DNA of 64,000 nt, taken from the sequence record LR745206.1; one strand, 5' to 3'. Made by a program: the position numbers and the translations under genes. The stretch's first letter is position 1. The number at the start of each line of letters is the position of its first letter. The notes beneath the pieces were generated by a model. It had not been told where the DNA came from and ran no database searches. It worked only from the letters and a program-made list of their open reading frames with translations. Of the stretch, positions 1-64,000 are shown one piece after another.

Positions 1-2
1 CA

Positions 3-191
3 TTCAAAGGTGAAATAAAATCTCTTGATATGACTAAATTGGATTTATCAGATATTGATAAAATTAAAAATGAAAATGACTCCAAGTTCACGATAAATGA
101 TGTATTGGATAAGATAAGTAAAAGTGGGATGGATAGTCTTACATTTGAAGAAAGAATATTTCTTGATGAATATAGTAAAAACAATGGATAG
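3..191 (+). CDS. 5'-truncated protein ending in a DUF6576-like motif
   Basis: Open frame from window edge to TAG 189-191; C-terminus DVLDKISKSGMDSLTFEERIFLDEYSK. Confidence 0.7.
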   Translation, partial: FKGEIKSLDMTKLDLSDIDKIKNENDSKFTINDVLDKISKSGMDSLTFEERIFLDEYSKNNG

Positions 192-534
192 GATAGTAAA
201 TCTAACTCCATTCTCTATACTTTCTCAAGTAAATGAAATAGAACATCACACTTTATTAGAGATTACCACTATCGTAATAGAAAATAGTGGTAATTTTTTT
301 TACATAAAAGATGAAGTTGAAAAGATATTAGATGTCTCTAATATGCCTCAGTATATTAAAGAAGATTGGATTAATTATAACAAAAAAGAATTAAATATTG
401 CTTTATTGAATCACCAGATAAAGAATCTCGAAAATATTCTTGAATATAAAAGACCATATGATGAAAAGGATGAAGAAGCTCTTATTTTATTGAAATCTTT
501 GAGAAGGGATTTAATTATCAACGGGCTTATCTAA
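184..534 (+). CDS. hypothetical protein
   Basis: ORF 124..534; ATG184 overlaps the end of the upstream gene. Confidence 0.6.
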   Translation: MDRIVNLTPFSILSQVNEIEHHTLLEITTIVIENSGNFFYIKDEVEKILDVSNMPQYIKEDWINYNKKELNIALLNHQIKNLENILEYKRPYDEKDEEALILLKSLRRDLIINGLI

Positions 535-966
535 ACTAAAAACAATATCAATAAATAAAATAAAACTAGTATTGATTTTATTTTCCTTAGTGTATTCTCT
601 TAGTGTATCAACATCACTAAACCATTGTCCACCAGTAACCCTAACAAATAGTGAGTTTAATTTACAAACACATCTGCTTTCGAAGTGTTCAATAGAACTT
701 TGTAAATCATCAAAAAAATCATCAGTGAAGTTGAAATTTTTATTACTTAATCTAACACAAAGACCCTTGAATGATTTTTTATTATTGAAATCATTTGGAT
801 TGTCTATAATTTTTTTACCATCCATTGGTGAAAAATTACCAACAAAACAATCATTTACTGATAATCCGTGATCTGCTACGGGAAGAAATATATCACGTAC
901 CTCATCAAATGAGATGCTTTTTTCAAAGTTCTCAATAAAGTTCTCAAACAATTTAACATACTTCAT
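511..966 (-). CDS. putative virion-internal protein with N-terminal tag
   Basis: Restarted at MKYVKLFENF (ATG 966), TAATATATA 4 nt upstream. Confidence 0.7.
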   Translation of the reverse strand: MKYVKLFENFIENFEKSISFDEVRDIFLPVADHGLSVNDCFVGNFSPMDGKKIIDNPNDFNNKKSFKGLCVRLSNKNFNFTDDFFDDLQSSIEHFESRCVCKLNSLFVRVTGGQWFSDVDTLREYTKENKINTSFILFIDIVFSLDKPVDN

Positions 967-990
967 AGTGTATATATTAATATAATTCCT

Positions 991-998
991 TATATTTG
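991..998 (+). promoter_or_regulatory. Bacteroidota-type -7 promoter element TAnnTTTG
   Basis: TATATTTG 4 nt before ATG1003. Confidence 0.65.
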
Positions 999-1002
999 CT
1001 TC

Positions 1003-1164
1003 ATGGATAATATAACTACACATAAAGACCCAACAGAAAACTACACACCAGTAGGTCAAACATTCTGTAAGGGTAAATGCGATACGAAAGCTATAAGAAC
1101 GAAAGAAGGTCTTGTTGTTCTTTGTGATGGATGTAAAAGGGTTGTTATTGATAATAGAGATTAG
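1003..1164 (+). CDS. small Cys-rich (zinc-finger-like) protein, 53 aa
   Basis: Hand-translated MDNITTH...FCKGKC...LCDGCKRVVIDNRD; below ORF-track cutoff. Confidence 0.65.
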   Translation: MDNITTHKDPTENYTPVGQTFCKGKCDTKAIRTKEGLVVLCDGCKRVVIDNRD

Positions 1165-1529
1165 TGGAATATTTACCAGGTATAATAGATGAAAGTCTTC
1201 AAAAATTAAATTATTTTGAAATATTAAATGATTTTAATGTACCATTGTACCCTAATAGATTCGATGATGATATTTCAAACAATGATATTACGGATTCAAT
1301 AGAATTTAAAGGTGGTGAAATATTAATTCTTAGATGGTTTAAACCAAAAACAACAAGAACACTTTATAGTTTTGTGGTTGGATATTATAAATCAGATAAG
1401 TACCATGAGGTTAAAAGAGAATGTCCTATGAGTATGGATTTTGTTTCTATCAATACTGCTATACTTAATAATATAACCAATTCATTTGTAAGAGAATTGA
1501 AGATAGATTCTATATTATATGGTTTGTAG
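1164..1529 (+). CDS. hypothetical protein with C-terminal RxxK motif
   Basis: Ends VRELKIDSILYGL. Confidence 0.65.
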   Translation: MEYLPGIIDESLQKLNYFEILNDFNVPLYPNRFDDDISNNDITDSIEFKGGEILILRWFKPKTTRTLYSFVVGYYKSDKYHEVKRECPMSMDFVSINTAILNNITNSFVRELKIDSILYGL

Positions 1530-1791
1530 ATGTAAGTTAAATTTTATGATGAAGGATTTTCACTTTATTGATGGTGAAATCTATGATTATGATTATGATA
1601 GTCATGAAGAAACTGGAATTTTGATTTTTTATATAAAAGGTAGAAGATTATCATTTTCAACAGGTCTTCCATTTGTTGATGGTAAGCTTCCGATGGTAGA
1701 AGATAAATTCCGGAAGTATTTCGATGATTTACAATATTTAAGAGAAGAAAAATTAAAACAATTATTTGATGATATTAGCGAAAACAGTTAA
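1519..1791 (+). CDS. hypothetical protein with C-terminal RxxK motif
   Basis: Ends LREEKLKQLFDDISENS. Confidence 0.6.
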   Translation: MVCRCKLNFMMKDFHFIDGEIYDYDYDSHEETGILIFYIKGRRLSFSTGLPFVDGKLPMVEDKFRKYFDDLQYLREEKLKQLFDDISENS

Positions 1792-2326
1792 ACAGATTAC
1801 ATTATTAAATGTAATCATATTTATATTAGCATATATGACGGATTTTTCATTCTATGATCAATTCGCACTTTTTCCTGGTGATGGTCAACCACACCAATAT
1901 ATAACACATATGTTTCTACATGCTGGATTCACACACATCTTATTTAATATGTTAGCTTTTCTGTCATTTGGATCAGATGTTGAGAATTACTTTGGTAGAA
2001 ATAAATTTATAGTATTTTATCTATTATCAGGAATTGGAGCAGCACTTTTACATATCGTATTAACGGGAAGTCAATCTCCTATGGTTGGTGCTTCCGGTGC
2101 TATATTTGGTGTATTAGCAGCATCTGCAATTATTCACCCAGAACAAAAATTTTATGTATTTTTCATATTACCAATAAAGGCTAAATGGATAATGCCAATA
2201 CTAATAACAATAGAATTATATCTAGGAATAGTGTATAGTGATGGGAACATAGCCCACTTTGCTCATATTGGAGGAGCAATAACTGGAACATTATTTCTAC
2301 TAATTAACAAATATTTAAAAAAATGA
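1766..2326 (+). CDS. rhomboid family intramembrane serine protease
   Basis: FLHAG-x-x-H-x-x-FNM, GASGAIFG catalytic Ser, AHFAHIGG catalytic His, multiple TM segments. Confidence 0.92.
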   Translation: MMILAKTVKQITLLNVIIFILAYMTDFSFYDQFALFPGDGQPHQYITHMFLHAGFTHILFNMLAFLSFGSDVENYFGRNKFIVFYLLSGIGAALLHIVLTGSQSPMVGASGAIFGVLAASAIIHPEQKFYVFFILPIKAKWIMPILITIELYLGIVYSDGNIAHFAHIGGAITGTLFLLINKYLKK

Positions 2327-2883
2327 AACATCTACTAATATTAGATTTGGATGAAGCTTTATGGCACTCTGTTTATAACAGTGAGGTTAGTAAAGAAAGT
2401 TATGATTTTATCAAGAATTCTTTTGATGTTCTTGGTATGTACAGAACTATGCTTCGACCACATCTACAAGAATTTCTTGATTATGCTTTTGAAAATTTTG
2501 ATGTTGCTATTTGGACAGCTGCTGGTAAGGGGTATGCTGAGTTTGTTCTAAATGAAATGAATCTAGATATCACAAAGTTAAAATTCTTTTACACAGAGAA
2601 GAATTGTACACCTAAATATGATTATGGTGAAGGTTGGGGTATGGGTCAAATGGTTTATAAAAAGAGTATCAGTAAGTTAAGTAAAAAGGGTTATGATATG
2701 GATAAAGTGTTGATGGTTGATGATAAACCAGAACACATTGATTCTTATGGGAATGTTATTAAAATAAAAGCTTTTTATGGTGATTCTGATGATACTGAAT
2801 TATTAAAATTGATAAAATATTTGGATAAAATAAAAGATGAACCAAACATTAGAAGTATCGAGAAAAGAGATTGGTCTAATTAA
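2323..2883 (+). CDS. HAD-superfamily NIF/FCP1-like phosphatase
   Basis: LILDLDE, RPHLQEFL, WTAA, MVDDKP motifs. Confidence 0.85.
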   Translation: MKHLLILDLDEALWHSVYNSEVSKESYDFIKNSFDVLGMYRTMLRPHLQEFLDYAFENFDVAIWTAAGKGYAEFVLNEMNLDITKLKFFYTEKNCTPKYDYGEGWGMGQMVYKKSISKLSKKGYDMDKVLMVDDKPEHIDSYGNVIKIKAFYGDSDDTELLKLIKYLDKIKDEPNIRSIEKRDWSN

Positions 2884-2893
2884 TACATATAAA

Positions 2894-3217
2894 ATGAAAA
2901 AAATATTAACAATATTATTGATGTTTTTGTCGAGTTTATTATACTCACAAACTGTTTGTACAGATACTATATTTGCTCCTAACGCCTTTACACCAACATT
3001 AACAACAAATAATAAATTTATACCTTATATAAATTATTATACTGACTATCAGATGGTTATCTATAATAGATGGGGTTATTTAATTTATAGTGGTAAAGAA
3101 TGGGATGGTACATATAAAGGTACTTTGTGCCAACAAACAACATATATCTGGGAAATAAAAGCTTATGGATCAGAATGTGAAAGAAATTTTAGAGGAATGG
3201 TTGTGTTGATTAGGTAA
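2894..3217 (+). CDS. signal peptide plus T9SS type-B (CHU_C / gliding-motility-associated) C-terminal domain
   Basis: MKKILTILLMFLSSLLYSQ then PNAFTP, IYNRWG, WDG, TYxW, FRGMVVLIR. Confidence 0.85.
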   Translation: MKKILTILLMFLSSLLYSQTVCTDTIFAPNAFTPTLTTNNKFIPYINYYTDYQMVIYNRWGYLIYSGKEWDGTYKGTLCQQTTYIWEIKAYGSECERNFRGMVVLIR

Positions 3218-3245
3218 ATTAATAATTTTTTATTATATTTGTTCT

Positions 3246-3596
3246 ATGATGGCACCAGATAGAATTGAGTTATTTATTGATAAGAAGATACAAGGATTTT
3301 TGTTCGATGGAGAATCATATGATTTTGTCATTGATAATCTTAAAGAATGTATTGAAAGATTTAAGAATAAAGATACATTTATAAATGTAAGTAAGAGATA
3401 TCTCCTAAATAACTGGTCACAAATCGCTTTTAAAAAAAGATATACAGCTTATTATGTTATGTATTCAACTAAAAGATTACATGATATGGAATGGATTGTC
3501 AAAAGCACCAGTAAATTCCCAACATACCAAAGAAGTAAAATGTTTAGTCTTGTCCAATTAAAGGATAAGTTATCAGAACAAAAATCATCATGTTAG
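3246..3596 (+). CDS. hypothetical protein
   Basis: ORF preceded by TATATTTG 3234-3241. Confidence 0.65.
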   Translation: MMAPDRIELFIDKKIQGFLFDGESYDFVIDNLKECIERFKNKDTFINVSKRYLLNNWSQIAFKKRYTAYYVMYSTKRLHDMEWIVKSTSKFPTYQRSKMFSLVQLKDKLSEQKSSC

Positions 3597-4288
3597 AATT
3601 TTTTATAAGTTTACAAGTTGATGATGATTTCGGTGTTCCTCAAAATTCTTGGGGACCAATTTCTCCTTATATACCCAGTGGTTTGTTATGTATAATTGGT
3701 AATTTTGCGAAAGTAAATCCTGATATTTTTGATAGAAAAGATTTTTTTAAACCTATCGAATCCATAATTAGAAATAACATCAATATAAATGATTTATCAA
3801 AAAAAGATATTGAGAAAATAATGTCTAAATTTGGTGATTATGAAATGAATTCAGATGTTATGAAATTCAATCCTGATAACTATTATGATTTAGATCAAAT
3901 ATTTATTGATAAAAATAAAAATGATACTAGAATAAGTATTAGATATCTTAATTGCCCAATTAATTCATTTTACTTATTACAAGAAGGAAACGCACTAAAA
4001 GTTATAATAAGTCCATTCACACAAAACTATTATTCGATTACTGAAACAGAATGGTTAGAATTTCTAAACTATTTAAAAGAAAAAATTGGCATATCTGAAT
4101 TAAGAGATATTAAATTAAATCAAATTTTTGATGAAAAACCTAACAAATCCGTAAATTTAATAAGACAGCTTAGATTTAAGTTAAATAAAAGCTCTGATAG
4201 ATTTTTAAATAGTGTCTTAGATTTTTATGAAAAAAGAGGATATTTATCTGATAAACAATACAATTCTGTAGCTAAGAATATTTGGTAA
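3590..4288 (+). CDS. hypothetical protein
   Basis: Internal LRDIKLNQIF motif followed by a short tail FLNSVLDFYEKRGYLSDKQ. Confidence 0.65.
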   Translation: MLEFFISLQVDDDFGVPQNSWGPISPYIPSGLLCIIGNFAKVNPDIFDRKDFFKPIESIIRNNININDLSKKDIEKIMSKFGDYEMNSDVMKFNPDNYYDLDQIFIDKNKNDTRISIRYLNCPINSFYLLQEGNALKVIISPFTQNYYSITETEWLEFLNYLKEKIGISELRDIKLNQIFDEKPNKSVNLIRQLRFKLNKSSDRFLNSVLDFYEKRGYLSDKQYNSVAKNIW

Positions 4289-4314
4289 TTCATATATTTT
4301 CCGTATATTTGTGT

Positions 4315-4539
4315 ATGGGAAATAAGAAAGAAATACTATGGTCAGTTCTTGAAAAGTATGATGGTTTATCAAATTTAAGTAGATTTTGTGATTCTATTTC
4401 CAATTTCATCCAAAATAAACAAGATGGTAATGATATAATCAATGTATATCGATCATTGGACACAATTGAACAATCTGATAGAAAAAAAATAAATATCACA
4501 ATTGGTGGTGATATAGACGCTTTTCTCTTTAGTATCTAA
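4315..4539 (+). CDS. hypothetical protein
   Basis: ATG4315 just after TATATTTG 4304-4311. Confidence 0.55.
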   Translation: MGNKKEILWSVLEKYDGLSNLSRFCDSISNFIQNKQDGNDIINVYRSLDTIEQSDRKKINITIGGDIDAFLFSI

Positions 4540-4622
4540 GTTCATGTAACATCATGATACCTTATTATTATATAACTTGGCGGTTTTTTATTGTTTAAAA
4601 CCTCTGGATTTTTTATGGTTAA

Positions 4623-5510
4623 TTAATCTATACAAGATGGTGGTTTTTTCATTCTTTTAAACTTCCAATGCAGGTTTTCCCAATCTTTTATTTCAGCATC
4701 TAACTTAACAATCTCTTCACCCCAATCTTGGAACTCTTCTTGCTTTCTTTCTAAATCTCTAACTAAATCATTTATTTCCGATTCTCTTTCTAAAAGTTTA
4801 TCCTCTCTCTTTTTGATACTTTTTAGACCTACTTCTAAATCCTTTTCTTTCTCTGAAACAATTTTCAAATCTTTGTCAATCTTTGATTGTAGCTCACCAT
4901 ATTTAGAATCGATATCTTTTGATGATTCTAAAATAGTTCTGTCTAGATTCCTCTCCTTTTCGTTTATATCTTGTAGTTTATCCTGTACATCTAACTCTCT
5001 TTCAACTAAATCTCTAGATTTTTCTCTTAAATCATCTTCTTTCTTATCTAATAATTTAAGATCCTCTTTATAGTCTTTCTCTCTCTTATCAACCCTACCA
5101 AGTCTTATTTCAACTTCCTCTTCCTTACTTTTAATCCTTCTTTCTCTACTATCTAATTCAGACTCTTTATTTTCAATTTCTTTTAGTCTCTCCTCATCAA
5201 CTTGAATACCTGTATCAGAAAGATTCATAGATGAAAGTATCATATCTTCTATGAATGGGATTAATTTCTTACCTAATTGTGCTGGTTGCGGCATTTTATT
5301 CATCTTCATATAAGACATCAACTCAGCTTTCCAGTCTATATTTTCAAAAAATTCAGGATTATTATCAATAATATCTCTATCAATCTGTATTAACTCATCT
5401 TTAACCTTATAAATATATTCTTCTAGAATAGTTCCTATTTTAAGAATAAAAATCTTCTTCTCCGGACTAAGATATTGAAATTCCTTTATTACCTTATGTT
5501 TTATTTTCAT
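4623..5510 (-). CDS. long coiled-coil protein
   Basis: E/K/R-rich heptad pattern; ATG5510 with a TTTATATATA element upstream. Confidence 0.7.
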   Translation of the reverse strand: MKIKHKVIKEFQYLSPEKKIFILKIGTILEEYIYKVKDELIQIDRDIIDNNPEFFENIDWKAELMSYMKMNKMPQPAQLGKKLIPFIEDMILSSMNLSDTGIQVDEERLKEIENKESELDSRERRIKSKEEEVEIRLGRVDKREKDYKEDLKLLDKKEDDLREKSRDLVERELDVQDKLQDINEKERNLDRTILESSKDIDSKYGELQSKIDKDLKIVSEKEKDLEVGLKSIKKREDKLLERESEINDLVRDLERKQEEFQDWGEEIVKLDAEIKDWENLHWKFKRMKKPPSCID

Positions 5511-5584
5511 AATAATTTTACTCAATTTTTATTATATATAAAAAACCTTTGTTTTTCTTTCAATTTTACGTATATTTGTTAATT

Positions 5585-6058
5585 ATGACAAGATCACAAT
5601 TAAATAATCTTATTGGATTTACTTTTAATTTTCATGAAAACATGGGAAATAAAGTTCTAGATTGCGATTCTTCTTATTTATTAGAGAAATGGGAGAAATA
5701 TATTGGAGTATCTACAAAAAATAACATATCTTATGATTATTTTTTAGAAAATAAAACATACTTTCATTTGGTTATAAGAAGATGGTTTGGTAAATGGGAT
5801 AAGAATGGTAAAGATTGGGATAATATATTACCAATACTTAATTTTATCAATGAGATTAATCTTTTGGATCCTATGGGTAGATTTAATAATATAATGACAC
5901 CGGATGATTTAATAAAATTATTCAATAAACATATCGGTGATGTCAATGAAATTAATAAATGTGAATATAAACACTTACATGCTAATGTAGTTAAAAGAGT
6001 TGATACTTGGATAAATAAATTAAAAAGAGAATATAATTTAACATTAATATTAGATTAG
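5585..6058 (+). CDS. hypothetical protein
   Basis: ATG5585 after TATATTTG 5571-5578; ends KREYNLTLILD. Confidence 0.65.
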   Translation: MTRSQLNNLIGFTFNFHENMGNKVLDCDSSYLLEKWEKYIGVSTKNNISYDYFLENKTYFHLVIRRWFGKWDKNGKDWDNILPILNFINEINLLDPMGRFNNIMTPDDLIKLFNKHIGDVNEINKCEYKHLHANVVKRVDTWINKLKREYNLTLILD

Positions 6059-6282
6059 TATAAGTCAGAGAAGCTATCGCCGGTCCCGAAAGGGTGAAAT
6101 AACTGGAGAAACTTCGACACTACTGAACCTAACGTGGGAGGCAATCTTCGGATAGCCGTTACTACCACGGAAGTAGCAACACATACAGACCTAGGATATC
6201 GGTTCTCCTTTGATGGTCGGGTTTGTGGCAATAGATAGATGATAGCTTAAAGCAAAATGTCGGGTAAGCTCAACTTATACTA
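6056..6282 (+). ncRNA. rnpB: minimal RNase P RNA (catalytic domain, S-domain largely absent)
   Basis: Hand-folded P1, P2, P3, P4 pseudoknot with bulged U, P5, P6 pseudoknot, P7, P15-P17 with GGU in L15; conserved-region-like GGAGAAACUUCG, UAGAUAGAUG, CAAAAUGUCGGGUA. Confidence 0.88.
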
Positions 6283-6301
6283 ATTTTTTAATAAAAAAGA
6301 T

Positions 6302-6508
6302 ATGAAGAAAGGTGATAAATTAATATGCACTAAAGAAGTTAATAATTTTTTAGGAAACACTCTATTTGAAAAGGATAAAGAATATGATGTTCTTTATGTT
6401 GATAATGAGGATATAGAAGTAATGGTTTGTTTAAATCATGTTTTATATGCTAATGAGTATAATTTATTTCCATTGGAATGGGTATTAAATAATTTCAAAA
6501 AAATATGA
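6302..6508 (+). CDS. hypothetical protein
   Basis: 68-aa ORF in operon. Confidence 0.6.
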   Translation: MKKGDKLICTKEVNNFLGNTLFEKDKEYDVLYVDNEDIEVMVCLNHVLYANEYNLFPLEWVLNNFKKI

Positions 6509-6912
6509 TAAAGGAAAAAATAGAAGAGGTTATTGAAAACCTAATAATAAATACCGAATTGGGAACACTAGTTTGGGAGGAAGGTGATACCAAAGATAGA
6601 AGATATGAGAGGTGTTTAATTTCTTATGGTGAGGATGGTACTCAGTTTGAGATAGAAATAAAATATACTTTAATTAATAACAAATGGAAATTTGATGATT
6701 CTAAGTATATTTGGGTACGTAATAAAAAACTACCAAAGGGACATTATTATGGATCGACCGATTCTGTTATGAAACTTAAAGAGATTTTACTAAAAAAATA
6801 TTGCCAAGATTTAAATCCAAGTGAGAGCGATGTTGCTGATATACTTGGTGAGATATCCAAGGGTATATCATTATCAACATATAGGGATAATAAACTAAAT
6901 AAAATTTTATGA
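6505..6912 (+). CDS. hypothetical protein with C-terminal RxxK motif
   Basis: Ends YRDNKLNKIL. Confidence 0.65.
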   Translation: MIKEKIEEVIENLIINTELGTLVWEEGDTKDRRYERCLISYGEDGTQFEIEIKYTLINNKWKFDDSKYIWVRNKKLPKGHYYGSTDSVMKLKEILLKKYCQDLNPSESDVADILGEISKGISLSTYRDNKLNKIL

Positions 6913-7550
6913 AAAATGCTTGGAAACTATTTGATTATGGTGAGACTCCAATCTATCTAAAATATTGGTTTTTAGGTCTTTTTCTATTCATACCAGTGAG
7001 CTTAGTATTGATGATATTTGTATCTATACTTATACATGAAATGGCTCATGTCCGTACAGCTAGAAAATTAGGATACAATACAGATTATATTTTTATAGAT
7101 ATATTACATGGTGGTGCTTTGGTAGATTCCAAACACGGTGATAACAACAAACACGCTATATCAGTAGCTTTAGCAGGTCCAACATCCAATTTGATATTAG
7201 CATTAATTATAACTTTAGGTACAACAATATTTACATCATTTAGTCCGGATAATATAGATTCACCAATAATTCCATTTTTAGCAGAATTTATCGGTATTAA
7301 TTTAATATTATTTATTGCTAATTTAATACCAATATACCCACTTGATGGTGGTAGGATAAGTAAAGCATTTTCAAAAATGTGTTTTGGTGAAAATAAAGGT
7401 AGAGTTATAAATGGTATAATCTCAATGATTTTATCTTTTTGTGTTTTGAGTTATGGTATAATAAAGGTTGATTTTATATGGATAATATTCTCAGTAATAT
7501 TTATTATAACATCATATGGTGAAATTAAATCAAAAAAAGATGAACTTTGA
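6909..7550 (+). CDS. M50 family site-2 intramembrane metalloprotease
   Basis: HEMAH, LAGP, NLIPIYPLDGGRI, TM helices. Confidence 0.92.
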   Translation: MKNAWKLFDYGETPIYLKYWFLGLFLFIPVSLVLMIFVSILIHEMAHVRTARKLGYNTDYIFIDILHGGALVDSKHGDNNKHAISVALAGPTSNLILALIITLGTTIFTSFSPDNIDSPIIPFLAEFIGINLILFIANLIPIYPLDGGRISKAFSKMCFGENKGRVINGIISMILSFCVLSYGIIKVDFIWIIFSVIFIITSYGEIKSKKDEL

Positions 7551-7950
7551 TAATTTAATAGATGATGTTATAGATTTAGGTAAAAAATATACTATAATAT
7601 CAGGATATTGTGATGTTATTAATCATGAAAGCCAACATCACAAGTGTATAAAAAAAATCGATAGTGATTCTTATTATACTATAATAGGATGTTTTGATGA
7701 TGAAATGATAGAAGAGTGTATTTCTGAATATGAAATAGATTTTGATGAAATAATAGAGGGTGAATATAATTTTTATGCTGTTTTTACTTATGATGGTGGG
7801 GATTATGATGAATATGGTAGATGTACTATGAGACCATACTTGGAAGTTGAGTACATAAGATGGGATTTTATTCAAACCTTTGAGGAAAGAGATAGAGAGT
7901 TTAAATTAAGCCAGATATTAGAATCTGATTTTGATATATTTAATATATGA
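7540..7950 (+). CDS. acidic hypothetical protein with RxxK motif
   Basis: Near C-terminus DREFKLSQILE. Confidence 0.6.
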   Translation: MNFDNLIDDVIDLGKKYTIISGYCDVINHESQHHKCIKKIDSDSYYTIIGCFDDEMIEECISEYEIDFDEIIEGEYNFYAVFTYDGGDYDEYGRCTMRPYLEVEYIRWDFIQTFEERDREFKLSQILESDFDIFNI

Positions 7951-8258
7951 GAGAAGCACTAATTATAGAAACAGGGGATATATTGGATATAAAATTTCAA
8001 TATAAAATGATGAATTTCAGATTCAGTCTTCCTGAGGGAATTGAGATAGATGATAATTCTTTATTAGAAAAGGAAACCTATGTAAGAACAGAACCAGGTA
8101 AACCTTTGAAACTTGAAGGTTCTTTGACAAAACCTGGAGAAGATGATGAAAAAAGAACTTATTATATATTATCGGACGGAAAAAAGTACTATGAAAATGA
8201 ACTTATCATAGGTTTGAATAATATAAGGGAATATAAGATAAAAAATATAATTGAATAA
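7947..8258 (+). CDS. hypothetical protein with RxxK motif
   Basis: Ends IREYKIKNIIE. Confidence 0.6.
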   Translation: MREALIIETGDILDIKFQYKMMNFRFSLPEGIEIDDNSLLEKETYVRTEPGKPLKLEGSLTKPGEDDEKRTYYILSDGKKYYENELIIGLNNIREYKIKNIIE

Positions 8259-8847
8259 TATGTTTATAATTGACACAAACAAAGAAGATGTATTGAATGA
8301 TTTTCCATTTATACAAGAATGGATAGATACATTACAATTGAACATCATTAAAAAAGAAATTGATGATTCAAAAATTGAATTTTACTACTCTTATGGATTT
8401 TTCGTACCAAAAGTGGATAATAAAGAAGATCTTTATAATGATATGTATGAGAAATGTTCTAAGATGTTATTTGATGATAGATTAACATTTGAGCTATCTA
8501 AAGTAAGAGTAAATCTTACCATGAAGATAGGAAAATTGATATTATCAAATAGATTAGATAAAGGTAATATACCATCTTTATTAAAAAAAATAGTTACTGA
8601 ATTAACTAAGGTTAAAATGACAGTTGAGGCTGAGTATCATGAAAACAAGGATGTAATTGACTCTATTCCGGAGATAGATACTAATATAGTATCATTTGAT
8701 GTTATCAGGGATGTTATATCCAGTGATTACTCAGAATCTCAAAATTTTGATATTGATTCTATTTTAGATAAAATTTCTAAAAAAGGTGTAGAGTCTTTAT
8801 CAGATGAAGAGAAAGAATTCTTGGATAAGAAAAGTAAAGACATTTAA
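8251..8847 (+). CDS. protein with DUF6576-like C-terminus
   Basis: Ends IDSILDKISKKGVESLSDEEKEFL. Confidence 0.65.
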   Translation: MNNMFIIDTNKEDVLNDFPFIQEWIDTLQLNIIKKEIDDSKIEFYYSYGFFVPKVDNKEDLYNDMYEKCSKMLFDDRLTFELSKVRVNLTMKIGKLILSNRLDKGNIPSLLKKIVTELTKVKMTVEAEYHENKDVIDSIPEIDTNIVSFDVIRDVISSDYSESQNFDIDSILDKISKKGVESLSDEEKEFLDKKSKDI

Positions 8848-9665
8848 TGTTAGATTTAAATAAAATATACCAAGGTGATTCATTACAATTATTAAAAGAT
8901 ATGCCGGACAACTCTGTTGATCTGGTAATAACCTCACCTCCATATGCTGATTTGAAAACATATATAGATTTCAAGGGAATATTAGCAGATGATTATGTGG
9001 AATGGTTTCTACCGTATTGTAATGAGATATGTCGAGTTATTAAACCAACTGGTTCATTTATTCTAAATATAAATGATAAGGTTGAAAATAGGTTCAGACA
9101 TCCTTATGTATTTGATTTAATATCTGAGTTACATAAAAGAACAGATCTTAAATTATTTGAGAGACTATTTTGGAATAAAATGAAAGGTTTACCAAATAGG
9201 TATAGATTTGGTGATAGAGTAGAGTATCTATTTTGGTTTGCTAAAGATAAAGAATTCTATTTTAATATAGATGAAATGAGAACCGAGTATGCTGAGAAAT
9301 CCATAAAAAGAATGAAGAAACCTTTGAAGAAGAGGTTTGCTAGAACTGATGGTGATGGTGAAGTAGATTATAAAGACTGGAACCCGAATCCAAAGGGTGC
9401 TTTACCAACCACACTTGTTAATATATCATCCGAGTCCAAAAGGATTGCTGATAATCATGTGGCTGTTTATCCAGTTGAGTTGGTTAAATACTTTATAAAA
9501 GGTTCTTCGAAAGAAGGAGATGTAATTCTAGATCCATTTATGGGTACTGGTACAACTGCTTTAGCAGCAAAGGAGTTGAATAGAAATTATATCGGATTTG
9601 AGCTACAACCTGATTATATAAAAGTTGCTAAGAAAAGAATAGATGATTATGTTAAGAATATCTAA
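8847..9665 (+). CDS. DNA methyltransferase, N4-C/N6-A beta class
   Basis: ITSPPY, HVAVYP, ILDPFMGTGTT. Confidence 0.92.
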   Translation: MLDLNKIYQGDSLQLLKDMPDNSVDLVITSPPYADLKTYIDFKGILADDYVEWFLPYCNEICRVIKPTGSFILNINDKVENRFRHPYVFDLISELHKRTDLKLFERLFWNKMKGLPNRYRFGDRVEYLFWFAKDKEFYFNIDEMRTEYAEKSIKRMKKPLKKRFARTDGDGEVDYKDWNPNPKGALPTTLVNISSESKRIADNHVAVYPVELVKYFIKGSSKEGDVILDPFMGTGTTALAAKELNRNYIGFELQPDYIKVAKKRIDDYVKNI

Positions 9666-9933
9666 GAATTTAAATAAAATAGTTTCAATAAAAAGATACT
9701 TATCTGAGGTTAATGAATCTGTTGATATAGACAGTTTTCTAATTATACCTGGTGTAACAATATACACTGGTATCTATCAAAGTAAGAATACACTTTGTTT
9801 CATGGAACAAACAGGGGATTCAGTATTGGTAGTTGAATTTCCATCAGAGGGAGATGTTGATAGATTTTTCACATTTATAATGAGGGATATTAAATTAAAT
9901 CAAATAATGAATTTAAATGACTCTAAAGAATAG
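9643..9933 (+). CDS. hypothetical protein with RxxK motif
   Basis: MRDIKLNQIM near C-terminus. Confidence 0.6.
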   Translation: MIMLRISKNLNKIVSIKRYLSEVNESVDIDSFLIIPGVTIYTGIYQSKNTLCFMEQTGDSVLVVEFPSEGDVDRFFTFIMRDIKLNQIMNLNDSKE

Positions 9934-9957
9934 AGATAAAAATTGACCAAATGTTAA

Positions 9958-10203
9958 TTGAAAGTTTATTGTAAGAGAACAGTTATAAATGAAAATAGTA
10001 ATAAAATTAGATGGAGTAGAGATAAGTATTATCAAACGAAAACTCCTGATGATTATGAATTAAATAATGGTGTTTATATGTATGTTATAGTGGAAGATCA
10101 TAAAAAATTATATTATCCATTATCAAAAAAAGATTTTGATAGATATTTTATTGGTATGGATGAAATTAGAAATAATAAATTAAATCAAATATTAAATGAT
10201 TGA
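9958..10203 (+). CDS. hypothetical protein with RxxK motif
   Basis: Ends IRNNKLNQILND. Confidence 0.6.
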   Translation: MKVYCKRTVINENSNKIRWSRDKYYQTKTPDDYELNNGVYMYVIVEDHKKLYYPLSKKDFDRYFIGMDEIRNNKLNQILND

Positions 10204-10936
10204 TTTTAACTTCCTAACGGATTTAGAAATATTGAAATGGAATGATAGATTATTTGGTAGTAAATACCAAGTAAAACCACATTATGGTAATAAAATGTCT
10301 TATCCAGAACTTTTGGTATTTAAAAAAGATTATAATGGTGGGTTATTAACCATACCAGATCCATCTATAAATTTTGATTTTATATTTTCTGTCAGTTCAA
10401 ATAGAACACAGAATTTTTTTGATATTTTAGATAAAATAATTAAAAAGGATTTTATCACTGAATTTACACATCATGTTGGTAATAACAAATATGAATCAAA
10501 TAATATTTTAATTACTGATGGTTTAGTAACATCTAAGAGTGAGGAAGAACACTATTTACTAAAAAGGAAATATATAAAATATACATATAAGTTCACTGGT
10601 AAATTATCATCCATAATGGCATATGTTTCATGTATAAGTGATAGTATAAATATATTTGAATTGATTTGGGGATATGATGAGAAAGGTAATGAGCATTGCT
10701 TACTCGACTATCCAATTGGTACTATTGTATCTATTGAGAAGGATAAGTCCAAGGACTATTTAGTATTGGAGTATAAATATGAAAAATCCACAAATAATGA
10801 ATTTATTATAAAATATATCTGTTCTGAAATGTTAAACACCGATTCTTGTATTATACAATACAGTGATACGAAGATATATAAAAGTGATGAATTGTGTTAT
10901 AGTAGAAACAATCGAATTGATGATATCTTAAATTAA
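10196..10936 (+). CDS. hypothetical protein with RxxK-like motif
   Basis: Ends SRNNRIDDILN. Confidence 0.65.
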   Translation: MIDFNFLTDLEILKWNDRLFGSKYQVKPHYGNKMSYPELLVFKKDYNGGLLTIPDPSINFDFIFSVSSNRTQNFFDILDKIIKKDFITEFTHHVGNNKYESNNILITDGLVTSKSEEEHYLLKRKYIKYTYKFTGKLSSIMAYVSCISDSINIFELIWGYDEKGNEHCLLDYPIGTIVSIEKDKSKDYLVLEYKYEKSTNNEFIIKYICSEMLNTDSCIIQYSDTKIYKSDELCYSRNNRIDDILN

Positions 10937-10937
10937 A

Positions 10938-11312
10938 ATGGATTATAAGGAATTTGTATATAAAAACAATAAACCATATATATTGGACTTCTCCACAAAG
11001 AGTTGTGTTAGAGAGGTTCTTATAGAAGAAAGACTTGAACAACTTCTATCACTATTTAAGGATAAAGATATTGTTACTGGAAAAGAAATAGTTAATAATT
11101 TAAAATTATCTGATGATGATAGATATATCAATGGTCATGGTGATAACCCGGAATATGTTAAATGTTTTTTTAAGCATTTCTTACATGAAAATAAAGTGTT
11201 AGTAACAAACCCTGGTCAAGATTTAGCATCATCAGTTTTGATTATTAATCATTATGGGTTAACAAAAGAGTATCAAAGAGAATTAAAACTATCAAGAATA
11301 TTGGATAATTAA
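10938..11312 (+). CDS. hypothetical protein with RxxK motif
   Basis: Ends QRELKLSRILDN. Confidence 0.6.
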   Translation: MDYKEFVYKNNKPYILDFSTKSCVREVLIEERLEQLLSLFKDKDIVTGKEIVNNLKLSDDDRYINGHGDNPEYVKCFFKHFLHENKVLVTNPGQDLASSVLIINHYGLTKEYQRELKLSRILDN

Positions 11313-11322
11313 TTTTAATCCT

Positions 11323-11330
11323 TATATTTG
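11323..11330 (+). promoter_or_regulatory. TAnnTTTG promoter element upstream of atypical tRNA
   Basis: TATATTTG 9 nt before the acceptor stem. Confidence 0.6.
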
Positions 11331-11339
11331 TAAAAATAT

Positions 11340-11420
11340 GCGGGTGGTTCCTAATCAGTACAGGTGTGCTGGGTGGCTTCTAACCCCACTGGATTTGGGG
11401 TTCGACTCCTCTCACCCGCA
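11340..11420 (+). tRNA. atypical tRNA-like element, probably tRNA-Arg(TCT)-derived
   Basis: Acceptor GCGGGTG/CACCCGC, T-arm GGGG-TTCGACT-CCTC, loop CTTCTAA; irregular D region and anticodon stem; no encoded CCA. Confidence 0.6.
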
Positions 11421-11622
11421 CAAATTGGAAAAGGCAAACTATATAGGATACGACTTCATGTTTGATGTTTATTATCTTTGGGATAAAGGATCAAGATTGG
11501 GTGTTAAACGGAATCCACATTACACCGATAATAATGGGTGGATGTCAAGTAGGGTATGGGAGACTGATAGAAGTTATGGTCAATTCCAAACAATATTAAA
11601 TGTTTTACATATAAAATTGAAG

Positions 11623-11910
11623 ATGAAAGGAAAATGGAATGGTCAAACCAAGACCGAATTTGATAAAAACTCAAGACGAGTAAAAGATATCGTTGATAAA
11701 AGCGCTGGTGATAAAGATAAGGCTATCGCTTTAGCAACAACACAATCCAATAGAATAACAGATGAGTGGAAAGCTATCAATAGAGCTATGGCTGCTAAAG
11801 AAGCAAACCAAGAACATATCTTCGAGGTATTCTTCCAAAGAGCATATGAGTTAGGATCTGTATCAAAACAAGATTATCGTAATTATAAACTTGAAAAGTT
11901 AGGGATATGA
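11623..11910 (+). CDS. hypothetical protein with RxxK motif
   Basis: Likely start MKGKW within ORF 11338..11910; ends YRNYKLEKLGI. Confidence 0.6.
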   Translation: MKGKWNGQTKTEFDKNSRRVKDIVDKSAGDKDKAIALATTQSNRITDEWKAINRAMAAKEANQEHIFEVFFQRAYELGSVSKQDYRNYKLEKLGI

Positions 11911-12215
11911 TAATTAAATCTACAAATTTATTTGATTTAATATGTGATAATATTAAAGGATATAAAGGATATACTCTTGTTGAGATTTCACAAGAAGGTG
12001 ATTCTAAAATCATACATTATGATACAAAAGAAGAGTTTGATAAATATTTCGAAACCAAAAAACACCCTTATTACCCCGGTAATATGTTAGTTCCTAAAAA
12101 CATAACAGGAAATTATGGTGATAGTAAAGAATGTCTAATTGATGATTCGAATGTATCGGAATATATAGAATTCAATAATCTCTATTTATTCATTGATGGT
12201 AAATTATCAAGATAA
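11907..12215 (+). CDS. hypothetical protein
   Basis: Translationally coupled ORF. Confidence 0.6.
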   Translation: MIIKSTNLFDLICDNIKGYKGYTLVEISQEGDSKIIHYDTKEEFDKYFETKKHPYYPGNMLVPKNITGNYGDSKECLIDDSNVSEYIEFNNLYLFIDGKLSR

Positions 12216-12218
12216 ATT

Positions 12219-12536
12219 ATGGGTAAAATAATCAAAACAAAATTTTATTGCAAAGGTACAAGTAAGACAGCTCCGAGAGGATCTAGTTTTGATAATTTAC
12301 AATGGAGTGATAGATTTATCGAAGGTAAATGGTATGATGGTGTTTATGAACTTTGGTATGATGATGAAGAAAGAAATAAAGAATCATATAGGTTAAATAA
12401 TCGATGGAGGAAATATCTAGTAATTAATGAAAGTGGTATTGAAGAAGAAATTTCAAAACCAATGATGAACGCTATATTCGAAATGGATAAAGATGAAATG
12501 AGAAATATAAAAATAGAACAAATACTTAAAAAATAA
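12219..12536 (+). CDS. hypothetical protein with RxxK motif
   Basis: Ends MRNIKIEQILKK. Confidence 0.6.
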   Translation: MGKIIKTKFYCKGTSKTAPRGSSFDNLQWSDRFIEGKWYDGVYELWYDDEERNKESYRLNNRWRKYLVINESGIEEEISKPMMNAIFEMDKDEMRNIKIEQILKK

Positions 12537-12539
12537 ATT

Positions 12540-12950
12540 ATGGATATGGAAGATTACACAGGTACAAAAGAGGTTAAGAAGATTGAAGTTTCAGACCTAT
12601 TTGTTGACATCTACAAAAATTTTAATGTAGTTACACAAATTGAAAAAATGAATCAATTATCAAAAAGAGAACTTTATCTATTACTACTTATTTGTTTGGA
12701 TAAACATTCTGATGAAGATCCGGTTGTTGTTCATAATTTCACGGAATTTAAGAATGAGTGTTTGCAAATATTTGATGTACAAGATGATAAGGATACATCA
12801 GATGAAAGTTTATTAGAGTTAATAAAAGAAACTGGTGATAAATATATTGAGACTGATAATATAGTAGATTCTAATGGTAAACCTTTAACATCACCTTTAA
12901 ATAAAGAAGAGGTTAGAGATGCCAAGATTGATATTATTAATGAGAAATAA
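12540..12950 (+). CDS. hypothetical protein with RxxK motif
   Basis: Ends VRDAKIDIINEK. Confidence 0.6.
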   Translation: MDMEDYTGTKEVKKIEVSDLFVDIYKNFNVVTQIEKMNQLSKRELYLLLLICLDKHSDEDPVVVHNFTEFKNECLQIFDVQDDKDTSDESLLELIKETGDKYIETDNIVDSNGKPLTSPLNKEEVRDAKIDIINEK

Positions 12951-13006
12951 TTTGATATAGTTAAATAAATTAACTATATTTGTAGAAATACTATAAAAAA
13001 GAAAAT

Positions 13007-15202
13007 ATGAAGATAACATTTGATGAAAATACCTTTAGTGAGTTACAGGATGAAAAAAAGAATTCTGGTGGAGCTAGAACTGATAAAAATTGTAAAGTTG
13101 CTTTCTGTGTCGAGGGATTTGAAAGTGATTCTATTTGCGCACCAACAGATGGTACACTAAAACTTATTGGTGTTATGGAGAATGTTGATGTTTGGTGTGA
13201 TGATGGTGCCGCTTTCTACATAACCAAAGATGGTAAATCACATTTAGTTATTGAAGCTATTTTTACTGAAAATTATGATGAATTCGTTGCTGATTATGAC
13301 TTCACTGATATTGATCCAAAAATAAAAGAATTGGATGGTAAGGTTATGTTTGTTAGAAGTAATGAGAATATCTATCGTGATATAGATGGTGATGGTGGTA
13401 TTGGTGAATTAAACAATACACCAACAGCACCTATAATTGGTGATTTTAAACCGAAAAGAAAATTCTTAAATTTCGTATCTGCTGTAAATGGTGTGAAAGT
13501 TCGTTTCATTCGTGATATTGCCTTTCTTAAAGGTGAAAAACTTTCTGGTACACTTGAGGGTGTAGTTTTCAAAATCACTATTTGTGATGAAGGAACTATT
13601 AATTTCGAAGAGGTAGATACAGAAAGGACAGATGTTGCACAAAGACAAAGACTACTTGATGATATTGAAGTAATGGATGTAACAGGATATGCACAAAAAT
13701 TTGTTGTATCTGGTATTCAATTTGCTGATAAAGATGGGGGTATTTGTTATTTAGAAGTTGAGCATCAAAAACCAATTGATAGATTGAGATCATTTTTTGA
13801 TGATGTTGATGAAGAGAGAAAGGTTAAAGAAACCACTTTATCTACTAAAGGATTAAGTATCTTAGACTCTTTATTTGGTGACTCTGATGAATCAGAAAAT
13901 ACTGAACTATCTGATGATATAAATATTATTGATGATGAAAATGTAATTGATGTTGTAGAAGAAAATAAAACAGCACCAGCATTATCATATATGGAGCAAC
14001 AATTTCAAAAAATGAATGAAGATAAAGTAAATGAGTTAAAATCTAGAATAGATGATACTCAAAAAGATGTTAAGAAATATATTAGAGATATTTCGTTCGC
14101 TGAATCTAAGTTAAAAGAAACTAATGATCAATTAGGAGTACTTGAAACAAGATTAGAAACTATGTCTCCTGGTGATGAACCGAACGGTATTTTATTTTTT
14201 GTATCAGAAGAGCAAAAAAATGAAACTGGTCTTGACGAAACAACTAAAGGTATAGCAGATAAAATCGCTAACTTAATGAACCTCAAAAAGGATGTACTTT
14301 TTGATTATTTAACTGGTGGGTTTTATAAGATAAGAATTGCCGAAAAGGGTGATTTTGAAAATAAAGAAACAAAATTTGACAAAGAAATATTGAAAAAGGT
14401 TGTTTCAATTGATCCATCTGCTAAAATCTCAATGATTGGTAATGGTGAGTTTGAATATAGAGGTGATTTAACTTGGCACCAATTGGTTAGTAAAATGATC
14501 CGAAGAGGGTTTGAACAAGAACCAGACTTTGATAAGTTATGTAACTCAAACTCTTATGATTCATCGGTATTAAATGATGGTCCAGAAGATAGCTCTATTG
14601 ATATGAAAAATTCTATTATAGATATGGCTAAAGGTTTGGGTATGAAAGATGTTAAGTTTGGAGAGGATGGTATTGAATTAGTACCAGAAGATAAATCAAA
14701 TACAGAATTTAAAGCATTGAAACTAAGAAGTTATAAGGAACCAACCACTTTAGTAGTAATGGGATCAGTAGATCATAATGATAATAATGATTTTAGTATA
14801 ACTGATGATTATAGTTCATTTGGAGTTTATGTTGGTGGTAAAAAAATAAAAAGAAAATATGGATATGAGTGTGATGGATTTGTTTCTATTATGACAATAC
14901 CAGAATTTCAAAAATTAGTTAAATCTAACCCACATATGACAGAAGATGGTGGTGGGTGTGATTCATTTATACTACCAAACTTCGTTGGAGACATTGAGGT
15001 AGCTGTTAAGTTAGAAGATGGTAGTTATACTACTGACTTTGATTTGGGTGATTATATACAACACCAAGAGTTAGATGGTGAAGATGGATATGTTGATGTG
15101 TTTATGAACTTCCCTGAGGGAACACAAGTAATTGATATGGAAAACCACCAATTCCCAACACAAGTCATTAGAGACTTGAAACTTGAAAAAATATTAAACT
15201 AA
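13007..15202 (+). CDS. large acidic protein with central coiled coil and RxxK motif
   Basis: 731-aa ORF after TATATTTG 12975-12982; ends IRDLKLEKILN. Confidence 0.75.
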   Translation: MKITFDENTFSELQDEKKNSGGARTDKNCKVAFCVEGFESDSICAPTDGTLKLIGVMENVDVWCDDGAAFYITKDGKSHLVIEAIFTENYDEFVADYDFTDIDPKIKELDGKVMFVRSNENIYRDIDGDGGIGELNNTPTAPIIGDFKPKRKFLNFVSAVNGVKVRFIRDIAFLKGEKLSGTLEGVVFKITICDEGTINFEEVDTERTDVAQRQRLLDDIEVMDVTGYAQKFVVSGIQFADKDGGICYLEVEHQKPIDRLRSFFDDVDEERKVKETTLSTKGLSILDSLFGDSDESENTELSDDINIIDDENVIDVVEENKTAPALSYMEQQFQKMNEDKVNELKSRIDDTQKDVKKYIRDISFAESKLKETNDQLGVLETRLETMSPGDEPNGILFFVSEEQKNETGLDETTKGIADKIANLMNLKKDVLFDYLTGGFYKIRIAEKGDFENKETKFDKEILKKVVSIDPSAKISMIGNGEFEYRGDLTWHQLVSKMIRRGFEQEPDFDKLCNSNSYDSSVLNDGPEDSSIDMKNSIIDMAKGLGMKDVKFGEDGIELVPEDKSNTEFKALKLRSYKEPTTLVVMGSVDHNDNNDFSITDDYSSFGVYVGGKKIKRKYGYECDGFVSIMTIPEFQKLVKSNPHMTEDGGGCDSFILPNFVGDIEVAVKLEDGSYTTDFDLGDYIQHQELDGEDGYVDVFMNFPEGTQVIDMENHQFPTQVIRDLKLEKILN

Positions 15203-15256
15203 TTAAGTTTAATAGAATAATATTACGTATATTTGTAAAAATAATAAATAGTTAAA

Positions 15257-16741
15257 ATGGTTATAAAAAACATACACGAAAAACTTCTGAATGGTATTCA
15301 GACAATGCTAATCGATACTAAAGTTAACTTACCTTATTACGGTGAATTTAACTTACATATCAGTTTCCACGAACAAGACTCTATTGGTACTTGTGCGGTT
15401 AACGTAACTTCCAAAGGTATGAACTTTTTCTACTCACCGAAGTTTCTTGAGCATATGTCACAAAAAGAAGTAAACTTCATTACACTTCACGAAGATTTTC
15501 ACTTACTATTTAATCACCCTAAACGTACAGTTAGTGGTCAATACGACCATAAGATGTCAAACATTGTACAAGATATGATTATCAATCATGTTATTTGGGA
15601 AGATATCTCTCATACATTCGTTGAAATCCCTAAATCAAAAGATGGGAAAAATATGGCTTTGTTTGTTCCTAAAGAATACACAGGAAAGCTTATTTTCGAA
15701 GAGTTATATGAGTGGATGAAAGAAGAAAAAGAGAAATGGGATAAAGAAAACAAAAAGAATTCTGAGTGCCAATCTTGTAAAGGTTCTGGTAAAAAGGGAG
15801 AAAAAGGAGAAGGAAAAGATCCTAGTGAAGGAAAAGGTGAAAAAGGAGAAGGTCAGGGTAAAGAACCAGGTGATGGTCAAGGACAAGGAGAACCTAGTGA
15901 AGGAAAAGGCGATGGTCAAGGAGAATCATGTCCAGATTGCCAAGGTACTGGAAATGAAGGTGGTAAAGACTCTAGTGGTAAACCATCATATGGTCCTTAT
16001 GGTAAAAATCCATCCAAAGATGGTGAATCATTAGACACTTGGTCAACAGAACAAATTTTCCAAGATATGGAAAACAACAACGGTGAGTATATGGATAAAC
16101 ATATCGCTGATGATGTTCCGGAAGAAATGAGAGAAGGTATGATTAAGGATGTTATGGAAAGATTAGCATCTCGTGGATTATCAGCGGGTAATGTTGAACA
16201 AACACTTAATAAACTTCGTAAGAAAAGAAAAGATTATTTACGTGAGATTAAAAGAGCAGTATCAAATATGATTTTTGGTACTACTAAACAAAAGACAATT
16301 GTTAAACCTAACAGACGACAAATTGCTGGTCTTAAAGGTAACCGTAAGGTGAAAACAAAAATAAATTGTATCCTTGATACCTCTGGTTCAATGGGTGGTA
16401 CTTTTGAAAAAGTTCTTTCTTATGTTTATAGAAATGATATTGAGATTAACCTAATTGAGGCTGATACACAAGTTAAGTGGGTTGAGAATATTAAAAAGAA
16501 ACGAGGACTTGAGACATTGGTTATTAAAGGACTTGGTGGGACAATATTACAACCAGCTATCAATATGGTTGCTGAGGACTTCAACCAATACAACACAGTT
16601 GTATTAACTGATGGGTATTGTGATTCATTAGACCTTTCTAAGATTAAAGGCAAAGTTCTTATGATTTCGATTGGTGTTAAAGTTCCTATCTCAAGATCTA
16701 ATGGGAAAGTGAAACATATAATGGTTGAGAAAAGCGACTAA
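15257..16741 (+). CDS. DUF2201-like metallopeptidase-motif plus VWA domain protein
   Basis: HEDFH, DxxIN, LDTSGSM MIDAS, GLGGT, LTDG; G/K/E-rich linker flanked by CxxCxGxG. Confidence 0.85.
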   Translation: MVIKNIHEKLLNGIQTMLIDTKVNLPYYGEFNLHISFHEQDSIGTCAVNVTSKGMNFFYSPKFLEHMSQKEVNFITLHEDFHLLFNHPKRTVSGQYDHKMSNIVQDMIINHVIWEDISHTFVEIPKSKDGKNMALFVPKEYTGKLIFEELYEWMKEEKEKWDKENKKNSECQSCKGSGKKGEKGEGKDPSEGKGEKGEGQGKEPGDGQGQGEPSEGKGDGQGESCPDCQGTGNEGGKDSSGKPSYGPYGKNPSKDGESLDTWSTEQIFQDMENNNGEYMDKHIADDVPEEMREGMIKDVMERLASRGLSAGNVEQTLNKLRKKRKDYLREIKRAVSNMIFGTTKQKTIVKPNRRQIAGLKGNRKVKTKINCILDTSGSMGGTFEKVLSYVYRNDIEINLIEADTQVKWVENIKKKRGLETLVIKGLGGTILQPAINMVAEDFNQYNTVVLTDGYCDSLDLSKIKGKVLMISIGVKVPISRSNGKVKHIMVEKSD

Positions 16742-16752
16742 TATAAAAATGT

Positions 16753-16780
16753 AAAGACCTGGTGAAAACTGGGTCTTTTT
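16753..16780 (+). terminator. intrinsic terminator
   Basis: AAAGACCTGG-TGAAAA-CTGGGTCTTTTT. Confidence 0.7.
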
Positions 16781-16794
16781 ATGAAATTAAAAAT

Positions 16795-17052
16795 ATGAGA
16801 TTATCAGAAGTAAAAGAAAATCAAATTGTTAAAATTGGTGAAATGGTTTTGTTGAAATTACCAAATGGTGAATTTGATTGCGCTTTACCTGGTTGTAAAT
16901 TAAAAACTGGTAAAATGACAATGGATGTCAATGTTGAGTTGGCTACAAAAGAAGAATTCCTAAATGCGATTGATAAAGCAGAACATGATAGTGATTGGTA
17001 TTCCTTACTATTGAAGGATGTTATGATATATCATACAAATAAAATATTTTAA
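16795..17052 (+). CDS. hypothetical protein
   Basis: ATG after terminator, MRLSEVKENQ. Confidence 0.55.
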   Translation: MRLSEVKENQIVKIGEMVLLKLPNGEFDCALPGCKLKTGKMTMDVNVELATKEEFLNAIDKAEHDSDWYSLLLKDVMIYHTNKIF

Positions 17053-17303
17053 TATTCTATCTTAGTAACATTTCTTAATTCCACCTCATATTCACTACCA
17101 TCAATCTCAACAGTTACCAATCCATCATTATCAATACTAACAGCTTTTAATGGATCCGCTGGATCATTACCTGGTAAATCTATCACTATTGTTGCATAGA
17201 TAACACCATCACTTTTAATACACTCAATTACATCATCTTGTGTAATGAGAGTTCCACCCTCATTATTTTTCTTAAAATCCTCAAAAAGCATTACCCATTT
17301 CAT
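17049..17303 (-). CDS. small protein with N-terminal tag
   Basis: MKWVMLFEDF; TTTATATATA 5 nt upstream. Confidence 0.65.
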   Translation of the reverse strand: MKWVMLFEDFKKNNEGGTLITQDDVIECIKSDGVIYATIVIDLPGNDPADPLKAVSIDNDGLVTVEIDGSEYEVELRNVTKIEY

Positions 17304-17338
17304 AAATCTATATATAAATAATAATATATAGAATTACT

Positions 17339-17392
17339 ATGAAGTGGATGAAAAAATATGAAGAGTTAGATACAAAGGTTTATAGACGATAG
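17339..17392 (+). pseudogene. 17-codon remnant of the downstream paralog family
   Basis: MKWMKKYEELDTKVYRR* resembles MKYLRKFNEELKPQTYRR; TAATATATA upstream. Confidence 0.5.
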
Positions 17393-17450
17393 TAATAAGA
17401 GAGCGAGTGCTTGGTATAACTCATATGGGTACAAAAATCACGAATAAGAT

Positions 17451-18197
17451 ATGAAATATTTGAGAAAATTTAATGAAGAACTTAAACCACAGACTTATAG
17501 AAGAGCTGCTTATAAGCTTAAGAAAATGGGTCATGTTGATAGAGCATCTGAGTTAGATAAATGGGGTGATAAAATAGAAGATGATTTAAATTATAAGAAA
17601 TGGGGAAAAAACTTAGAAGAATATGCTAAGTTTGGAACATATAAATTAAATATCAAAACAAAGAAGGGTGATATAAATGGTGATTTCTATTTAGATATTA
17701 ACTTTGATGGTGATTCTTTTATTGATTCATTATATGATAATGATGAAAATGGAAATAAAGAAGGTGGTATATGGTTTTTCGTTGGTATTATACCAACAAC
17801 AGAAGAATTGATGAAAGATTGTATGAGTAAATTTCCTGATCCTGATATGGGTAATGGGTTTTTCTGTGGACTTAGTGTTGGATTGGATTTTGAAATAATT
17901 AATAATAAAGTTGAATTTAAAAAATTCAATTTATCTAATTATGATGAATCAATTTCTGGTGATATTTCATTAGGTGATAGACAATCTGCTGGTAGATTTA
18001 GAAATCTATTAAAATCAATGTTTACGAATCCATCGTTGAATTATCCAAGTGGTAGAACTGATGTTGAGTATATGTATCAAGCATTCGAACAAATTATTTT
18101 AAGTGAAGCTGGATTTTCATCTGATTATGGATTTAGATTAGAAGATGCTGTTGAATTTATTAACACTATATCACCAAATACAATGTATAAAGCTTAA
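17451..18197 (+). CDS. tagged putative virion-internal protein, paralog 1
   Basis: MKYLRKFNEEL...KMGHVDRASEL; GDFYLDINF. Confidence 0.75.
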   Translation: MKYLRKFNEELKPQTYRRAAYKLKKMGHVDRASELDKWGDKIEDDLNYKKWGKNLEEYAKFGTYKLNIKTKKGDINGDFYLDINFDGDSFIDSLYDNDENGNKEGGIWFFVGIIPTTEELMKDCMSKFPDPDMGNGFFCGLSVGLDFEIINNKVEFKKFNLSNYDESISGDISLGDRQSAGRFRNLLKSMFTNPSLNYPSGRTDVEYMYQAFEQIILSEAGFSSDYGFRLEDAVEFINTISPNTMYKA

Positions 18198-18198
18198 T

Positions 18199-19074
18199 AT
18201 GAAATACTTAAAGAGATTTAATGAAGAGTTACAACCTTATACTTATAGAAAGGCTGCTGATAAATTAACCAAAATGGGTCATGTTAGAAGAGGTAGTGAA
18301 TTAACAAAATGGGCTGATGAAACACAAATTAAATTAGATAAACAAAGAGAAATAGAAAATTATAATAGACTATCTAAATATCCATCATTTGAAATGGAGA
18401 TAAGAAAAGATAGATGGAATTCAAGTTCAAAATCCAGGGATTTCGCACAAGAACCTCTGATAAAAGGTAATTTCTTCATAGATATATCATTTGAAGATGA
18501 TATGTTTAATGATCAATATAGTGATTGGTTGGATGATAAATCATATGGATTAAACATATTCTTCACCGTTGGTATTTTCCCAGCAGATGATGAAACTAGA
18601 ATTAAACTAAAACAAATAGAAGATAAATTATCCGATGAAGTATATGATTCTGCTTACTATCCAATTTGGATGGGTTTCAAGTTATCAAATCCAAAAGACA
18701 CTAAAATAGATTTCCCGAAATCATTTATATGGGACACCAGAGAAAATGACACTTTGTTATTTTCAAATAGAAGAGAAGCTCTAAAGTTTAAACGATTATT
18801 ATCAGATTGTTTTGAGGGTAAGAATAAATTTGGTGAATCCAAATGGTCTCCTGATGGTATAGGTGAGGTTGTTAAGAAAAGGTTTACACTAACCGAGGAT
18901 CAACAAATAGAAAGATTTTCTTGGATACATAAAAATGATACACCAGAAGATATTCAAGAGAAAAGAAGAAAATCTATTGAAAGAATTGGTGATAATTTTC
19001 TTACAATAGATAATTATAATGAATTAGTGAGTGTTATTAAGTCTATATCAATAAATAAATTATATAGACATTAA
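18199..19074 (+). CDS. tagged putative virion-internal protein, paralog 2
   Basis: MKYLKRFNEEL...KMGHVRRGSEL; GNFFIDISF. Confidence 0.75.
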   Translation: MKYLKRFNEELQPYTYRKAADKLTKMGHVRRGSELTKWADETQIKLDKQREIENYNRLSKYPSFEMEIRKDRWNSSSKSRDFAQEPLIKGNFFIDISFEDDMFNDQYSDWLDDKSYGLNIFFTVGIFPADDETRIKLKQIEDKLSDEVYDSAYYPIWMGFKLSNPKDTKIDFPKSFIWDTRENDTLLFSNRREALKFKRLLSDCFEGKNKFGESKWSPDGIGEVVKKRFTLTEDQQIERFSWIHKNDTPEDIQEKRRKSIERIGDNFLTIDNYNELVSVIKSISINKLYRH

Positions 19075-19843
19075 ATGAAATATTTAAAAAAAATATCAGA
19101 GGAATTAAAAAGTAGTGTCTATAAATCTGCTGCTGATATCAAAAAAGAGAGTGGTTGATTTGGAAGAATGGTCTAATATAAAAGCAGATAAGGAAAAATT
19201 AGAAGAAAGAAAGGAACTAATTAAAAAAATTGGAACTATTGGAACTTTTAATATGAGTATGAATAATGAGTATGTTGGTGATTTTTATATAAATCTTTCT
19301 TTTGATAGTTGGCAACTTAATGATCATTATAGTAATTGGATTTCAGATGGTGTTGGTTCCGGTCTCTTCTTATACCTTAATATAGCTGTTTTACCATTGA
19401 ATTCAGATTTTGATTCGAGTGATTTTGCTAATTCTAATAATAAGAACACTGATGGTACCTATTGGATTGGTGAGATTGGATTACATTTAGGTAATTATCC
19501 TAGTGATGTGGATGTAGATGAAATGTATAATATATATGAAGAAGATAACCTTTCACCTAATTTACCACACCCGATAAACCCAAATGGTTATTTGGGTTTT
19601 GATTATTGGGAAAAACCCTTTCTATTCTCGGATAGAAGGAATGCTGCTAAGTTCAGAAAGGCTTTGATTGATATATTCAGAGGAAATGTTATTTATAAAG
19701 AAACTCCGGAGAATCCTGGTGGATTAAAAGGTGATGTTATGGATATTCTTTGCTCTGATCGACCAATATATACCATTGGTGAGTTTGAAGGATTTATAAA
19801 ATCATTAAGTAGAATAAATATTAATAGATTTTTTAAAGATTAA
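19075..19843 (+). pseudogene. paralog 3, frameshifted near codon 22-27
   Basis: MKYLKKISEELKSSVYKSAAD ends at TGA 19156-19158; homologous body (GDFYINLSF) continues in the +1 frame. Confidence 0.65.
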
Positions 19844-19856
19844 ACCTTATATTTGT

Positions 19857-20201
19857 ATGATAATTAAGAAATATATAAGATTTTTAGAATCAAATTGGAC
19901 ACCAGAGGATATACTAAAAGAGTTATCTTTGGATTTGAAAGATAATGGTCTACATGTTGATTTTCCAAATGATAATAAATTTGGTGGTAGATTCTATCTT
20001 AGTGTAGATGATACTGATAAAGTATTTTGTAAAAATTATCCAAGTGATGATATGGATTGGTTACATAATAAACCAATTATGTTGAAGTTCTATGATGAAT
20101 TATCCGACTTCGGATTCAATAGAGATATAGACTTTAAACTTTATGGTGGTGGAACTGGTGTTAATATAGTATTTGATGATAAGAAAGTAGTTAAATTGTA
20201 A
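19857..20201 (+). CDS. small tagged protein
   Basis: MIIKKYIRFLES; DILKELSLDLKDNG module. Confidence 0.65.
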   Translation: MIIKKYIRFLESNWTPEDILKELSLDLKDNGLHVDFPNDNKFGGRFYLSVDDTDKVFCKNYPSDDMDWLHNKPIMLKFYDELSDFGFNRDIDFKLYGGGTGVNIVFDDKKVVKL

Positions 20202-21373
20202 TGATATTAAAAAAATATAAAATGTTTTTAGAAAGTAGAGAGAGTGATATGTGGGATATTATTCCAAAGTCAGTTAAAGACTTACATAAACTTTTTCAAG
20301 CAAGTGGTAAGAAGTTATACCTTGTTGGTGGATCAGTGCGTGACTTCTTAACAAAGGATAAACCAAAAGATTTTGACTTAGCAACAGATGCTCTTCCTGA
20401 TGAAGTGTTAGAGATTGTTGGTGGTAAATATAGAACTAATCTACAAGGTAAAGCCTTTGGTGTTGTTGTAGTTTACACAAAAGAAATTCCAGAGGGAATG
20501 GAAATTGCAACTTTTAGAGAGGATATTTCTAAAGGTAGAAATCCTGAGGTTAAATTAGGAGTTACTATTGAAGATGATGTTAAACGTAGGGATATCACAT
20601 ATAACGCATTATTCTATGATTTGGATAAGAAAGAGATTATTGATTTAACTGGTGGTAGAACAGATCTAGAATCTGGTATTACTAGAATGGTTGGTGATCC
20701 AATGGAAAGATTTGATGAGGATTCACTTCGTATTCTTCGAGCATTTCGATTTGCTTCGAGATATGAACATCCACTACATAAAGATACAGAACGTGCAATA
20801 GAGAAGAGGAAACAACTAGAGAATGTTGATCCAGAGAGTGGTGAAATGAAAAGAATTTCACAAGAAAGAGTTTGGGAAGAAATGACTAAAGCTTGGAAAC
20901 AAGCTAAGGATTACAATTATTATTTAAACTTCTTTACTAAGTTTGGTATGTGGGATCAAGTATTCCCTGGTGCTGATATCAATACCAATTTGATAGATTC
21001 TAAAAACTTTGTCATTTTGATTGCTAATCTATTCAAGAATGAAAGTACTGATGGATTGGAAGAAAGACTAATACAGGAATATAAAATTGATGGTGATACT
21101 GTAACAAAAGTAATCTTTTTGATTAAGTTTTTGAAATTTACACCAGAGGTTGTATTTGATACTTATAAAAAGAAACAACAATGTGGTATTGACGATGCAA
21201 CTATTCTAGAATGGATAGATGTTAATAATATTACTGATGAATCATTTATTAAATTTGTTGAATATAAACCATCTGTCTCTGCTCAAGATTTGATGTCACA
21301 AGGTTTCAAAGGTGCTGAATTGGGTATAGAGATTAAAAGATTGGAGATAGAAAAATTCAAGAAAATACTATGA
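20201..21373 (+). CDS. cca: class II tRNA nucleotidyltransferase (CCA-adding / poly(A) polymerase family)
   Basis: VGGSVRD, KDFDLAT, EIATFR, EDDVKRRDITYNAL, EDSLRILRAFRF. Confidence 0.92.
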   Translation: MILKKYKMFLESRESDMWDIIPKSVKDLHKLFQASGKKLYLVGGSVRDFLTKDKPKDFDLATDALPDEVLEIVGGKYRTNLQGKAFGVVVVYTKEIPEGMEIATFREDISKGRNPEVKLGVTIEDDVKRRDITYNALFYDLDKKEIIDLTGGRTDLESGITRMVGDPMERFDEDSLRILRAFRFASRYEHPLHKDTERAIEKRKQLENVDPESGEMKRISQERVWEEMTKAWKQAKDYNYYLNFFTKFGMWDQVFPGADINTNLIDSKNFVILIANLFKNESTDGLEERLIQEYKIDGDTVTKVIFLIKFLKFTPEVVFDTYKKKQQCGIDDATILEWIDVNNITDESFIKFVEYKPSVSAQDLMSQGFKGAELGIEIKRLEIEKFKKIL

Positions 21374-22329
21374 GATTAAAAAAATATAATCAATTTATAA
21401 AAGAATCTCTTGGTATTAGATTGGATCATGAGGGTAAGCCAAGATGCACCGCTTTTGATGGTGGCGTCGAACATGGTGATATTGATTATACTGAGGTAGA
21501 AAATCTAAAGCCTAATGTTATAGATGAATTTATTGAAGAGATAAAAAGATGTATTGAGATTAATCATGAGGTTTTAGCTACTGATTTATCAAGTAGGATA
21601 GACACTGCTATTAATAAGGTTTTTGGTAGTGATATTAAATGGTATTTCAAACCGGTTGATACAGAAAAAGATTCAAGTAAGTTTTCATTTCATTATGATG
21701 ATTTATCATTAGCTTTGGCTAAGTTGATTAACCTAGGGTACTCAATAGGATATGTAACTCAAAAATACTCCACTGATAGAAGTTGGAACTTTTCAAATTT
21801 TTTTGGTTATGATGGTGAAATATACACAAGTGAAAAGGATTTTAAGAAAATATCTTCCAATCCAATAGACTATCATGGACCAGATATATCACACCATTGT
21901 ATATTAGCTAGTTCATTTGATATAAAAACCTCATTATCAGAGGAACATATTACTTATGGTATAGAGGACCAAGGTAGGAGTGAAATATCTGTTATATTCC
22001 CAAAAGCATTTGGATATGGTTATGATGCTGGTGCTAAAATGGTTGACCTCGAAAGAGATTTATATTATGAGAAAATAGGAACAACTTATGATAGATATCA
22101 TAACTTGATGATGAATGATGATAGAACTACGGAAGAAGAAAAGGAGTATGTAGATATACAACGTAAAGAAGATGTCATTAGATATGGTGAGGAACATGTT
22201 AAGAAGAGAGAACAAGAAAGAAAGGATTTTGATGCCTTACCGAAAGAAGAACAAGAAAGAAGAAGGAAAATTAATAAAGAAAAAATGGCTGAATTTCTCA
22301 AAGATTTAGACCTTGATGGGATTTTATAA
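21370..22329 (+). CDS. tagged hypothetical protein
   Basis: MRLKKYNQFIKES; charged C-terminus. Confidence 0.65.
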   Translation: MRLKKYNQFIKESLGIRLDHEGKPRCTAFDGGVEHGDIDYTEVENLKPNVIDEFIEEIKRCIEINHEVLATDLSSRIDTAINKVFGSDIKWYFKPVDTEKDSSKFSFHYDDLSLALAKLINLGYSIGYVTQKYSTDRSWNFSNFFGYDGEIYTSEKDFKKISSNPIDYHGPDISHHCILASSFDIKTSLSEEHITYGIEDQGRSEISVIFPKAFGYGYDAGAKMVDLERDLYYEKIGTTYDRYHNLMMNDDRTTEEEKEYVDIQRKEDVIRYGEEHVKKREQERKDFDALPKEEQERRRKINKEKMAEFLKDLDLDGIL

Positions 22330-22361
22330 TAAATACATTTTATTTTACAATATATAGTCAT

Positions 22362-23102
22362 ATGATAAATTTCGTAACACACATAAAGGATACGATTGGT
22401 AATAACTACCTTGGTATAAAAATGGAGAAAGGATTAGTCGATAAGTTTCTTAATGAATTAGAAGAAATTATTGGTGATGATTTCGAAACATTTACACAAA
22501 ATCAACAAAATAGAGATCATGGATCATATCACATAACTGTTATTAATGTGATGGATTATAATAGATTATCCAAAGAAATGGGTATTGATAAATTTGTTAA
22601 TTCGTTAGATCCTATTATGAAATACCCAATAGATGATTTGAAAATGATGGGTATTGGTACGGCTGAGAAAAATGGTAATCGTGCTTATTTTATCGTCTGT
22701 CAAAGTGATAAACTGGACGCTGCTAGAGATAGATATGGTCTACCTAAACAAGACTTTCACACAACACTTGGATTCAAACATAAAGATGTTTTTGGTGTTA
22801 GAAAAAATGAGGTGTTGAAAAAAGAAGGAAAGTTTTTAAAACTTTTGAAGCAAGAATTTTATAAGAATGACAATTGGCAATTTGTGAAAAGAATTGAAAA
22901 TTTTGATTTAGATCCTAAATCTGAAATTATACCTATATCCATATCAACATCCTACTTAAAAATTAAATGTGATGGATACTATTTAGATATTGGTTATATG
23001 GAAGAGGGTGAGAAGTTTTGGGTGATGACAAAGTACCCAATTGATGAAGAGTTACCAAGAATGTCAGAAACAGAAATTGCTAAAATTTTAAATAAAAAAT
23101 AG
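22362..23102 (+). CDS. 2H phosphoesterase superfamily protein
   Basis: Two HxT motifs: YHITVI and DFHTTLGF. Confidence 0.8.
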   Translation: MINFVTHIKDTIGNNYLGIKMEKGLVDKFLNELEEIIGDDFETFTQNQQNRDHGSYHITVINVMDYNRLSKEMGIDKFVNSLDPIMKYPIDDLKMMGIGTAEKNGNRAYFIVCQSDKLDAARDRYGLPKQDFHTTLGFKHKDVFGVRKNEVLKKEGKFLKLLKQEFYKNDNWQFVKRIENFDLDPKSEIIPISISTSYLKIKCDGYYLDIGYMEEGEKFWVMTKYPIDEELPRMSETEIAKILNKK

Positions 23103-23106
23103 AATT

Positions 23107-23382
23107 ATGAAAATGGAATTATCAAAAGATTATTATAGTCTAGATGAATGTTCGGATAGAAATACCGTAATAAAAAGATTGGATAAACTAGAAAACGAAG
23201 GAAAAATATATTATGATATAGATGTTGATATGTTGGAGATTGAGGATCTCGATATGGATGACCAGGATATAGAAGATTTGGAAGATCTTCTTGATAGTTG
23301 TGATGTTTTTCCTTATCTTGAAAGAGATGGTGAGGATGAAGAATATGATGATTTGTATGATGATGAAGATGATGATTTTTAA
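23107..23382 (+). CDS. very acidic small protein
   Basis: D/E-rich 91-aa ORF. Confidence 0.6.
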   Translation: MKMELSKDYYSLDECSDRNTVIKRLDKLENEGKIYYDIDVDMLEIEDLDMDDQDIEDLEDLLDSCDVFPYLERDGEDEEYDDLYDDEDDDF

Positions 23383-23391
23383 ATAAATATT

Positions 23392-23970
23392 ATGATAAGA
23401 GTTGGTATCACTGGTGAAATGGGAAGCGGTAAAAGCTTTTGTTCAAAACTATTTGGACAATTGGGTATTCCAGTTTTTAACTCAGATGATGTTGCTAGAA
23501 CAATTGTCAATTCAAATTTAAGTCTAAAAGAAGAAATCAAAAAAGAATTTGGTGAAGTTTATGATGATAAAGGTATAATGATACCTTCGTCAATAAGAAG
23601 TATTGTCTTTGTCAAAGGTGCTGAAGATAGATTAAAGAAATTAAATAGTTTAATACACCCATATGTATTTAATAATTTCAATGAATTCTGTTTACTTAAA
23701 AAGAGTAGTCCTTATATAATAGCTGAATCCGCAATACTATTTGAATCTGGAATGGATAAGATAATGGATAAGATAATATATGTATCTACTGATTTGGAAT
23801 TAAGAATAAAAAGAACATTTGATAGAAGTGGATTCTCAGAAGAAGAATATAATCAACGAATGAAAGATCAAATACCCAATAAAGAGAAAATATCTGATTA
23901 TATAATCTATAATAATATAGGAGATAATGTTGAAGAACAAGTTATGTTAATTCATAAATCTATGATTTAG
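23392..23970 (+). CDS. coaE: dephospho-CoA kinase
   Basis: VGITGEMGSGKS, LNSLIHP, ESAILFE, RMKDQ. Confidence 0.9.
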   Translation: MIRVGITGEMGSGKSFCSKLFGQLGIPVFNSDDVARTIVNSNLSLKEEIKKEFGEVYDDKGIMIPSSIRSIVFVKGAEDRLKKLNSLIHPYVFNNFNEFCLLKKSSPYIIAESAILFESGMDKIMDKIIYVSTDLELRIKRTFDRSGFSEEEYNQRMKDQIPNKEKISDYIIYNNIGDNVEEQVMLIHKSMI

Positions 23971-23987
23971 TTTTAATATATACTAAT

Positions 23988-24356
23988 ATGAAGAAGTTCA
24001 GTGATATAACAAATAAGGAAAGTTCAATAGAATTTAAAAAGGATAAACCAGCTGATTTATCTAATGATATCCAAAATCTGGATGATCAAATACTAGATCA
24101 AGTAAAAACTACTATACTTGATGGTGATTGGGAAATCGTTAATGTTATAGATGTTTCAACTAATAAACCTACAAATGAGGCTATTATAATTAATGCTGAA
24201 TTAGGTGATAAGCAAATCAAAAGAGGTGAATTTCTTTATGTAACAGCTCTTATCAATAAAAAGGGTAGACCATATCACCAAAGTCAAATGGGTGTTGTAA
24301 AGGTAAGAGTTGTTGAAATATACAATACATTATTGGTACTAAACACATTAAGATAA
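23988..24356 (+). CDS. tagged hypothetical protein
   Basis: MKKFSDI; TAATATATA 5 nt upstream. Confidence 0.65.
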   Translation: MKKFSDITNKESSIEFKKDKPADLSNDIQNLDDQILDQVKTTILDGDWEIVNVIDVSTNKPTNEAIIINAELGDKQIKRGEFLYVTALINKKGRPYHQSQMGVVKVRVVEIYNTLLVLNTLR

Positions 24357-24359
24357 TCT

Positions 24360-24680
24360 ATGAAATACTTAAAAGCTATTGAAAATTTTAATCCAAAATT
24401 TAAAGAACCAAAATACACAAGTGGTCCTAATATTGGATTAGATATACGTGATAGACATGGTGTTAAAATGATTGATAATATGATATCAAAAAAACAAGGT
24501 GTTATAGATGGTGATAATATTTTGTGGAAATATGTAAACGATCAATGGGTTGGTAAAAGATATGTTATGACTACTAAACACAGACATATTTGGTTAAGTG
24601 AACTACGTCCCGGGGAAGAAATAAAATCTTGGGTATCTGGTGAAAATGCTGACTATGAAGAAGTATTTAATGATAATTAA
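24360..24680 (+). CDS. tagged hypothetical protein
   Basis: MKYLKAIENF. Confidence 0.65.
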   Translation: MKYLKAIENFNPKFKEPKYTSGPNIGLDIRDRHGVKMIDNMISKKQGVIDGDNILWKYVNDQWVGKRYVMTTKHRHIWLSELRPGEEIKSWVSGENADYEEVFNDN

Positions 24681-24682
24681 AT

Positions 24683-25135
24683 ATGAAACATATAAAAACC
24701 TTTAATCAAAAGTATCATACTGAAAGTTATCCAGAAAATTGGAAGGATATCAAAAAAGAATTGGATGAAAAGTCTTATTACTTAGATTATCCTGAGTTAA
24801 TATATGCTTTTGCTGATTTAATCGATGAAGAAGTTATAAAAATAGAAGATATCACTAAACTATATAAATATCAAAAATCATCTAAAACAAATAGTGGAGT
24901 AACGAAAGATGCTTATTATGGTGTGATAGTATATGATATCAAAATCAAAATATTAGATAAATCTAGAGTAGATGAATATATCAATTATAGGTCTAAAGAA
25001 GCTTATTTCCTATTTCGAGAATATTATGGTTATACCATTTTGAATGGTCACACACTTGATTACTTTACTAAATGGTATACAGATAGAGATATTGATGAAT
25101 TTAATCTTTATTCTAAAGCGGTTTGGGTTGATTAA
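24683..25135 (+). CDS. tagged hypothetical protein
   Basis: MKHIKTFNQ. Confidence 0.65.
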   Translation: MKHIKTFNQKYHTESYPENWKDIKKELDEKSYYLDYPELIYAFADLIDEEVIKIEDITKLYKYQKSSKTNSGVTKDAYYGVIVYDIKIKILDKSRVDEYINYRSKEAYFLFREYYGYTILNGHTLDYFTKWYTDRDIDEFNLYSKAVWVD

Positions 25136-25520
25136 AATATCCACTTCGTTTACCCCACTTATCAATTTTAATAATACAGAAGTTATCACCTCCACTTTTT
25201 GATCTCCAACCCAACCCATATGATTTTAAACTATCGATAAAATCATCTATTATGTGGTTATTAGTTAGATTGTTATCTAATATATTATTATCATCAGTTA
25301 TTTTTATTATAATATAATTTTTATACTCATTGGAATATCTGGTGTTTGTGTGTATTGTTATTCTAGGATCTCTTAATAAATGTGTATGATTACCATTAAC
25401 AATTTCAACTTGTAATCCAATATCTTCAAGTTCTAGTGAAAGGTCCTTTAAAACTTGAATTTTTTTATCAACTAAGGTTTCCTTCCTTTCGAATATTTCA
25501 TATGATAATATATTAATCAT
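25113..25520 (-). CDS. tagged hypothetical protein
   Basis: Restarted at MINILSYEIFE (ATG 25520), AATATATA upstream. Confidence 0.6.
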   Translation of the reverse strand: MINILSYEIFERKETLVDKKIQVLKDLSLELEDIGLQVEIVNGNHTHLLRDPRITIHTNTRYSNEYKNYIIIKITDDNNILDNNLTNNHIIDDFIDSLKSYGLGWRSKSGGDNFCIIKIDKWGKRSGYFNQPKPL

Positions 25521-25560
25521 AAAGATATATATTTTATTAAATTTTTGTATATTTGTATTA

Positions 25561-25791
25561 ATGAAGATTAATGACAAACTTATACAAGAAGGATTCACTG
25601 AATCTATATTAGAATTCTATCACAGTAGAACCAAACAAGGTGATACTGTTATTAAGAGTGCTTTTTTATTTGGTAAAAAAGAAGATAATCATATTGTTAA
25701 AGTTGAATTGGTTACTGGTAGAGTGGTTTGTTATGAAATGAATCTAGCTAATATCAGACAGAAAAAAATAAATTTATTTCTTTCTAGATAA
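25561..25791 (+). CDS. hypothetical protein with RxxK motif
   Basis: TATATTTG 25548-25555; ends IRQKKINLFLSR. Confidence 0.6.
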   Translation: MKINDKLIQEGFTESILEFYHSRTKQGDTVIKSAFLFGKKEDNHIVKVELVTGRVVCYEMNLANIRQKKINLFLSR

Positions 25792-25890
25792 TTTGTATTT
25801 ATATTAAATTATGATTATATTTGTTGTGTGAATGGGAACGATTCAGATACAAATATTCACAGAAATTAAATCAAAAAACATTGAAAAAGA

Positions 25891-25922
25891 TTTGGTAAAA
25901 CAATGAATGTTCCTTATCTTTG
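25891..25922 (+). promoter_or_regulatory. full Bacteroidota consensus promoter (TTTG-N20-TAnnTTTG)
   Basis: TTTG 25891-25894 and TATCTTTG 25915-25922. Confidence 0.7.
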
Positions 25923-25973
25923 TAAGACAAGAAAGTTAAATAATTAATCACTACATAAAAACTAAAAAAAACT

Positions 25974-26591
25974 ATGGCAAATTTATTCTCAAAAGCAAAA
26001 AAAGTAGCACCGAAAACGGCAAAAGCTAAAGACCAAAAAGTTCGTATCTCTATTACAGATTCAACTTTTTTCGATAAAGTACAAAAATTAGAGTCTCTAC
26101 AAGATTCTATGAAAACTGCTAAGGCGAAAGCGGATATGATATCTGACGAACTTCGTGACCTTGGTAAAACTGAGTGGGCAAAACTTTATGACCAAACAGG
26201 TAAAAACCCAGGATCGGTTATGTTAGAGCAAATCAACGCTGATGATGTGGCACAACTTATGTTCGTACCAACTGATAAATACATCACTATCACTGAGGAG
26301 AGAGCAGAAGAGCTTCGTGAGACTTACGGTGAAGAAATCGTTAGTGAAGATACTACATTCTCTTTTGATTCTGTTATGATTGAGAAATACGGAGAGATCC
26401 TTTCTCGTCTAATCGAAGAGTCTAGTGAAATCACTGAGTCTGATAAAGAAAGAATAATCAAAGCAACTACTAAATTCTCTGTAGCGAAAGGTACAATTGA
26501 CAACTTCAAAACCTATGGTGATGTTGAAGAAGTTATGGAGTCTGTAAAACCAGTAGTAGCACTTAAAAACATTGAAGTTATCAAAGGATAA
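25974..26591 (+). CDS. hypothetical protein, probably highly expressed
   Basis: 205-aa ORF with own promoter and terminator; frequent TTC/ATC/CGT codons. Confidence 0.75.
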   Translation: MANLFSKAKKVAPKTAKAKDQKVRISITDSTFFDKVQKLESLQDSMKTAKAKADMISDELRDLGKTEWAKLYDQTGKNPGSVMLEQINADDVAQLMFVPTDKYITITEERAEELRETYGEEIVSEDTTFSFDSVMIEKYGEILSRLIEESSEITESDKERIIKATTKFSVAKGTIDNFKTYGDVEEVMESVKPVVALKNIEVIKG

Positions 26592-26599
26592 TATAATAT

Positions 26600-26626
26600 A
26601 GTTGTGGGTTTATCCCACAACTTTTT
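26600..26626 (+). terminator. intrinsic terminator
   Basis: AGTTGTGGG-TTTAT-CCCACAACT-TTTT. Confidence 0.75.
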
Positions 26627-26650
26627 GCATTGGTGTCGGTATAAGACATT

Positions 26651-26724
26651 GGTCTTTTAGCTCAGTCGGTTAGAGCGCCTCGCTCATAACGAGGATGTCG
26701 TAGGTTCGAGCCCTACAAAGACCA
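26651..26724 (+). tRNA. tRNA with CAT anticodon (Ile2 or elongator Met)
   Basis: Cloverleaf GGTCTTT/AAAGACC, CCTCG-CTCATAA-CGAGG, TTCGA loop; G1-C72 so not initiator; followed by CAA rather than CCA. Confidence 0.93.
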
Positions 26725-26737
26725 CAAAATTGAAAAA

Positions 26738-26923
26738 ATGGATAAGAAAACAGACCCACAAATTGTTTTAGATTTAACTAATCAGTTTGGAAATGACCAA
26801 GATTTGGGTAAAGCATATCGTAAACTTATATTATCTTATAAAGGTTCGTTAGATGAATTTTGTAAGAAATATCCTAATGATTTTGAATTAGGAACATTTT
26901 TAAGAAAAAAAGTGAGAAAATAA
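26738..26923 (+). CDS. hypothetical protein with internal duplication
   Basis: Repeated NDQDLGKAYRK / NDFELGTFLRK. Confidence 0.6.
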   Translation: MDKKTDPQIVLDLTNQFGNDQDLGKAYRKLILSYKGSLDEFCKKYPNDFELGTFLRKKVRK

Positions 26924-26979
26924 TTAGGTAGATTAAAATAATTAATAGTATATTTGTAAAAATAAATAAAAAGAAAAAT

Positions 26980-28101
26980 ATGTCAAAACAATTAAGTCCA
27001 GAATTCCAAGAGAAATTAAATCTCTTAACACCTAAAGAAAGAAAGTATTTTGCTGTTATGTGGGCGAAGTATGGAGTTCTTAACATTACCTCTAAACCAG
27101 GAGTTGCTAAGTCAGCAATTGGTCGTTCTATCGCAGATAAAATGGGATTCCGTTACATGGATATTCGTTTATCAATGGTTGATGAAACTGATGTTGGTTT
27201 ATACCCAAATGTATCTGAGATCGAGGTTGATGGTAAGAATGTTAAATGTTTGGACTTCGTTGTTCCACGTTGGGCAATTGAGGCTAATAAACAACCTACG
27301 ATAATTCACTTTGAAGAGTTGAACAGAGCTTCACAACAAGTTCGTAACGCGGCTCTACAAATCTTACTTGAGCGTCAAATCGGAACTGAATTCAATTTCA
27401 ATGAAAATGTTCTTATGATGTCTTCTGGTAACCTTGGAGACGAAGATGGAACTGATGTTGAAGAGTTCGATTCAGCACTTAATAACCGTCTTGTCCACCT
27501 TAATCACGTTCTTAGTGTTGAAGAATGGTTAAAAGATTACGCTGAAGAAAATGTTCACCGTTTGATTACATCATTTATTAAGGCTCACCCAGAGCAAATG
27601 TATAAAACTACTGAGAATGCTAAGGCATATGCTACACCACGTTCTTGGACTATGATGTCTGAGTTCATTGTGACAAACTTTGGTAAAGACGCATCTCCTC
27701 GTGATTTCCTTCCACTTTTGAAAGAAGTTGCAACAGGATATATCGGAAACTCTTCTATGAAGTTTATCCAATATTGTGAAGATATGTTGAACATTTCTAT
27801 CAATGATGTCCTTAACAACTATGATGGTATTAAGAAAGATTTGGCGAAATACAACCGTGATAAAAACTCTGAATTGATTCAATCATTGAAAGAGATTGAT
27901 GTCACTAAGTTAAAAGAAAACCAACTTAAAAACATTGTTAAATTCTTAGCAAATGTTGGTGATGATGAAAAAACAGCATATTTACTATTCATCTTGGATA
28001 ACGTAGCTGATGTTACTAATCCGAAATTGAAAACCTTCCTTTTGGAGTTTGAAGATTTATTGAGAACTATCAAGAAAATAAACAAACCAGGTAGTAAGTA
28101 A
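26980..28101 (+). CDS. MoxR-type AAA+ ATPase
   Basis: SKPGVAKS Walker A, IHFEELNRA Walker B, ALNNRL, ATPRSW. Confidence 0.88.
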   Translation: MSKQLSPEFQEKLNLLTPKERKYFAVMWAKYGVLNITSKPGVAKSAIGRSIADKMGFRYMDIRLSMVDETDVGLYPNVSEIEVDGKNVKCLDFVVPRWAIEANKQPTIIHFEELNRASQQVRNAALQILLERQIGTEFNFNENVLMMSSGNLGDEDGTDVEEFDSALNNRLVHLNHVLSVEEWLKDYAEENVHRLITSFIKAHPEQMYKTTENAKAYATPRSWTMMSEFIVTNFGKDASPRDFLPLLKEVATGYIGNSSMKFIQYCEDMLNISINDVLNNYDGIKKDLAKYNRDKNSELIQSLKEIDVTKLKENQLKNIVKFLANVGDDEKTAYLLFILDNVADVTNPKLKTFLLEFEDLLRTIKKINKPGSK

Positions 28102-28147
28102 TAAGATATATCTGACAAAGGTGTTCTTGGCTTCACCTAATCAGATC

Positions 28148-28180
28148 AAAAGGGGGTATCTTTGATACCCCCTTTTTTTT
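28148..28180 (+). terminator. intrinsic terminator
   Basis: AAAAGGGGGTATC-TTT-GATACCCCCTTTT. Confidence 0.8.
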
Positions 28181-28215
28181 GTAAAACCAAAAGAATAAAA
28201 AATGATATATAAATA

Positions 28216-28449
28216 ATGAATGTTGAAATACAAATAGTACTAACTAATAATTTTGGTGAATTCATCGGTAAAAAAGCAACACTTGATGAATCACAATACA
28301 GTAACCTATTATCAATGTGTAAGTCTTTTTACAGTGATGGTGGGTTTGAGTTAACATTAGAAGATGGAACATTTGTGATTTTTCCTCCAGAGATAGTCCG
28401 ACAATCTATTTTACAAGTAAAAAAAATAATAAAAGAAGAAGATGTTTAA
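28216..28449 (+). CDS. hypothetical protein
   Basis: 77-aa ORF, GATATATA 4 nt upstream. Confidence 0.6.
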   Translation: MNVEIQIVLTNNFGEFIGKKATLDESQYSNLLSMCKSFYSDGGFELTLEDGTFVIFPPEIVRQSILQVKKIIKEEDV

Positions 28450-29104
28450 GAATAAATTTAAAAAGTTTGGAGGCGATTACATCCCAGATATAATCGAGTA
28501 CATTAAGGAGTTTTTAGAAAACGATCCAACCGCAACAGTAACAGTTGGTTGTGATTCTATACAAAAACGTAGAAAAACTGTTTATGCAAATACTATTATG
28601 CTTTATAATACCGATGTAAAGAAAGGTGCTCATGTTGTTTTCTTTAGAGAATCTTGTGCTAAAGTTAGAGATAATCAAGAGAGATTATATAAAGAAGCTG
28701 TTTACTTACATGATTTAGGTATGTACCTTGATAAAGAATTATCAAGCTTTTATACTAGAAAAGATTTGAATGATAATGAAATAAAGAGATATAAGTATCA
28801 CTTATTGAAGTGCGCTGGTGAATTTTCTAATATTTCTGTACACCAAGAAGATGGTGTTTTGAAAAATCTAAATGTAACTGACATCGATAGATATCCTAAT
28901 GGACTACAACCTAGATTGGTAGATCTTCATGTTGACTTTAATCCATTTGAGGGTAATATGAATGAGAAGGGTGTTCATAAGAATAAATCTTATATCGCTT
29001 ATAAGAGTTATGTTCCTTGGTTAAGGGGGATGGGTTTCAGAACTTGGGCTAAACCGATGGCTTTTGCATCTACGAGTGCCGCTGATCTTTTATTACAAGA
29101 TTAA
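28442..29104 (+). CDS. RNase H-like (YkuK/DUF458-type) protein
   Basis: VTVGCDS, GAHVVF, RLYKEA, LHVDFN, AADLL. Confidence 0.75.
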   Translation: MFKNKFKKFGGDYIPDIIEYIKEFLENDPTATVTVGCDSIQKRRKTVYANTIMLYNTDVKKGAHVVFFRESCAKVRDNQERLYKEAVYLHDLGMYLDKELSSFYTRKDLNDNEIKRYKYHLLKCAGEFSNISVHQEDGVLKNLNVTDIDRYPNGLQPRLVDLHVDFNPFEGNMNEKGVHKNKSYIAYKSYVPWLRGMGFRTWAKPMAFASTSAADLLLQD

Positions 29105-29460
29105 TGAACTTTGAGATAAATAAATATCTACTTAATAAAATGGGATGGGTAACCTATTCCCAGGTAAGAGGAATCGGACTAATGTTAAAACATTCTCTAT
29201 TTGAGAATGATCCATTAGTCCGATTTTTTATCGATATATCTGATAAAAAAAAGTGTTATGTTATAAAAGAACTTTCTGAATCAGAAAAACAAAAATCAAA
29301 AAATACATATAAGTTTATAATAACTGATTATGATGGTTCAACAAATATAATAGTTTTTGAATTTAATTCTAATCATGAAATGTTCACGTTGATTATTGAA
29401 CATGAGGCTTGTGGTGATGAATACCAAAGACATTTTAAATTAAATAAATTATTAAAATAA
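29104..29460 (+). CDS. hypothetical protein with RxxK motif
   Basis: Ends QRHFKLNKLLK. Confidence 0.6.
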   Translation: MNFEINKYLLNKMGWVTYSQVRGIGLMLKHSLFENDPLVRFFIDISDKKKCYVIKELSESEKQKSKNTYKFIITDYDGSTNIIVFEFNSNHEMFTLIIEHEACGDEYQRHFKLNKLLK

Positions 29461-30068
29461 TGAAAAGAAGAGAATTAAAAATTTTAGGACTATCCTACAG
29501 CCAAAGTCAAATTGGATCTTATGTATTGGTTCTATCTGATAAAAAAGGTAGTAGAAAATTACCACTAATAGTTAAACCTCTGGAGGCTCAACGAATAGCT
29601 CTAGAGATAGAGGGTATAAAATCACCTCGACCATTGACACATGATTTGTTTAAATCTTTAGGTGATGCTTATGGTATAGATATACAAGAAATATTTATAC
29701 ATTCCTTATTAGAGGGTGTATTCTATACTAAAATAATAACAACAAATGGAATAGAAGAATTTGAGCTTGAGTGTACTGCTGGTGATGCTATTGCCCTTTC
29801 TGTTATTTATAAATGTCCGATAATGGTAACTCAAGAGATACTAGACACAGCGGGTGTTATTATATCTGATGATGGTAGTATTCCTGATGGGAATGATGTT
29901 GATTATGAAGAGTATGGTGAATATATTGAAGATGAAGAAGTAAAACCAGATAGAATAGTTTCCGTTGAGGATCTCGAAAAGATGATGCAGGAAGCTATTG
30001 TTAATGAAGAATATGAGATAGCGGCGGAGATTCGTGATAGAATAAACACTTTGAGAGAAGATAAGTAA
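29460..30068 (+). CDS. bifunctional nuclease (DUF151) with UvrB/UvrC motif
   Basis: LPLIV, PRPLTHDL, EGVFY, DAIALS; C-terminal AIVNEEYEIAAEIRD. Confidence 0.88.
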   Translation: MKRRELKILGLSYSQSQIGSYVLVLSDKKGSRKLPLIVKPLEAQRIALEIEGIKSPRPLTHDLFKSLGDAYGIDIQEIFIHSLLEGVFYTKIITTNGIEEFELECTAGDAIALSVIYKCPIMVTQEILDTAGVIISDDGSIPDGNDVDYEEYGEYIEDEEVKPDRIVSVEDLEKMMQEAIVNEEYEIAAEIRDRINTLREDK

Positions 30069-30082
30069 TTAAATTATAAAAT

Positions 30083-30979
30083 ATGGCATTATCATACATT
30101 GGCGGCAAGAGTCGTATCGGGACATGGATAAGAAATTATATCCCAAATAACATAGAGACTTATGTTGAACCCTTTAGTGGGATGTTTTGGGTATTCTTTA
30201 AGTTGAATCTACCACTTTATCCAAACCTTAAAAGAGTTGTCTATAATGATTCTAACCCACTGAATGTTAACCTATTTAATTGTATTAAAAATTATGTTGA
30301 TTTTTATGATGTTATAAAAGATTATCATTCACAAGACAAAGAATTATTTAACCAATACCAAAAAGAGATATTCCACCCAGATTTCGAAGTGGATTTATCT
30401 GAGCCAGATTATCACACAGCGGCTAAATATGCTTATGTTCTTAGTCAAGTATGGTCAGGAACTAATCCTGAGAAATCTAAATTCATTGATCTTAAAGGAA
30501 AATATAAATCAAAGTTTGATTCATTCAAAGGTAAATTGATAAATGAGAAATGGCAAAATTATTTTGATAAGATTACAATCTGTGAGAGTATGGATTTCCA
30601 AGATGTAATTGATAAATATGATTCATCAACAACCTATTTCTACTGCGATCCACCATATTATAAAACAGAGAAGTATTATGCTAATCATGACTTTGATATA
30701 GAAACACATGAAAGATTAGCTAACTCGTTAAAATCTATTGATGGTAAGTTTTCTTTGAGCTACTATCATTTCGATAAATTAGATGAATGGTTTCCGAAAG
30801 GTGAGTTTATTTGGAAAAATAAAGATTTCCACAAAGCAGCTATGGCTAAATCTGGAAAATCACAAACAAAAGGAACTGAACTTCTAATAATGAACTATGG
30901 TGAAATAAAAGAGGAAACAAAAGAAGAAGAATTTGTTGTGGTTGAAAGTGATGATGATGATTTCTTCAAAATTAATTAA
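30083..30979 (+). CDS. dam: Dam-family (D12 class) DNA adenine methyltransferase
   Basis: YIGGK, YVEPFSG, YNDSN, FYCDPPY. Confidence 0.88.
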   Translation: MALSYIGGKSRIGTWIRNYIPNNIETYVEPFSGMFWVFFKLNLPLYPNLKRVVYNDSNPLNVNLFNCIKNYVDFYDVIKDYHSQDKELFNQYQKEIFHPDFEVDLSEPDYHTAAKYAYVLSQVWSGTNPEKSKFIDLKGKYKSKFDSFKGKLINEKWQNYFDKITICESMDFQDVIDKYDSSTTYFYCDPPYYKTEKYYANHDFDIETHERLANSLKSIDGKFSLSYYHFDKLDEWFPKGEFIWKNKDFHKAAMAKSGKSQTKGTELLIMNYGEIKEETKEEEFVVVESDDDDFFKIN

Positions 30980-30983
30980 CTAA

Positions 30984-31328
30984 ATGATAAATCCATCATC
31001 AATAAACATCGATAATAAAATATTGATGAATTACGATTCCAGATTGGAAGTTAAATCAACTATGATTTACACCACAAATCATTATAATTTTAAATTATTT
31101 GGTGATTATTACGGTGGTGATTTTAATGATTTCCAAGTATCTAATATAATTATATTGATATGTAATCTAAACACAATAGAATCTTATTGGGAAGAATTAA
31201 AAGATCAAATTCTACACAAACCTACACTATTACAATCAATGTTACCAAATATTTCATCAATACAAGAAATGGATAGTAAACATAAAAGCTGGTTCAGAGA
31301 TAGAAAGATAGATGAGGTATTGAAGTAA
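30984..31328 (+). CDS. hypothetical protein with RxxK motif
   Basis: Ends FRDRKIDEVLK. Confidence 0.6.
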   Translation: MINPSSINIDNKILMNYDSRLEVKSTMIYTTNHYNFKLFGDYYGGDFNDFQVSNIIILICNLNTIESYWEELKDQILHKPTLLQSMLPNISSIQEMDSKHKSWFRDRKIDEVLK

Positions 31329-31360
31329 TTAATAAATAGGTTAATAAAACTTATTTTTAT

Positions 31361-31588
31361 ATGAGATACAAATCAGGAGACGTTGTGATTAAAACCACTG
31401 GTGGTAATAAAATGTCAATATTTGATGTTGTTAGTGAGGGAGTTTATAAATGTATTTGGTGTGTTGGTAGTAGAATGAATGAATCCCTATTTAAAGAAGA
31501 TGAAATAATACCAATTTCTGAGTATAGAATTGTTGAAGAAAGGCAGTATAAGATTGATGAATTATTGAAAAATTCTAAGGATGAATAA
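31361..31588 (+). CDS. DUF2158-like small protein with RxxK motif
   Basis: KSGDVV..KTTGGNKM..CIW; ends ERQYKIDELLKN. Confidence 0.55.
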   Translation: MRYKSGDVVIKTTGGNKMSIFDVVSEGVYKCIWCVGSRMNESLFKEDEIIPISEYRIVEERQYKIDELLKNSKDE

Positions 31589-32180
31589 CTTTACCAGATG
31601 ATGTTTTGAAAACTGGCCATTTACAATCCATTTCAAAATAAACTCTAATTTCTAAAGGATTAATATGACTCATACTTCTTATTTGAGATTCTGTAAACTT
31701 AGTTTGCCAAAAACACATTTCCATTTTATACCCAATTGATTTTAATCTATTTTTAGCTTCGATTATATCATCCAATAAATCCACACCTTCTTCTCCTAAC
31801 CAACCAGCCTTTTCATATGGGAAATCAATACCGATGGATAAAAATCCAATAATCCATTTACCATTATATTTAGGTATATAAAAATCTGATATTGATTCTA
31901 AATCATGTTCTGATGGTGTTGGGTAAAAATTTCTATTATAAAGAAATCTCTCATCATTTTCAATTATTGAGTTAGTAGATGCGTTAAACCCTTCATAGAA
32001 ACCACCAAATGTATATGATTTTATAATACCCATGTCATTTAATGGTGCTAATGTATCAGTTATATTACCGAATATATCAATTATCTTAATAGAGTTAGAT
32101 TTAGTTAATTCTCTTTTAACATCTAAATAAGATGGTATTTCACTATTATCCTCATTGAATTTGTCCCAGCCTTGAATCAT
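31575..32180 (-). CDS. tagged hypothetical protein
   Basis: MIQGWDKFNE; KNRLKSIGY module. Confidence 0.65.
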   Translation of the reverse strand: MIQGWDKFNEDNSEIPSYLDVKRELTKSNSIKIIDIFGNITDTLAPLNDMGIIKSYTFGGFYEGFNASTNSIIENDERFLYNRNFYPTPSEHDLESISDFYIPKYNGKWIIGFLSIGIDFPYEKAGWLGEEGVDLLDDIIEAKNRLKSIGYKMEMCFWQTKFTESQIRSMSHINPLEIRVYFEMDCKWPVFKTSSGKVIHP

Positions 32181-32182
32181 AA

Positions 32183-32194
32183 TAATATATATTA
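32183..32194. promoter_or_regulatory. palindromic TAATATATATTA between divergent start codons
   Basis: Perfect 12-bp palindrome between ATG32180(-) and ATG32198(+). Confidence 0.6.
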
Positions 32195-32197
32195 AAT

Positions 32198-32542
32198 ATG
32201 AAACTGGATATTAATGAGGTGTATCATAATTACATAACAAAAGTTATAATATTTGCTCTATTTACATTTAAGAGGCAATCAAGACAACCTGCCATTTATA
32301 GACAGTCCGTATTACTCTTTGTTAATAAGAGATTACCATGGAAAATTCATTTAGATGTTTCAATTGATAGAAGATATAAATTAGAGGATGAAAGAGATTA
32401 TTTGTTAGAAGATATATTAAATAATATAGAATCTAATGTCCTACCTATTGTTATAATTAGTTTTACATCACCATTAAAAGAAACTCAGATGGTTATTGAT
32501 TTAAAAGATGAGGATAAATATCAAAAATTTCTGTATAATTAA
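32198..32542 (+). CDS. hypothetical protein
   Basis: 114-aa ORF. Confidence 0.6.
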   Translation: MKLDINEVYHNYITKVIIFALFTFKRQSRQPAIYRQSVLLFVNKRLPWKIHLDVSIDRRYKLEDERDYLLEDILNNIESNVLPIVIISFTSPLKETQMVIDLKDEDKYQKFLYN

Positions 32543-32557
32543 ATTAATATATAGTTT

Positions 32558-33244
32558 ATGCAACACTTAGACAAGTATAAATATTTCCAAATAAATGAAG
32601 CTGATGAGAATAAACCTAAAGATCAACCAAAAAGATCTGAGAGGGTTTTAAATCAAGCACAAAAGGAATGGGATGGTGAGCAAGAATCTAAAATAGATCA
32701 AAATACTGAAAGTATGCCAACTATGTTGTTTACTGATGTTGTTGGATCATCAAAGATGTGGTCAGATGATCCAAAGAGTATGTCTGAGCAATTAAAAGAA
32801 CATCATGAATTAGTAAATAGTTTATCTGAGAAGTATCATGGTTGGGTTGTTAAGACAATTGGAGATGCTTTTATGATATATTTTGATCCAAGTAAGGATT
32901 CTTTAATAAATGCTCTTAAATTCTCAAAAGAGTTAACCAAGAATGAAAAGAAATATCAACTAAGAATTGGTGTATGTTCTGGTAACATGGAGACTAGGAC
33001 ATATAGATTACAAAAGGTTAATCTTAAAGACTTCTTTGGTAATGCTGTTAATACTGCATCAAGAATGGAGTCGAAAGTTTCTGACTCAAGGGGAGTAGCT
33101 TTCACATCAGTTAAGCCAATTTCTAAAGAGATATTGAGTAGAATAGGCAAAGAGGTTGGTCAGGTATTAAAAGCAGATCTTTCTGATATTGATCTAAGAG
33201 GTGTAAGTGTTGAATCAGCTTATAAGATAAGATTTGGTAATTAA
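32558..33244 (+). CDS. class III adenylate/guanylate cyclase
   Basis: LFTDVVGSS, VKTIGDAFM, LRIGVCSG, DFFGNAVNTASRMES. Confidence 0.9.
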   Translation: MQHLDKYKYFQINEADENKPKDQPKRSERVLNQAQKEWDGEQESKIDQNTESMPTMLFTDVVGSSKMWSDDPKSMSEQLKEHHELVNSLSEKYHGWVVKTIGDAFMIYFDPSKDSLINALKFSKELTKNEKKYQLRIGVCSGNMETRTYRLQKVNLKDFFGNAVNTASRMESKVSDSRGVAFTSVKPISKEILSRIGKEVGQVLKADLSDIDLRGVSVESAYKIRFGN

Positions 33245-33942
33245 TCCTCTGACTCAGAAATATCATCGACCCAGAATTTAACAGTTAACCAGGTATTACC
33301 TTGGTGTGTTCCATGTTCATAATAATCAAATCCAAATTTCTGAATCATTCTATCTAACTTATCTTCTATATCACTTGGTATTTCACCATCATAACTAAAA
33401 GACTCAGCTCCAACATGTATGATATTACCATCATATTCAATTTCTTCCACCTTTAACCCAAAAAATTCAAATTGTTTTATTATATCATCCTTTGTTGGAA
33501 TATCCGAATCAGTTTTTATATCTGGTTTTGTGAAGTAATAACTAATTGATATAAATTCACCGGAGTTAGTATCAGAGAAGTCAAATTTATTCATTGACCA
33601 ACCCATATCAACTATCCTACTAACAGCAGGCACCATTCCTGTAATAATATTACTGAATTCTTTATAATCACATCGTTTTGATATTATAATATGAAATGCA
33701 CTTTTAATTTTATTACCAGCTACATATATCGGTTTAAATTCATTTATCTTTTCATCATTCTTATTAAGAAAATCATCCATACTAATCCCACCGAATCTTG
33801 AGTTAAATTTCACATTATATCCATCATCTATAAATTCACTCATAATATCAACTAAATTAGGTAATAATTCATTAATTTCACCCTTCATAGATTTATCCTC
33901 TTTGATATAAGTATATTTATTATATTTGTGTAAATATTTCAT
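33241..33942 (-). CDS. tagged hypothetical protein
   Basis: MKYLHKYN; DIMSEFIDDG module. Confidence 0.65.
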   Translation of the reverse strand: MKYLHKYNKYTYIKEDKSMKGEINELLPNLVDIMSEFIDDGYNVKFNSRFGGISMDDFLNKNDEKINEFKPIYVAGNKIKSAFHIIISKRCDYKEFSNIITGMVPAVSRIVDMGWSMNKFDFSDTNSGEFISISYYFTKPDIKTDSDIPTKDDIIKQFEFFGLKVEEIEYDGNIIHVGAESFSYDGEIPSDIEDKLDRMIQKFGFDYYEHGTHQGNTWLTVKFWVDDISESED

Positions 33943-33975
33943 TAGATAGTATATATAAAAAACACAATAGAATAC

Positions 33976-34006
33976 TTTGAATAATGGGATATATTTACTA
34001 TATTTG
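33976..34006 (+). promoter_or_regulatory. full Bacteroidota consensus promoter (TTTG-N19-TAnnTTTG)
   Basis: TTTG 33976-33979 and TATATTTG 33999-34006. Confidence 0.7.
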
Positions 34007-34022
34007 TATGTAAATAAAAAAT

Positions 34023-34895
34023 ATGAGAGATTATAATAAGGATGAGATATTTAATTATATAGATAACCTTTCTATTGAAAAATCTGGTAGCCAGATAGTA
34101 ACAAAATATAACGATAAAGTTATTAAGGTTGCTAATGTTTCAAATAGATATGAGATATTTGATATTGTTAAGTATCTTAAAGATAAGATAAATGATATTG
34201 AAAAAAACTTCAATATCACCAAATATCAATTGGTTATAAAAGGAGGACAACAATACCTTAAATTAATCTCGGATAGAGTTGAAGTTGGTGGGATTGAATT
34301 CTATAAATCTTTTTATATACTAAACTCAAGTGATAAATCAAGAAGATTAAGTTTTAATATAGGTCTTTATTCAAAAGATTCTAACTTCTCTATTATATCA
34401 GGTGTTAGAAATATAGGATTGACAAAGAAACATCTAAAAGGTGTTACTCAAGCAGCAGAAGATGCAACAGTTGGATTAAATGATGAAACATTCAATGAAC
34501 AAATCGAAGCACTCAACTCGATTGTTGGTCATAGAATTGCATTTTCAAAAATTAGGGAAATAATACTTGGTGATTCAGATCTTTTTTTAGCAGATATACC
34601 ACAAATAAACCATCGTAAATTTGACGCATTTAAGAATTCAGTTAGATTTGCTGGTTCTAATAGTCAATTAGATATAACAAGAGAACAAAGAGATATGTTG
34701 TTCACTGAATCCGAAAGACTATTTTATGTAACAAAAGAACAAGATTTTTATATGGATGCTTTTTGGGCATTCCAAGTTTATCTTAGATTGTTTAATAAAC
34801 AAGACTCTCATATTATAAGAAATGAAACAGAAAGAATTATGAAAATGACACAATGGTCAATTAGAAACTCAGTATTAGAATCATTAGGAATTTAA
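34023..34895 (+). CDS. DUF932-like protein
   Basis: YILNSSDKS..LSFNIGLY..KKH pattern; ends IRNSVLESLGI. Confidence 0.5.
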   Translation: MRDYNKDEIFNYIDNLSIEKSGSQIVTKYNDKVIKVANVSNRYEIFDIVKYLKDKINDIEKNFNITKYQLVIKGGQQYLKLISDRVEVGGIEFYKSFYILNSSDKSRRLSFNIGLYSKDSNFSIISGVRNIGLTKKHLKGVTQAAEDATVGLNDETFNEQIEALNSIVGHRIAFSKIREIILGDSDLFLADIPQINHRKFDAFKNSVRFAGSNSQLDITREQRDMLFTESERLFYVTKEQDFYMDAFWAFQVYLRLFNKQDSHIIRNETERIMKMTQWSIRNSVLESLGI

Positions 34896-34899
34896 ATTT

Positions 34900-35373
34900 A
34901 TGTTAAAAGAAGATAACTCAGGATTTATTAACTTTCCAATACCAGGGAAGGATTTTAATAAAATAGAAGATGGTGGCAGAACATTCATTTATCTAGCCGC
35001 TTTTGATGTGGAGGATTTTGTTAATGTTGGATATGATCTTTCTAATATTAATTTAATACTAAGAGGTAATTTTGTATCTGATGATATGGCTATGAGATCC
35101 AGAAAGGATTTTAAGAAATCTTTATTAGATAGTACAGAAAGATACTTCCCAAATGAGATTACAAAAGATTCAGAGGTGCTAAAAACATCAATACCATTAA
35201 CCACTTGTATATGTGTGGGTTGGTCAGAGGCAATGTATGAACTGCGTGATGAAAATATGCCATGGTGTGCTACTTTTAGAGATTTAACATCCGAAGGTAG
35301 AAAACTATACTACTCGATTAAAAAGTTACATAATACAAAAGAAGTCCGAATTTTAACATTTAATAATGTTTGA
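34900..35373 (+). CDS. hypothetical protein
   Basis: 157-aa ORF. Confidence 0.65.
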   Translation: MLKEDNSGFINFPIPGKDFNKIEDGGRTFIYLAAFDVEDFVNVGYDLSNINLILRGNFVSDDMAMRSRKDFKKSLLDSTERYFPNEITKDSEVLKTSIPLTTCICVGWSEAMYELRDENMPWCATFRDLTSEGRKLYYSIKKLHNTKEVRILTFNNV

Positions 35374-35412
35374 AATCAAAAATAATTAATTATATTTGTA
35401 AAAAATAAATTT

Positions 35413-37089
35413 ATGCCATACGAAAGAAAAACAATTGATATTTTTATATCTGATGAATTGAAGAATATTTTGCAAGAAATAGAATCAGAATCATTAGTAG
35501 CACATCTTTTATTGAAAAAGAGACACAACAAAGAAGATATTGTTGAGGATAATGTAAACTACATTTCTGTATCTGCTTCTGATAAAAGGAGAATATCTTA
35601 TATGTCACATGATAGAATTGACTCTATTGATGAATCAGAATTTTGGGTATCTTCTCGTAGGTATAATGTAAAACCTGGATCTTTTATTTCGAAAGTGTTC
35701 AAAAATATACCTGCTAAAGAAGTTGAAAAATTTTCAAATTTATTTAGAGCGGAGGTTGTAAAACCTAATTTTAGATTCGAGGTTATCACTGGTGAAAGAA
35801 TTAAGGAATTATATAAATATGATTCTTATGCTTCTGATAGAGGATCACTTGGTATTTCATGTATGAAACATGAACATTGTCAAAAATTCTTCAATATTTA
35901 TTCTGATAATACTGATAATATTTCATTACTAGCTATGTTTGATAATGATAATTTACTTATCGGAAGAGCATTGCTTTGGAACTTTGATTCTTTCAAAATA
36001 ATGGATAGAATCTATACAAAATGTGATGAAGAATATTCATTATATTTTAAGAAATGGGCAGTTAAGAATGATTACTTACATAAAAGTGAGCAGAATTGGT
36101 ACAATACAATATTCTTTGAGCAATTTGGTCAAAAACAAATTGAACTAAAATTGGAAGTAAAGCTACCATATGGTCAACAAGAACTATATCCATATATGGA
36201 TACATTTAAATTTATTAGTGATGATGGTAACCTTTATAATTATCAACCAGAGGGTATAAGATATAAAACACTTTGTTCTTGTGATGGTCAAAAACAATCA
36301 AGTGATTATCTTAGATTCGATTCTATTAGTAAAGTATTTAGATATCCTGGTGATACTGTTTGGTTAGAATATTTATCAATCTATACACATCATGATAGTT
36401 GTTATTACTCTGAGTCTAATGATAGACATATCTTGAGAAAAGATACTATCTATGATGAAGAGATTAGAGATTATATTTTCAATGAAGAGAATGATTCTTT
36501 TAATAATAAAAAAAGAATTGAAGAAAGAAGATCATATTATAAAGAGAGAGAACAATCTCGATCTAAGAAGATGAAATTGAAATCAGTAGAATATGATATG
36601 GGATCTCCATTTGATAACATTTCTTTAGACAATGCTGGTGTTGATATTAGTAGATTCTATAACTACATCACAACAAGAATGTCTAATAGAGGAGAATCTA
36701 CTAGAATTGAAGATACTAGAGAAGAAGTGAGTAGAGAAGAAGTAAACGAGGCACCTGCTCTTCGTGCTTCTACATCTAGAATTGAAGATACTAGAGAAGA
36801 AGTGAGTAGAGAAGAAGTAAACGAGGAAGTTGATACTACAAATGAAAACACAGTTAGATTCGGGGTTCCATCACCTGCTTCTACATCCGATAGATATAAC
36901 AATTATTCCGGATACGTTTCTGAAATGATGTATAACCACCCTTTACCAAGAGGTTGGAGACAACATCCGGTTGAAGAATCCGAAGGTAGTATAACTAATA
37001 GAACAGAATCAGATACACCGATAGAATCGGATAATACTGAGTCAGGTATTAGTAGAGATCAAATAGAACAATATCTTTTTGATATTTAA
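35413..37089 (+). CDS. conserved-looking phage protein with low-complexity tail
   Basis: GSLGISCM, GRALLW, MDRIY, YPYMDTF motifs; TATATTTG 35391-35398 upstream. Confidence 0.75.
   Translation: MPYERKTIDIFISDELKNILQEIESESLVAHLLLKKRHNKEDIVEDNVNYISVSASDKRRISYMSHDRIDSIDESEFWVSSRRYNVKPGSFISKVFKNIPAKEVEKFSNLFRAEVVKPNFRFEVITGERIKELYKYDSYASDRGSLGISCMKHEHCQKFFNIYSDNTDNISLLAMFDNDNLLIGRALLWNFDSFKIMDRIYTKCDEEYSLYFKKWAVKNDYLHKSEQNWYNTIFFEQFGQKQIELKLEVKLPYGQQELYPYMDTFKFISDDGNLYNYQPEGIRYKTLCSCDGQKQSSDYLRFDSISKVFRYPGDTVWLEYLSIYTHHDSCYYSESNDRHILRKDTIYDEEIRDYIFNEENDSFNNKKRIEERRSYYKEREQSRSKKMKLKSVEYDMGSPFDNISLDNAGVDISRFYNYITTRMSNRGESTRIEDTREEVSREEVNEAPALRASTSRIEDTREEVSREEVNEEVDTTNENTVRFGVPSPASTSDRYNNYSGYVSEMMYNHPLPRGWRQHPVEESEGSITNRTESDTPIESDNTESGISRDQIEQYLFDI
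36701..36826 (+). repeat. 51-bp direct repeat x2 (75-bp period)
   Basis: 36701-36751 identical to 36776-36826, encoding RIEDTREEVSREEVNE. Confidence 0.9.
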
Positions 37090-37090
37090 T

Positions 37091-37121
37091 AAAAAGGGGA
37101 GATTAATCTCTCCTTTTTTTT
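37091..37121 (+). terminator. intrinsic terminator
   Basis: AAAAAGGGGAGA-TTAA-TCTCTCCTTTTTT. Confidence 0.75.
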
Positions 37122-37174
37122 GCATAAAACTTTAATTTTTTATTAGATATAAACAGTATAAAAATTAAAATACT

Positions 37175-37903
37175 GTGAAAGAAGAACTTTTAGAGAAATT
37201 AAAATGTTTTGAAGACTCCGAGTTTAAATTCGAGCCAAAATATCACAAATACACCTATAATGGTGATCAATTTATATCAGTAACAAAGTACATTCAACAA
37301 TTTCATAAACCATTCGAACATGAATATTGGTCAAAAAAGAAAGCGGAGGAAGCTGGTGTTCCACAAGAGGATATAAAGAAAAAATGGCAAGCATTAAATG
37401 ATTATGCTAATGAAATTGGTACAGATACACACCAATGGATAGAAGACTATTATAATGAGATATGGAGAGAAATCCCAACAAACCAAGACCTACTACACCG
37501 AATAACTAAATTCAATAAGATATTCTCTAAACAACTACATAAACTTCAACCATTGAAATTTGAAGTTCGAGTTTTCTCAAAAAAATGGAAAATAGCTGGT
37601 ATGATAGATTCTCTTTTCATTTATAATGATAAGATATTTATACTAGATTGGAAAACAAATAAAAAATGGACAAATGATGAGAATAATCGGTACCAAAAGC
37701 TTTTGTATCCATTTGGTGAGTTTTATGAAAACCATCAAAATGAATATTCAATACAATTATCATTATATGGTTTGATATTAGAAGAATGGGGATTTGAAGT
37801 GGGTGGTGCTTATATAGTACATATTGGACCAGGTGATGAAGATGCTAATATCTATCCAGTTGTGGATATGAGAGATAAGTTAAGAACATTTTTAGAAGCA
37901 TAA
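37175..37903 (+). CDS. PD-(D/E)xK (Cas4/RecB-like) nuclease
   Basis: GTDTH, IAGMIDSL, ILDWKTNK, QLSLY. Confidence 0.85.
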   Translation: MKEELLEKLKCFEDSEFKFEPKYHKYTYNGDQFISVTKYIQQFHKPFEHEYWSKKKAEEAGVPQEDIKKKWQALNDYANEIGTDTHQWIEDYYNEIWREIPTNQDLLHRITKFNKIFSKQLHKLQPLKFEVRVFSKKWKIAGMIDSLFIYNDKIFILDWKTNKKWTNDENNRYQKLLYPFGEFYENHQNEYSIQLSLYGLILEEWGFEVGGAYIVHIGPGDEDANIYPVVDMRDKLRTFLEA

Positions 37904-37930
37904 AAAAAGAGAGTTAAACACTCTCTTTTA
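37904..37930. terminator. bidirectional terminator between convergent genes
   Basis: AAAAGAGAG-TTAAACA-CTCTCTTTT. Confidence 0.7.
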
Positions 37931-38387
37931 CATTTACCATATCTTCAACAAATAATCCACGTTTCTTTAGCAATTCTAGAATATCATTAGTTGATTCAAA
38001 TTTAGGATTCGCATAAACGATTTCCATTTTACCACTAATTAAGTCAATAGAGTTATCAATCGACCAATCGGTTATTATTTTAGATAATTCATCATATATT
38101 TTTGAATTAAGTTCACCTCTCATCCCTTTCATTCTGTGTTGAAACTCTTCATCTATAACCATAGCTTCTTGTTGTAATTGTTGAAACCTCTCATTCCTGG
38201 ATTTTTGGGTTGTATTATCAACAACCAATCCACTATTGGCTAATTTTATTATTGATTCCATTTCCATCTTTAATGGATTTAATCTATCGATGAATCTTTT
38301 TCTTTCAACATTTATTTCTTTCACACCCGTTTGGTAATTTAGATAATGTCTAGTTAAGATTTCGAAATCTACTACTCTAGTTTGCAT
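37914..38387 (-). CDS. OmpH/Skp-like protein lacking a signal peptide
   Basis: VVDFEIL beta strand, long coiled coil, C-terminal IDLI...VY...DILELL. Confidence 0.7.
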   Translation of the reverse strand: MQTRVVDFEILTRHYLNYQTGVKEINVERKRFIDRLNPLKMEMESIIKLANSGLVVDNTTQKSRNERFQQLQQEAMVIDEEFQHRMKGMRGELNSKIYDELSKIITDWSIDNSIDLISGKMEIVYANPKFESTNDILELLKKRGLFVEDMVNVKESV

Positions 38388-38433
38388 AATTATAAGTTTA
38401 ATTTAATACTTATAGTTAGTAAAATTAAAATGT

Positions 38434-39303
38434 TTAAGCTAATAGTATATCGAGAGCTAGGTTATATCTATTTAATAGATTTTGATCGAAAGATAGATAC
38501 GGATCCTCATCACTTACTATTGATATGACACCATTCTTGTGAACTTCTAGAAAGTATCGAACCTCACCAATTAATCTAGCATATAATTTATTTTCTAATA
38601 GATACTTTATATCTTGTGTATAGGTATCAATTTCTATTATCTGACCAATTAGATTATCTTTTGTGGTATCTAACTTATAGTTTATTTCCATAAAATCAGG
38701 TCTTTCGAATGTTTTTATAGAATATTCTCTACCATAACTTACTGGTATTTCTGTTTGTATAATTGATTGTGTTCCAACATTTATATTTTGTATAAGTTCA
38801 ACATTAGTTGGTTCTCCATCTACCCAATCAGATTTTGATATTTGGATTAGATATAAATTGGAGTTTATTATATTTAAGTTGATAATATCATTATCTCTTA
38901 CTAATGTAAATGATTGTGTATATCCAACAATATTTGAATAAGTTGTTGATAATGGTTGTGATAAATCTATTTGTAGAATATTTGGATTATCTGAATATAT
39001 ATCATATGAACTTTGGTAAACATTTTTAGCCTTATATAAACTTGATAACTTCTTTAAGAAAGGTGTTGTTGTTTGGAATAATATAGTGTTCCAAGTATTT
39101 TTCTTAACTATATCAACATTATCAATGTTAGATATCTCTATTTTATAATAATAAGAAAGAACTTGTTCGAATGATCCATAATCACCCTTTTGGATTATTT
39201 CATCAATATATTTATAGTACTCAAGTGTATTATCCTTACCCTTGACAGCAAGCTTATCTATTTGTTTATAGATTTTTTCTAATTTTCTACGATAAAGATT
39301 CAT
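38434..39303 (-). CDS. hypothetical, probably structural protein
   Basis: 289 aa; TAATATATA 4 nt upstream. Confidence 0.65.
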   Translation of the reverse strand: MNLYRRKLEKIYKQIDKLAVKGKDNTLEYYKYIDEIIQKGDYGSFEQVLSYYYKIEISNIDNVDIVKKNTWNTILFQTTTPFLKKLSSLYKAKNVYQSSYDIYSDNPNILQIDLSQPLSTTYSNIVGYTQSFTLVRDNDIINLNIINSNLYLIQISKSDWVDGEPTNVELIQNINVGTQSIIQTEIPVSYGREYSIKTFERPDFMEINYKLDTTKDNLIGQIIEIDTYTQDIKYLLENKLYARLIGEVRYFLEVHKNGVISIVSDEDPYLSFDQNLLNRYNLALDILLA

Positions 39304-39340
39304 GTCTTATATATTATCTTAACGATTCCACATATAGTGA

Positions 39341-39784
39341 TTAAACATCATATGGTGCCCAATCATCAGATTCTCCCTCTTCTGACTTTATACCACTATG
39401 TTTCATGTGACAAACAACATTTACATATGCTGTTGTTGAGAAATTCAATTCAAATTCAAATCCTATTATATATCCTAGAGCTTCTAATCTATTTTTTGAT
39501 TCTTCTAGAATTTTAAATATATCTAATTCTTCTTCTATCCTTTTAAGATTAGTATATCCATAGGCATCACCCTTATTTATGAAACCAAGTGATAAATCTT
39601 CGGTTAGACTCTTTTTTAATTCAAAAAAGTATTTACCATTATAGTGAGAAACACCACCATAGAATTTTATCTCATGTCCACTATCTATCAACTCTATGAA
39701 ATAATCTTTTACATCATCATTAGTAAGATACTCTGGTTTATCGGATTCGAAAAGTTTGAAATTCTTAAGCTGTTTCACCACCAA
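39341..39784 (-). CDS. tagged hypothetical protein
   Basis: KQLKNFKLFES; DVKDYFIELIDSG; KNRLEALGY. Confidence 0.65.
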   Translation of the reverse strand: MVVKQLKNFKLFESDKPEYLTNDDVKDYFIELIDSGHEIKFYGGVSHYNGKYFFELKKSLTEDLSLGFINKGDAYGYTNLKRIEEELDIFKILEESKNRLEALGYIIGFEFELNFSTTAYVNVVCHMKHSGIKSEEGESDDWAPYDV

Positions 39785-40880
39785 CTATCTTTTTTATTTG
39801 ATCAATTTGGTCTTTCTTAGTATCATCTTGTAAGATATCAGCAATATCTGCAACAGTTTTCATCTTCTCTGGATCATCCTTTATCTTACCTAGTGATTCT
39901 GCTGCTTTCTTAGCTTCTTCACTTTTATCACCAGACTTCATTAAAATATCAGATAGTGTTTTCTTAAATGGTTTACCCTCAGCATCTTCAAATCCAACTT
40001 CTTCTCCTGTTATTGATTTAATTTCCTTTATACCTATTTGTTCATTTTGAAGCTCTTTCATTTTACCTTCTTCTGGTTTCTTTTTCTCATCATCACTAAG
40101 ACTTTTCCACTCTTCTTCATTGAACTTATCTCTCTTATAAACAACAACATCACCAACTTTATATTCTTCTGTTGTAGTTTCTTCTTGTTTAATACCTTTT
40201 GAATCAAGATATGCTTTAATTTCCTCTGGTTTTATTTCCTTTATATATTTTAATATAGTAGGTATTAAGTTTTTACTTACCCAATTTGATGTAGATTCCT
40301 TCTTTTTCTTATTATCTTCACCAGACCCTTGTAAAATCTTTTTAAGATCAGGCAGGTGTGTCTTGTCAGTTAAATCCATCTTCTTAGCTTCTGGATTCAC
40401 CTTAGATTCTTCACCGACTTTCAAATCAGGACCACCAGCGAATTTATAATCTTTGATAGCTCTATTTCTAGCGGTTTCAAAATAAAATTTAATTGTTTCT
40501 AATTCTCTATTATCATTACCAAATACTTTCGATAATCCATCATATAATGGTTGTAATCCTTGTGATCCAAGAGCACCTGTTTGTGGATCCAATATATCAT
40601 CCACTAGTTTGAGACAATCTTCATTATTAGCTTCTGTCTTTTTCTTAAATTCTTCTAAAACACTTTTAAATAAATAAGTACCACTTGATGGGTTAAACAC
40701 ATTATTTTCAACCCAATTATCCAATTGTTCTGTTGTTGGTTTTTCCCCAAGTTTCTTTAATTCTTCGGTAGCTTTATTCCACATATTTTTAAAGAAATTA
40801 ATCAAACCACCTAATAATTCTTCATTAACTGGTTCCGTCTTTTTGTTTCTGAATGATTCAAATGTTCTTACGTATTTCAT
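39765..40880 (-). CDS. tagged hypothetical protein
   Basis: MKYVRTFESF...PVNEELLG; K/E-rich. Confidence 0.7.
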   Translation of the reverse strand: MKYVRTFESFRNKKTEPVNEELLGGLINFFKNMWNKATEELKKLGEKPTTEQLDNWVENNVFNPSSGTYLFKSVLEEFKKKTEANNEDCLKLVDDILDPQTGALGSQGLQPLYDGLSKVFGNDNRELETIKFYFETARNRAIKDYKFAGGPDLKVGEESKVNPEAKKMDLTDKTHLPDLKKILQGSGEDNKKKKESTSNWVSKNLIPTILKYIKEIKPEEIKAYLDSKGIKQEETTTEEYKVGDVVVYKRDKFNEEEWKSLSDDEKKKPEEGKMKELQNEQIGIKEIKSITGEEVGFEDAEGKPFKKTLSDILMKSGDKSEEAKKAAESLGKIKDDPEKMKTVADIADILQDDTKKDQIDQIKKIVGGETA

Positions 40881-40977
40881 ATTAAAAATTTATATTAAAG
40901 TATATATTAGTTTTATAAACTATAATTAAATTACATATATAAGAATTGTATAACTAAATTAAAAATAATTAATAGAA

Positions 40978-41454
40978 ATGGAAAAGATTAACGCATTAAA
41001 CCAAGTAGCGGAGTTTCATCAAACATTTGATGCTCCAATTTTAGATAAACCACAGATACCAGATGAACAAAGATGTCAACTTAGAGTAAATCTCTTACAA
41101 GAAGAATTGAATGAGTTATCACAAGCGATAAAAGATAATGATATAATTGAAATAGCTGATGCTCTTTGTGATTTACAATATGTTTTATCAGGAGCAGTTC
41201 TTGAATTCGGATTGGGTGATAAATTCGTAGAATTGTTTGATGAAGTTCAGAGAAGTAATATGTCAAAGGCATGTGATACAATGCAAGAAGCATTAGCAAC
41301 CTTATCACATTATAAACAAAGAGATGGAACAGAAGGAAATTACAAAAAAGTAAATGGTAAATGGGTCGTTTATAGAAATGAAGATAACAAAGTTCTTAAA
41401 TCTGTTAATTACTCACCAGCTGAATTAAAAAATATAATAGATGATGAAGATTAA
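40978..41454 (+). CDS. MazG-like / PRA-PH-type NTP pyrophosphohydrolase
   Basis: VAEFH, LLQEELNEL, IADALCDLQYV, VQRSNMSK, KVLKS. Confidence 0.85.
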   Translation: MEKINALNQVAEFHQTFDAPILDKPQIPDEQRCQLRVNLLQEELNELSQAIKDNDIIEIADALCDLQYVLSGAVLEFGLGDKFVELFDEVQRSNMSKACDTMQEALATLSHYKQRDGTEGNYKKVNGKWVVYRNEDNKVLKSVNYSPAELKNIIDDED

Positions 41455-41896
41455 TAAATTTAATGAACACAAAAATACTATGGTGGTATCAGCATTCCCT
41501 GGGTGTGGTAAATCACATCTATTTAGAAATAAAGGAGATAAGAAGATATTAGATAGTGATTCCTCAACTTTTGATAAATCACAATTCCCACAAAACTACA
41601 TCGAACACATAAAGTCAAATATTGGATTGGTTGATGTTATCTTAGTATCTTCTCATAAAGAGGTAAGAGATGCTCTTGTCGAAGAAGGTATAGAATTCAC
41701 ACTTGTTTATCCAGGTAGAGATATAAAAGATGAGTATATACAGAGATACATTGATCGAGGTAATGATGATAACTTTGTCAAATTATTAAAAAGCAACTGG
41801 GATATCTGGTTGAGTGAATTAGAAGATCAAACTGGGTGTAGTAAAATGGAGTTAAATTCCGGTCAATACTTATCTGATGTTTTAAATATAAATTAA
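41441..41896 (+). CDS. small P-loop NTPase/kinase
   Basis: AFPGCGKS Walker A; N-terminus MKINKFNE. Confidence 0.7.
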   Translation: MMKINKFNEHKNTMVVSAFPGCGKSHLFRNKGDKKILDSDSSTFDKSQFPQNYIEHIKSNIGLVDVILVSSHKEVRDALVEEGIEFTLVYPGRDIKDEYIQRYIDRGNDDNFVKLLKSNWDIWLSELEDQTGCSKMELNSGQYLSDVLNIN

Positions 41897-41899
41897 GAT

Positions 41900-42943
41900 A
41901 TGAAAACAATTTTAGTAACCGGAGGAGCTGGATATATTGGATCACATACAGTTGTGGAATTATTAGAAAAGAATTATGATGTTATCATAGTTGATAATTT
42001 TTCAAACTCCAATCCCATAATGATGAATAAATTACATCAACTAACCGGCAAATCAGTAAAGATATACACAAAAGATTGTCGAGAACAATTGGATGATATA
42101 CTTTCACATTATAAGATAGATGGTGTTATACACTTTGCGGCATATAAATCTGTCGGGGAATCTGTCGAGATACCTATTAATTATTATGACAATAACATCA
42201 ATTCACTTTTAAATATAATTGACGCTTGTAAAACATTCGATATAAAAAATATTGTATTTTCTTCTTCTTGTTCATTATATGGTAATGTTGATTCTTCCTC
42301 ATATAAATTTCCTGGTCAGATATTTGGACCAGTAAATGAGGATACTCCACTATCAGATCCACAATCACCATATGCCTTTACTAAATTGGTTGGTGAGAGA
42401 ATATTATCAGACTTTTGTAAAGTTAATAAAGATATAAATGGAATATCATTGAGATATTTTAACCCAGTTGGTGCTCACGAAAGTGGGTTGATTGGTGAGC
42501 TTCCACTAGATAAACCAAATAATATTATGCCTGTGTTGTGTAATTCTGTTGATGATGAAGAAATGATGGTCTTCGGTGAAGATTATGAGACTCGTGATGG
42601 ATCTTGTATAAGAGATTATGTACACGTTTCTGATATTGCATCAGCTCATGTCTTAGCACTTGAGTATATGATGAGTGGTCCGGATAAGAATTATGATGTT
42701 TTTAATTTGGGATCTGAATCAGGTGTTTCTGTTTTAGAATTAATAAAAACATTCGAAGAAGTTAATAATGTTAAAGTTAATTATAAAATAAGTGGTAGAA
42801 GAGAAGGAGATGTTGTTCAAATATATTCTGATTCAACAAAAGCCAAAAGCCTATTAGGGTGGGAACCTAAGTATGATATAAAAGATATGGTATCGAGTGC
42901 TTGGAAATGGCACAATAACAACAAAACTACTAATGTTATTTAA
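41900..42943 (+). CDS. galE: UDP-glucose 4-epimerase
   Basis: TGGAGYIGSHT, HFAAYKSVGES, YAFTK, LRYFNPVGAH, RDYVHV. Confidence 0.95.
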   Translation: MKTILVTGGAGYIGSHTVVELLEKNYDVIIVDNFSNSNPIMMNKLHQLTGKSVKIYTKDCREQLDDILSHYKIDGVIHFAAYKSVGESVEIPINYYDNNINSLLNIIDACKTFDIKNIVFSSSCSLYGNVDSSSYKFPGQIFGPVNEDTPLSDPQSPYAFTKLVGERILSDFCKVNKDINGISLRYFNPVGAHESGLIGELPLDKPNNIMPVLCNSVDDEEMMVFGEDYETRDGSCIRDYVHVSDIASAHVLALEYMMSGPDKNYDVFNLGSESGVSVLELIKTFEEVNNVKVNYKISGRREGDVVQIYSDSTKAKSLLGWEPKYDIKDMVSSAWKWHNNNKTTNVI

Positions 42944-43172
42944 TGAATTTGAATTAAAAGAAACTGATGAATGGTATAAAGATGACTTAATTATATACCG
43001 TGGATTAGGACAAGATAGTAATGATGACTTTGTTATTGAATTATATACACTTTGTGGTATTAATGATGTTGGGTTATCTGATAAAATTATATTTAGAGGT
43101 GAATATAATGAAATGGTTAACTTTATAAAAACCGAGTATAGAGATGATCAATTAATTAAGTTGTTAAACTAA
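42897..43172 (+). CDS. hypothetical protein with RxxK-like motif
   Basis: Ends YRDDQLIKLLN; true start probably downstream. Confidence 0.5.
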   Translation: MLGNGTITTKLLMLFNEFELKETDEWYKDDLIIYRGLGQDSNDDFVIELYTLCGINDVGLSDKIIFRGEYNEMVNFIKTEYRDDQLIKLLN

Positions 43173-43204
43173 AATATTTTAATTAACTTTGTGAAAAGAG
43201 TTGT

Positions 43205-43558
43205 ATGATATCAAATAAGACGAAGAAAAGAAGACAACATGAAAAAGAACTAAACTCACTTAGAAATAAGATGGGTAGTAATATCGTTTGGTTTGATTCA
43301 CTATCTAAAAAAGATAAGTTCGATATACTCTTCCAATGGAAGAAAGAAAAATATCAAAATAAATTAACAAAACCTGAAAAGGTTAATGTTAAACTATTCC
43401 TACCTTATGGGTTTAGTTCCAGAAGGTTCAAATGGGTGGAACAAACAAACTATCCACCAAATCTAAAACATTTCATCAATTTAGCAAAACTACGTTATAG
43501 ACCAAGTGTTGTTCGTGTAAGAGAGGCTGCTATTGATTTACTTTTAAAAAATAAATAA
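43205..43558 (+). CDS. basic hypothetical protein
   Basis: TAACTTTG 43184-43191; ends VREAAIDLLLK. Confidence 0.65.
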   Translation: MISNKTKKRRQHEKELNSLRNKMGSNIVWFDSLSKKDKFDILFQWKKEKYQNKLTKPEKVNVKLFLPYGFSSRRFKWVEQTNYPPNLKHFINLAKLRYRPSVVRVREAAIDLLLKNK

Positions 43559-43563
43559 ATTAT

Positions 43564-44502
43564 ATGAAAATTTTCAGCGGATCATCAAGTAAAAAACTAA
43601 CAAAACAGATATGTAATATACTCAGTAATGAGTTCGGATATGATGTAGAAATGGGTAGGTTAAAAATAGATAAGTTCTCCGATGGTGAGATACTACCACT
43701 ATTCGAGGAAACTGTCCGTGATGAGGATGTATTCTTTGTACAATCTACATTAACATCTGATTCTATTATGGAAACACTACTAACAATAGATGCTGCTAAA
43801 CGAGCAGGATGTAATTCATTTACTCTCGTTGCTCCTTTCCAAGGATATTCTAGACAAGATAAAACAGACCATCTTAGATCATCAATTGGATCTAAAATGT
43901 TGGCTGATATATTAGAAAAGGCTGGTATGTCTAGAATTATAACAATTGACTTACACGCATCGGCAATACAGGGATTTTATAATGTTCCTGTTATCCACCT
44001 AAATGGTAATAAAATATTCATAGAATATATCAGAGAACATCAAATTGATGATCTAACTATAATTGCTCCAGATCAAGGTGCGGTTAAAAGAGCATCTGAC
44101 TTCTGTAAAGCTTTTCCCGATGCAACTTTCGCTATGATTAATAAGAAAAGAATTAAACCAAATGAAATACATTCAATGGAATTGGTTGGTGAAGTAGAGG
44201 GAAGAAATGTTGTTATTGTTGATGATTTGATTGATACTGGTGGTACTTTGAAAAAAGCTGCTGAATTATTAATGGAGAAAGGAGCTAAGTCAGTTCGAGC
44301 AATTGCTACTCACGGTGTATTGAGTGGTAAAGCATATAAAAATATGGAATCATCTACATTAACAGAATTAATGGTTTCTGATTCGATCCAACAAACAGTT
44401 GAATCTGATAAAATAAGATATATTTCTTGTGATAAAATAATTGCAAAGGCTATTTGGTCTATTTCACAAAGAAAAAGTATTCATGAAATAAATGTGATAT
44501 AA
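43564..44502 (+). CDS. prs: ribose-phosphate pyrophosphokinase
   Basis: FSDGE, YSRQDK, DLH, APDQGAVKRA, VDDLIDTGGTL. Confidence 0.95.
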   Translation: MKIFSGSSSKKLTKQICNILSNEFGYDVEMGRLKIDKFSDGEILPLFEETVRDEDVFFVQSTLTSDSIMETLLTIDAAKRAGCNSFTLVAPFQGYSRQDKTDHLRSSIGSKMLADILEKAGMSRIITIDLHASAIQGFYNVPVIHLNGNKIFIEYIREHQIDDLTIIAPDQGAVKRASDFCKAFPDATFAMINKKRIKPNEIHSMELVGEVEGRNVVIVDDLIDTGGTLKKAAELLMEKGAKSVRAIATHGVLSGKAYKNMESSTLTELMVSDSIQQTVESDKIRYISCDKIIAKAIWSISQRKSIHEINVI

Positions 44503-45075
44503 ATGTCAAAGAGTAGAGAGGATATTAAGAGTTATATACGAGATTTAAATCTAAGTCTCATTATGAATGATCATAAAGTTGATACTGATATCTCAAAGAG
44601 AAAAGATAAATACCAATTTATGAAAAAAAATTATAAATTGATTAAGTATATAACTAAATCTGGTGGGGTATTAACTGGATCTAGAGCAATACGTTGTTAT
44701 TCGGTAGATGGGAAACAATTACTTGATAGACATTCAAAAGATTGGGATTTTATAATAACAAGAGAAATGGCTTTCAAGATATGTGAACACTTTGGTATGA
44801 AATATGATCTATCCAATTTCATTAGTGTTAAGAAACAAAGATGGACAGTTCATCCATCATATAGTGATTCTTATAGAATTGGTGCTGTTGATGTACAAAT
44901 GATGGTTAAGGATAAATTACCGGATTACAAAGAAATTGATGGTGTTAGAATATCAGATTTAACATATACATTGGCTCAAAAAACAAAAATGTTATTTGAT
45001 GCTAATGATTCCGATCAATTTGAAAAACACCAAGATGATTTATTACAAATAATAACAAAATTTAATAGTTTATGA
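44503..45075 (+). CDS. Pol-beta-superfamily nucleotidyltransferase-like protein
   Basis: LTGSRAI...KDWDFII, later VDV. Confidence 0.6.
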   Translation: MSKSREDIKSYIRDLNLSLIMNDHKVDTDISKRKDKYQFMKKNYKLIKYITKSGGVLTGSRAIRCYSVDGKQLLDRHSKDWDFIITREMAFKICEHFGMKYDLSNFISVKKQRWTVHPSYSDSYRIGAVDVQMMVKDKLPDYKEIDGVRISDLTYTLAQKTKMLFDANDSDQFEKHQDDLLQIITKFNSL

Positions 45076-45626
45076 TAGATTATGGTAGAATAGATAGATC
45101 AATAGAATTCTACGAATCTTATGGATTTAAAAGGATTGAATCCCCCTGGACAGTCACAAAGGAGGTATCTGGTATAACTAAACCACCAAATGGTACAGAT
45201 TGGGAAATACTTGGTAAAGATAAAGTTTTGGTCGCATCTGGTGAGCAAAGCTTTTTGTATTTATACTTAAAGGGATTTTTACCAAAAGGTAATTACCAAA
45301 CCGTGACACCATGTTTTAGAGAAGAGCCATTTGATAAAACACATACTAAATATTTTATTAAGAATGAATTGATAATAACAGAGAATGTTAGTGAGGATTC
45401 TCTGTTTTATGTTGCCGGTATTTGTAAACAATTTTATGAAAAAGAACTAGGAGTTAAAATTGACTTGATTAAAACTAATGAAGGTGTTGACTTGGAAATT
45501 AATGGTATTGAGATTGGATCTTATGGTATTAGAAGTTGTGAGTATCTTGATTGGATATATGCGACTGGATTAGCAGAGCCAAGATTTACATTTATTAAAA
45601 ATATGATTAAAAATGGGATATCATAA
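45072..45626 (+). CDS. class II aminoacyl-tRNA-synthetase-like catalytic core only
   Basis: ASGEQ, TPCFREE (motif 2), EIGSYG and GLAEPR (motif 3); 184 aa. Confidence 0.7.
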   Translation: MIDYGRIDRSIEFYESYGFKRIESPWTVTKEVSGITKPPNGTDWEILGKDKVLVASGEQSFLYLYLKGFLPKGNYQTVTPCFREEPFDKTHTKYFIKNELIITENVSEDSLFYVAGICKQFYEKELGVKIDLIKTNEGVDLEINGIEIGSYGIRSCEYLDWIYATGLAEPRFTFIKNMIKNGIS

Positions 45627-45867
45627 AACAGAAATACCAAGAGGTAAATTCGGAGAGTTTTCAAAGATTCGTGAAGAGTTTTTAGAAGCTGAGGATGCAA
45701 TTGAACAAGATAATAAAGTTATGTTACTTGTTGAATTATCAGATCTAATTGGTGCTATTGAGGGGTATTGTGAAAATAAACATAATATCACATTAAAAGA
45801 TTTATTAATAATGAAAGAAGCCACTAAAGGTGCATTTAATGATGGAACAAGAAGTCCTAGATCTTAA
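45613..45867 (+). CDS. small MazG-like protein
   Basis: KIREEFLEAEDA...VELSDLIGAI. Confidence 0.65.
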   Translation: MGYHKTEIPRGKFGEFSKIREEFLEAEDAIEQDNKVMLLVELSDLIGAIEGYCENKHNITLKDLLIMKEATKGAFNDGTRSPRS

Positions 45868-46258
45868 AATAAAATATTTTGACGAGGATAGATTAAAAAA
45901 AGATTTATCTGTGAAAAATAAAATACCTTATTGGCCATCACCTTATGATAGAAGTTGGGGAGCATATTTCACATCAAAGTTAGTTGAACGTGTTCTAATA
46001 ATAGACACAATTTATATAGATGGTAATCTATTCTATATTTTAGATGATGATATACTTTGGTTTGAAGCTATACCGACCTATAAGAATGGTGAATTTGAAT
46101 GGGTGCGTTCCGAGTACTCAAGTTTATACTCAATAAAGGATATGTTAAGAAGAGATAAATCATTTGGTTTAGAAGATCCATTTTATACTAAAAATGAATA
46201 TGAAAATCTTTTCATTATGTTAAATAGAAACGATAAATTAAAACAAATATTATCATGA
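45830..46258 (+). CDS. hypothetical protein with RxxK motif
   Basis: Ends NRNDKLKQILS. Confidence 0.55.
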   Translation: MHLMMEQEVLDLKIKYFDEDRLKKDLSVKNKIPYWPSPYDRSWGAYFTSKLVERVLIIDTIYIDGNLFYILDDDILWFEAIPTYKNGEFEWVRSEYSSLYSIKDMLRRDKSFGLEDPFYTKNEYENLFIMLNRNDKLKQILS

Positions 46259-47142
46259 AGATATTAGACGGTAAATTAGTAGCCAATGAGTTACTTAATG
46301 GTGTTAAAGAGAAAATAGATTATCACATAAGAAGCAAACATTTAGGTTATGAATTTACTAGACCAAGTATGGCTATTGTTATGGTTGGTAATAATCCAGC
46401 TAGTGAATCGTATATAAAAGGTAAGATAAAGGCTTGTGAGAAAGCTGGTATAAACCATAATCTAATTAGATTTGATGAATCAATATCCGGATATGATCTA
46501 TTTAATGAAGTTAGAAAACTTAACAAGTCTCATTTCGATGGATTTATAGTTCAACTACCATTACCATCACATATAGATGCTGATGGTATAATAAACGAGA
46601 TAAGTTCGGATAAAGATATTGATGGATTTCATCCACTAAATTTTGGTAAAATGGCACTTGGTCAAAAGGCTATGAGACCAGCAACACCATATGGTATTCT
46701 AAAACTATTACAACATTATCAAGTTGAAACAAGAGGTAAGCATGTTGTGGTTATAGGTCGGTCAAATATAGTCGGTAAACCTATTTCTATTATGTTAGGT
46801 AATGACTTTGATATTGGGCGAGCTACTGTTACCTCTTGTGATATAAACACACCCAAATCTCTCCTAATTGAAGAAACGAAGAAAGCTGATATTATAATTG
46901 TTGCTGTTGGTAAACCAAATTTATTAACATCTGATATGGTTAAAGAAGGTGTAGTTGTTATTGATGTTGGTATTAATAAACTGGAATCAGGTAAGTTAGT
47001 TGGGGATGTTGATTTCGAAAATGTTTCAAAGAAGTGTAGTTGGATATCTCCTGTTCCAGGTGGGGTTGGTCCAATGACTATTGCTGGGTTAATATTGAAT
47101 ACTTATGAAGCCTGGAAGACTAAAAACTTTATACATGAATAA
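46255..47142 (+). CDS. folD: methylene-THF dehydrogenase/cyclohydrolase
   Basis: VQLPLP, KDIDGFHP, PATPYG, GRSNIVGKP, PVPGGVGPMT. Confidence 0.95.
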   Translation: MKILDGKLVANELLNGVKEKIDYHIRSKHLGYEFTRPSMAIVMVGNNPASESYIKGKIKACEKAGINHNLIRFDESISGYDLFNEVRKLNKSHFDGFIVQLPLPSHIDADGIINEISSDKDIDGFHPLNFGKMALGQKAMRPATPYGILKLLQHYQVETRGKHVVVIGRSNIVGKPISIMLGNDFDIGRATVTSCDINTPKSLLIEETKKADIIIVAVGKPNLLTSDMVKEGVVVIDVGINKLESGKLVGDVDFENVSKKCSWISPVPGGVGPMTIAGLILNTYEAWKTKNFIHE

Positions 47143-47371
47143 ATGGGTTTGTAATACTAAAAATTTCGGACACTTCACCTATGGTAAAACATATGAAGGT
47201 GAGGTGTTTGGATCCTTACTTGATGTTAAAGATGATATAGGTCAGAATCCTATGCCATGTTTATATGGTACTGAATTGAGTATATCAACTATACCAACTA
47301 AAAGGATATATTACTTTATAACATTGGAGGAGTGGCGTGATAAACAATTAACTGAGATAATAAATGAATGA
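47135..47371 (+). CDS. hypothetical protein with RxxK motif
   Basis: Ends WRDKQLTEIINE. Confidence 0.55.
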   Translation: MNKWVCNTKNFGHFTYGKTYEGEVFGSLLDVKDDIGQNPMPCLYGTELSISTIPTKRIYYFITLEEWRDKQLTEIINE

Positions 47372-47672
47372 TCAAAATAAAAAAAATCAAAAAGTATTTT
47401 TTGATTTTCTATTAGAGACGCCAGAGATACTTAATCAGAGTTATGTTTCTATTGATTTAAGACCAAGTCTTGATAAGGGAAAAGGATTTGCTCCAAATGA
47501 TACACAAGCTCAATTAGATCTAATAAAAGAATGTCCTGATATATTTTCCTATATAAGAAGTGGATATATTATAGAAATTAGAGAAACAAGATATCTAACT
47601 ATACTCGTTGATGAATGGACATCAATTAAAAGGGATATTAAAATCTATCAATTAATAAATGATATAAAATAA
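47364..47672 (+). CDS. hypothetical protein with RxxK motif
   Basis: Ends KRDIKIYQLIND. Confidence 0.6.
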   Translation: MNDQNKKNQKVFFDFLLETPEILNQSYVSIDLRPSLDKGKGFAPNDTQAQLDLIKECPDIFSYIRSGYIIEIRETRYLTILVDEWTSIKRDIKIYQLINDIK

Positions 47673-47673
47673 T

Positions 47674-48372
47674 ATGTGGTTTAAGAAGAAAAATATAGAA
47701 AATAAAGAAAAATCTATAAGAGAGTTAAAAGAGAGACAAATTCAAGATACTTTACTTGGTTTTGCTTTAGAGGCTTATCAAAATAAGAATTTTTCTGTTG
47801 CTTTCAAAAGTGACTATGATAGAGAATCTATGGAGTTCATACCAAACCTTGTAGATGTTGGTAGGTATCATGATAAAGATAATACAAATCATGAACAAAT
47901 AATACTCAAACATTTAGAAAATGGACCTCTTGTAGTAATACATAAGAATCAATCAATATCTTGGGATTGGGGTAGTGGTGCGTATAAAACTGGTGGTCTT
48001 AACTTCAAAATTTATACAAGAAATGATGAAGGACACATTTTAGTTTATAGTTATAATAATGTATCATATGGTAGAAATTATTCCAACACTATGAATAAAT
48101 TTACCCTGTATAACAGGATATATGATGGATCACATTATGATAAACAATATGAAGTAGATTATGCTTTTGATAGAAGATGGAGTGATAAGAATATTGAAGT
48201 TGAAATAAACCGAATGAAGAATCTTGAAAAAATTGTTGAACTTATGGTTGATGAACAAACTATTGACCAAGAGGCTAGAAATTTAGATAGAATGGATAAG
48301 TTATTGGGTGTTATACCTAAACAAAGTAAGAGAGATAGAATATTAAAAGAGTTATTAAATGATCAGAAATAG
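47674..48372 (+). CDS. hypothetical protein with RxxK-like motif
   Basis: Ends KRDRILKELLND. Confidence 0.65.
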   Translation: MWFKKKNIENKEKSIRELKERQIQDTLLGFALEAYQNKNFSVAFKSDYDRESMEFIPNLVDVGRYHDKDNTNHEQIILKHLENGPLVVIHKNQSISWDWGSGAYKTGGLNFKIYTRNDEGHILVYSYNNVSYGRNYSNTMNKFTLYNRIYDGSHYDKQYEVDYAFDRRWSDKNIEVEINRMKNLEKIVELMVDEQTIDQEARNLDRMDKLLGVIPKQSKRDRILKELLNDQK

Positions 48373-48392
48373 AAAATTAAAAATGATATTAA

Positions 48393-48716
48393 ATGAAGTA
48401 TAAATTTAAATTTGAAATAGATTACTCAGGTATGAGTAAGGAAGATATGAGAGATGCTAAACTAAGTATATTAGATTCTGATGTTGAAATGATGGAATCA
48501 GAAGTTGATCCACAAATAAAATTACCTATACCAGAAGTTGGTAGTATTATATTGGTTGGTAATGAAGATTACGAAGTAACCAATATGAAATATAAAATAG
48601 ATGAAGATTACACCATTATATTTTGTCTTACATCAGTTAAAGTTAAAAAGGAAAGAAAAACAAAAAATAATAATGCTAAGTTAAGTAGAATGTCATCAAT
48701 GTTATCATCAATATAA
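48393..48716 (+). CDS. hypothetical protein
   Basis: 107-aa ORF. Confidence 0.6.
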   Translation: MKYKFKFEIDYSGMSKEDMRDAKLSILDSDVEMMESEVDPQIKLPIPEVGSIILVGNEDYEVTNMKYKIDEDYTIIFCLTSVKVKKERKTKNNNAKLSRMSSMLSSI

Positions 48717-48723
48717 AAAGTAT

Positions 48724-49086
48724 ATGAATACAAATACAAGATCTTACTTACATGGTTATGAGATATATTGGGATGAGGATAAATCACAATGGTTTTATGT
48801 TGATTCTGGTGAACCAGCAAATGATGTTCCTGTGGAATTAAAAAAGAGACCTTGTCCAAGTTGTAGAGAAATTATGCCAGAATCCGGACAAGATGCTTGT
48901 ATTCAGAATTTACCAAATACTAAATACGCTTGTTGTGGACATGGATTAAAATCTGATGATATTGGTTTCGAACAAGCATATATTATGTTGGATGATGATA
49001 CTATACATAGATTTGATACAACAGAAGAATTTTACAAATGGTTAGAAGATAACCTAAATTATAAAGCAAATAATAAACATATATGA
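48724..49086 (+). CDS. Cys-containing small protein
   Basis: RPCPSC...DACIQNLP...ACCGHG. Confidence 0.65.
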   Translation: MNTNTRSYLHGYEIYWDEDKSQWFYVDSGEPANDVPVELKKRPCPSCREIMPESGQDACIQNLPNTKYACCGHGLKSDDIGFEQAYIMLDDDTIHRFDTTEEFYKWLEDNLNYKANNKHI

Positions 49087-50075
49087 GTATAAATGAATTT
49101 ATAAAAGATTTATCAATTAAAGATAAGAAAAACCTAGCTGGTAAGTTTACTAAGTTAATAGAAGAGACTGGTGAATTAGCTAGAGTTATTCTACCATTTG
49201 AATCGGCGCCTGGGACTAACCATAGATTCACAGATAAAGAATCTATTTTAGAAGAAATTGTTGATGTTCACCTATGTAATATGTCTATTGCTTATTCATT
49301 GGGATTTACAGAAGAAGAGTTTAATGAGATGCTGGTTAAGAAATCTAAGAAATGGTCTCAACTACAATCCAATGAGGAACAAGCACAATTCCCATTGCCA
49401 TTTGAAATACACATAACTATTGATGCTAGTGGTGTTATGGATAGATGGGAAAGACATGAGTATGATTTTGAGATAGAAGATTTTAGAGAAGTTTGTAAAG
49501 AAGTAGGAGTAAAGCCAATTGTTTTAGATTTAGAGATAAATGGTGAAAATCCAATTAAAGATGTTATGACAAGCTCAAAACATTTCGGTGATAACAGAAC
49601 TGCTTATGAAGAATCTGAAAGAATTGCTGATGGATTGATTGCTTGTGGTTATAAAGTATTGAGAAAAAAAATAGAAACGGTTCCTTGGCATCCAGCAGCA
49701 CCAGTAATATCAAATGGTTATAAAATTCCAAATGATTGCTATTTCGAAAGTCATATAGGAGTTGTTATATCACCTGATCAAAAAAAGGATTTGGATTATT
49801 TTGTTCAGAATACATTAACTGATGGTCACTTAATTGAATTATGGGGCACAGCTAAATTATCACAAAACTTTTTCAAGAAATCTAAAGATGGTAGTAAGTA
49901 TGTTAATATACTAACTTATCGGTGTGATATGATAGGTAAACCAACATTTATTTCACAAGTAGAAGCAATAAAATATTTATTGAATCAGGAAGGATTTGAA
50001 TATGAAAAGGTTGAAGTTGAATATGCTATCTATGATACAAATGTAAGTCATGATTCAAAATGGATAACTGGATAA
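49083..50075 (+). CDS. MazG-like domain fused to an uncharacterised domain
   Basis: KLIEETGELA...EEIVDV; then FEIHIT and YFESHI segments. Confidence 0.7.
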   Translation: MSINEFIKDLSIKDKKNLAGKFTKLIEETGELARVILPFESAPGTNHRFTDKESILEEIVDVHLCNMSIAYSLGFTEEEFNEMLVKKSKKWSQLQSNEEQAQFPLPFEIHITIDASGVMDRWERHEYDFEIEDFREVCKEVGVKPIVLDLEINGENPIKDVMTSSKHFGDNRTAYEESERIADGLIACGYKVLRKKIETVPWHPAAPVISNGYKIPNDCYFESHIGVVISPDQKKDLDYFVQNTLTDGHLIELWGTAKLSQNFFKKSKDGSKYVNILTYRCDMIGKPTFISQVEAIKYLLNQEGFEYEKVEVEYAIYDTNVSHDSKWITG

Positions 50076-50083
50076 TAACAAAT

Positions 50084-50338
50084 ATGATAAAGAATGGTGT
50101 TATTGCTTATAATATAGGTGATGAGGTTGTTCTATTGAGAAGAAAGAAGAGTGGGTATCCAAGAGCGATAAAAGATGATGAGGTTTATATTATACAAAAT
50201 ATAGAAAATGATCAAGTAATAGTATCACAACACTCTTCTGATGGTGTTGGTTGGATAAACCCAATAAAAGTACATAAAACATATCTAATAAACAAATCAA
50301 AACTAAGAGATATTAAAATAAACTCAATACTTAAATAA
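50084..50338 (+). CDS. hypothetical protein with RxxK motif
   Basis: Ends LRDIKINSILK. Confidence 0.6.
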   Translation: MIKNGVIAYNIGDEVVLLRRKKSGYPRAIKDDEVYIIQNIENDQVIVSQHSSDGVGWINPIKVHKTYLINKSKLRDIKINSILK

Positions 50339-50383
50339 AACAAAATCTATATAAAAGATATAAAATAAAAATAATATTAATTA

Positions 50384-51562
50384 ATGGGAAAATTAGCGCT
50401 TAATTTCATATGTAAAGATGAATCGCACATAATAGAAAGAATGTTGAATAGTGCAAAATCATTCACAGACTTAATAGTTGTTACTGATACAGGATCTACT
50501 GATGGGACACAAGATTTAATAAGAAAGTTCGGAGAAGAGAATAACATACCTACTTATGTTTATGATAGACCATTTGATAGTTTCGAAAACAGTAGAAATA
50601 ACTCAATGGAGAAATTAAGAGAAGTTGTTGCTGAACTTGGTTGGGATCCAGATAAAGTACATGGTTACTGGTTTGATTGTGATGAAACTGTTGTACTAGA
50701 TTCTAAATTTGACAAAAATCAATTCACAAAAGATTTGTATATGATGAATACATATATTGGTCAGATGAAATATACAAGAAATACTTTCTTCAAGGTTTCT
50801 AAACCATTTAGATGGTATGGTCCTGTTCATGAGTTCATTGTTTGTGATGATAAAAACATAACATCAGGTATAGCTGAAAATATACATGTTGATGTTAAAA
50901 TGGAAGGAGCATCTTGGCAGGGTAATATACCTAATAAGTATTTATCACACGCTCATACATTAGAAAAATATATAAATGATAATAGAACAGATCCACGTTG
51001 GATATTCTATACCGCTCAATCATATCATGATTCAGCTTCACTTCCAGATAATAAAGCAGAGAATGAAGAAAGATTAAGAAGAGCTCTTAAATATTATAGA
51101 GAGAGAACTTCAAGACCGGATGGTTATGGTGAAGAGATATACTATTCACAATATAGAATAGGAACTGTTATGAGAATATTAGAAGAACCTTGGTCATTAA
51201 CACACCAAGAATGTCTAAAAGCTTATGCGATGGATCCAGCGAGGGGGGAATCAATAAAAACTATAATAGATTATTATTTACAAGTTGGTGAATGGCATAT
51301 GGCTTACCTATATACTAAGTTTAGTAAGGTTAACTTTCACGGTAAAAATCCATATCCAAAAAGATTGCTATTTGTTGATGAGGCACTTTATGTTTGGAAA
51401 TTTGCGGAAGCTCATGCAGCTGCTTGTTTTTATACAGGTAGAATGGATGAAGCAAAGGCTAATTTCCAAGAAATTATTAATCTAACTAAAACTAATCCAC
51501 AATGTTTTTCACCAGAAGATCTAAAGAAGATAGAACAAAATGGACAATTTTTTAACAAATAA
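50384..51562 (+). CDS. GT2 glycosyltransferase with TPR-like C-terminus
   Basis: ICKDE, DTGSTDGT, F.NSRN, DCDE, GPVHE; helical FY.AQSY repeats. Confidence 0.85.
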   Translation: MGKLALNFICKDESHIIERMLNSAKSFTDLIVVTDTGSTDGTQDLIRKFGEENNIPTYVYDRPFDSFENSRNNSMEKLREVVAELGWDPDKVHGYWFDCDETVVLDSKFDKNQFTKDLYMMNTYIGQMKYTRNTFFKVSKPFRWYGPVHEFIVCDDKNITSGIAENIHVDVKMEGASWQGNIPNKYLSHAHTLEKYINDNRTDPRWIFYTAQSYHDSASLPDNKAENEERLRRALKYYRERTSRPDGYGEEIYYSQYRIGTVMRILEEPWSLTHQECLKAYAMDPARGESIKTIIDYYLQVGEWHMAYLYTKFSKVNFHGKNPYPKRLLFVDEALYVWKFAEAHAAACFYTGRMDEAKANFQEIINLTKTNPQCFSPEDLKKIEQNGQFFNK

Positions 51563-51564
51563 TT

Positions 51565-51717
51565 ATGTGGAAATATATTAAAGAATATTCTTGGTGTTTC
51601 TGTCTTGGTGCTGGTACTAGTATAATATCTGGATATGGGTTAGGTGATCCAGAATGGTGGTGTTTTGTTATACCAATGATAATATTGGTAATGATAAGTA
51701 AGAATAAAGATGATTAA
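51565..51717 (+). CDS. small membrane protein, 50 aa
   Basis: Hand-translated MWKYIKEYSWCFCLGAG...WWCFVIPMIILVMISKNKDD. Confidence 0.55.
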   Translation: MWKYIKEYSWCFCLGAGTSIISGYGLGDPEWWCFVIPMIILVMISKNKDD

Positions 51718-52189
51718 TATAATTGTAGCAACTTCCAAGAATAGAGTTATTGGTAATGATAATTCTTTGATATGGAGTTTACCATCAGATTTAAAAAATT
51801 TCAAGAAGTTAACAACTAACAATTCAGTTATTATGGGTCGGAAGACTTATGAGTCAATTGGTAAGCCTCTACCCAATAGGAGGAATATAATAATAACAAG
51901 ACAATCTGATTATCATGTAGATGATTGTGAGGTTGTTGGTTCTTTAGAGGAAGCTTTGTTATTATGTGGTTATAATTGTTTTATAATAGGTGGTGGTGAA
52001 ATATACAAACAATCAATTAGTATAGCTGATAAAATATATTTAACATTAATTGATGAGGACTTTGAAGGTGATACTTATTTTCCAGAAATCGGTGATGATT
52101 GGGTGGAAGTTATAAGAGAGAATAAAGAACAGGATGAAAATAATAATTATAACTACTCATTTATAGAATATGAAAGATATAAATTCTAA
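51710..52189 (+). CDS. folA: dihydrofolate reductase
   Basis: VIG..N.L.W.LP.DL..FK, MGRKTYES, LPNRRNII, IGGGEIY, GDTYFP. Confidence 0.95.
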   Translation: MINIIVATSKNRVIGNDNSLIWSLPSDLKNFKKLTTNNSVIMGRKTYESIGKPLPNRRNIIITRQSDYHVDDCEVVGSLEEALLLCGYNCFIIGGGEIYKQSISIADKIYLTLIDEDFEGDTYFPEIGDDWVEVIRENKEQDENNNYNYSFIEYERYKF

Positions 52190-52745
52190 AGGTAAATTAA
52201 TAATGATAATGGGTCCACCAGCTAGTGGTAAATCAACACTAGCAGCAGAAGTTCATACAGAATTGAAGAAGAGTGGTATTAACTCAGTCTTTGTTAGTGA
52301 GGTTGCTACAGACTTCATAGCGGAGTATGGAATACCAAGCACACCAGTTGATCAAATGGTTATTTTTTATAAACAATTAAATAGAGAGAAGATGTTTATA
52401 GATACAAAGGATTATACTATATGTGATTCTAGTTCGATATTAAACTATTTCTATTTCAGAGGATTATTTCCAAAAACCCCATCAAATAAAGATATTGCTG
52501 CTATAAATCATATACAAAAAGAAATACTAAAACACATATCAAATATAGATTACATATTTTATGTACCATCTATGAAAAGTGATAGTTTAGATGATGGGAT
52601 AAGATTTCATGATAGTAGTGAGATAGATAAAATAGGACTTTGGATAAAATCCTATTTAGAAATGGAGAATATAAAACATATAGACTTATCTAATAAAAAT
52701 ATTGGAGAAAGAGTAGGTTATATAATAAGTAGTATATTGAAATAA
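52170..52745 (+). CDS. NadR/Ttd14-like (AAA_28) nucleotide kinase
   Basis: GPPASGKST, VSEVA, CDSS, DDGIR. Confidence 0.7.
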   Translation: MKDINSKGKLIMIMGPPASGKSTLAAEVHTELKKSGINSVFVSEVATDFIAEYGIPSTPVDQMVIFYKQLNREKMFIDTKDYTICDSSSILNYFYFRGLFPKTPSNKDIAAINHIQKEILKHISNIDYIFYVPSMKSDSLDDGIRFHDSSEIDKIGLWIKSYLEMENIKHIDLSNKNIGERVGYIISSILK

Positions 52746-53012
52746 TTATTCAGCTACTGTCTCAACACCATCACTCCATACTTCAATTACTAGTGTTTCA
52801 CCACTTTCATCAATTTCCTCATATGTTTCTATTATGTATGGCTCTTCGACTTCTTTATCCATTTCTTCACCAACCATACCTATGAATAGATAAATACAAT
52901 AACATAGTAAAATTATTGTTAGTTTACCCCAATGTTTTCCAAGAAACTTCCAGAATTTATCAAGAAAATTATCAGCTTGGTCTAATTTATCACCTGCTCC
53001 TTTAATATCCAT
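52746..53012 (-). CDS. small membrane protein
   Basis: One TM segment followed by an acidic tail. Confidence 0.6.
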   Translation of the reverse strand: MDIKGAGDKLDQADNFLDKFWKFLGKHWGKLTIILLCYCIYLFIGMVGEEMDKEVEEPYIIETYEEIDESGETLVIEVWSDGVETVAE

Positions 53013-53014
53013 AA

Positions 53015-53356
53015 TTATTTACTACTTTTTATTATACTAGATAATTCAGATTTTATCTTACCAAACTCATTATATTTGAATTCTTTAGCGAACTTATTAC
53101 CTTCTTTCTTAACTCCTATATAATCATCTCTAAACATCACTTGTGATAGTTTATCATCTCCTAGATGAATCTCAAGATCATTACCAACTTGTTTAGTTTT
53201 ACAATCCTGTGATTTTACATAGTCTTGTACCTTTTTTCTGAAATTATCAATCCTGTCAGGATTAACTTCTTTATTCTTATTCTTTACTCTAACTGCTTTT
53301 TCAGCAACTCCTTCGAATAGATTAAATGATGTTAATATATTAAAAAAATAAGGCAA
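53015..53356 (-). CDS. hypothetical protein, start codon uncertain
   Basis: ORF with TSFNLFE tag-like segment; no ATG near its 5' end. Confidence 0.55.
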   Translation of the reverse strand: MPYFFNILTSFNLFEGVAEKAVRVKNKNKEVNPDRIDNFRKKVQDYVKSQDCKTKQVGNDLEIHLGDDKLSQVMFRDDYIGVKKEGNKFAKEFKYNEFGKIKSELSSIIKSSK

Positions 53357-53361
53357 AAAAA

Positions 53362-53407
53362 CTCCAAGAACGTATCCTTGGAGGGGCTATGGAAACAATA
53401 TCCATAG
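53362..53407 (-). terminator. tandem hairpins ending in a U-tract (minus strand)
   Basis: CTATGGA/TCCATAG and CTCCAAG/CTTGGAG followed by T7 on the minus strand. Confidence 0.6.
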
Positions 53408-53424
53408 TGGGGTGTATTAATTTT

Positions 53425-54093
53425 TTATTTAGAAAGAAGTTTTATTAAATCTTCTGTTATTACAGTTATCATCTTTTTACCTTCTACTGTAACAAGTGGT
53501 ATATTCTTAACCATAGAATATTTATCATTACCATCTACATAAATAGACTCTACTAACTTTTGTAATTTTGGCTCATTTTTATATTTTTTAATATAATAGG
53601 ATTTTAACTCATTAACAAATTTACCTAAATCAACACCTTCTTTGTAGTTGTATTTAACCATTTGAAGCTCATTATCTTGTTTCTCAACCATTATATACCA
53701 AATAGATTTCTTAGGAACCTTAACATTTTCGAGGAAGTTATAAGCTTTGGAAGCTTTAACATTCTTAGGGAATTTAGCAACTCTACCAAATGTTTCTACC
53801 TTTGATTCATTCTCTTCATTAAACTCATCATCTTCAAAGTCATCACCATCAAAGTCATCCTCATCATCATATAAATTTATATCTTGATCTTCCGGCATTA
53901 GATTCTTTCTAGAAGCTGGCTTCTCTATTCTAGTAGAGTTTTTTGGTAAGTTAGGATTCATTGGTAAATCCGAATCTTTATCACCAACAAGCGGCATAGA
54001 TGGATCAATCTCTTCGATCTTCTTCGATTCAGTTTTGATATCTGAGAATTTCTTGAAACCCACTATCTTCTTGTTATTTGACTTGTCTGCCAT
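53425..54093 (-). CDS. hypothetical late-type protein
   Basis: KKFSDI tag near N-terminus; acidic linker. Confidence 0.65.
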   Translation of the reverse strand: MADKSNNKKIVGFKKFSDIKTESKKIEEIDPSMPLVGDKDSDLPMNPNLPKNSTRIEKPASRKNLMPEDQDINLYDDEDDFDGDDFEDDEFNEENESKVETFGRVAKFPKNVKASKAYNFLENVKVPKKSIWYIMVEKQDNELQMVKYNYKEGVDLGKFVNELKSYYIKKYKNEPKLQKLVESIYVDGNDKYSMVKNIPLVTVEGKKMITVITEDLIKLLSK

Positions 54094-54142
54094 CCTATTA
54101 AATTAGTTTTGTTTATTATATATTAAAATTTGAAATGGTTTT

Positions 54143-54397
54143 TTATCCTTGTTGTTTATAATGATATTTATCAACTAAATAATTTTTAAAGTTCTTCATC
54201 ACGTTCATATTATCAAATAATAAAGATAATAAAGATTGTGATTTTTTAAGAAAACCATTCATAACATCATTCTCATACATATATGGTGATAATGATTTAT
54301 CAAGTATATTTTTCTCATAATCAAAATAACTATCATCATCATCATGTATATGTTTGATGTAATTTAGCTCAGTAAGTTGTTTTCTATCATATAACAT
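54143..54397 (-). CDS. small baseplate-associated protein (putative)
   Basis: Coupled to wedge gene; DYEKNILDKSLSPY. Confidence 0.5.
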   Translation of the reverse strand: MLYDRKQLTELNYIKHIHDDDDSYFDYEKNILDKSLSPYMYENDVMNGFLKKSQSLLSLLFDNMNVMKNFKNYLVDKYHYKQQG

Positions 54398-56124
54398 TAT
54401 ACACCAGATCTATTTTTTGAATCAACAATACCCTTTTTAATGATATTAACTGATTTTAGTCCACCACCATCAATATTATCAGAATAATAAACTCCATTTT
54501 TATCATACCAGCCACCTCTTATAACAGGTATCTCATTAGCTTCGAATATTATATCACCTAAGACTGGATCTAGTCCCAAAACCTCTCTTGGGTTGTAACT
54601 AGGGTCAGCTTTCGGTGTTGAGATATCAGTATTTATATTAGAATCAAATTTAGATCTTTTATTCTTAACATTTATCATATTCTTTTTATGATAGTCTTCA
54701 TTTTTCTTACATATAAATTGAACATCAACAGAGTGTATATCTATTATAGATGATAATTCTCTGATAATATCTAATTTTGGTATTCTATCTATTCTTTTCA
54801 TATCCAAGAAGTATTCAGATATTTTATCTAATATCTGAGCATTTACTGAATCATCAGTAGCATCAGAATATGGAATAACAAATATGTTCATAACATAGTA
54901 TGATATAGATGGTGAATCTACTCTATATTTTCTAGTTAATTGTATATTACCACCAGTTCTTAAATATCTATCTATCTTTGATTTCTCATATCTATCTAAT
55001 TCAAATGCTCTTATATCTATCGTGAAATAATCAGCATTTTGATTCTTGAATAATCTTATATTTGGAGTAGCTACTATAAATATTGTACCTGATTTTTCAT
55101 AAGCATTTACATGTGAAAAAACTCCTAATTTTTTAATCTCATAAGCATATTGTTGTGGTAAACCCAAAACAAAGTTGTTACTAGCTATTGGTAAAATATT
55201 CTTAGTGAATAATAAGCTTTCAGCATCAGCTCCAAAATTTATATCGGTATAAATATCAATATTAAAAATATCAGCAGCGTTTATAGTTTCCCCACTACCA
55301 TCTAATACATCACCAACAAAATCCCAATCATCTCTAGTTCTTCTAAATATATTACCTCTAGCACCATCACTTATTAAATAAGATATTTCAATTCTAGATC
55401 CAATAGGTGGTATAGCACCAAATCCACTGTTACCAAAAATAACATCTATTCCACCATTAAAACCAGTTCTAACAACACATGCCTGTTCATCTGGTAACAT
55501 TTCCCAAATATGTTTCTTTATTGACCAATAATCACCATTTACTAAAACTTCAAAATTAAAGTTCTCAACATCTTTTTGTCCTATTTCAGAAAGAGATATC
55601 GATTGTAGTTGATTACCATCTCCTGTGAAATTCTTTCTTACCCATTTTCCTTGTATTAATGGAACAAAAAATTGATAATTAGGTGTTATTCTATGTGTAA
55701 CCTTTTCAGTACCAACATTAAATGAATAATCTAATGAGTTTGTTTTATTTTTCAATAATATTCTATTATTAAATGTTATTCTAGATCCAGGAATATCTGA
55801 CTCTATATCGGTGTTTGATTTAAGTGTAAACTTTAATGTACCAGTAGCACTTATTGATCTACCTGGATTATGACCAGCGAATATAGCTGCATTTCTTATA
55901 ACTTTTTGATTTAAAGCGTTTGGATTACTTAAATCAAATTGATCAATAGCATTTTTTAAGTATAAAATTGATAATTGGTGTAAATTTTCTATAACGGATA
56001 ATATCTGTCCATATGGAGAGGCAGGACTAAATAGAACACCAGCTTTATTGTGTTCTGTTTTTAGATATCTCTCTATCTCAGCTTTAATACTACTAAATGC
56101 TATTGATGAAAATTTAACAGCCAT
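54397..56124 (-). CDS. baseplate wedge subunit (T4 gp6-like)
   Basis: N-terminal F..IK..I..YL, A..A...G..P.R.ISA.G.L, FG...FG..P, GADAES, QQY pattern of gp6/J-like wedge proteins. Confidence 0.8.
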   Translation of the reverse strand: MAVKFSSIAFSSIKAEIERYLKTEHNKAGVLFSPASPYGQILSVIENLHQLSILYLKNAIDQFDLSNPNALNQKVIRNAAIFAGHNPGRSISATGTLKFTLKSNTDIESDIPGSRITFNNRILLKNKTNSLDYSFNVGTEKVTHRITPNYQFFVPLIQGKWVRKNFTGDGNQLQSISLSEIGQKDVENFNFEVLVNGDYWSIKKHIWEMLPDEQACVVRTGFNGGIDVIFGNSGFGAIPPIGSRIEISYLISDGARGNIFRRTRDDWDFVGDVLDGSGETINAADIFNIDIYTDINFGADAESLLFTKNILPIASNNFVLGLPQQYAYEIKKLGVFSHVNAYEKSGTIFIVATPNIRLFKNQNADYFTIDIRAFELDRYEKSKIDRYLRTGGNIQLTRKYRVDSPSISYYVMNIFVIPYSDATDDSVNAQILDKISEYFLDMKRIDRIPKLDIIRELSSIIDIHSVDVQFICKKNEDYHKKNMINVKNKRSKFDSNINTDISTPKADPSYNPREVLGLDPVLGDIIFEANEIPVIRGGWYDKNGVYYSDNIDGGGLKSVNIIKKGIVDSKNRSGV

Positions 56125-56129
56125 ATTTC

Positions 56130-56456
56130 TTAATTATTTATAGTTTCTATATAATCAGAGTTAAATCTATTCTTTTCGAATATATCTTTAACATCTTTTG
56201 TAAATAAACTAACCATTGAATTTCTATCAATTAAGTCAGAATTCTCATTCAGTGGATTAGCATAATATTTCCAATTAAATCTATCACTTTCCAAATCTGT
56301 TTTAGAAATAATAACCTTTAGATTTTTATTTCCTTCAAAAATTGACAATTCAATATAATTACCAAATTGTAAATCACTTTTTTCTGAAATATTAACCTCA
56401 TTGAAGTTATTAGATAGATCACCGTGTATCATATTTATATTAGTTCTAAGGTTCAT
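56130..56456 (-). CDS. hypothetical protein
   Basis: 108 aa, TAATATATA upstream. Confidence 0.6.
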   Translation of the reverse strand: MNLRTNINMIHGDLSNNFNEVNISEKSDLQFGNYIELSIFEGNKNLKVIISKTDLESDRFNWKYYANPLNENSDLIDRNSMVSLFTKDVKDIFEKNRFNSDYIETINN

Positions 56457-56582
56457 GATGATTCTTTTTATTTTATATATTAAATATCATTACTTACTTG
56501 TTTAATTTTAGTAAAAATATACCTTGGATTATTTTATAGTTCCGATAATAAATATATACAGTAATAAAAAACAAATATGTAG

Positions 56583-57302
56583 ATGGGGATAAGCGATATA
56601 ACATCACTGATAGATAAGTATGGTATTAAAGGTGCTATATTTATAGTACTTTCATTCTTACTAATAGCTATGTTCAAGAGTAAGTGGTTTGGTAATTTAC
56701 TATCGAAGTTATCTGATAAGTTCATTGAGAGATTTATGAAGAATAGAACAAAGGATGATTCATTAACAGTTAGAAATATAAATGATTCAGATATATCAAA
56801 TCATGATATATTTAATTATATTGATTTCTGGATGTATTCAAAAATACCAACATTTCACTTCTCAACTGAATATAGAATAGTTGTTTTTAGAAAATATCTA
56901 ACAGTATATCTTAGAAGTTATAAATCAAATATCTCCAAATTTGTTATCAATAAAGAGTATCAAGAGATGGATGATCCAAAAATATCAAAAGCTCTTTTAG
57001 ATCTAATAAATAGAATTGTTTATGATTATGAGAAAGAGATGGAGCAAGTTGGGTTACCAAAAGTAGTTATTGAAAAGATGAAAACTAAAAATAATGATAC
57101 TATAACTCTAATGATTGATCTAATAAAAGGTGTTTGTAGTTCGCAGTTCTATTCATCTGATAAAAACTACTTAAAAGTTTACTCAATATTAAATATACTA
57201 TTGTCTGTATTAGAAAATACAATAAGTAATTCTGAATCTGTTTGTAACAGTATAAACGGTCAATTGAAGGGATTAACCTTTGATGGTAAAAAAGAACCTT
57301 AA
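56583..57302 (+). CDS. single-pass membrane protein (possible holin-like)
   Basis: N-terminal TM (GAIFIVLSFLLIAMF) followed by a large soluble domain. Confidence 0.5.
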   Translation: MGISDITSLIDKYGIKGAIFIVLSFLLIAMFKSKWFGNLLSKLSDKFIERFMKNRTKDDSLTVRNINDSDISNHDIFNYIDFWMYSKIPTFHFSTEYRIVVFRKYLTVYLRSYKSNISKFVINKEYQEMDDPKISKALLDLINRIVYDYEKEMEQVGLPKVVIEKMKTKNNDTITLMIDLIKGVCSSQFYSSDKNYLKVYSILNILLSVLENTISNSESVCNSINGQLKGLTFDGKKEP

Positions 57303-57304
57303 AA

Positions 57305-57733
57305 ATGAAACACTTAAAGAAATTTAATGAGGAATTGGTTCCTAGATTCCCCTCATATAATAGAGGTGAAGTGATTGTTTTTTCTAAAGATTTGGATTAT
57401 AAAAGTGCTCAAATGTTTGCTAAGAAGCTTGGTTATGAAATAACAGGTGAGGTTAGAGATGATGGATACTTAGTAAAAACTCCAATTGGTGAAGAGGAAC
57501 AAGCTGGTGCTGATTTTGTTGATAATTATCCAGAATTCTTTTATAGTTACGAAAGGGAAGATATCAAAGATACTATGGTGTACGATGAGTTGGATGATAT
57601 CAAAAGTGATATTGAAGATTTAAGAGATTCATTAGGTAGTCTAAATAAGTTTGGTAAGAGTTTATTACCAAATGATTGGAATGATAATATAGATAAAATT
57701 ATTACAAGACTACAAAATACAAAACATGAATAA
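57305..57733 (+). CDS. tagged hypothetical protein
   Basis: MKHLKKFNEEL. Confidence 0.65.
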   Translation: MKHLKKFNEELVPRFPSYNRGEVIVFSKDLDYKSAQMFAKKLGYEITGEVRDDGYLVKTPIGEEEQAGADFVDNYPEFFYSYEREDIKDTMVYDELDDIKSDIEDLRDSLGSLNKFGKSLLPNDWNDNIDKIITRLQNTKHE

Positions 57734-57929
57734 AATAAAATCATTTAAATTATTTGAATCGGAAATATCTTGGAAGTCTTTTGAAGAATTTTTAAATGAT
57801 GTACAAGATGTTTTTGTTGAAATAATGGATGATGATATTCTAATAAGTGAATATGGTCAATATTCATTCATTTATCAAGATGATGATGTATCTATGATTA
57901 TAATGAATCAGTTGATAAAATCAAATTAA
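57726..57929 (+). CDS. short tagged protein, possibly truncated
   Basis: MNKIKSFKLFES; DVQDVFVEIMDD. Confidence 0.55.
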   Translation: MNKIKSFKLFESEISWKSFEEFLNDVQDVFVEIMDDDILISEYGQYSFIYQDDDVSMIIMNQLIKSN

Positions 57930-57943
57930 CAATAACATTATTA

Positions 57944-58492
57944 TCAGTACATTAATCCATAAACATCATCCGCATTGAAATCTGGATCAGTTATTTTCAA
58001 GTCATAATCGGTAAAGTTTTTAAAATCATCTTCATCAGCATCCAATCTTCTTTTAATAGAATCATTTTTATCCTCTCTTATATGTAGTCTTGATTCCCTG
58101 ATTTTCCTGGAAATATCCAAATAAACAATGAAACAATCTTTTCTTTGTTCTGGTGTTATATCCTCAAACTCACCAGGTGTCATGATAAATATTTGTGACT
58201 TTTCAAATTCCTCTAATGTTATACCATAATACCATTTTTCTGGATCAGAATTTTCAGGAGTAACTTCAAACTCTTGATATGTTAGAAACCTATTCTCATT
58301 AATAGATTGTATAAATTCATAATCATCAACAAAATTATACGTAATTCCTTGTTGTTCAGACTTTCTTTTAGGTCTTGTTGTCCATTTTAGACATGGATTT
58401 AGACCCTTTTCTGCTAGATTTCTCATTAAGAAGTCTTTCCCAGATCCTGATGGTCCAATAATAACAACTTTCTCTTTTTTAATACTTGTCAT
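57944..58492 (-). CDS. gmk: guanylate kinase-like protein
   Basis: IIGPSGSGKD, WTTRPKR.SE..G..YNFV, YYGI, IKRRLDAD. Confidence 0.8.
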   Translation of the reverse strand: MTSIKKEKVVIIGPSGSGKDFLMRNLAEKGLNPCLKWTTRPKRKSEQQGITYNFVDDYEFIQSINENRFLTYQEFEVTPENSDPEKWYYGITLEEFEKSQIFIMTPGEFEDITPEQRKDCFIVYLDISRKIRESRLHIREDKNDSIKRRLDADEDDFKNFTDYDLKITDPDFNADDVYGLMY

Positions 58493-58538
58493 TTAATAAC
58501 AATATTTTTCTTATTATAAAAGGAAATTGTTAAAAAGT

Positions 58539-58784
58539 TTATTTAAGTGGTTTGTAATTAGGTATTGCACCTTTGTAGTTAGAGTTACCTTTTCTAAGTT
58601 CTTCTCTCTCAGCTTCAACTGCAGCTTCGTATTCTGGATCATTCTTTTCTTCCTTCTTACAATCCATACATATAACATCCTCATTGAATTGGCTCATTGT
58701 TGTGATATTGTTTGTTGGTTTACCACATCTATCACAATTATCTCTTCTCATGGAGAATGATTCGAATGTTTCTAAATTATCCAT
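58539..58784 (-). CDS. small Cys4 zinc-finger protein with tag
   Basis: MDNLETFESF; CDRC...MSQFNEDVICMDC. Confidence 0.7.
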   Translation of the reverse strand: MDNLETFESFSMRRDNCDRCGKPTNNITTMSQFNEDVICMDCKKEEKNDPEYEAAVEAEREELRKGNSNYKGAIPNYKPLK

Positions 58785-59284
58785 TATTTCTTAATAGTAG
58801 TGATATCACTTTTGGTGAAATCATTAAAGTCCATAACTTTTTTCTCACCTTTCTTTCTTTCACCTTGTCCACTAGTAAAGTCTTGTCTTTTTGAAAATAC
58901 ATCTCTAAGAGCTTTCATATCTAATCTTTTAGTTCTAGATTTCTTACCTGTTCTAGATCCATGATCCTTACCCATTATTGGTATTTTTTGAGTAGCTCTA
59001 ACAGCACCACCTGGATTATAAGGAACAGAAACATCACCAGAACCTTCTGTGCCACCATTACTAGACCAATTTGTTCCTATTGTTTGACCAGCAAGACCAG
59101 ATGGTTGTGCTGAAACAACAGAACCCATACCAGCAGGTCCACCAGTAGCGGATGTTTCTAATATTAAATTCTCTTTATACTCAATAGCTTCAAGTACATC
59201 AAACATTAATTCATCCTCAGACATACCTTCGTTGATGATTCTTTTTTTAATCCTATAAAGTTCTATTAGATTTAATTCTTTCAT
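58784..59284 (-). CDS. Gly-rich late-type protein
   Basis: TAATATATA 5 nt upstream; ILETSATGGPAGMG segment. Confidence 0.65.
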   Translation of the reverse strand: MKELNLIELYRIKKRIINEGMSEDELMFDVLEAIEYKENLILETSATGGPAGMGSVVSAQPSGLAGQTIGTNWSSNGGTEGSGDVSVPYNPGGAVRATQKIPIMGKDHGSRTGKKSRTKRLDMKALRDVFSKRQDFTSGQGERKKGEKKVMDFNDFTKSDITTIKK

Positions 59285-59295
59285 AATGTTATATA

Positions 59296-59613
59296 TTAAT
59301 ATAGAAATCTGTTTATTTCATGGTCTATTTCATGACCATTTTTATTACACCATTCTCTAGCTTTATCTATATGATCACCAATTCCGAAATCTATATTAAG
59401 ATTTCTATCAGTGATACTGATATCATCGGATTGTACATCAACAATTAATTTCTTCAAACCGGTGAAGAATATAACTAATTCAAAATCTTTGGATTTTCTA
59501 AAAAAGCCATTCTTAACCTTACCTTTTATATAAAGTCTATTAAGATTTCGCCACTTTTTCTTTGGTTGCATAAATTCTCCAAATTTTTTTATTTTAGTAC
59601 TCCCGTGCCCCAT
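59296..59613 (-). CDS. tagged hypothetical protein
   Basis: KIKKFGEF near N-terminus; TTTATATATA upstream. Confidence 0.6.
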   Translation of the reverse strand: MGHGSTKIKKFGEFMQPKKKWRNLNRLYIKGKVKNGFFRKSKDFELVIFFTGLKKLIVDVQSDDISITDRNLNIDFGIGDHIDKAREWCNKNGHEIDHEINRFLY

Positions 59614-59651
59614 ATTTTATTATATATAAATAACCGAAATCAAAAAGTAAA

Positions 59652-60308
59652 ATGGATAAGTTAAAAACACTTGAGATCAAAAAGCTTCTAAAGGAATTAG
59701 ATTATATAGAATCTGATTTTGAATACCGATCAGAGGTTATAAGCGAAGCTGATTCTGAATTTATAAAGTGTGTTAATAGTTTTTTGGACGCACATCCTGA
59801 ATTAAAAGAAATATATGACCAAAAAATAACTGACCAAATAAATAGAACTATAAAGGAAAAAGTTGATATCTCTATTAAAAATGAGGAAGAGGCTATTGAA
59901 GTTGAAGAAGCTGAAAAGGAATTTATAGATTCTGGTGATGATATAGTAGTAGAATCTGATAAAATAATAGAAACCATTTCACCTAAATTAAAAAAGCTTT
60001 ATAGAGAGATTGTTAAATTAACACATCCAGATAAAGTTAAGAAGAAAAAGTTAAATGATATTTATATAAAGGCAACAGACTATTATAATCTAAATGATAA
60101 GATTGGTATTTATAAGATATGTTCCGACTTGGATATTTATTATGAAATTGAAATTGAAGATGGGGATTTCATATCCAATAAAATAGATTCATATAAAAAG
60201 AAAATAGGTTTTATGGAATCCACCTTTACTTGGAGATGGTATAGAACCGAGAATGAAAATGAGAAAAATCAAATATTGATTAATTATATTAAATTAAGAA
60301 TTCAATAA
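59652..60308 (+). CDS. J-domain protein
   Basis: LKKLYREIVKLTHPDK with HPD motif. Confidence 0.8.
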   Translation: MDKLKTLEIKKLLKELDYIESDFEYRSEVISEADSEFIKCVNSFLDAHPELKEIYDQKITDQINRTIKEKVDISIKNEEEAIEVEEAEKEFIDSGDDIVVESDKIIETISPKLKKLYREIVKLTHPDKVKKKKLNDIYIKATDYYNLNDKIGIYKICSDLDIYYEIEIEDGDFISNKIDSYKKKIGFMESTFTWRWYRTENENEKNQILINYIKLRIQ

Positions 60309-60310
60309 AC

Positions 60311-60946
60311 TCATAGAATATTCACTTTAACATTTCTATCAGATAATAAATCCTGTAATTCTTCTCTTCTAAATGATTTTTGATAAATATCATTCTCTTT
60401 ATCGATATTTTGAAGCACCCACTCATTACCATTTGATGTTTGGTAAATATAATTATCATCACCATCTAATATCTCGATGGTTCTAGATGTTAGTTTATCA
60501 TAAAATTTCTTAACATCATCATTTATCTTATAAAGTTTAACATCCTCCCAAGATTTCATTGTTTCATTCCAAACTTGGAATAATAAATAAACAGGATTTT
60601 CCAATTCATTACTATTGATATCAAAGATAAACATAAACTTACAAGGTTTATTTAGGAATGTTTGAAAGTCTTCACTATTCTTTAACTCAGATTTTTTAAG
60701 TGCTATACTTGATAGTGAATTTATAAACTCAACATTATCACTCAATGTGTCTATATCTAACTTACTAGAAAACATCTCTGTTGGTAATTTGAATGTATCA
60801 TAAATATCAACTTCCTCTGCTGATACTGAATTTAAAAGAGCACCATGCCATATATTTAATGATTCTAACAGATCTTGCATGTTCTGGAACGTTAAGTCAA
60901 CAACAACAGACTCCTTAAAAGTTTTATATGATTTAATATAACGCAT
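60311..60946 (-). CDS. tagged hypothetical protein
   Basis: MRYIKSYKTFKES. Confidence 0.7.
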   Translation of the reverse strand: MRYIKSYKTFKESVVVDLTFQNMQDLLESLNIWHGALLNSVSAEEVDIYDTFKLPTEMFSSKLDIDTLSDNVEFINSLSSIALKKSELKNSEDFQTFLNKPCKFMFIFDINSNELENPVYLLFQVWNETMKSWEDVKLYKINDDVKKFYDKLTSRTIEILDGDDNYIYQTSNGNEWVLQNIDKENDIYQKSFRREELQDLLSDRNVKVNIL

Positions 60947-60968
60947 TAATGTTTTGAGTTTAATTTTT

Positions 60969-60980
60969 TAATATATATTA
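60969..60980. promoter_or_regulatory. second palindromic TAATATATATTA between divergent genes
   Basis: Between ATG60946(-) and ATG61002(+). Confidence 0.55.
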
Positions 60981-61001
60981 AAAATCGATTCTGATAAATA
61001 A

Positions 61002-62378
61002 ATGAAGTGGTTAAGAAATTTCGAATTATTCAAAGAGGCTAAGACCTATTCTAATAAAAACATCATTAGTGAACTGTGTATATCTATGGTTTTATTGAAT
61101 GGTGAATTTTTAGATAATATTTTGGATCGTGGGTTAAAAGCTAGATATTCTGAAAACTCAGATATATTTCTAACTGATCTAAAGAATCTACTTCTTGCTA
61201 AGAATAGATTATGTCTTGGTAAATTTATTGATAATAAGTGTGTACAGGATGATGAGATATCAAAGATAAATGGATTATTTGATTCAGTTGAGTTCAATAT
61301 TGAGAAAGACTGGAATGTTCTTGTTAATTCTAGAATATCAGCTAGAAATATAATTGATAAGTTAATACCTGATGAAAAATTAGAATCAGAAAGAATCAGA
61401 AAGATATTTTGGATAGGTCCAAATAAGGATGGTGATTACCAAGAGGATATAGTTATCGAATTGAGTGATGGGAAGCAATTTTCTTTCTTCTTGAATAAGA
61501 ATCTATCAGCTAGTAAAACTTCATCATTTAGCTTATTTGCTGAAGAGTTGATAGGAGCTGACCTTGATAGATTATTCAAAGAGGATTATCTACCTAGATG
61601 GGATAAGCTTACACAAGAATGGATTAGAATACTTTATGAGCATTCTAATAAGAACATACAGTTACATATAGAGAAGTTTATAGATCCTAAAAGAATTGAG
61701 TCAATTGGTTATTTTGAATATTTTGATATAAGACATAGTGATGTTAGGTTCAAGCACTTAGGTGAGTTCATGAGAGATTTCAATAAGAATATATTGAAAT
61801 TTCAAGATCTAATGTCGGAGATTTGGAAAAATAGAGATAGTTGTTTCTCTGATCCAGAAGGTGTTTATAAAGAATGGATGGAAACTAAAATAGTTATACT
61901 AAATTCTAAAATATTAGAAAATTTAATAACAACTTCATTGAAGTATAATTATGGTGAGAATATTGAAAAATTAGAAGATGGTTTTAAGTTAGCATCAGGT
62001 ACAATCAAAATGAAGTTATTCAAAACACTTGTTGAGAAGATGGGTTGTCTTGAAAGACCACTTTATTTTTTAGGTAATAATGGTAATGTATTTCATATGG
62101 TACCATCCAGAGAATTCTTTAGAGAATTTTATGATGATTTGAAAATAAAATTTGATTATCATGTTAACTTCTCTGTTAGTGAGGATGAGGATAATAATGA
62201 TTTCAATATGGTGATAAAGCTTGATCTTGATGATGATACATTATTAGAGATGTTAATTACTATTAAGTTTTCTGGTGGTGAGATGTCTGGTAAGCTATCT
62301 GCTAAGCATAAGTTTGAATTATCAGACAATTTCAATTATTTAATATCCAAGAAACAATTAGGGGAAACCGAGGAATAG
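61002..62378 (+). CDS. tagged 458-aa hypothetical protein
   Basis: MKWLRNFELFKEA. Confidence 0.75.
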   Translation: MKWLRNFELFKEAKTYSNKNIISELCISMVLLNGEFLDNILDRGLKARYSENSDIFLTDLKNLLLAKNRLCLGKFIDNKCVQDDEISKINGLFDSVEFNIEKDWNVLVNSRISARNIIDKLIPDEKLESERIRKIFWIGPNKDGDYQEDIVIELSDGKQFSFFLNKNLSASKTSSFSLFAEELIGADLDRLFKEDYLPRWDKLTQEWIRILYEHSNKNIQLHIEKFIDPKRIESIGYFEYFDIRHSDVRFKHLGEFMRDFNKNILKFQDLMSEIWKNRDSCFSDPEGVYKEWMETKIVILNSKILENLITTSLKYNYGENIEKLEDGFKLASGTIKMKLFKTLVEKMGCLERPLYFLGNNGNVFHMVPSREFFREFYDDLKIKFDYHVNFSVSEDEDNNDFNMVIKLDLDDDTLLEMLITIKFSGGEMSGKLSAKHKFELSDNFNYLISKKQLGETEE

Positions 62379-62417
62379 TACATTCGGAAATATATACCTT
62401 AAAATTTTTAAAATTTA

Positions 62418-64000
62418 ATGGGTTTAAAATCAGGATTTCCAACATATCCAAGTGGAATTAACTACGCAGTTTCTTTCAGCTTCCCAGGTCCAAGTAGTGG
62501 TATATCAAAATCAGTTGGTGCTAATGGTGCTTCTGCTTTAATGGTGCCAAATGCTAATTTTTTAGTTGAATTTATAAAGGGTAATCTAGGTATATCTGAT
62601 GGTATGTTGAAGAGCATGATGTTCAAGAACATGAATTCACCAGTTGCCTCATCAAATGAGATGGTTTTTAGAAGTTTTTCGGAAACTAATAAACTTAATC
62701 TAGATAGTGATAGTTTAAAATATAAGAAAGGTAATAAGTTTTCTTTACCAAAAGACCAAGTTAAATTGAGCCCGGAAAATGATCTTGTTGGTTTGAAAGG
62801 ACTTGAAGTTACAACATTAAAATCAATATTTGAAACACAGAAGCCATATATGGAGGTGGCTAAATTGGTAATTGGTAATTTAGCTAAGATGGAGGATATT
62901 TGCGCCAGAGTAATGCCATTACTTGGAGTACCACTTACAACAAAATCCAAAAAACCAAAGGGTAACCCCAATGCTATTGGTTATCAAGGAGGAGCTGTAT
63001 TAAAAAGTGAATTAGCTAGAATAGAAGCTATACGTAAAAAGGGCGGGGAAACTAAATTTGGACCTGGTTTGAATGGTGGTGTTATTAGAACAAAAAATTC
63101 AGGTGAAGATGATGGAACATCAACATCTAATGGTAATGGTAATAATGGTCCTGTTTCCACCTATGGTGATTGGAAAGTAATATCAACAGTTTATTCAACT
63201 GGTTTGTTCGATCCAAATAGTGACTACCTTTATAAATATATTAATTTACCACCTGATGATGAGTTAGGTAAAGATAAATCAGATTTAGATTTAGAATTGG
63301 ATGCGGAAGCTGATCCATATATGAAATATAAACCAAAAACAATAATATTTGGTATTTTTGATTCGAGAGGAAATCCATTAAATCCATTATCAAAGGTTAA
63401 GGGTATTGATAATCTTGGTGATAAGGTTGATACGAATCATAATAAAGCTGGGTGGATATTAAATTCACCTAAGTGGGTATTTAGACCAAATGTATTTCAA
63501 TGGCCAGTTTTTGCTGGAGCTCAATATTATGGATTAGATAGTGAAGGTAATGCTATAAAATATGGAGAGGGACAAACCAATGTACTCAATGGTGAAAGGG
63601 CTATACCAGGAACACCAATAGTAACTGGGTTTAATACAGTTGAGGAAACTGAGTATAAAGAATTTTTTTCCGATCTAATAAATATTAAAATGTTACAAGT
63701 TGATGATTTATCTAATTCTGAAAAAAATGATATATCGAATGAAATAAACTCTTCTTTCAATAGGAGTGTTGGTAGAAATGGTAAAGTTACATACCCAATA
63801 AAATCACATTTGGAGAATGTTTTTAATTGGGGTCAAGCTAAGTCATCATATTATCAGAGGATAGGAATACCAAGTGCATATCTACAAAAAAATGGATTAT
63901 CATTTCAAGATGATCCTTATCCAGAGAATTTAAAAAAATCTTTCAAACCATTGAAAATATACTCAAATGAAGCATCTGGTGATGAGAAGTTAAAAGCTTA
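62418..64000 (+). CDS. large Gly/Pro/Asn-rich protein, 3'-truncated by window edge (probably structural)
   Basis: ATG62418, first ~180 codons hand-translated without a stop (MGLKSGFPTYPSGINYAVSF...); appears open to the end and so is absent from the ORF track. Confidence 0.7.
   Translation, partial: MGLKSGFPTYPSGINYAVSFSFPGPSSGISKSVGANGASALMVPNANFLVEFIKGNLGISDGMLKSMMFKNMNSPVASSNEMVFRSFSETNKLNLDSDSLKYKKGNKFSLPKDQVKLSPENDLVGLKGLEVTTLKSIFETQKPYMEVAKLVIGNLAKMEDICARVMPLLGVPLTTKSKKPKGNPNAIGYQGGAVLKSELARIEAIRKKGGETKFGPGLNGGVIRTKNSGEDDGTSTSNGNGNNGPVSTYGDWKVISTVYSTGLFDPNSDYLYKYINLPPDDELGKDKSDLDLELDAEADPYMKYKPKTIIFGIFDSRGNPLNPLSKVKGIDNLGDKVDTNHNKAGWILNSPKWVFRPNVFQWPVFAGAQYYGLDSEGNAIKYGEGQTNVLNGERAIPGTPIVTGFNTVEETEYKEFFSDLINIKMLQVDDLSNSEKNDISNEINSSFNRSVGRNGKVTYPIKSHLENVFNWGQAKSSYYQRIGIPSAYLQKNGLSFQDDPYPENLKKSFKPLKIYSNEASGDEKLKA

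Follow-up and report, generated by a model that had tools for sequence, protein, structure and literature searches.

Background

In phage T4, about three internal proteins (plus a few in relatives) carry a capsid-targeting sequence (CTS) that sends them into the assembling head. The CTS is the first 10 residues, where residues 4 and 7 govern targeting and residues 8 and 10 govern processing, and the prohead protease gp21 cuts after L/I-x-E (PMC9026906). In T4 IPII/IPIII it reads MKTYQEFIAE. Giant phages of the phiKZ-like group (for example SPN3US and 201phi2-1) also pack tens of different proteins into the head and trim N-terminal propeptides of head and ejection proteins with a gp175/gp245-type prohead protease cutting after Glu (PMC5694885, PMC7411985). 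Those propeptides are long and not a shared short motif, and their cleavage motif is S/A/G-x-E. In terms of how the system works, rather than of membership, encapsulin cargo-loading peptides are also comparable, since a short terminal peptide is sufficient to load diverse enzymes into an HK97-fold protein shell. However, those peptides are C-terminal, bind the shell protein directly, are not cleaved, and belong to cellular nanocompartments rather than virions.

Here, we analyzed a 64,000-nt stretch (the window) of LR745206.1, a 634,780-bp uncultured "Mahaphage". The original prediction was that about 25 proteins of the window share an N-terminal tag resembling the T4 CTS, and that this is a large cargo-addressing system loading dozens of proteins, including Cca and a cyclase, into the head for injection with the DNA.

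Results

The observation held and proved larger than first described. Every N-terminus that had been listed was found in its place, and about 21 gene starts in the window, not about 25, carry a convincing tag (Table 1, which also includes one remnant ORF). The starts at 2323 (MKHLLILDLDE) and 48393 (MKYKFKFEIDY) are probably chance look-alikes. Genome-wide, at least 116 of 888 ORF-genes carry M-K-[YH]-[LI]-[KR]-x-[FY]-[ENK]-E, and about 25 more carry a second form, M-I-K-K-[YFW]-x-x-F-[IL]-x-E-S.

Table 1. Tagged gene starts and related ORFs in the window (positions of the window).
Position	Strand	Length	N-terminus	Remarks
511..966	-	151 aa	MKYVKLFENF	Tag starts at an internal ATG of the longest ORF; TTAATATATA lies just upstream of the ATG
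17049..17303	-	84 aa	MKWVMLFEDF	LR756502 ortholog keeps 9 of the first 11 residues at 60% overall identity
17339..17392	+	17 aa	MKWMKKYEELDTKVYRR	Remnant ORF carrying a tag; looks like a decayed copy of the 17451 family
17451..18197	+	248 aa	MKYLRKFNEE	First of three tandem paralogs; ortholog body 38% identical, first 11 residues match at 8 of 11
18199..19074	+	291 aa	MKYLKRFNEE	Second tandem paralog; tag starts at an internal ATG of the longest ORF
19075..19843	+	27 aa (tag ORF)	MKYLKKISEE	Third paralog, broken; tag ORF 19075-19158, body continues in another frame (19115-19843) after a frameshift at an A-run
19857..20201	+	114 aa	MIIKKYIRFLES	Second tag form
20201..21373	+	390 aa	MILKKYKMFLES	CCA-adding enzyme; PolyA_pol domain starts at aa 39; homologs in more than 400 other phage records align only from residue 13-34 onward
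21370..22329	+	319 aa	MRLKKYNQFIKES	Contains the T4-like Y-x-x-F-I-x-E pattern
24360..24680	+	106 aa	MKYLKAIENF	
24683..25135	+	150 aa	MKHIKTFNQ	
25113..25520	-	135 aa	MINILSYEIFERKE	Promoter-like element upstream
31575..32180	-	201 aa	MIQGWDKFNED	Variant tag; promoter-like element upstream
32558..33244	+	228 aa	MQHLDKYKYFQINE	Nucleotide cyclase; Guanylate_cyc domain covers aa 55-177; promoter-like element upstream
33241..33942	-	233 aa	MKYLHKYNKYTYIKED	
39765..40880	-	371 aa	MKYVRTFESF	
41441..41896	+	151 aa	MMKINKFNE	P-loop protein; the Walker A motif follows directly
57305..57733	+	142 aa	MKHLKKFNEE	
57726..57929	+	67 aa	MNKIKSFKLFES	
58539..58784	-	81 aa	MDNLETFESF	Weaker match
60311..60946	-	211 aa	MRYIKSYKTFKES	Orthologs carry MRYLMNYKLYKES, MKWIKGYKSFTES, MKILKYKQFVES and MKYLKKYKDYLES
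61002..62378	+	458 aa	MKWLRNFELFKE	A 60%-identical ortholog carries the second tag form, MKLIKKYSLFLES

To assess whether the tag could arise by chance, we built a position matrix from 12 window N-termini and scored the rest of the same genome at 10 bits or more. It hit 76 of 788 gene starts, 6 of 3,173 internal Met positions, and 82 of 22,625 ATGs in all six frames, against 0-1 hits in three 5th-order-Markov random genomes and 0-1 when residues 2-10 were permuted within each N-terminus. Lack of enrichment over an AT-rich null had been named beforehand as an outcome that would refute the prediction, and this was clearly not the case. The tag is essentially absent from cellular genomes, and the equally AT-rich related phages PTm1 (0 of 123 genes) and Lak-B5 (0 of 93) have none, whereas it is common in several hundred related viral contigs.

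The consensus spans residues 1-12. Position 4 (L/I in 94%, L/I/V in 97%) and position 7 (F/Y in 93%) are the two most conserved, and these are the positions that matter for targeting in the T4 CTS. Substitutions are conservative at the amino-acid level (Y/H/W, L/I/V, K/R, F/Y). Synonymous codon usage at tag positions equals genome usage, so the constraint acts on the peptide and not on the DNA. The tag is followed by a D/E-rich segment (21% acidic in residues 12-40) without any hydrophobic stretch, and thus lacks the hydrophobic core of a Sec, Tat or lipoprotein signal peptide. AlphaFold gave no confident structure for it (pLDDT 24-28 over residues 1-20).

The tag is modular. With the first 14 residues removed, the 116 tagged proteins fell into 110 BLAST clusters, 97 of them singletons at E below 1e-4, and Pfam shows unrelated folds (PolyA_pol, cyclase, NUDIX, M15 peptidase and methyltransferase). 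Orthologs exchange the two tag forms, and the tag is more conserved than the protein body (8-10 of 11 residues against 31-60% overall). On Cca it is an add-on that the Cca of other phages lacks. It is also selective: DHFR, FolD, PRPP synthetase, CoaE, the epimerase and the DNA methylases in the window start directly with their catalytic domain and carry no tag.

Regarding the end of the tag, a strict [LI]-x-E within residues 5-15 occurs in 41% of tagged against 16% of untagged proteins, [LIF]-x-E in 69% against 20%, and [LIFMV]-x-E-[SANG] in 50% against 6% (p 4e-29), although the specificity of this phage's protease is unknown. Many tags have F or T three residues before the Glu. After the first Glu, the next residue is S in 44 proteins, N in 16, A in 13 and G in 7.

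Similarity to the T4 tag depends on the tag form. The main form does not score as similar, since T4 internal proteins score negative with the Mahaphage matrix. On the other hand, 24 N-termini carry [YFW]-x-x-[FY]-[ILV]-x-E where about 3 are expected (about eight times the expected number), which is the pattern of T4 IPII/IPIII; only the minor second form shares the exact T4 pattern.

The same genome encodes a T4-type head module: a Portal_T4 match (E 2.7e-57), a Gp23-type capsid protein (E 1.8e-26), and terminase, sheath and gp4 homologs of T4. The 707-aa protein directly upstream of the capsid gene matches the PTm1 "prohead core scaffolding protein and protease" (BLASTP, E 2e-22), and its family profile matches T4 gp21 by hhalign (94.8% probability, E 4.8e-8), where GEFDHP aligns with GELNHP and VSSRAAG with VSSRGLG. 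In this protein, the gp21-family protease is fused to a scaffold with about 12 repeats of Y-S-E-Y-[IL]-A-E-N-L-D-K-N-I, while the T4 tag reads Y-Q-E-F-I-A-E. The repeats are kept in 78 of 78 relatives and in more distant Mahaphages. Small tagged genes sit directly downstream of the capsid gene and are conserved there in relatives.

A promoter-like element, AATATATA, lies upstream of 44% of tagged genes against 15% of untagged, and 83% of tagged against 28% of untagged genes lie in same-strand runs headed by it (p 7e-30). The same element precedes the terminase, portal, protease-scaffold, gp25 and tail-tube genes. Its reading as a late promoter rests only on this presence upstream of structural genes, not on expression data.

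Discussion

We suggest that the tag is most likely a capsid-targeting propeptide of the T4 type, expanded to a very large cargo set, and we hold this reading with no more than moderate confidence. In this view, residues 2-8 would form a short amphipathic segment, with basic residues at 2 and 5 and aromatic or aliphatic residues at 3, 4 and 7, and often 10-11, that docks the newly made late protein onto the prohead scaffolding core, which would be the C-terminal, repeat-containing part of the protease-scaffold fusion. After shell assembly, the gp21-family serine protease at the N-terminus of the same protein would cut after the Glu that ends the tag ([L/I/F]-x-E followed by S, N, A or G) and also within the scaffold repeats ([IL]-A-E). 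The cargo would thereby be released inside the head, to be delivered with the DNA.

The analysis itself establishes that the tag exists, is selected as a peptide and is modular, that the T4-type head genes, the protease and the scaffold repeats are present, and that tagged genes share a promoter-like element with virion genes; binding to the scaffold, cleavage, presence in the virion and injection are inferred from sequence alone for this uncultured phage. Thus, the interpretation of the original prediction is partly supported, and it underestimated the scale, since the tag is on at least 116-140 genes and is shared by a whole lineage of uncultured phages.

When compared to the T4 CTS, the tag shares the location at the extreme N-terminus of otherwise unrelated proteins, a length of 10-12 residues and the Met-Lys start. 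It differs in the size of the cargo set, in the main consensus, in the frequent F three positions before the Glu and in the fusion of the protease to a repeat-containing scaffold. Moreover, the cargo is mostly acidic (median pI 4.9; 11% above pI 8), unlike the basic T4 internal proteins, and packaging 13-17% of all gene products would be unprecedented. When compared to phiKZ-like phages, the head module here is T4-like. We found no description of the tag in the searchable literature.

An alternative, which we consider unlikely but cannot exclude, is that the tag addresses proteins to a destination other than the capsid interior through an amphipathic N-terminal docking helix: a phage-built compartment or assembly factory, the membrane, or a phage-encoded chaperone, unfoldase or protease that sorts or times late proteins. 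Any sorting system would produce a modular, peptide-level, virus-specific signal. Besides, the acidic cargo includes ordinary cytoplasmic enzymes (Cca, two NUDIX proteins, a methyltransferase and a cyclase), more than 116 cargo proteins is a lot for one capsid, and the main tag form is not measurably similar to the T4 tag. However, no candidate receptor or compartment gene was identified, and the lack of a hydrophobic core means that the tag is not a secretion signal. This reading does not explain the [LIF]-x-E followed by a small residue, the resemblance to the scaffold repeats and to T4 IPII/III, or the tagged genes inside the head-gene module. In its boldest and similarly unlikely version, the tag would not be a capsid signal but the address label of a so far unknown phage-encoded protein-sorting system in huge Bacteroidota phages, for example for import into a phage-made compartment or hand-over to a dedicated unfoldase, used by about 15% of the proteome and diagnostic of a whole uncultured lineage.

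It is more doubtful that the tag is an expression feature of late, largely leaderless mRNAs without any sorting role, with the first 10 or so codons, or the nascent peptide, selected for efficient initiation or early elongation in a Bacteroidota host without Shine-Dalgarno pairing. In 30 of 116 tagged genes the promoter-like element ends only 4-5 nt before the ATG, which implies leaderless or near-leaderless transcripts, and tag codons are mostly pure A/T codons. Nevertheless, the synonymous codon usage and the conservative substitutions argue against it, most tagged genes sit inside operon-like runs without their own element, structural late genes with the same element are untagged, and Bacteroidota phages of equal GC (PTm1, Lak) lack the tag. 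It does not explain the conserved Glu followed by a small residue at positions 9-12 either.

Finally, despite tandem arrays of tagged genes, some true paralog pairs and the frequent co-occurrence of promoter and tag, it is very unlikely that the tag is only the conserved but functionless N-terminus of one huge, fast-diverging paralog family or a recombination cassette (promoter plus start) that shuffles genes, given the many unrelated clusters and folds, the absence of DNA-level conservation that could serve as recombination homology, and the stronger purifying selection on the tag than on the protein bodies.

If the tag is a capsid-targeting sequence, one of the largest known phages pre-loads its head with 100 or more different proteins, including a CCA-adding enzyme, NUDIX hydrolases, a nucleotide cyclase, a cell-wall peptidase, a methyltransferase and about 100 acidic ORFans. 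That would be an injected proteome far beyond anything described for T4 or phiKZ-like phages. The tag would also offer a set of natural variants of a short, portable packaging signal for phage-capsid cargo engineering. The tag would then work as a sequence-only predictor of injected proteins, which are likely anti-defence and take-over factors, across hundreds of uncultured phage genomes, and would assign a role to a large share of their "dark matter" genes.

Results

The sequence lies within LR745206.1, an uncultured phage genome of 634,780 bp, and it is 100% identical to that record (window position x corresponds to record position x + 496,000). Its GC content is about 29%. The source paper places all genomes above 634 kb in the 'Mahaphage' clade, with predicted Bacteroidetes hosts (PMC7162821). 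We extended the analysis to the rest of the record, so that the motif was tested on sequence that had not contributed to the original prediction. Genes were called with a crude criterion (ORFs from the first ATG, at least 60 aa), and all counts are therefore approximate.

At the level of the observation, the original prediction of a shared N-terminal tag was confirmed, and the tag is much more widespread than proposed. All the N-termini it listed are present, and about 21 gene starts in the window carry the tag (about 25 proteins had been proposed), one of which (19075) is split from its body by a frameshift; one further copy is a short remnant. A two-component mixture model on residues 2-12 of 888 ORF-genes separated 116 genes (13%), with the profile K2 (72%), Y/H3 (88%), L/I4 (94%), K/R5 (74%), F/Y7 (93%), E/N/K8 and E9. 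Typical forms are MKYLKxFNES, MKYLKxYK[LI]FES and MKYLKxFE[ND]F. A second form, M-I-K-K-[YFW]-x-[QEK]-F-[IL]-x-E-S, adds about 25 more genes, including three in the window; the expectation-maximisation search for this form was noisy, with about 25 convincing members out of 50. Orthologs in related contigs exchange the two forms, so they are one system.

We tested whether AT-richness alone could produce the tag, using a matrix trained only on 12 window N-termini and scored on the rest of the genome at 10 bits or more. It hit 76 of 788 gene starts outside the window, but only 6 of 3,173 internal Met positions, 0-1 positions in 5th-order Markov random genomes and 0-1 when residues 2-10 were permuted within each N-terminus. 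Phages of equal or lower GC that share the same capsid lineage have no tags (PTm1, 0 of 123 genes; Lak-B5, 0 of 93). Thus, the signal is not a by-product of AT-rich codons.

Synonymous codon use at the conserved positions equals genome usage (K2 is AAA:AAG 74:26, against 74:26 genome-wide, and L4 is encoded by TTA, CTA, TTG and CTT), whereas substitutions are conservative at the protein level. The constraint is therefore on the peptide, and a DNA-level signal was rejected. Between LR745206 and LR756502, orthologs that are only 31-60% identical overall keep 8-10 of the first 11 residues.

With the first 14 residues removed, the 116 proteins fall into 110 BLAST clusters, 97 of them singletons, which rejects a single paralog family. 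Only about nine have a Pfam domain: Cca/PolyA_pol, Guanylate_cyc, two NUDIX, Peptidase_M15_4, a methyltransferase, a Zn protease, DUF6576 and Hc1. PHROGs agreed. In the underlying alignment (A1), the minus-strand references lack the initial Met and include the stop codon, which does not affect the Pfam and PHROG results. The Hc1 histone-like protein was not used as evidence, since its MEYLDKYDSLL start may be part of the Hc1 domain itself. On Cca, the tag lies N-terminal to everything that aligns with solved CCA enzymes and with more than 400 other phage Cca genes. In contrast, housekeeping enzymes in the window start directly with their domain and are untagged: DHFR, FolD, PRPP synthetase, CoaE, the epimerase, guanylate kinase and the DNA methylases.

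A degenerate DNA pattern for MK[YH]LKxFNE retrieved at least 120 stretches from IMG/VR, on contigs of 8-675 kb and 23-35% GC, and 292 of 1,288 genes in those loci are tagged. Several of these contigs also carry a capsid gene 70-80% identical to that of this phage. Tag density falls with distance from this phage: 15-24% of genes in LR745206, about 5% in LR756504, about 2% in LR756501 and LR756500, and 0 in Lak-B5 and PTm1.

A cellular or prophage origin was rejected, because a scan of 596 Gb of bacterial and archaeal genomes (185,579 species) gave only 23 stretches. Of these, 16 came from one MAG, 'Candidatus Muiribacterium halophilum' bin 137 (JALOAD01 contigs), with up to 5 matches per 8 kb. 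It also holds orthologs of window genes 60311 and 61002, and these contigs are probably a mis-binned huge phage of this lineage.

Regarding the head machinery, the genome has T4-like terminase, portal, sheath, tube, gp4, gp25 and capsid genes. The 707-aa protein encoded directly upstream of the capsid gene is a prohead protease fused to a scaffold, with the protease domain at about residues 1-200. It matches the annotated 'prohead core scaffolding protein and protease' of PTm1 by BLASTP at E 2e-22, and gives a weak Peptidase_S77 hit in Pfam. A PDB sequence search with the protease domain found nothing meaningful, but a profile of the family matches T4 gp21 at 94.8% probability (E 4.8e-8), with the His (GEFDHP/GELNHP) and Ser (VSSRAAG/VSSRGLG) motifs aligned. 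Its N-terminus, KPVLIIEN, recalls the LIE-9 site of gp21 (PMC9026906). The C-terminal part holds about 12 tandem 13-residue repeats, Y-S-E-Y-[IL]-A-E-N-L-D-K-N-I, followed by an acidic block. Each repeat holds an [IL]-A-E site, so the scaffold looks built to be cut into short peptides. The repeats are present in all 78 relatives examined and in LR756504 and LR756501. Besides, the N-terminal region of the capsid protein (KKWSPVLEN ... SINEN) aligns with T4 gp23 (NKWKPLLEG ... KIFEN).

A promoter-like element, TTAATATATA, lies upstream of 44% of tagged genes against 15% of untagged (odds ratio 4.4, p 1.6e-11). It precedes the terminase, portal, protease-scaffold, gp25 and tube genes, with close variants before the capsid and sheath genes. 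When same-strand runs headed by the element are counted, 83% of tagged genes are covered against 28% of untagged (p 7e-30). It resembles the T4 late promoter, TATAAATA. Tagged proteins are therefore probably made together with virion proteins. The element occurs in two spacing classes, ending either 4-5 nt or about 20-27 nt before the ATG; the short spacing, seen in many tagged genes, suggests leaderless late mRNAs.

Coordinates of individual features in the window and in record LR745206.1
Reference	Coordinates	Strand	Feature
Window	945-1010		Promoter-like element
Window	8847-9665		N6/N4 methylase
Window	15257-16741		DUF2201 metallopeptidase/VWA protein
Window	17339-17392		17-aa remnant carrying a copy of the tag
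Window	19075-19843		Third tandem paralog of the 17451 family, split by a frameshift at the A-run 'caaaaaag' (about 19140-19150); the 27-aa tag ORF and the body lie in different frames; could be a pseudogene, a homopolymer assembly error or programmed slippage
Window	19857 (start)		Gene with the second tag form
Window	20201 (start)		Gene with the second tag form (Cca)
Window	21370 (start)		Gene with the second tag form
Window	25521-25545		Promoter-like element
Window	26651-26725	+	Single tRNA-Met (CAT) gene
Window	30083-30979		D12 adenine methylase
Window	32181-32200		Promoter-like element
Window	32535-32557		Promoter-like element
Window	41900-52745	+	Same-strand block of untagged metabolic genes: NAD-dependent epimerase/dehydratase, PRPP synthetase, FolD, DHFR and an AAA_28 kinase-like protein
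Window	58784-59284	-	Small protein sharing segments of the N-terminal region of the major capsid protein
Window	60947-61001		Divergent pair of promoter-like elements between two tagged genes
Record	93266-93520		Small protein sharing segments of the N-terminal region of the major capsid protein; also carries the tag
Record	195382-197286	-	Full-length RNase II/R-type exoribonuclease (RNB, CSD2 and S1 domains, E 5e-112), inside the head-gene module between the portal and protease genes
Record	198546-200669		Prohead protease fused to the repeat-containing scaffold (707 aa)
Record	291407-291880		Small protein sharing segments of the N-terminal region of the major capsid protein
Record	567352-567567		Probable location of the protein with the Hc1 histone-like hit

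The three small capsid-related proteins share GMG[AS]V..AQP..LAG.T...GSGD, or KKWAPIIES...SINEN, without the capsid fold. They may be capsid-arm or propeptide mimics that co-assemble with the head.

Discussion

We compared the tag with the capsid-targeting sequence of T4, where IPII and IPIII start MKTYQEFIAEA and IPI starts MKTFKEFTST. In T4, the first 10 residues suffice for targeting, residues 4 and 7 matter for targeting, residues 8 and 10 matter for processing, and gp21 cuts after L/I-x-E (PMC9026906). The two most conserved positions of the Mahaphage tag are also 4 and 7. The tag ends in [LIF]-x-E in 69% of cases, against 20% of untagged proteins, and the Glu is often followed by S, N, A or G. 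The T4 pattern, generalised as [YFW]-x-x-[FY]-[ILV]-x-E, occurs in the first 16 residues of 24 proteins, where about 3 are expected, and it is also the core of the scaffold repeat (Y-S-E-Y-I-A-E). However, the T4 internal proteins score negative with the main-form matrix and do not stand out, so the resemblance of the main form to T4 is limited to M-K, position 4, position 7 and a nearby Glu. Thus, the main form is analogous to the T4 tag rather than demonstrably homologous.

Some points do not fit neatly. Tagged proteins are acidic (median pI 4.9; 11% above pI 8) and their residues 12-40 are D/E-rich, unlike the basic T4 internal proteins. The number of putative cargo species is unprecedented. 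A rough mass estimate of about 150 species x 10 copies x 22 kDa gives about 33 MDa, under 10% of the DNA mass and a smaller share than that of the internal proteins in T4. AlphaFold was uninformative for the tag: a model of the 60311-60946 family built with 5 sequences reached a mean pLDDT of 53, with 24-28 in the tag region, and was not used for a fold search. We found no description of the tag in the searchable literature.

Among the alternatives, a sorting signal for a different destination remains possible but unlikely, and an expression feature of leaderless late mRNAs is more doubtful still. A functionless family or cassette remnant is very improbable.

The interpretation of the original prediction, a cargo-addressing system that loads proteins into the head, is partly supported. 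Our analyses establish the tag itself, its constraint at the peptide level, its presence on unrelated proteins and the T4-type head genes alongside it, whereas targeting to the capsid and cleavage of the tag are inferred from sequence and by analogy with T4. With moderate confidence, we suggest that the best explanation is a T4-type capsid-targeting and cleavage propeptide that has been massively expanded in one lineage of huge Bacteroidota phages.

Follow-up and report, generated by a model that had tools for sequence, protein, structure and literature searches.

A shared C-terminal motif on unrelated proteins of a huge phage lineage: a putative docking tag

Motif copies along the window

LR745206.1 is the unannotated, 634,780-bp genome of an uncultured huge phage, and the window analysed here is a stretch of 64,000 nucleotides within it. 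Many ORFs of the window share a tail with the core consensus R-D-x-K-I-x-x-I-L, encoded on the + strand and situated 0-9 residues ahead of the stop codon. RELKIDSIL (1491..1517) lies 3 aa ahead of the stop in ORF 1164-1529 (121 aa) and REEKLKQLF (1741..1767) 7 aa ahead in ORF 1519-1791 (90 aa), and RDNKLNKIL (6883..6909) forms the final residues of ORF 6505-6912 (135 aa). Then follow REFKLSQIL (7894..7920, 9 aa ahead of the stop, ORF 7516-7950), REYKIKNII (8226..8252, 1 aa ahead, ORF 7947-8258), RDIKLNQIM (9883..9909, 7 aa ahead, ORF 9643-9933) and RNNKLNQIL (10168..10194, 2 aa ahead, ORF 9958-10203). ORF 10196-10936 has arginine at position 4 of its motif, RNNRIDDIL (10904..10930, 1 aa ahead), and its orthologs retain RNSRIDDILN. 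After RELKLSRIL (11277..11303, 2 aa ahead, ORF 10938-11312), ORF 11338-11910 ends in RNYKLEKLGI (11878..11907), a '...LGI' variant that reads REYKLEKLGI in an ortholog. RNIKIEQIL (12501..12527) and the variant RDAKIDIIN (12915..12941) both lie 2 aa ahead of the stop, in ORF 12219-12536 and ORF 12540-12950, respectively; orthologs of the latter carry RDAKINIINE. RDLKLEKIL (15170..15196) is situated 1 aa ahead of the stop of ORF 13007-15202, which encodes 731 aa.

Farther along, RHFKLNKLL (29428..29454) and RDRKIDEVL (31296..31322) stand at the ends of ORF 29104-29460 and ORF 30984-31328, and RQYKIDELL (31541..31567) 6 aa ahead of the stop of ORF 31361-31588; the gene after this ORF is convergent, so that the motif there does not serve to couple a downstream gene. 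Glutamine occupies position 4 in RDDQLIKLL (43140..43166, end of ORF 42897-43172) and RDKQLTEII (47336..47362, end of ORF 47105-47371). Further copies are RNDKLKQIL at the end of ORF 45830-46258 (46226..46252), RDIKIYQLI 4 aa ahead of the stop of ORF 47364-47672 (47631..47657) and RDIKINSIL at the end of ORF 50060-50338 (50306..50332). Three tails are degenerate: RRDLIINGLI in ORF 124-534, RQKKINLFL in ORF 25561-25791, and RDRILKELL (48331..48357) near the end of ORF 47674-48372, which, like the LR756504-type tail described below, has isoleucine at position 4.

A sequence-only reading of the window had listed carriers by ORF start, and these ORFs do carry the motif at the C-terminus on the + strand. 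Its starts at 7540, 11623 and 50084 are alternative starts of their ORFs. It had also placed two copies away from the C-terminus. The internal one, RDIKLNQIF (4103..4129, + strand, aa 172-180 of 232 in ORF 3590-4288), is present, and the region ahead of it resembles the 81-aa protein of ORF 9958-10203. The N-terminal one, RDLNLSLIM (44539..44565, + strand, aa 13-21 of ORF 44503-45075, with KSYI ahead), exists only in degenerate form, reading KSYIRDLNLSLIM. An internal copy in a UvsW-like helicase is a 14-aa insertion specific to the lineage and has already degenerated in the closest relative, so that internal copies may not all be functional.

Frequency and distribution of the tail

For 112 greedy window ORFs, the C-terminal 20 aa were scored for the strict pattern R..K[LI]..[ILV][ILMF]. 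Sixteen tails were found compared with 0.055 expected from residue shuffling (maximum 2 in 2000 shuffles), and the bodies of the window ORFs gave 3 strict matches in ~18,300 positions, a 62-fold rate ratio favouring tails. Under a relaxed pattern 21 window ORFs qualify (21-24 with the three degenerate tails); the internal and N-terminal copies added, the earlier count of about 27 was fair. Genome-wide, 93 strict and 112 relaxed tails occur among ~998 ORFs (~1 in 9), called mechanically, so that some small ones may not be genes. The tail is borne by 20% of ORFs of 60-150 aa and by 1 of ~210 ORFs longer than 250 aa, and 74 of the 112 tagged ORFs stop within 2 residues of it. The extended motif spans ~14 residues, Phi..K-[S/Q]-x-Phi-R-[D/E/N]-x-K-[I/L]-[N/D/K/E]-x-[I/L/V]-[L/I/F]-[D/K/N], followed by 0-9 more residues.

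The tag is confined to one phage lineage, with a variant in a sister lineage. No tails occur in 100 kb each of Tenacibaculum phage PTm1, Lak-A1 and a 462-kb phage, and 142 kb of a 735-kb phage yielded one borderline relaxed match (RAMKLKGLI), the only one in the 442 kb of these four AT-rich huge-phage controls. A relative with 42% GC retains the tails. AT-rich composition or chance was therefore rejected as their source: the strict tails far outnumber the residue-shuffling expectation, and the nearly empty controls dispose of the AT-rich codon null named by the sequence-only reading. Two pattern scans of IMG/VR returned relatives at 8 of 8 and ~20 of 24 loci, and a search of 185,579 species genomes gave a single match, whose contig had been placed in a Bacteroidetes MAG by binning. 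The carrier clade probably consists of huge freshwater phages with hosts in the Bacteroidota. In LR756504, a variant tail, E-[YH]-R-K-x-[IK]-I-x-x-L-[LI], is found on arrays of visibly related small genes. A literature search found no published description of this shared tag.

Selection on the tail and diversity of the bodies

The tail is kept by selection on protein, not on DNA. At R1, K4 and I/L5, codon choice is that of the genome at large; third codon positions hold 0.1-0.6 bit, positions 1 and 2 hold 1-2.6 bits, and downstream of the stop codons of tagged genes no conserved motif was found. These data speak against the DNA-homology module for gene shuffling that the sequence-only reading had offered as its alternative. 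More broadly, a DNA-level element, whether a microhomology module or a gene-end regulatory signal with the peptide as by-product, is largely refuted: reading frame and stop distance are fixed, and neither the 42%-GC relative nor orthologs with identities of 27-57% have lost the motif. What is left in its favour is a codon bias at I8 (ATA 82% vs 52%) and L9 (TTA 71% vs 51%), for which neither gene-end position nor I-L context accounts. This bias is not explicable by protein-level selection alone; a weak constraint on nucleotides, or a recent common origin of the 3' half of the tag, may lie behind it.

In orthologs, conservation of the motif exceeds that of the body: ortholog pairs are 63% identical in the motif and 43% in the body, and essentially all true orthologs retain the pattern. 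For ORF 6505-6912, GISLSTYRDNKLNKIL is nearly invariant and R-D-N-K-x-N-K-I-L invariant in 24 orthologs that are 45-93% (mostly 45-52%) identical to the window protein. For the 731-aa family, >1000 homologs were found; all 58 that were aligned have R722 and K728, and the motif stands at the end in all 12 whose tails were read.

The tag is portable, sitting on 111 unrelated bodies. By blastp/phmmer the 112 tagged proteins form 111 separate clusters, and blastp finds no similarity among the window carriers, in agreement with the earlier remark that the upstream bodies are dissimilar. Pfam and PHROG searches of the tagged proteins gave no family matches. Together with codon usage and codon-position information, the clusters bear out the view of a portable, protein-level tag. 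It is scarcely plausible that the carriers are one ancient paralogous family diverged past recognition, with the tail as the part of a common fold that has changed most slowly. Expanded paralog families are indeed known from huge phages, and the related genes in the LR756504 arrays and the one tagged pair here that is still similar would suit such an origin. Against it stand the number of clusters, lengths from 41 to 731 aa, the copies at internal and N-terminal positions, and AF2 models that differ in fold (alpha+beta for the 135-aa protein, multi-domain with a coiled coil for the 731-aa protein). Even with a common origin, selective retention of the tail would require a function.

Candidate roles of the tag

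In both AlphaFold models the motif is a terminal helix of lower confidence than the neighbouring domain. In the 135-aa protein, pLDDT is 73-93 in the body (residues 1-120) and 50-55 in the motif; in the 731-aa protein, for which the model is poor overall (mean 52), it is 79-87 in the domain beside the tail and 57 in the tail. The motif is thus apparently unpacked, although exposure is only weakly indicated by low pLDDT in a terminal helix. The helix had been described as amphipathic. Its hydrophobic moment (0.21-0.32) is not above the 0.26 of control C-termini, and I5, I8 and L9 share a face with R1 and K4, which does not support this description. The moment also counts against a membrane-targeting helix of the MinD/FtsA type, as do the paucity of aromatic residues and the strict conservation of R1, D2 and K4, unexpected for lipid binding. 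Such a helix is very improbable, in spite of the C-terminal position, the basic and aliphatic residues, and a subclass RKxKIxxIF, some members of which end in GG, that we take to be superficially similar to MinD tails.

The proposal that we favour, with a little more than even confidence, is that the tag is a portable short linear motif peculiar to this lineage, a putative docking or targeting peptide for one common partner. The short helix would protrude from the end of unrelated small, acidic, soluble accessory proteins, and its conserved face (R1 and K4 with I5, I8 and L9) would dock into a common receptor, encoded by phages of this lineage or by the host. The tag would thus bind a partner, presumably a single hub. 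The variable body would give each tagged protein its own activity, and docking to one receptor would make all of them share one localisation or fate. The helices might instead bind each other, so that tagged proteins would pair up as dimers or join in a mixed network or condensate with no separate hub. A heptad-like hydrophobic pattern (-9, -5/-6, -1/-2, 5, 8/9) over ~19 residues, with conserved charged residues, suits this self-association, which needs no extra receptor gene. It is nevertheless quite improbable, because the conserved core comprises only two helical turns and the basic R1 and K4 on the hydrophobic face would repel in a parallel homodimer.

Docking to a common partner has parallels in known systems. 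Clamp-binding (beta-clamp/PIP-box) and SSB-tail motifs are likewise terminal stretches of 5-10 hydrophobic and polar residues that bring many proteins to one hub. However, the tag does not match the clamp consensus QL[SD]LF or Qxx[LIM]xx[FY][FY], and the carriers of such motifs are DNA enzymes, whereas the tag is missing from most polymerase-, helicase- and repair-type enzymes here. Effectors of type IV secretion (Dot/Icm, VirB/D4), through their translocation signals, and poxvirus ankyrin proteins, through their PRANC/F-box tails, also join unrelated or varied bodies to a short C-terminal signal for one machine or hub, the body providing specificity and the tail a common fate. These signals belong to other organisms and machines and are far more degenerate, and neither homology nor a secretion apparatus is implied. 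The E-Phi-R...Phi..Phi-Phi pattern and some ...LGI endings recall HeH/SAP/Rho_N helices, but the register is off by one residue and no tagged protein matches the corresponding Pfam models.

The carriers are small, soluble and acidic: their bodies exceed size-matched ORFs in acidity (p = 6e-4), and a TM-like segment is present in 3 of 112. As had been noted, the motif is absent from recognisable enzymes (FolD, Prs, GalE); two DNA methylases, a rhomboid protease, a CCA/polyA NTase and a DUF2201 peptidase in the window also lack it. Tagged genes are clustered (27 adjacent pairs vs 12.5 expected) and form a class different from the head genes. The promoter-like element TTTAATATATA, probably a late-gene mark judging from the portal, terminase and protease-scaffold genes that it precedes, occurs upstream of 3 of 112 tagged genes vs 58 of 358 size-matched ORFs (Fisher p = 7e-5), and at 16-30% in other gene classes. 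Size, clustering and this depletion support the earlier view of the carriers as accessory, and give them a non-late appearance.

These data bear on a capsid-targeting signal, by which the tag would bind the scaffold or inner capsid and ~100 small effectors would be packaged in the very large head and injected with the DNA. The tag would then be a C-terminal counterpart of the T4 capsid targeting sequence (CTS), a portable 10-residue tag shared by internal proteins (IPI, IPII, IPIII) with divergent mature parts and thought to address varied cargo of a phage lineage to one place (PMC9026906). Beside a gp23-like capsid gene, the phage encodes a fusion of a T4-type prohead protease with a scaffold that has 13 tandem 14-aa acidic repeats, with which the basic R/K face of the tag could pair. 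In size, the carriers (many ~100 aa, one 731 aa) recall IPI, IPII, IPIII and Alt of T4, and small acidic proteins fit anti-defence effectors. We consider capsid targeting unlikely, however, given the strong depletion of TTTAATATATA and the avoidance of the structural region at 150-225 kb by tagged genes. The T4 CTS is N-terminal, is followed by a gp21 cleavage site and marks a handful of head proteins, whereas the tag is C-terminal, is found on ~112 proteins and shows no enrichment of a T4-type [LIVM]-x-E site beside it. The 735-kb phage, moreover, has acidic scaffold repeats yet lacks the motif. Short C-terminal elements that dock cargo inside an HK97-fold shell are also known as cargo-loading peptides of encapsulins and as the coat-binding helix of P22-type scaffolding proteins; in P22, two basic residues three apart are critical. 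They resemble the tag in being a C-terminal short peptide or helix, but the sequences are dissimilar, and their cargo genes normally adjoin the shell gene whereas the tagged genes are scattered over 635 kb.

A degron or adaptor tag, which would bring early proteins to a protease, or tether them to it as adaptors, and so time the removal of these proteins or of their bound targets, is also unlikely. Degrons of the ssrA type require a defined free end, whereas the residues after the core are polar and variable, the distance to the end ranges over 0-9 aa, and some orthologs have 7-100 residues beyond functional-looking motif copies, a poor fit to classical C-terminal degrons. The location near the C-terminus and the marking of one apparent temporal or functional class of small proteins are consistent with such a role. 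The phage also encodes several peptidases, and the gene that immediately follows that of the tagged 731-aa protein, in conserved synteny, encodes a DUF2201 metallopeptidase/VWA protein.

Occurrence and form of the C-terminal tail

LR745206.1 is a 634,780-bp "uncultured phage" assembly without annotation, and the window (~29% GC) is identical to its positions ~496,001-560,000. The record was read whole in 50-kb pieces, with ORFs called mechanically. Six-frame translation of the window reveals many plus-strand ORFs that end in R-x-x-K-[LI]-x-x-[ILV]-[LIMF]; the positions under which the sequence-only reading had listed this motif are ORF starts, and the motif itself sits 0-9 residues ahead of the stop codon. 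The strict pattern is matched 16 times within the last 20 residues of the 112 greedy, non-overlapping window ORFs, against 0.055 matches expected from residue shuffles, and only three times anywhere else in them. The relaxed pattern is found in 21 window ORFs. Adding the three degenerate tails and the two copies outside the C-terminus (one internal, the other N-terminal and degenerate) gives a count close to the 27 proteins originally proposed.

Genome-wide, 93 of 998 ORFs have a strict tail and 112 a relaxed one (the carriers), on both strands and over the whole genome length, but with few of them in the structural region (150-225 kb). One-fifth of the ORFs of 60-150 aa are tailed, as is one of the ~210 ORFs longer than 250 aa. 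None of the 112 copies is more than 11 residues away from the C-terminus, and 74 carriers stop no more than two residues past the motif. The core of the logo reads R1, D/E/N2, any residue, K4, I/L5, N/D/K/E6, any residue, I/L/V8, L/I/F9 and D/K/N10. Upstream of R1, it shows a hydrophobic residue at -9, K (or I/L) at -4, S/Q at -3, a hydrophobic residue or E at -2 and I/L at -1. Written out over 14-20 residues, an example of the tag is KSEIRDEKIDKILN. Carrier genes are clustered (27 adjacent pairs versus 12.5 expected), and the carrier bodies, meaning the proteins without their tails, are more acidic than size-matched ORFs (p = 6e-4).

The tail-less bodies of the 112 carriers fall into 111 clusters in all-against-all blastp and phmmer comparisons, which argues against hidden paralogy and bears out the initial impression that the upstream bodies are dissimilar. 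The motif is also missing, as had been noticed, from the recognizable enzymes FolD, Prs and GalE, and likewise from the Dam methylase, the N6/N4 methylase, the rhomboid protease, the CCA/polyA nucleotidyltransferase and the DUF2201 metallopeptidase/VWA protein. An internal copy occurs outside the window in a UvsW-like helicase (LR745206.1 120830-122440), as a 14-residue insertion, NLDEMRDKKIDHILNG, between helicase motifs. This insertion is found only in LR745206 and LR756502 and is already degenerate in the latter, the nearest relative; internal copies in core enzymes were accordingly set aside as independent support and are weaker evidence than the tails.

No Pfam or PHROGs family matched the carriers searched (20 plus 10), a PDB profile search with the tails returned only noise, and a full-text literature search found no description of the motif. 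To our knowledge, a single tag spread over about 11% of a phage proteome is unreported. Portable targeting peptides as a kind are already known, including the T4 capsid targeting sequence (CTS), encapsulin cargo peptides, type IV effector signals and poxvirus PRANC tails; the LR745206 motif differs from all of these in sequence, position or context.

Conservation, lineage and level of constraint

The tail is retained in orthologs. The 135-aa protein encoded at window 6505-6912 has 24 full-length homologs, mostly 45-52% identical, in which the best-conserved stretch is GISLSTYRDNKLNKIL, with R-D-N-K-x-N-K-I-L invariant; many of them append GVFGLGK past the motif, an extension confined to this one ortholog family. 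The 731-aa protein (window 13007-15202) is one of an abundant family: its homologs make up more than 1000 clusters, with identities of 54-69%. The motif is present in all 12 family sequences that were read, either terminally or ahead of an added domain of ~100 aa, and R722 and K728 are invariant among 58 aligned sequences. Members of this family are usually about 590 aa long, the LR745206 copy being extended by an N-terminal domain of about 140 aa. The DUF2201 metallopeptidase/VWA gene follows the 731-aa gene directly or after one small ORF (window 13007-16741; three relative loci examined). At syntenic loci on 215-kb and 481-kb metagenome contigs, 8-13 of ~30 ORFs are tailed, orthologs of window carriers among them. 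Across ortholog pairs, identity is 63% in the motif versus 43% in the bodies, and the seeming losses of the motif represent a "...K-L-x-x-L-G-I" variant or false pairings.

LR745206 and its relatives are very large phages described previously (PMC7162821). By comparison of the UvsW-like helicase, the nearest is LR756502.1 (642 kb; 79% identity), followed by LR756504.1 (636 kb; 51%). The 735-kb phage LR756501/3 (44%), the 462-kb phage LR756500 (37%), and the Lak phages of Prevotella and Tenacibaculum phage PTm1 (about 30%) are farther. The first 50 kb of LR756502 contain 14 tails in 115 ORFs, and many small genes of LR756504 have a variant, E-[YH]-R-K-x-[IK]-I-x-x-L-[LI]. LR756504.1 1-50000 has 153 ORFs, of which 117 measure 60-150 aa. 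Small genes stand here in arrays, apparently expanded paralog families, and end in the variant tail FWTLAEYRKLIIEDLI or one like it. Tails are absent from 100 kb each of PTm1, Lak-A1 (read in codes 11 and 15) and LR756500, at 24-31% GC, and 142 kb of LR756501 gave one borderline relaxed match, RAMKLKGLI. Two scans of IMG/VR with degenerate DNA patterns returned 8 and 24 loci, of which 8/8 and ~20/24, respectively, have more tails together with homologs of LR745206 proteins. One of these contigs, IMGVR_UViG_3300020576_007607 (69 kb), has a GC content of 42%, versus about 29% in the rest of the lineage, and keeps both the tails and the LR745206 homologs. The same pattern matched a single contig among 185,579 species genomes, binned into a Bacteroidetes MAG. 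On the evidence of the phage controls, the two kinds of scan and the 42%-GC relative, the motif is confined to one widespread lineage of phages and does not depend on base composition. A chance product of AT-rich codons, the null expectation raised by the sequence-only reading, is thus rejected by the residue shuffles, by four AT-rich huge phages that are essentially tail-free and by the tail-keeping 42%-GC relative.

The sequence-only reading had alternatively taken the motif for a short DNA homology module that promotes gene shuffling. A DNA repeat or recombination module of this kind is contradicted by the codon and per-position analyses: R1, K4 and I/L5 use their codons just as the genome at large does, and per-nucleotide information sits mainly at codon positions 1 and 2. 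Synonymous sites therefore point to constraint at the protein level, with one exception. Over all 112 carriers, I8 is ATA in 82% (genome 52%) and L9 is TTA in 71% (genome 51%), and neither gene-end position nor I-L context accounts for this bias. The sequence after the stop codons of carriers shows no conservation, and the gene that follows the carrier at window 31361-31588 is convergent with it. Translational coupling to a downstream cistron was accordingly rejected as the role of the motif.

Predicted structure and comparison with known tags

The AlphaFold2 model of the 135-aa protein, built with an ortholog alignment, comprises a helix, a beta-sheet and a helix (pLDDT 73-93 over residues 1-120), then a long C-terminal helix in which the pLDDT drops to 50-55 over the motif. 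Foldseek with this model gave nothing at E < 0.1. The model of the 731-aa protein is poor overall (pLDDT 52) and was judged unsuitable for a fold search; its C-terminal domain reaches 79-87 and its tail helix 57. An invariant sequence predicted with low packing confidence has the look of a docking peptide, albeit indirectly. The sequence-only reading had described the tail as amphipathic, which does not hold in the classical sense: control tails reach the same hydrophobic moment (0.26) as the tail helix (muH 0.21-0.32), since R1 and K4 share a side with I5, I8 and L9, within the hydrophobic arc. A membrane helix is contradicted by this moment, and an amphipathic membrane helix of the MinD/FtsA type was rejected, since muH is not high and basic and hydrophobic faces are not segregated.

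Other known systems were compared. HeH, SAP and Rho_N Pfam models did not match 20 tagged proteins at E <= 0.1. A sliding-clamp motif (QL[SD]LF or Qxx[LIM]xx[FY][FY]) was dismissed, as the logo has no conserved Q and few aromatics. A classical C-terminal degron would mark the carriers for proteolysis through their ends. ssrA-like degrons have defined non-polar residues at a free C-terminus, whereas L9 of the LR745206 tag is followed by D/K/N/E or nothing, 0-9 variable residues trail and orthologs are extended; with end residues and distance to the end so variable, this explanation fits poorly. GlyGly-CTERM/rhombosortase, PEP-CTERM and T9SS CTD substrates combine a signal peptide with a C-terminal TM helix or an 80-aa CTD. 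Such sorting tags were rejected for the LR745206 tail, which has just 9-14 polar and aliphatic residues, a TM-like segment being present in only 3/112 carriers. No link was found between the tag and the rhomboid gene at window 1766-2326. A second recurrent C-terminal motif, ...ILDKISKKGVESLSDEEKEFLDKKSKD, ends two otherwise different ORFs (window 8758-8847, the end of ORF 8251-8847; LR745206.1 175134-175496). Tails like ILDKISKKGVESLSDEEKEFLDKKSKD accompany rhomboid proteins in Bacteroidota. Encapsulin cargo-loading peptides share the C-terminal position of the LR745206 tag; however, they are G/S/L-rich and their cargo is encoded beside the shell gene, whereas the LR745206 consensus is different and its genes are scattered genome-wide.

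Capsid targeting would be analogous to the CTS of T4 (PMC9026906) and is a poor fit. The T4-type CTS is N-terminal, whereas the LR745206 tag is C-terminal, and it is separated from the mature protein by a prohead-protease site, [LI]-x-E, of which there is no consistent counterpart beside the tag: [LIVM]xE ends at -2 in 7/112 carriers, and other positions are at background (1.9% per position). LR745206.1 198546-200669, outside the window, encodes a prohead protease fused to a scaffold-like region. This region has 13 tandem acidic 14-residue repeats, NIAYSEYLAENLDK, with a very acidic linker behind them; the fusion is kept in the 735-kb and 636-kb phages and degenerate in the 462-kb phage. Acidic 14-aa repeats thus occur also in the motif-less 735-kb and 462-kb relatives, which speaks against capsid targeting and against the repeats as a lineage-specific receptor.

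Expression class, possible function and host

An unbiased 8-mer search of upstream regions in LR745206.1 identified TTTAATATATA, which is 10-fold enriched upstream of genes. It is found at 180 genes, ending 4-5 nt (81 genes) or about 20 nt (77 genes) ahead of the ATG; the shorter spacing suggests leaderless transcripts. The genes that it precedes include the portal, the terminase, the prohead protease-scaffold fusion and the baseplate operon, and it is probably the late or middle promoter of the lineage. In the window, TTTAATATATA lies ahead of nine genes, all non-carriers (plus strand, 23973, 32544 and 60968; minus strand, 971, 32186, 54117, 56474, 59290 and 60972). Genome-wide, it is upstream of 3/112 carriers versus 58/358 size-matched ORFs (Fisher p = 7e-5), and 83% of carriers versus 55% of other genes have no TTTAATATATA upstream within their own gene run. 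From this depletion we infer that the carriers form an expression class distinct from the head genes, probably an earlier one. In T4-type systems, the carriers are made with the head and packaged into it; the depletion for TTTAATATATA may add to the poor fit of capsid targeting.

On the best-supported reading, the tail would be a portable peptide for docking or targeting that one common partner recognizes. It is short, portable, more conserved than its surroundings and apparently outside the folded domain, and as a docking peptide it would bind a partner domain. Tails might instead associate with one another, an alternative that we consider unlikely. The docking tag of the sequence-only reading thus stands as a portable element under protein-level constraint, and its attachment to a single hub is what we would infer. 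A bolder proposal, which we offer only tentatively and consider rather improbable, is addressing on a proteome scale: a C-terminal code of ~14 residues on ~11% of genes might route about a hundred unrelated effectors to a single phage-built machine or compartment and co-evolve with its receptor, with RDxKIxxIL and RKxIIxxLL as the codes of sister lineages. The destination might be the giant capsid, with co-injection as the outcome; it might also be a compartment for replication or defence exclusion, or a protease hub through which host proteins are selectively removed. If true, such a system would give bacteriophages an equivalent of effector translocation signals or of F-box/PRANC logic.

The genes of huge phages are mostly small ORFans that offer experiments no handle, and a tag on ~11% of the proteome supplies one. 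It delimits a functional class of "dark" genes without homology, and one peptide used as bait could lead to the receptor that organizes a hundred proteins. Being portable, the tag could also be used as it stands to bring cargo to its binding partner. With the capsid as receptor, these phages would inject an effector arsenal of unusual size; with a host hub as receptor, the tag would mark a central vulnerability of the host. More generally, a phage lineage can evolve a private sorting or docking code that spreads over unrelated genes, raising gene birth beside the tag, tag capture and convergent evolution as routes of acquisition.

The host of LR745206-type phages is probably a member of the Bacteroidota. 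The Bacteroidota-type -7 consensus is TAnnTTTG. In upstream regions over the whole genome, TATATTTG / ATATTTGT are 4.5-fold enriched before genes and agree with this consensus; together with the sole genome match, on the contig binned into a Bacteroidetes MAG, they fit such a host. The window also contains a tRNA-Met (CAT) gene at 26651-26725 and, at 17451-19843, three tandem paralogous genes (248, 309 and 242 aa; 26-31% identity), whose products end alike (...NTMYKA, ...INKLYRH and ...INRFFKD) and which are kept in relatives.

What the first reader, a model, noticed from the sequence alone, without database searches (positions are those of the whole stretch)
2894..3217. Cargo-less T9SS type-B sorting domain: possible secretion-system decoy
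Seen: a Sec-type signal peptide followed after ~8 residues by a complete CHU_C-type CTD (PNAFTP...IYNRWG...WDG...TYxW...FRGMVVLIR), with no passenger domain. Established: type-B CTDs route proteins such as the gliding adhesin SprB through the Bacteroidota T9SS with PorP/SprF-like partners, and gliding/T9SS surface components have been linked to phage susceptibility in Flavobacterium. Inference: the phage exports an empty CTD to titrate or jam T9SS export, giving superinfection exclusion or stopping host gliding. It also independently points to a Bacteroidota host.
Basis: partly seen in the sequence, partly recalled or inferred. Interest (0 to 1): 0.75.

Follow-up and report, generated by a model that had tools for sequence, protein, structure and literature searches.

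The report
Phage-encoded passenger-less T9SS sorting domain
A giant phage of Bacteroidota carries a small, conserved gene that makes only an export signal peptide plus a type-B "type IX secretion" sorting domain with no passenger, most likely a cargo-free ligand for the host's scarce outer-membrane shuttle proteins, although what it does has not been tested.

Summary
Window 2894-3217 (+) encodes a 107-aa protein: an 18-residue Sec signal peptide cut before Gln, 7 residues, then a complete CHU_C / type-B T9SS sorting domain (Pfam 34.6 bits, cutoff 27; TIGR04131 33.5 bits, just under its cutoff of 35). There is no passenger.

The gene is real. At least 25 sequence clusters of 92-126 aa share this architecture and evolve under purifying selection. 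They lie in conserved synteny in relatives of this 634-kb megaphage (LR745206.1). None was found in 185,579 bacterial species genomes.

Three findings change the interpretation:
- The same phage encodes three large adhesin-like type-B substrates (832, 732 and 1205 aa).
- It encodes no PorP/SprF shuttle.
- In 5 of 8 phage contexts the small gene sits directly after a cargo-bearing type-B gene, with stop/start overlap. In bacteria a porP/sprF gene occupies that slot.

A general T9SS jam would therefore block the phage's own exports. Published work shows type-B shuttles are scarce, specific and not recycled. The best reading is a cargo-free ligand that occupies one host shuttle class; a partner role for the phage adhesins is the main rival. 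The Bacteroidota host inference is supported. I rate it a new variant of a known kind.

The parts
2894..3217 (+). Gene for the 107-aa passenger-less type-B CTD protein (stop codon included)
   Evidence: ORF. Pfam CHU_C and TIGR04131. Homologues of 92-126 aa. dN/dS 0.2-0.5.
2894..2947 (+). Sec-type signal peptide, residues 1-18, with predicted signal peptidase I cut between Ser18 and Gln19 (Bacteroidetes Q-rule)
   Evidence: By inspection: n-region MKK, a 13-residue hydrophobic core, L at -3 and S at -1. All 25 family members with an N-terminus have [S/A/G] then Q after 18-20 residues. AF2 models residues 2-15 as a helix. The Q-rule is described in PMC5837995.
2948..2968 (+). Seven-residue N-terminal stub of the mature protein (Gln19-Thr25), including Cys22
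   Evidence: Cys22 and Asp24 are invariant in alignment A1, including in cargo-bearing relatives where they close the preceding domain. Cys22 co-occurs with Cys95 in 18 of 18 main-clade members, and both are absent in 4 of 6 of the short clade. A disulfide is inferred from this.
2969..3214 (+). CHU_C / type-B T9SS sorting domain core, residues 26-107
   Evidence: Profile coverage is nearly complete. Every position invariant across 56 short and cargo-bearing relatives is kept: N30 F32 P34 N39 R59 W70 G72. The AF2 model has pLDDT 92.3, with four strands at 51-57, 63-67, 83-91 and 96-105 facing a less regular N-terminal part. This is the shape that PMC12618676 describes for type-B CTDs.
2323..2883 (+). 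Upstream neighbour: NIF/FCP1-like phosphatase gene (context, same strand, 10-nt spacer)
   Evidence: Pfam NIF at 111 bits. The Rhomboid-NIF-...-CTD-only order is kept in L001, L016, L018, L020 and L064.
3246..3596 (+). Downstream neighbour: conserved 116-aa gene of unknown function (context)
   Evidence: A 115-129 aa gene follows the CTD-only gene in all related loci. In LR756502.1 its homologue directly follows a 1670-aa CHU_C protein and the small gene is absent.

Best explanation
The gene makes a stand-alone type-B T9SS sorting domain. Sec exports the protein to the host periplasm, and signal peptidase I cuts it to an 89-residue product starting with Gln. That product is essentially the conserved CTD core. 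Because it keeps every family-invariant residue, it most likely binds what type-B CTDs bind: a PorP/SprF-like outer-membrane shuttle at the SprA translocon. The phage encodes no such shuttle, so the target would be a host one. With no passenger, its effect would be to occupy (cap or titrate) one class of these scarce, single-use shuttles. That would change which adhesins the infected cell displays. It would act on one shuttle class only, not jam the whole T9SS. Shown here: the gene is real, conserved and under purifying selection; the architecture; the phage's own cargo-bearing type-B proteins; and the absence of a phage shuttle. Inferred: shuttle binding, which shuttle, whether the protein crosses the outer membrane, and the benefit to the phage.
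For: The domain is complete and the invariant residues are kept. The fold model is confident and of type-B shape. The Sec signal with Q-rule is present in all 25 family N-termini. dN/dS is 0.2-0.5. The family is held in conserved synteny across at least 8 phage contexts and also in a distant marine megaphage-like protein. A profile built from 31 bacterial PorP/SprF ORFs found nothing among 5172 ORFs of the whole phage and its relatives, whereas 28 of 41 bacterial type-B loci have a PorP/SprF ORF directly downstream. Small CTDs form their own clade: 44-56% identity to each other and 30-44% to the phage's big CTDs, which fits a different shuttle specificity. The literature supports the mechanism. 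Type-B CTDs need cognate shuttles, and those shuttles are low in abundance, stoichiometric and not recycled (PMC12618676). Type-B CTDs stay bound to PorP-like proteins, and PG1035 was proposed to act as a cap for PorP (PMC9143113).
Against: There is no binding, localisation or expression data. In F. johnsoniae the region needed for efficient type-B secretion of a reporter is 150-235 aa, longer than this whole protein (PMC12618676), so export across the outer membrane is uncertain. The phage has three type-B substrates of its own that would compete for shuttles. In 5 of 8 contexts the small gene is coupled to a cargo-bearing type-B gene. That linkage points at least as much to a partnership as to competition. 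The TIGR04131 score is just under its cutoff.
Confidence: 0.4

Rival explanations
1. It is a partner subunit of the phage's own type-B adhesin-like proteins. The small CTD is made together with a cargo-bearing type-B protein. It acts with that protein, for example as a second CTD that pairs with the big protein's CTD or occupies a second site on the shuttle/PorE-type anchor. Its role would be to aid or tune display of the phage protein, not to block host export.
For: A cargo-bearing CHU_C gene lies immediately upstream in 5 of 8 phage contexts, including a different phage type (L063). The junctions are ATGA or TAATG overlaps or spacers of 5 nt or less. In bacteria this slot holds the shuttle gene. 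Proteins made of a signal peptide plus two tandem CTD-like domains exist (P0127, P0128), so two CTDs can work together in one chain. Bacterial small CHU_C genes also sit next to big CHU_C genes (L019, L027).
Against: In this window, in L020 and in L001 the small gene is kept without any adjacent cargo gene; here the nearest one is about 80 kb away. LR756502.1 keeps the large gene but has lost the small one. No CTD-CTD interaction of type-B domains is documented.
Confidence: 0.22
2. It is a general T9SS decoy or jam. The empty CTD clogs the SprA translocon or all shuttles and shuts down T9SS export, which stops gliding and excludes other phages.
For: The CTD is complete and has no cargo. T9SS and gliding mutations are linked to phage resistance in Flavobacterium (10.1101/2020.10.02.323337 and PMC9804748). 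Huge-phage surface proteins were suggested to affect susceptibility to other phages (PMC7162821).
Against: The phage itself encodes three large type-B substrates with signal peptides. Relatives co-express the small gene with such a substrate. Type-B recognition is pair-specific (PMC12618676). Type-A export uses PorV, which is abundant or recycled.
Confidence: 0.1
3. It is a periplasmic signalling ligand. Like the CTD of PorA, which binds the sensor kinase PorY in the periplasm and raises T9SS gene expression, the free CTD would stay in the periplasm. There it would act on a host sensor to raise T9SS or shuttle expression for the phage's own cargo.
For: There is a precedent that a CTD can act as a regulator apart from its role as a secretion signal (PMC12152298). 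The phage lacks shuttles and would gain from more host shuttle. The protein is shorter than the region reported as needed for secretion.
Against: PorA carries a PorV-bound, A-LPS-linked (type-A pathway) CTD, not a type-B one. There is no sequence likeness to it, and no sensor partner is known for type-B CTDs.
Confidence: 0.08
4. It is a small exported beta-sandwich with a role unrelated to T9SS, for example binding a glycan or another envelope protein, or it is a decaying remnant of a larger gene.
For: Function is untested. The TIGR04131 score is below cutoff. The loop after PNAFTP differs from that of the phage's large CTDs, and the domain is about 10 residues shorter.
Against: All family-invariant CTD residues are retained. 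There is purifying selection and wide conservation with its own signal peptide. The family occurs only with Bacteroidota-type signals.
Confidence: 0.12

Closest known systems
Type-B T9SS C-terminal domains (CHU_C, PF13585 / TIGR04131), e.g. of SprB and the other F. johnsoniae type-B substrates
   Same: Same domain family by profile, with nearly full profile coverage and all invariant residues. The domain sits at the extreme C-terminus and is preceded by a Sec signal peptide. The predicted fold has a four-strand sheet facing a less regular part (PMC12618676).
   Different: There is no passenger; the mature protein is 89 aa, whereas known substrates have hundreds to thousands of residues. It lacks the upstream stretch reported as needed for efficient secretion (150-235 aa). 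No cognate porP/sprF gene is present beside it or anywhere in the phage. The loop after PNAFTP differs from that of the phage's large CTDs, and the domain is about 10 residues shorter.
PG1035 of Porphyromonas gingivalis (type-B CTD protein bound to PorP-PorE)
   Same: It is a type-B CTD protein whose CTD stays uncleaved and bound to PorP. It is dispensable for secretion and was proposed to be a stabilising or protective cap for PorP (PMC9143113). This is the nearest published idea to a CTD whose job is to occupy a shuttle.
   Different: PG1035 is about 50 kDa and host-encoded, and it sits in the T9SS core. The present protein is about 10 kDa and phage-encoded. No direct comparison of the two sequences was made.
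PorA of P. gingivalis (CTD acting as ligand of the sensor kinase PorY)
   Same: It shows that a T9SS CTD can have a function of its own besides being a sorting signal (PMC12152298).
   Different: PorA uses the type-A pathway (PorV-bound, A-LPS-linked), has a non-CTD part, and is host-encoded. No homology was found here.
Phage-encoded T9SS cargo proteins (type-A CTDs in the cryoconite 'Cryophage'; T9SS sorting-domain ORFs in crAss-like contigs)
   Same: These are phages of Bacteroidota that encode proteins carrying T9SS sorting domains, presumed to hijack the host system (PMC7468147; PMC6949934).
   Different: Those carry enzymes or binding domains as cargo and have type-A CTDs where stated. 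Here the CTD is type B and, in the small gene, has no cargo.
Bacterial small CHU_C proteins of about 141-146 aa (P0062, P0075, P0088; L027 5806-6312)
   Same: They consist of a signal peptide with Q-rule, a very short N-terminal piece and a type-B CTD. They are encoded next to large CHU_C genes and, in L019, on the same strand as a PorP_SprF gene.
   Different: They carry a conserved N-terminal piece of about 35 residues and the loop form seen in the phage's large CTDs. They share only about 31-42% identity with the window protein, lie on bacterial chromosome-size contigs, and have unknown function.
GhpA grappling-hook protein of Aureispira (PDB 9flp and related entries)
   Same: It is the only solved-structure entry whose sequence matches the family profile: residues 5800-5887 of 5898, E 6e-16. 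It is a giant Bacteroidota surface protein ending in a CHU_C domain.
   Different: It is a 5898-residue cargo protein. Foldseek did not return it as a structural match, so the deposited models may not cover the CTD.

Membership tests
T9SS type-B sorting domain (Pfam CHU_C PF13585) | Profile match at or above Pfam's gathering score | tested here: met
   34.6 bits against a cutoff of 27, E 2.2e-8, profile 3-84 of 86.
T9SS type-B sorting domain (NCBIfam TIGR04131) | Profile match at or above the curated cutoff | tested here: not met
   33.5 bits against a cutoff of 35, a miss of 1.5 bits, with E 3.3e-8 and full profile coverage 3-85 of 85. All 7 close homologues match at E <= 1e-3.
T9SS type-B sorting domain | Domain at the extreme C-terminus of a protein with an N-terminal Sec signal peptide | tested here: met
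   The match ends at the last residue. The signal peptide was judged by inspection and by family-wide conservation of an 18-20-residue signal ending [S/A/G] before Q. No signal-peptide predictor was available.
T9SS type-B sorting domain | Conserved sequence motifs and invariant residues of the CTD core | tested here: met
   N30 F32 P34 N39 R59 W70 G72 are invariant across 56 relatives. P29 F42 N58 W60 G61 D71 Y84 G101 L105 are at least 90% conserved. All are present in the window protein. Motifs A-E of PMC12618676 could not be mapped letter by letter because the figure is not held.
T9SS type-B substrates | A passenger (cargo) region between the signal peptide and the CTD | tested here: not met
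   Only 7 residues lie between the predicted cleavage site and the domain.
T9SS type-B substrates | Cognate porP/sprF-like shuttle gene adjacent (common but not universal; 'orphan' substrates exist) | tested here: not met
   28 of 41 bacterial loci have such a gene directly downstream. No PorP/SprF-like ORF was found in the window, in the rest of LR745206.1 or in six related phage loci, where the best E was 0.07.
T9SS type-B substrates | Secretion signal length found sufficient in F. johnsoniae reporter assays (150-235 aa) | tested here: not met
   The mature protein is 89 aa. The length requirement comes from PMC12618676.
T9SS type-B substrates | T9SS- and shuttle-dependent transport and binding to a PorP/SprF-like protein | not testable with these tools
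T9SS type-B sorting domain | [quoted passage not shown] | tested here: met
   The AF2 model has pLDDT 92.3 and pTM 0.73, with four strands in the C-terminal two-thirds. There are only weak Foldseek hits to type-A CTDs in SprA complexes and to PorU. Six viral predicted structures with CHU_C domains match at E <= 1e-3.
Known anti-phage defence / exclusion proteins (PADLOC) | Match to any PADLOC model | tested here: not met
   No family matched at E <= 0.1.
Bacterial lipoproteins (signal peptidase II substrates) | Cysteine at a fixed place after the hydrophobic core, with small residues before it | tested here: not met
   Across the family the Cys lies 1-9 residues after the conserved [S/A/G]-Q site, with varied residues before it. 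It is absent in five members (P0024, P0027-P0030).

The most novel reading that the evidence does not exclude
Megaphages of Bacteroidota use substrate mimicry against the host's own surface-display system. A free type-B sorting domain, made in excess in the infected cell, takes the single-use PorP/SprF shuttles of the host's gliding or adhesion proteins. The cell then stops displaying them, which would alter gliding or adhesion and remove or mask surface structures that other phages use. Meanwhile the phage's own adhesin-like type-B proteins, with divergent CTDs, use other shuttles. This would be a first natural inhibitor of one branch of the T9SS. It would also define a minimal natural type-B CTD.
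Probability: 0.25. Interest if true: 0.8.

Novelty: new variant of a known kind. Interest (0 to 1): 0.6.

Why it matters
How type-B sorting domains are recognised by their PorP/SprF shuttles is an open problem. No type-B CTD structure is solved, and the residues that set pair specificity are unknown (PMC12618676). A naturally minimal type-B CTD of 80-95 residues, conserved in many variants, is a compact object for predicting and solving CTD-shuttle complexes. It also bears on what the smallest recognised signal is. It further shows that the largest known phages carry a set of T9SS type-B substrates: three adhesin-like proteins plus a passenger-less one. They carry no shuttle, so they must rely on and probably reshape the host's surface-display machinery during infection. 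If the shuttle-occupancy reading is right, it would be a new way for a phage to edit its host's surface. Finally, the four Q-rule signal peptides and type-B CTDs give independent sequence evidence for a T9SS-bearing Bacteroidota host.

Tried and rejected
- **Lipoprotein reading of the invariant Cys.** Rejected. The spacing from the signal peptide varies, the residues before the Cys are not the small ones expected, and five members lack it.
- **Gene fragment or recent duplicate of a big gene's 3' end.** Rejected. The gene has its own signal peptide, the small CTDs form an old separate clade, dN/dS is 0.2-0.5, and the gene is conserved with and without a neighbouring big gene.
- **Phage-encoded shuttle.** A single PorP_SprF query and then a profile built from 31 bacterial ORFs found nothing. 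Two large ORFs with marginal scores (L010 11413-14637, L009 27984-31187) had no Pfam match.
- **Solved-structure comparison.** No Foldseek hit at E <= 1e-3. Only weak likeness to type-A CTDs was seen.
- **PHROGs** gave no significant family and **PADLOC** gave none.
- **Sigma-70 promoter and terminator scan of 1000-5000.** Fewer promoter-like sites than in shuffles and no terminator. The scan is uninformative for Bacteroidota-type promoters.
- **IMG/VR scan.** It returned only the contig already known as L001.
- **Literature.** Searches for phage plus CHU_C and for huge phages plus type IX secretion found no earlier description of this gene.

Full report
**What is there.** Window 2894-3217 on the + strand is an ORF with ATG at 2894 and TAA at 3215-3217, giving 107 residues. 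A longer reading from 2837 overlaps the upstream gene, and the homologues begin at the Met of 2894. The product matches Pfam CHU_C (PF13585, "Type IX secretion signal domain") with E 2.2e-8 and 34.6 bits against a gathering score of 27, over residues 28-103 and profile positions 3-84 of 86. It matches NCBIfam TIGR04131 (T9SS type B sorting domain) with E 3.3e-8 and 33.5 bits. That is 1.5 bits under the curated cutoff of 35, over the whole profile. It is the only such ORF among 441 six-frame ORFs of the window, and the window holds no N.

The N-terminus has two lysines, a 13-residue hydrophobic core, and Leu at -3 and Ser at -1 before Gln19. I judged this by eye because no signal-peptide predictor is available. 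Seven residues then precede the domain.

**Where it comes from.** The window is identical to LR745206.1 positions 496001 onward, an uncultured phage of 634,780 bp. It is one of the largest curated phage genomes. [quoted passage not shown] To look for related genes I read the rest of that record as thirteen separate pieces. I searched each piece on its own and never joined them.

**The gene is real and conserved.** A single-sequence search found six relatives of 105-125 aa at 54-83% identity, all CHU_C only. A profile of these found about 30 clusters of 92-126 aa scoring at least 96 bits, followed by a score gap. In all 25 members that have an N-terminus, the signal peptide is 18-20 residues and ends [S/A/G] before Gln. 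The mature protein is 80-95 residues.

A Gln after the cut is the Bacteroidetes "Q-rule" for signal peptidase I substrates (PMC5837995). It has been noted before in phage proteins of P. gingivalis (PMC10367356). Pairwise dN/dS between five orthologues is 0.20-0.49, and 0.32 for the closest pair.

Every position that is invariant across 56 short and cargo-bearing relatives is present in the window protein. These are N30, F32, P34, N39, R59, W70 and G72, and the same holds for the positions that are at least 90% conserved. Cys22 and Cys95 co-occur in 18 of 18 main-clade members and are both missing in 4 of 6 of a shorter clade. I read this as a probable disulfide, which fits an exported protein (inference).

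AlphaFold2 with a 56-sequence alignment gives pLDDT 92.3 and pTM 0.73. The model has a signal-peptide helix and four strands (51-57, 63-67, 83-91, 96-105) facing a less regular N-terminal part. This is how PMC12618676 describes predicted type-B CTDs, none of which is solved. Foldseek against the PDB gives no hit at E <= 1e-3. It gives only weak likeness to type-A CTDs caught in SprA translocon complexes and to PorU. By sequence, the only solved entry is the giant Aureispira grappling-hook protein GhpA, whose last 90 residues match.

**Distribution.**
- In one representative genome for each of 185,579 bacterial and archaeal species, 41 loci encode relatives. All are from Bacteroidota except one MAG labelled Bifidobacterium, which I take to be mis-binned. 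The best identity is 41%, and none belongs to the tight small family.
- The small family sits on phage contigs. L001 is an IMG/VR viral contig.
- L016/L017, L018, L020, L064 and L068 share the topoisomerase-RlaP-DUF6576-Rhomboid-NIF synteny of the window.
- L063 is a different phage-like contig.
- The best viral structural match is a 108-aa protein of an uncultured marine phage at 42% identity.
- A second lineage of passenger-less CTD genes (P0031, P0104) lies between PolyA_pol and 2H-SAK genes on other huge-phage-like contigs. Their loop after PNAFTP is of the form seen in the large CTDs.
- In the 1.84-billion-protein library, 40,185 proteins match the profile at E <= 0.001. Most of the best hits are C-termini of proteins of hundreds to thousands of residues. 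Several further ~106-122-aa proteins match from residue 1, and two proteins consist of a signal peptide plus two tandem CTD-like domains.
- Bacteria also have nearly passenger-less versions. A 141-146-aa family with a ~35-residue N-terminal piece lies on chromosome-size contigs, next to large CHU_C genes. In L019 it is on the same strand as a PorP_SprF gene.

The architecture is thus recurrent and not unique to this phage. The tight family itself appears to be phage-borne.

**New context that bears on function.**

First, the same phage encodes three more CHU_C proteins, all outside the window and all large:
- 832 aa, with a glycine-rich domain, Ig_7, two PKD domains and CHU_C.
- 732 aa, with an SprB repeat, PKD_6 and CHU_C.
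- 1205 aa, with a Reelin-type domain, PKD and CHU_C.

Each has a signal peptide ending before Gln.

Second, the phage has no recognisable shuttle. In 28 of 41 bacterial loci, a PorP/SprF-like ORF starts right after the CHU_C gene. A profile built from those ORFs finds nothing among 5172 ORFs of the whole phage, the window and six related phage loci; the best E is 0.07.

Third, the small CTDs form their own clade. They are 44-56% identical across phages but only 30-44% identical to the big CTDs, which are 43-64% identical to each other. They are therefore old paralogues, not recent copies.

Fourth, in five of eight phage contexts a cargo-bearing CHU_C gene lies immediately upstream of the small gene. 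Its product is 190, 191, 191, 244 or 836 aa, and the last is the orthologue of this phage's 1205-aa protein. The junctions are ATGA or TAATG stop/start overlaps or spacers of at most 5 nt. In the window, L020 and L001 the small gene follows the NIF gene directly. In the sister megaphage LR756502.1, a 1670-aa CHU_C protein is kept, the small gene is absent, and the next gene is the homologue of window 3246-3596.

**How it most likely works.** Published work on F. johnsoniae and P. gingivalis establishes several points:
- Type-B CTDs are recognised by cognate PorP/SprF-like outer-membrane barrels that take the substrate from the SprA translocon.
- The CTD is not cleaved and stays bound to the shuttle at the surface.
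- Pairs are specific, with some crosstalk.
- Endogenous shuttles are barely detectable, so an over-produced CTD fusion is not secreted unless its shuttle is co-produced.
- The authors concluded that substrate and shuttle are stoichiometric and that the shuttle is not recycled (PMC12618676; PMC9143113).

Against that background, a Sec-exported protein that is nothing but an intact CTD core is best explained as a cargo-free ligand for a host shuttle. Each molecule would use up one shuttle. I put this at 0.4. Whether the protein is itself carried to the surface or stays at the periplasmic face is open. The region needed to secrete a reporter in F. johnsoniae (150-235 aa) is longer than this whole protein.

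It would also block the phage's own three large substrates, and relatives co-express the small gene with such a substrate.

The tight linkage raises a serious rival at 0.22: the small CTD is a partner of the phage's adhesin-like proteins. Other rivals are:
- a periplasmic signalling role by analogy with the PorA CTD, which binds PorY (PMC12152298), at 0.08;
- the general jam, at 0.1;
- a role unrelated to T9SS, or decay, at 0.12.

Benefits such as exclusion of other phages or arrest of gliding are inference. T9SS and gliding mutations do give phage resistance in Flavobacterium, and the huge-phage paper suggested that phage surface proteins affect susceptibility to other phages. Nothing here tests either benefit.

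**Comparison and novelty.** By Pfam's criterion, and by position, motifs and predicted fold, this is a member of the type-B CTD domain family. By NCBIfam's cutoff it narrowly misses. As a T9SS substrate it fails three usual features: a passenger, an adjacent shuttle gene, and the length found sufficient for secretion.

The nearest published ideas are PG1035 as a possible cap for PorP (PMC9143113) and the PorA CTD as a ligand in its own right (PMC12152298). Phage-encoded T9SS cargo has been reported for type-A CTDs (PMC7468147) and noted in crAss-like contigs (PMC6949934). My searches found no description of phage type-B substrates or of a passenger-less CTD family. I rate it a new variant of a known kind, with interest 0.6.

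No signal-peptide predictor, complex prediction, model coordinates, expression data or host genome were available. The dN/dS values come from a simple Nei-Gojobori count on an AT-rich gene with saturated synonymous sites for the distant pairs.

I used them only to decide what to check. None was used as a query or as evidence, and the statements above rest on the sequences returned by the tools.

Noticed in passing
window 1766-2326, 2323-2883 and 6909-7550: A rhomboid intramembrane protease, a NIF/FCP1-like phosphatase and an M50 (site-2-type) peptidase flank the CTD-only gene. The same order is kept in all related phage contigs. Two intramembrane proteases next to exported proteins suggest a conserved envelope-directed module.
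   Followed up: partly
LR745206.1 outside the window: L003 15118-17613 (-), L003 25768-27963 (+), L014 19814-23428 (-): Three large adhesin-like proteins (832, 732 and 1205 aa) have PKD/Ig/SprB-repeat/Reelin-type domains, Q-rule signal peptides and type-B CTDs. The megaphage therefore encodes its own set of T9SS type-B substrates.
   Followed up: yes
L016 8868-10004, L064 7858-9001, L068 1044-2189: In three related phages, two short genes (PKD_6, about 186 aa; CHU_C, about 190 aa) match consecutive parts of this phage's 732-aa protein. Each has its own signal peptide.
   Followed up: partly
L066 7001-7351 and L067 7001-7378: A second, separate lineage of passenger-less type-B CTD genes (116 and 125 aa) lies between a PolyA_pol/CCA-type gene and a 2H-SAK gene on other huge-phage-like contigs. 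Their loop after PNAFTP is of the form seen in the large CTDs.
   Followed up: partly
P0127 and P0128 (223 and 227 aa, metagenomic): These proteins consist of a Q-rule signal peptide followed by two tandem CTD-like domains and nothing else. The first domain is divergent. Their genomic context could not be looked up.
   Followed up: no
L019 8001-10783; L027 5806-11587: A bacterial family of 141-146-aa CHU_C proteins with a conserved N-terminal piece of about 35 residues lies beside large CHU_C genes. In L019 it is upstream of a PorP_SprF gene on the same strand. Its function is unknown, and it may be a host counterpart of the phage gene.
   Followed up: partly
L062 (LR756502.1 513118-525387), 1261-6273 and 6316-6681: The sister 642-kb megaphage has a 1670-aa SprB-repeat-like CHU_C protein directly followed by the homologue of window ORF 3246-3596. 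There is no CTD-only gene between them.
   Followed up: yes
L003 30020-31981 (-) and L003 23338-24192 (-): The phage encodes an EF-G-like protein of 654 aa with all EF-G domains. It also encodes a 285-aa protein matching the catalytic domain of Glu/Gln-tRNA synthetases. Both lie close to two of the type-B adhesin-like genes.
   Followed up: no
window 26651-26725: A single tRNA-Met (CAT) gene is the only tRNA in the 64-kb window.
   Followed up: no
window 4623-5525 (-): A 300-aa Lys/Glu-rich ORF that looks like a coiled coil lies on the opposite strand, in an otherwise same-strand gene array. It has only a sub-threshold OmpH-like match.
   Followed up: no
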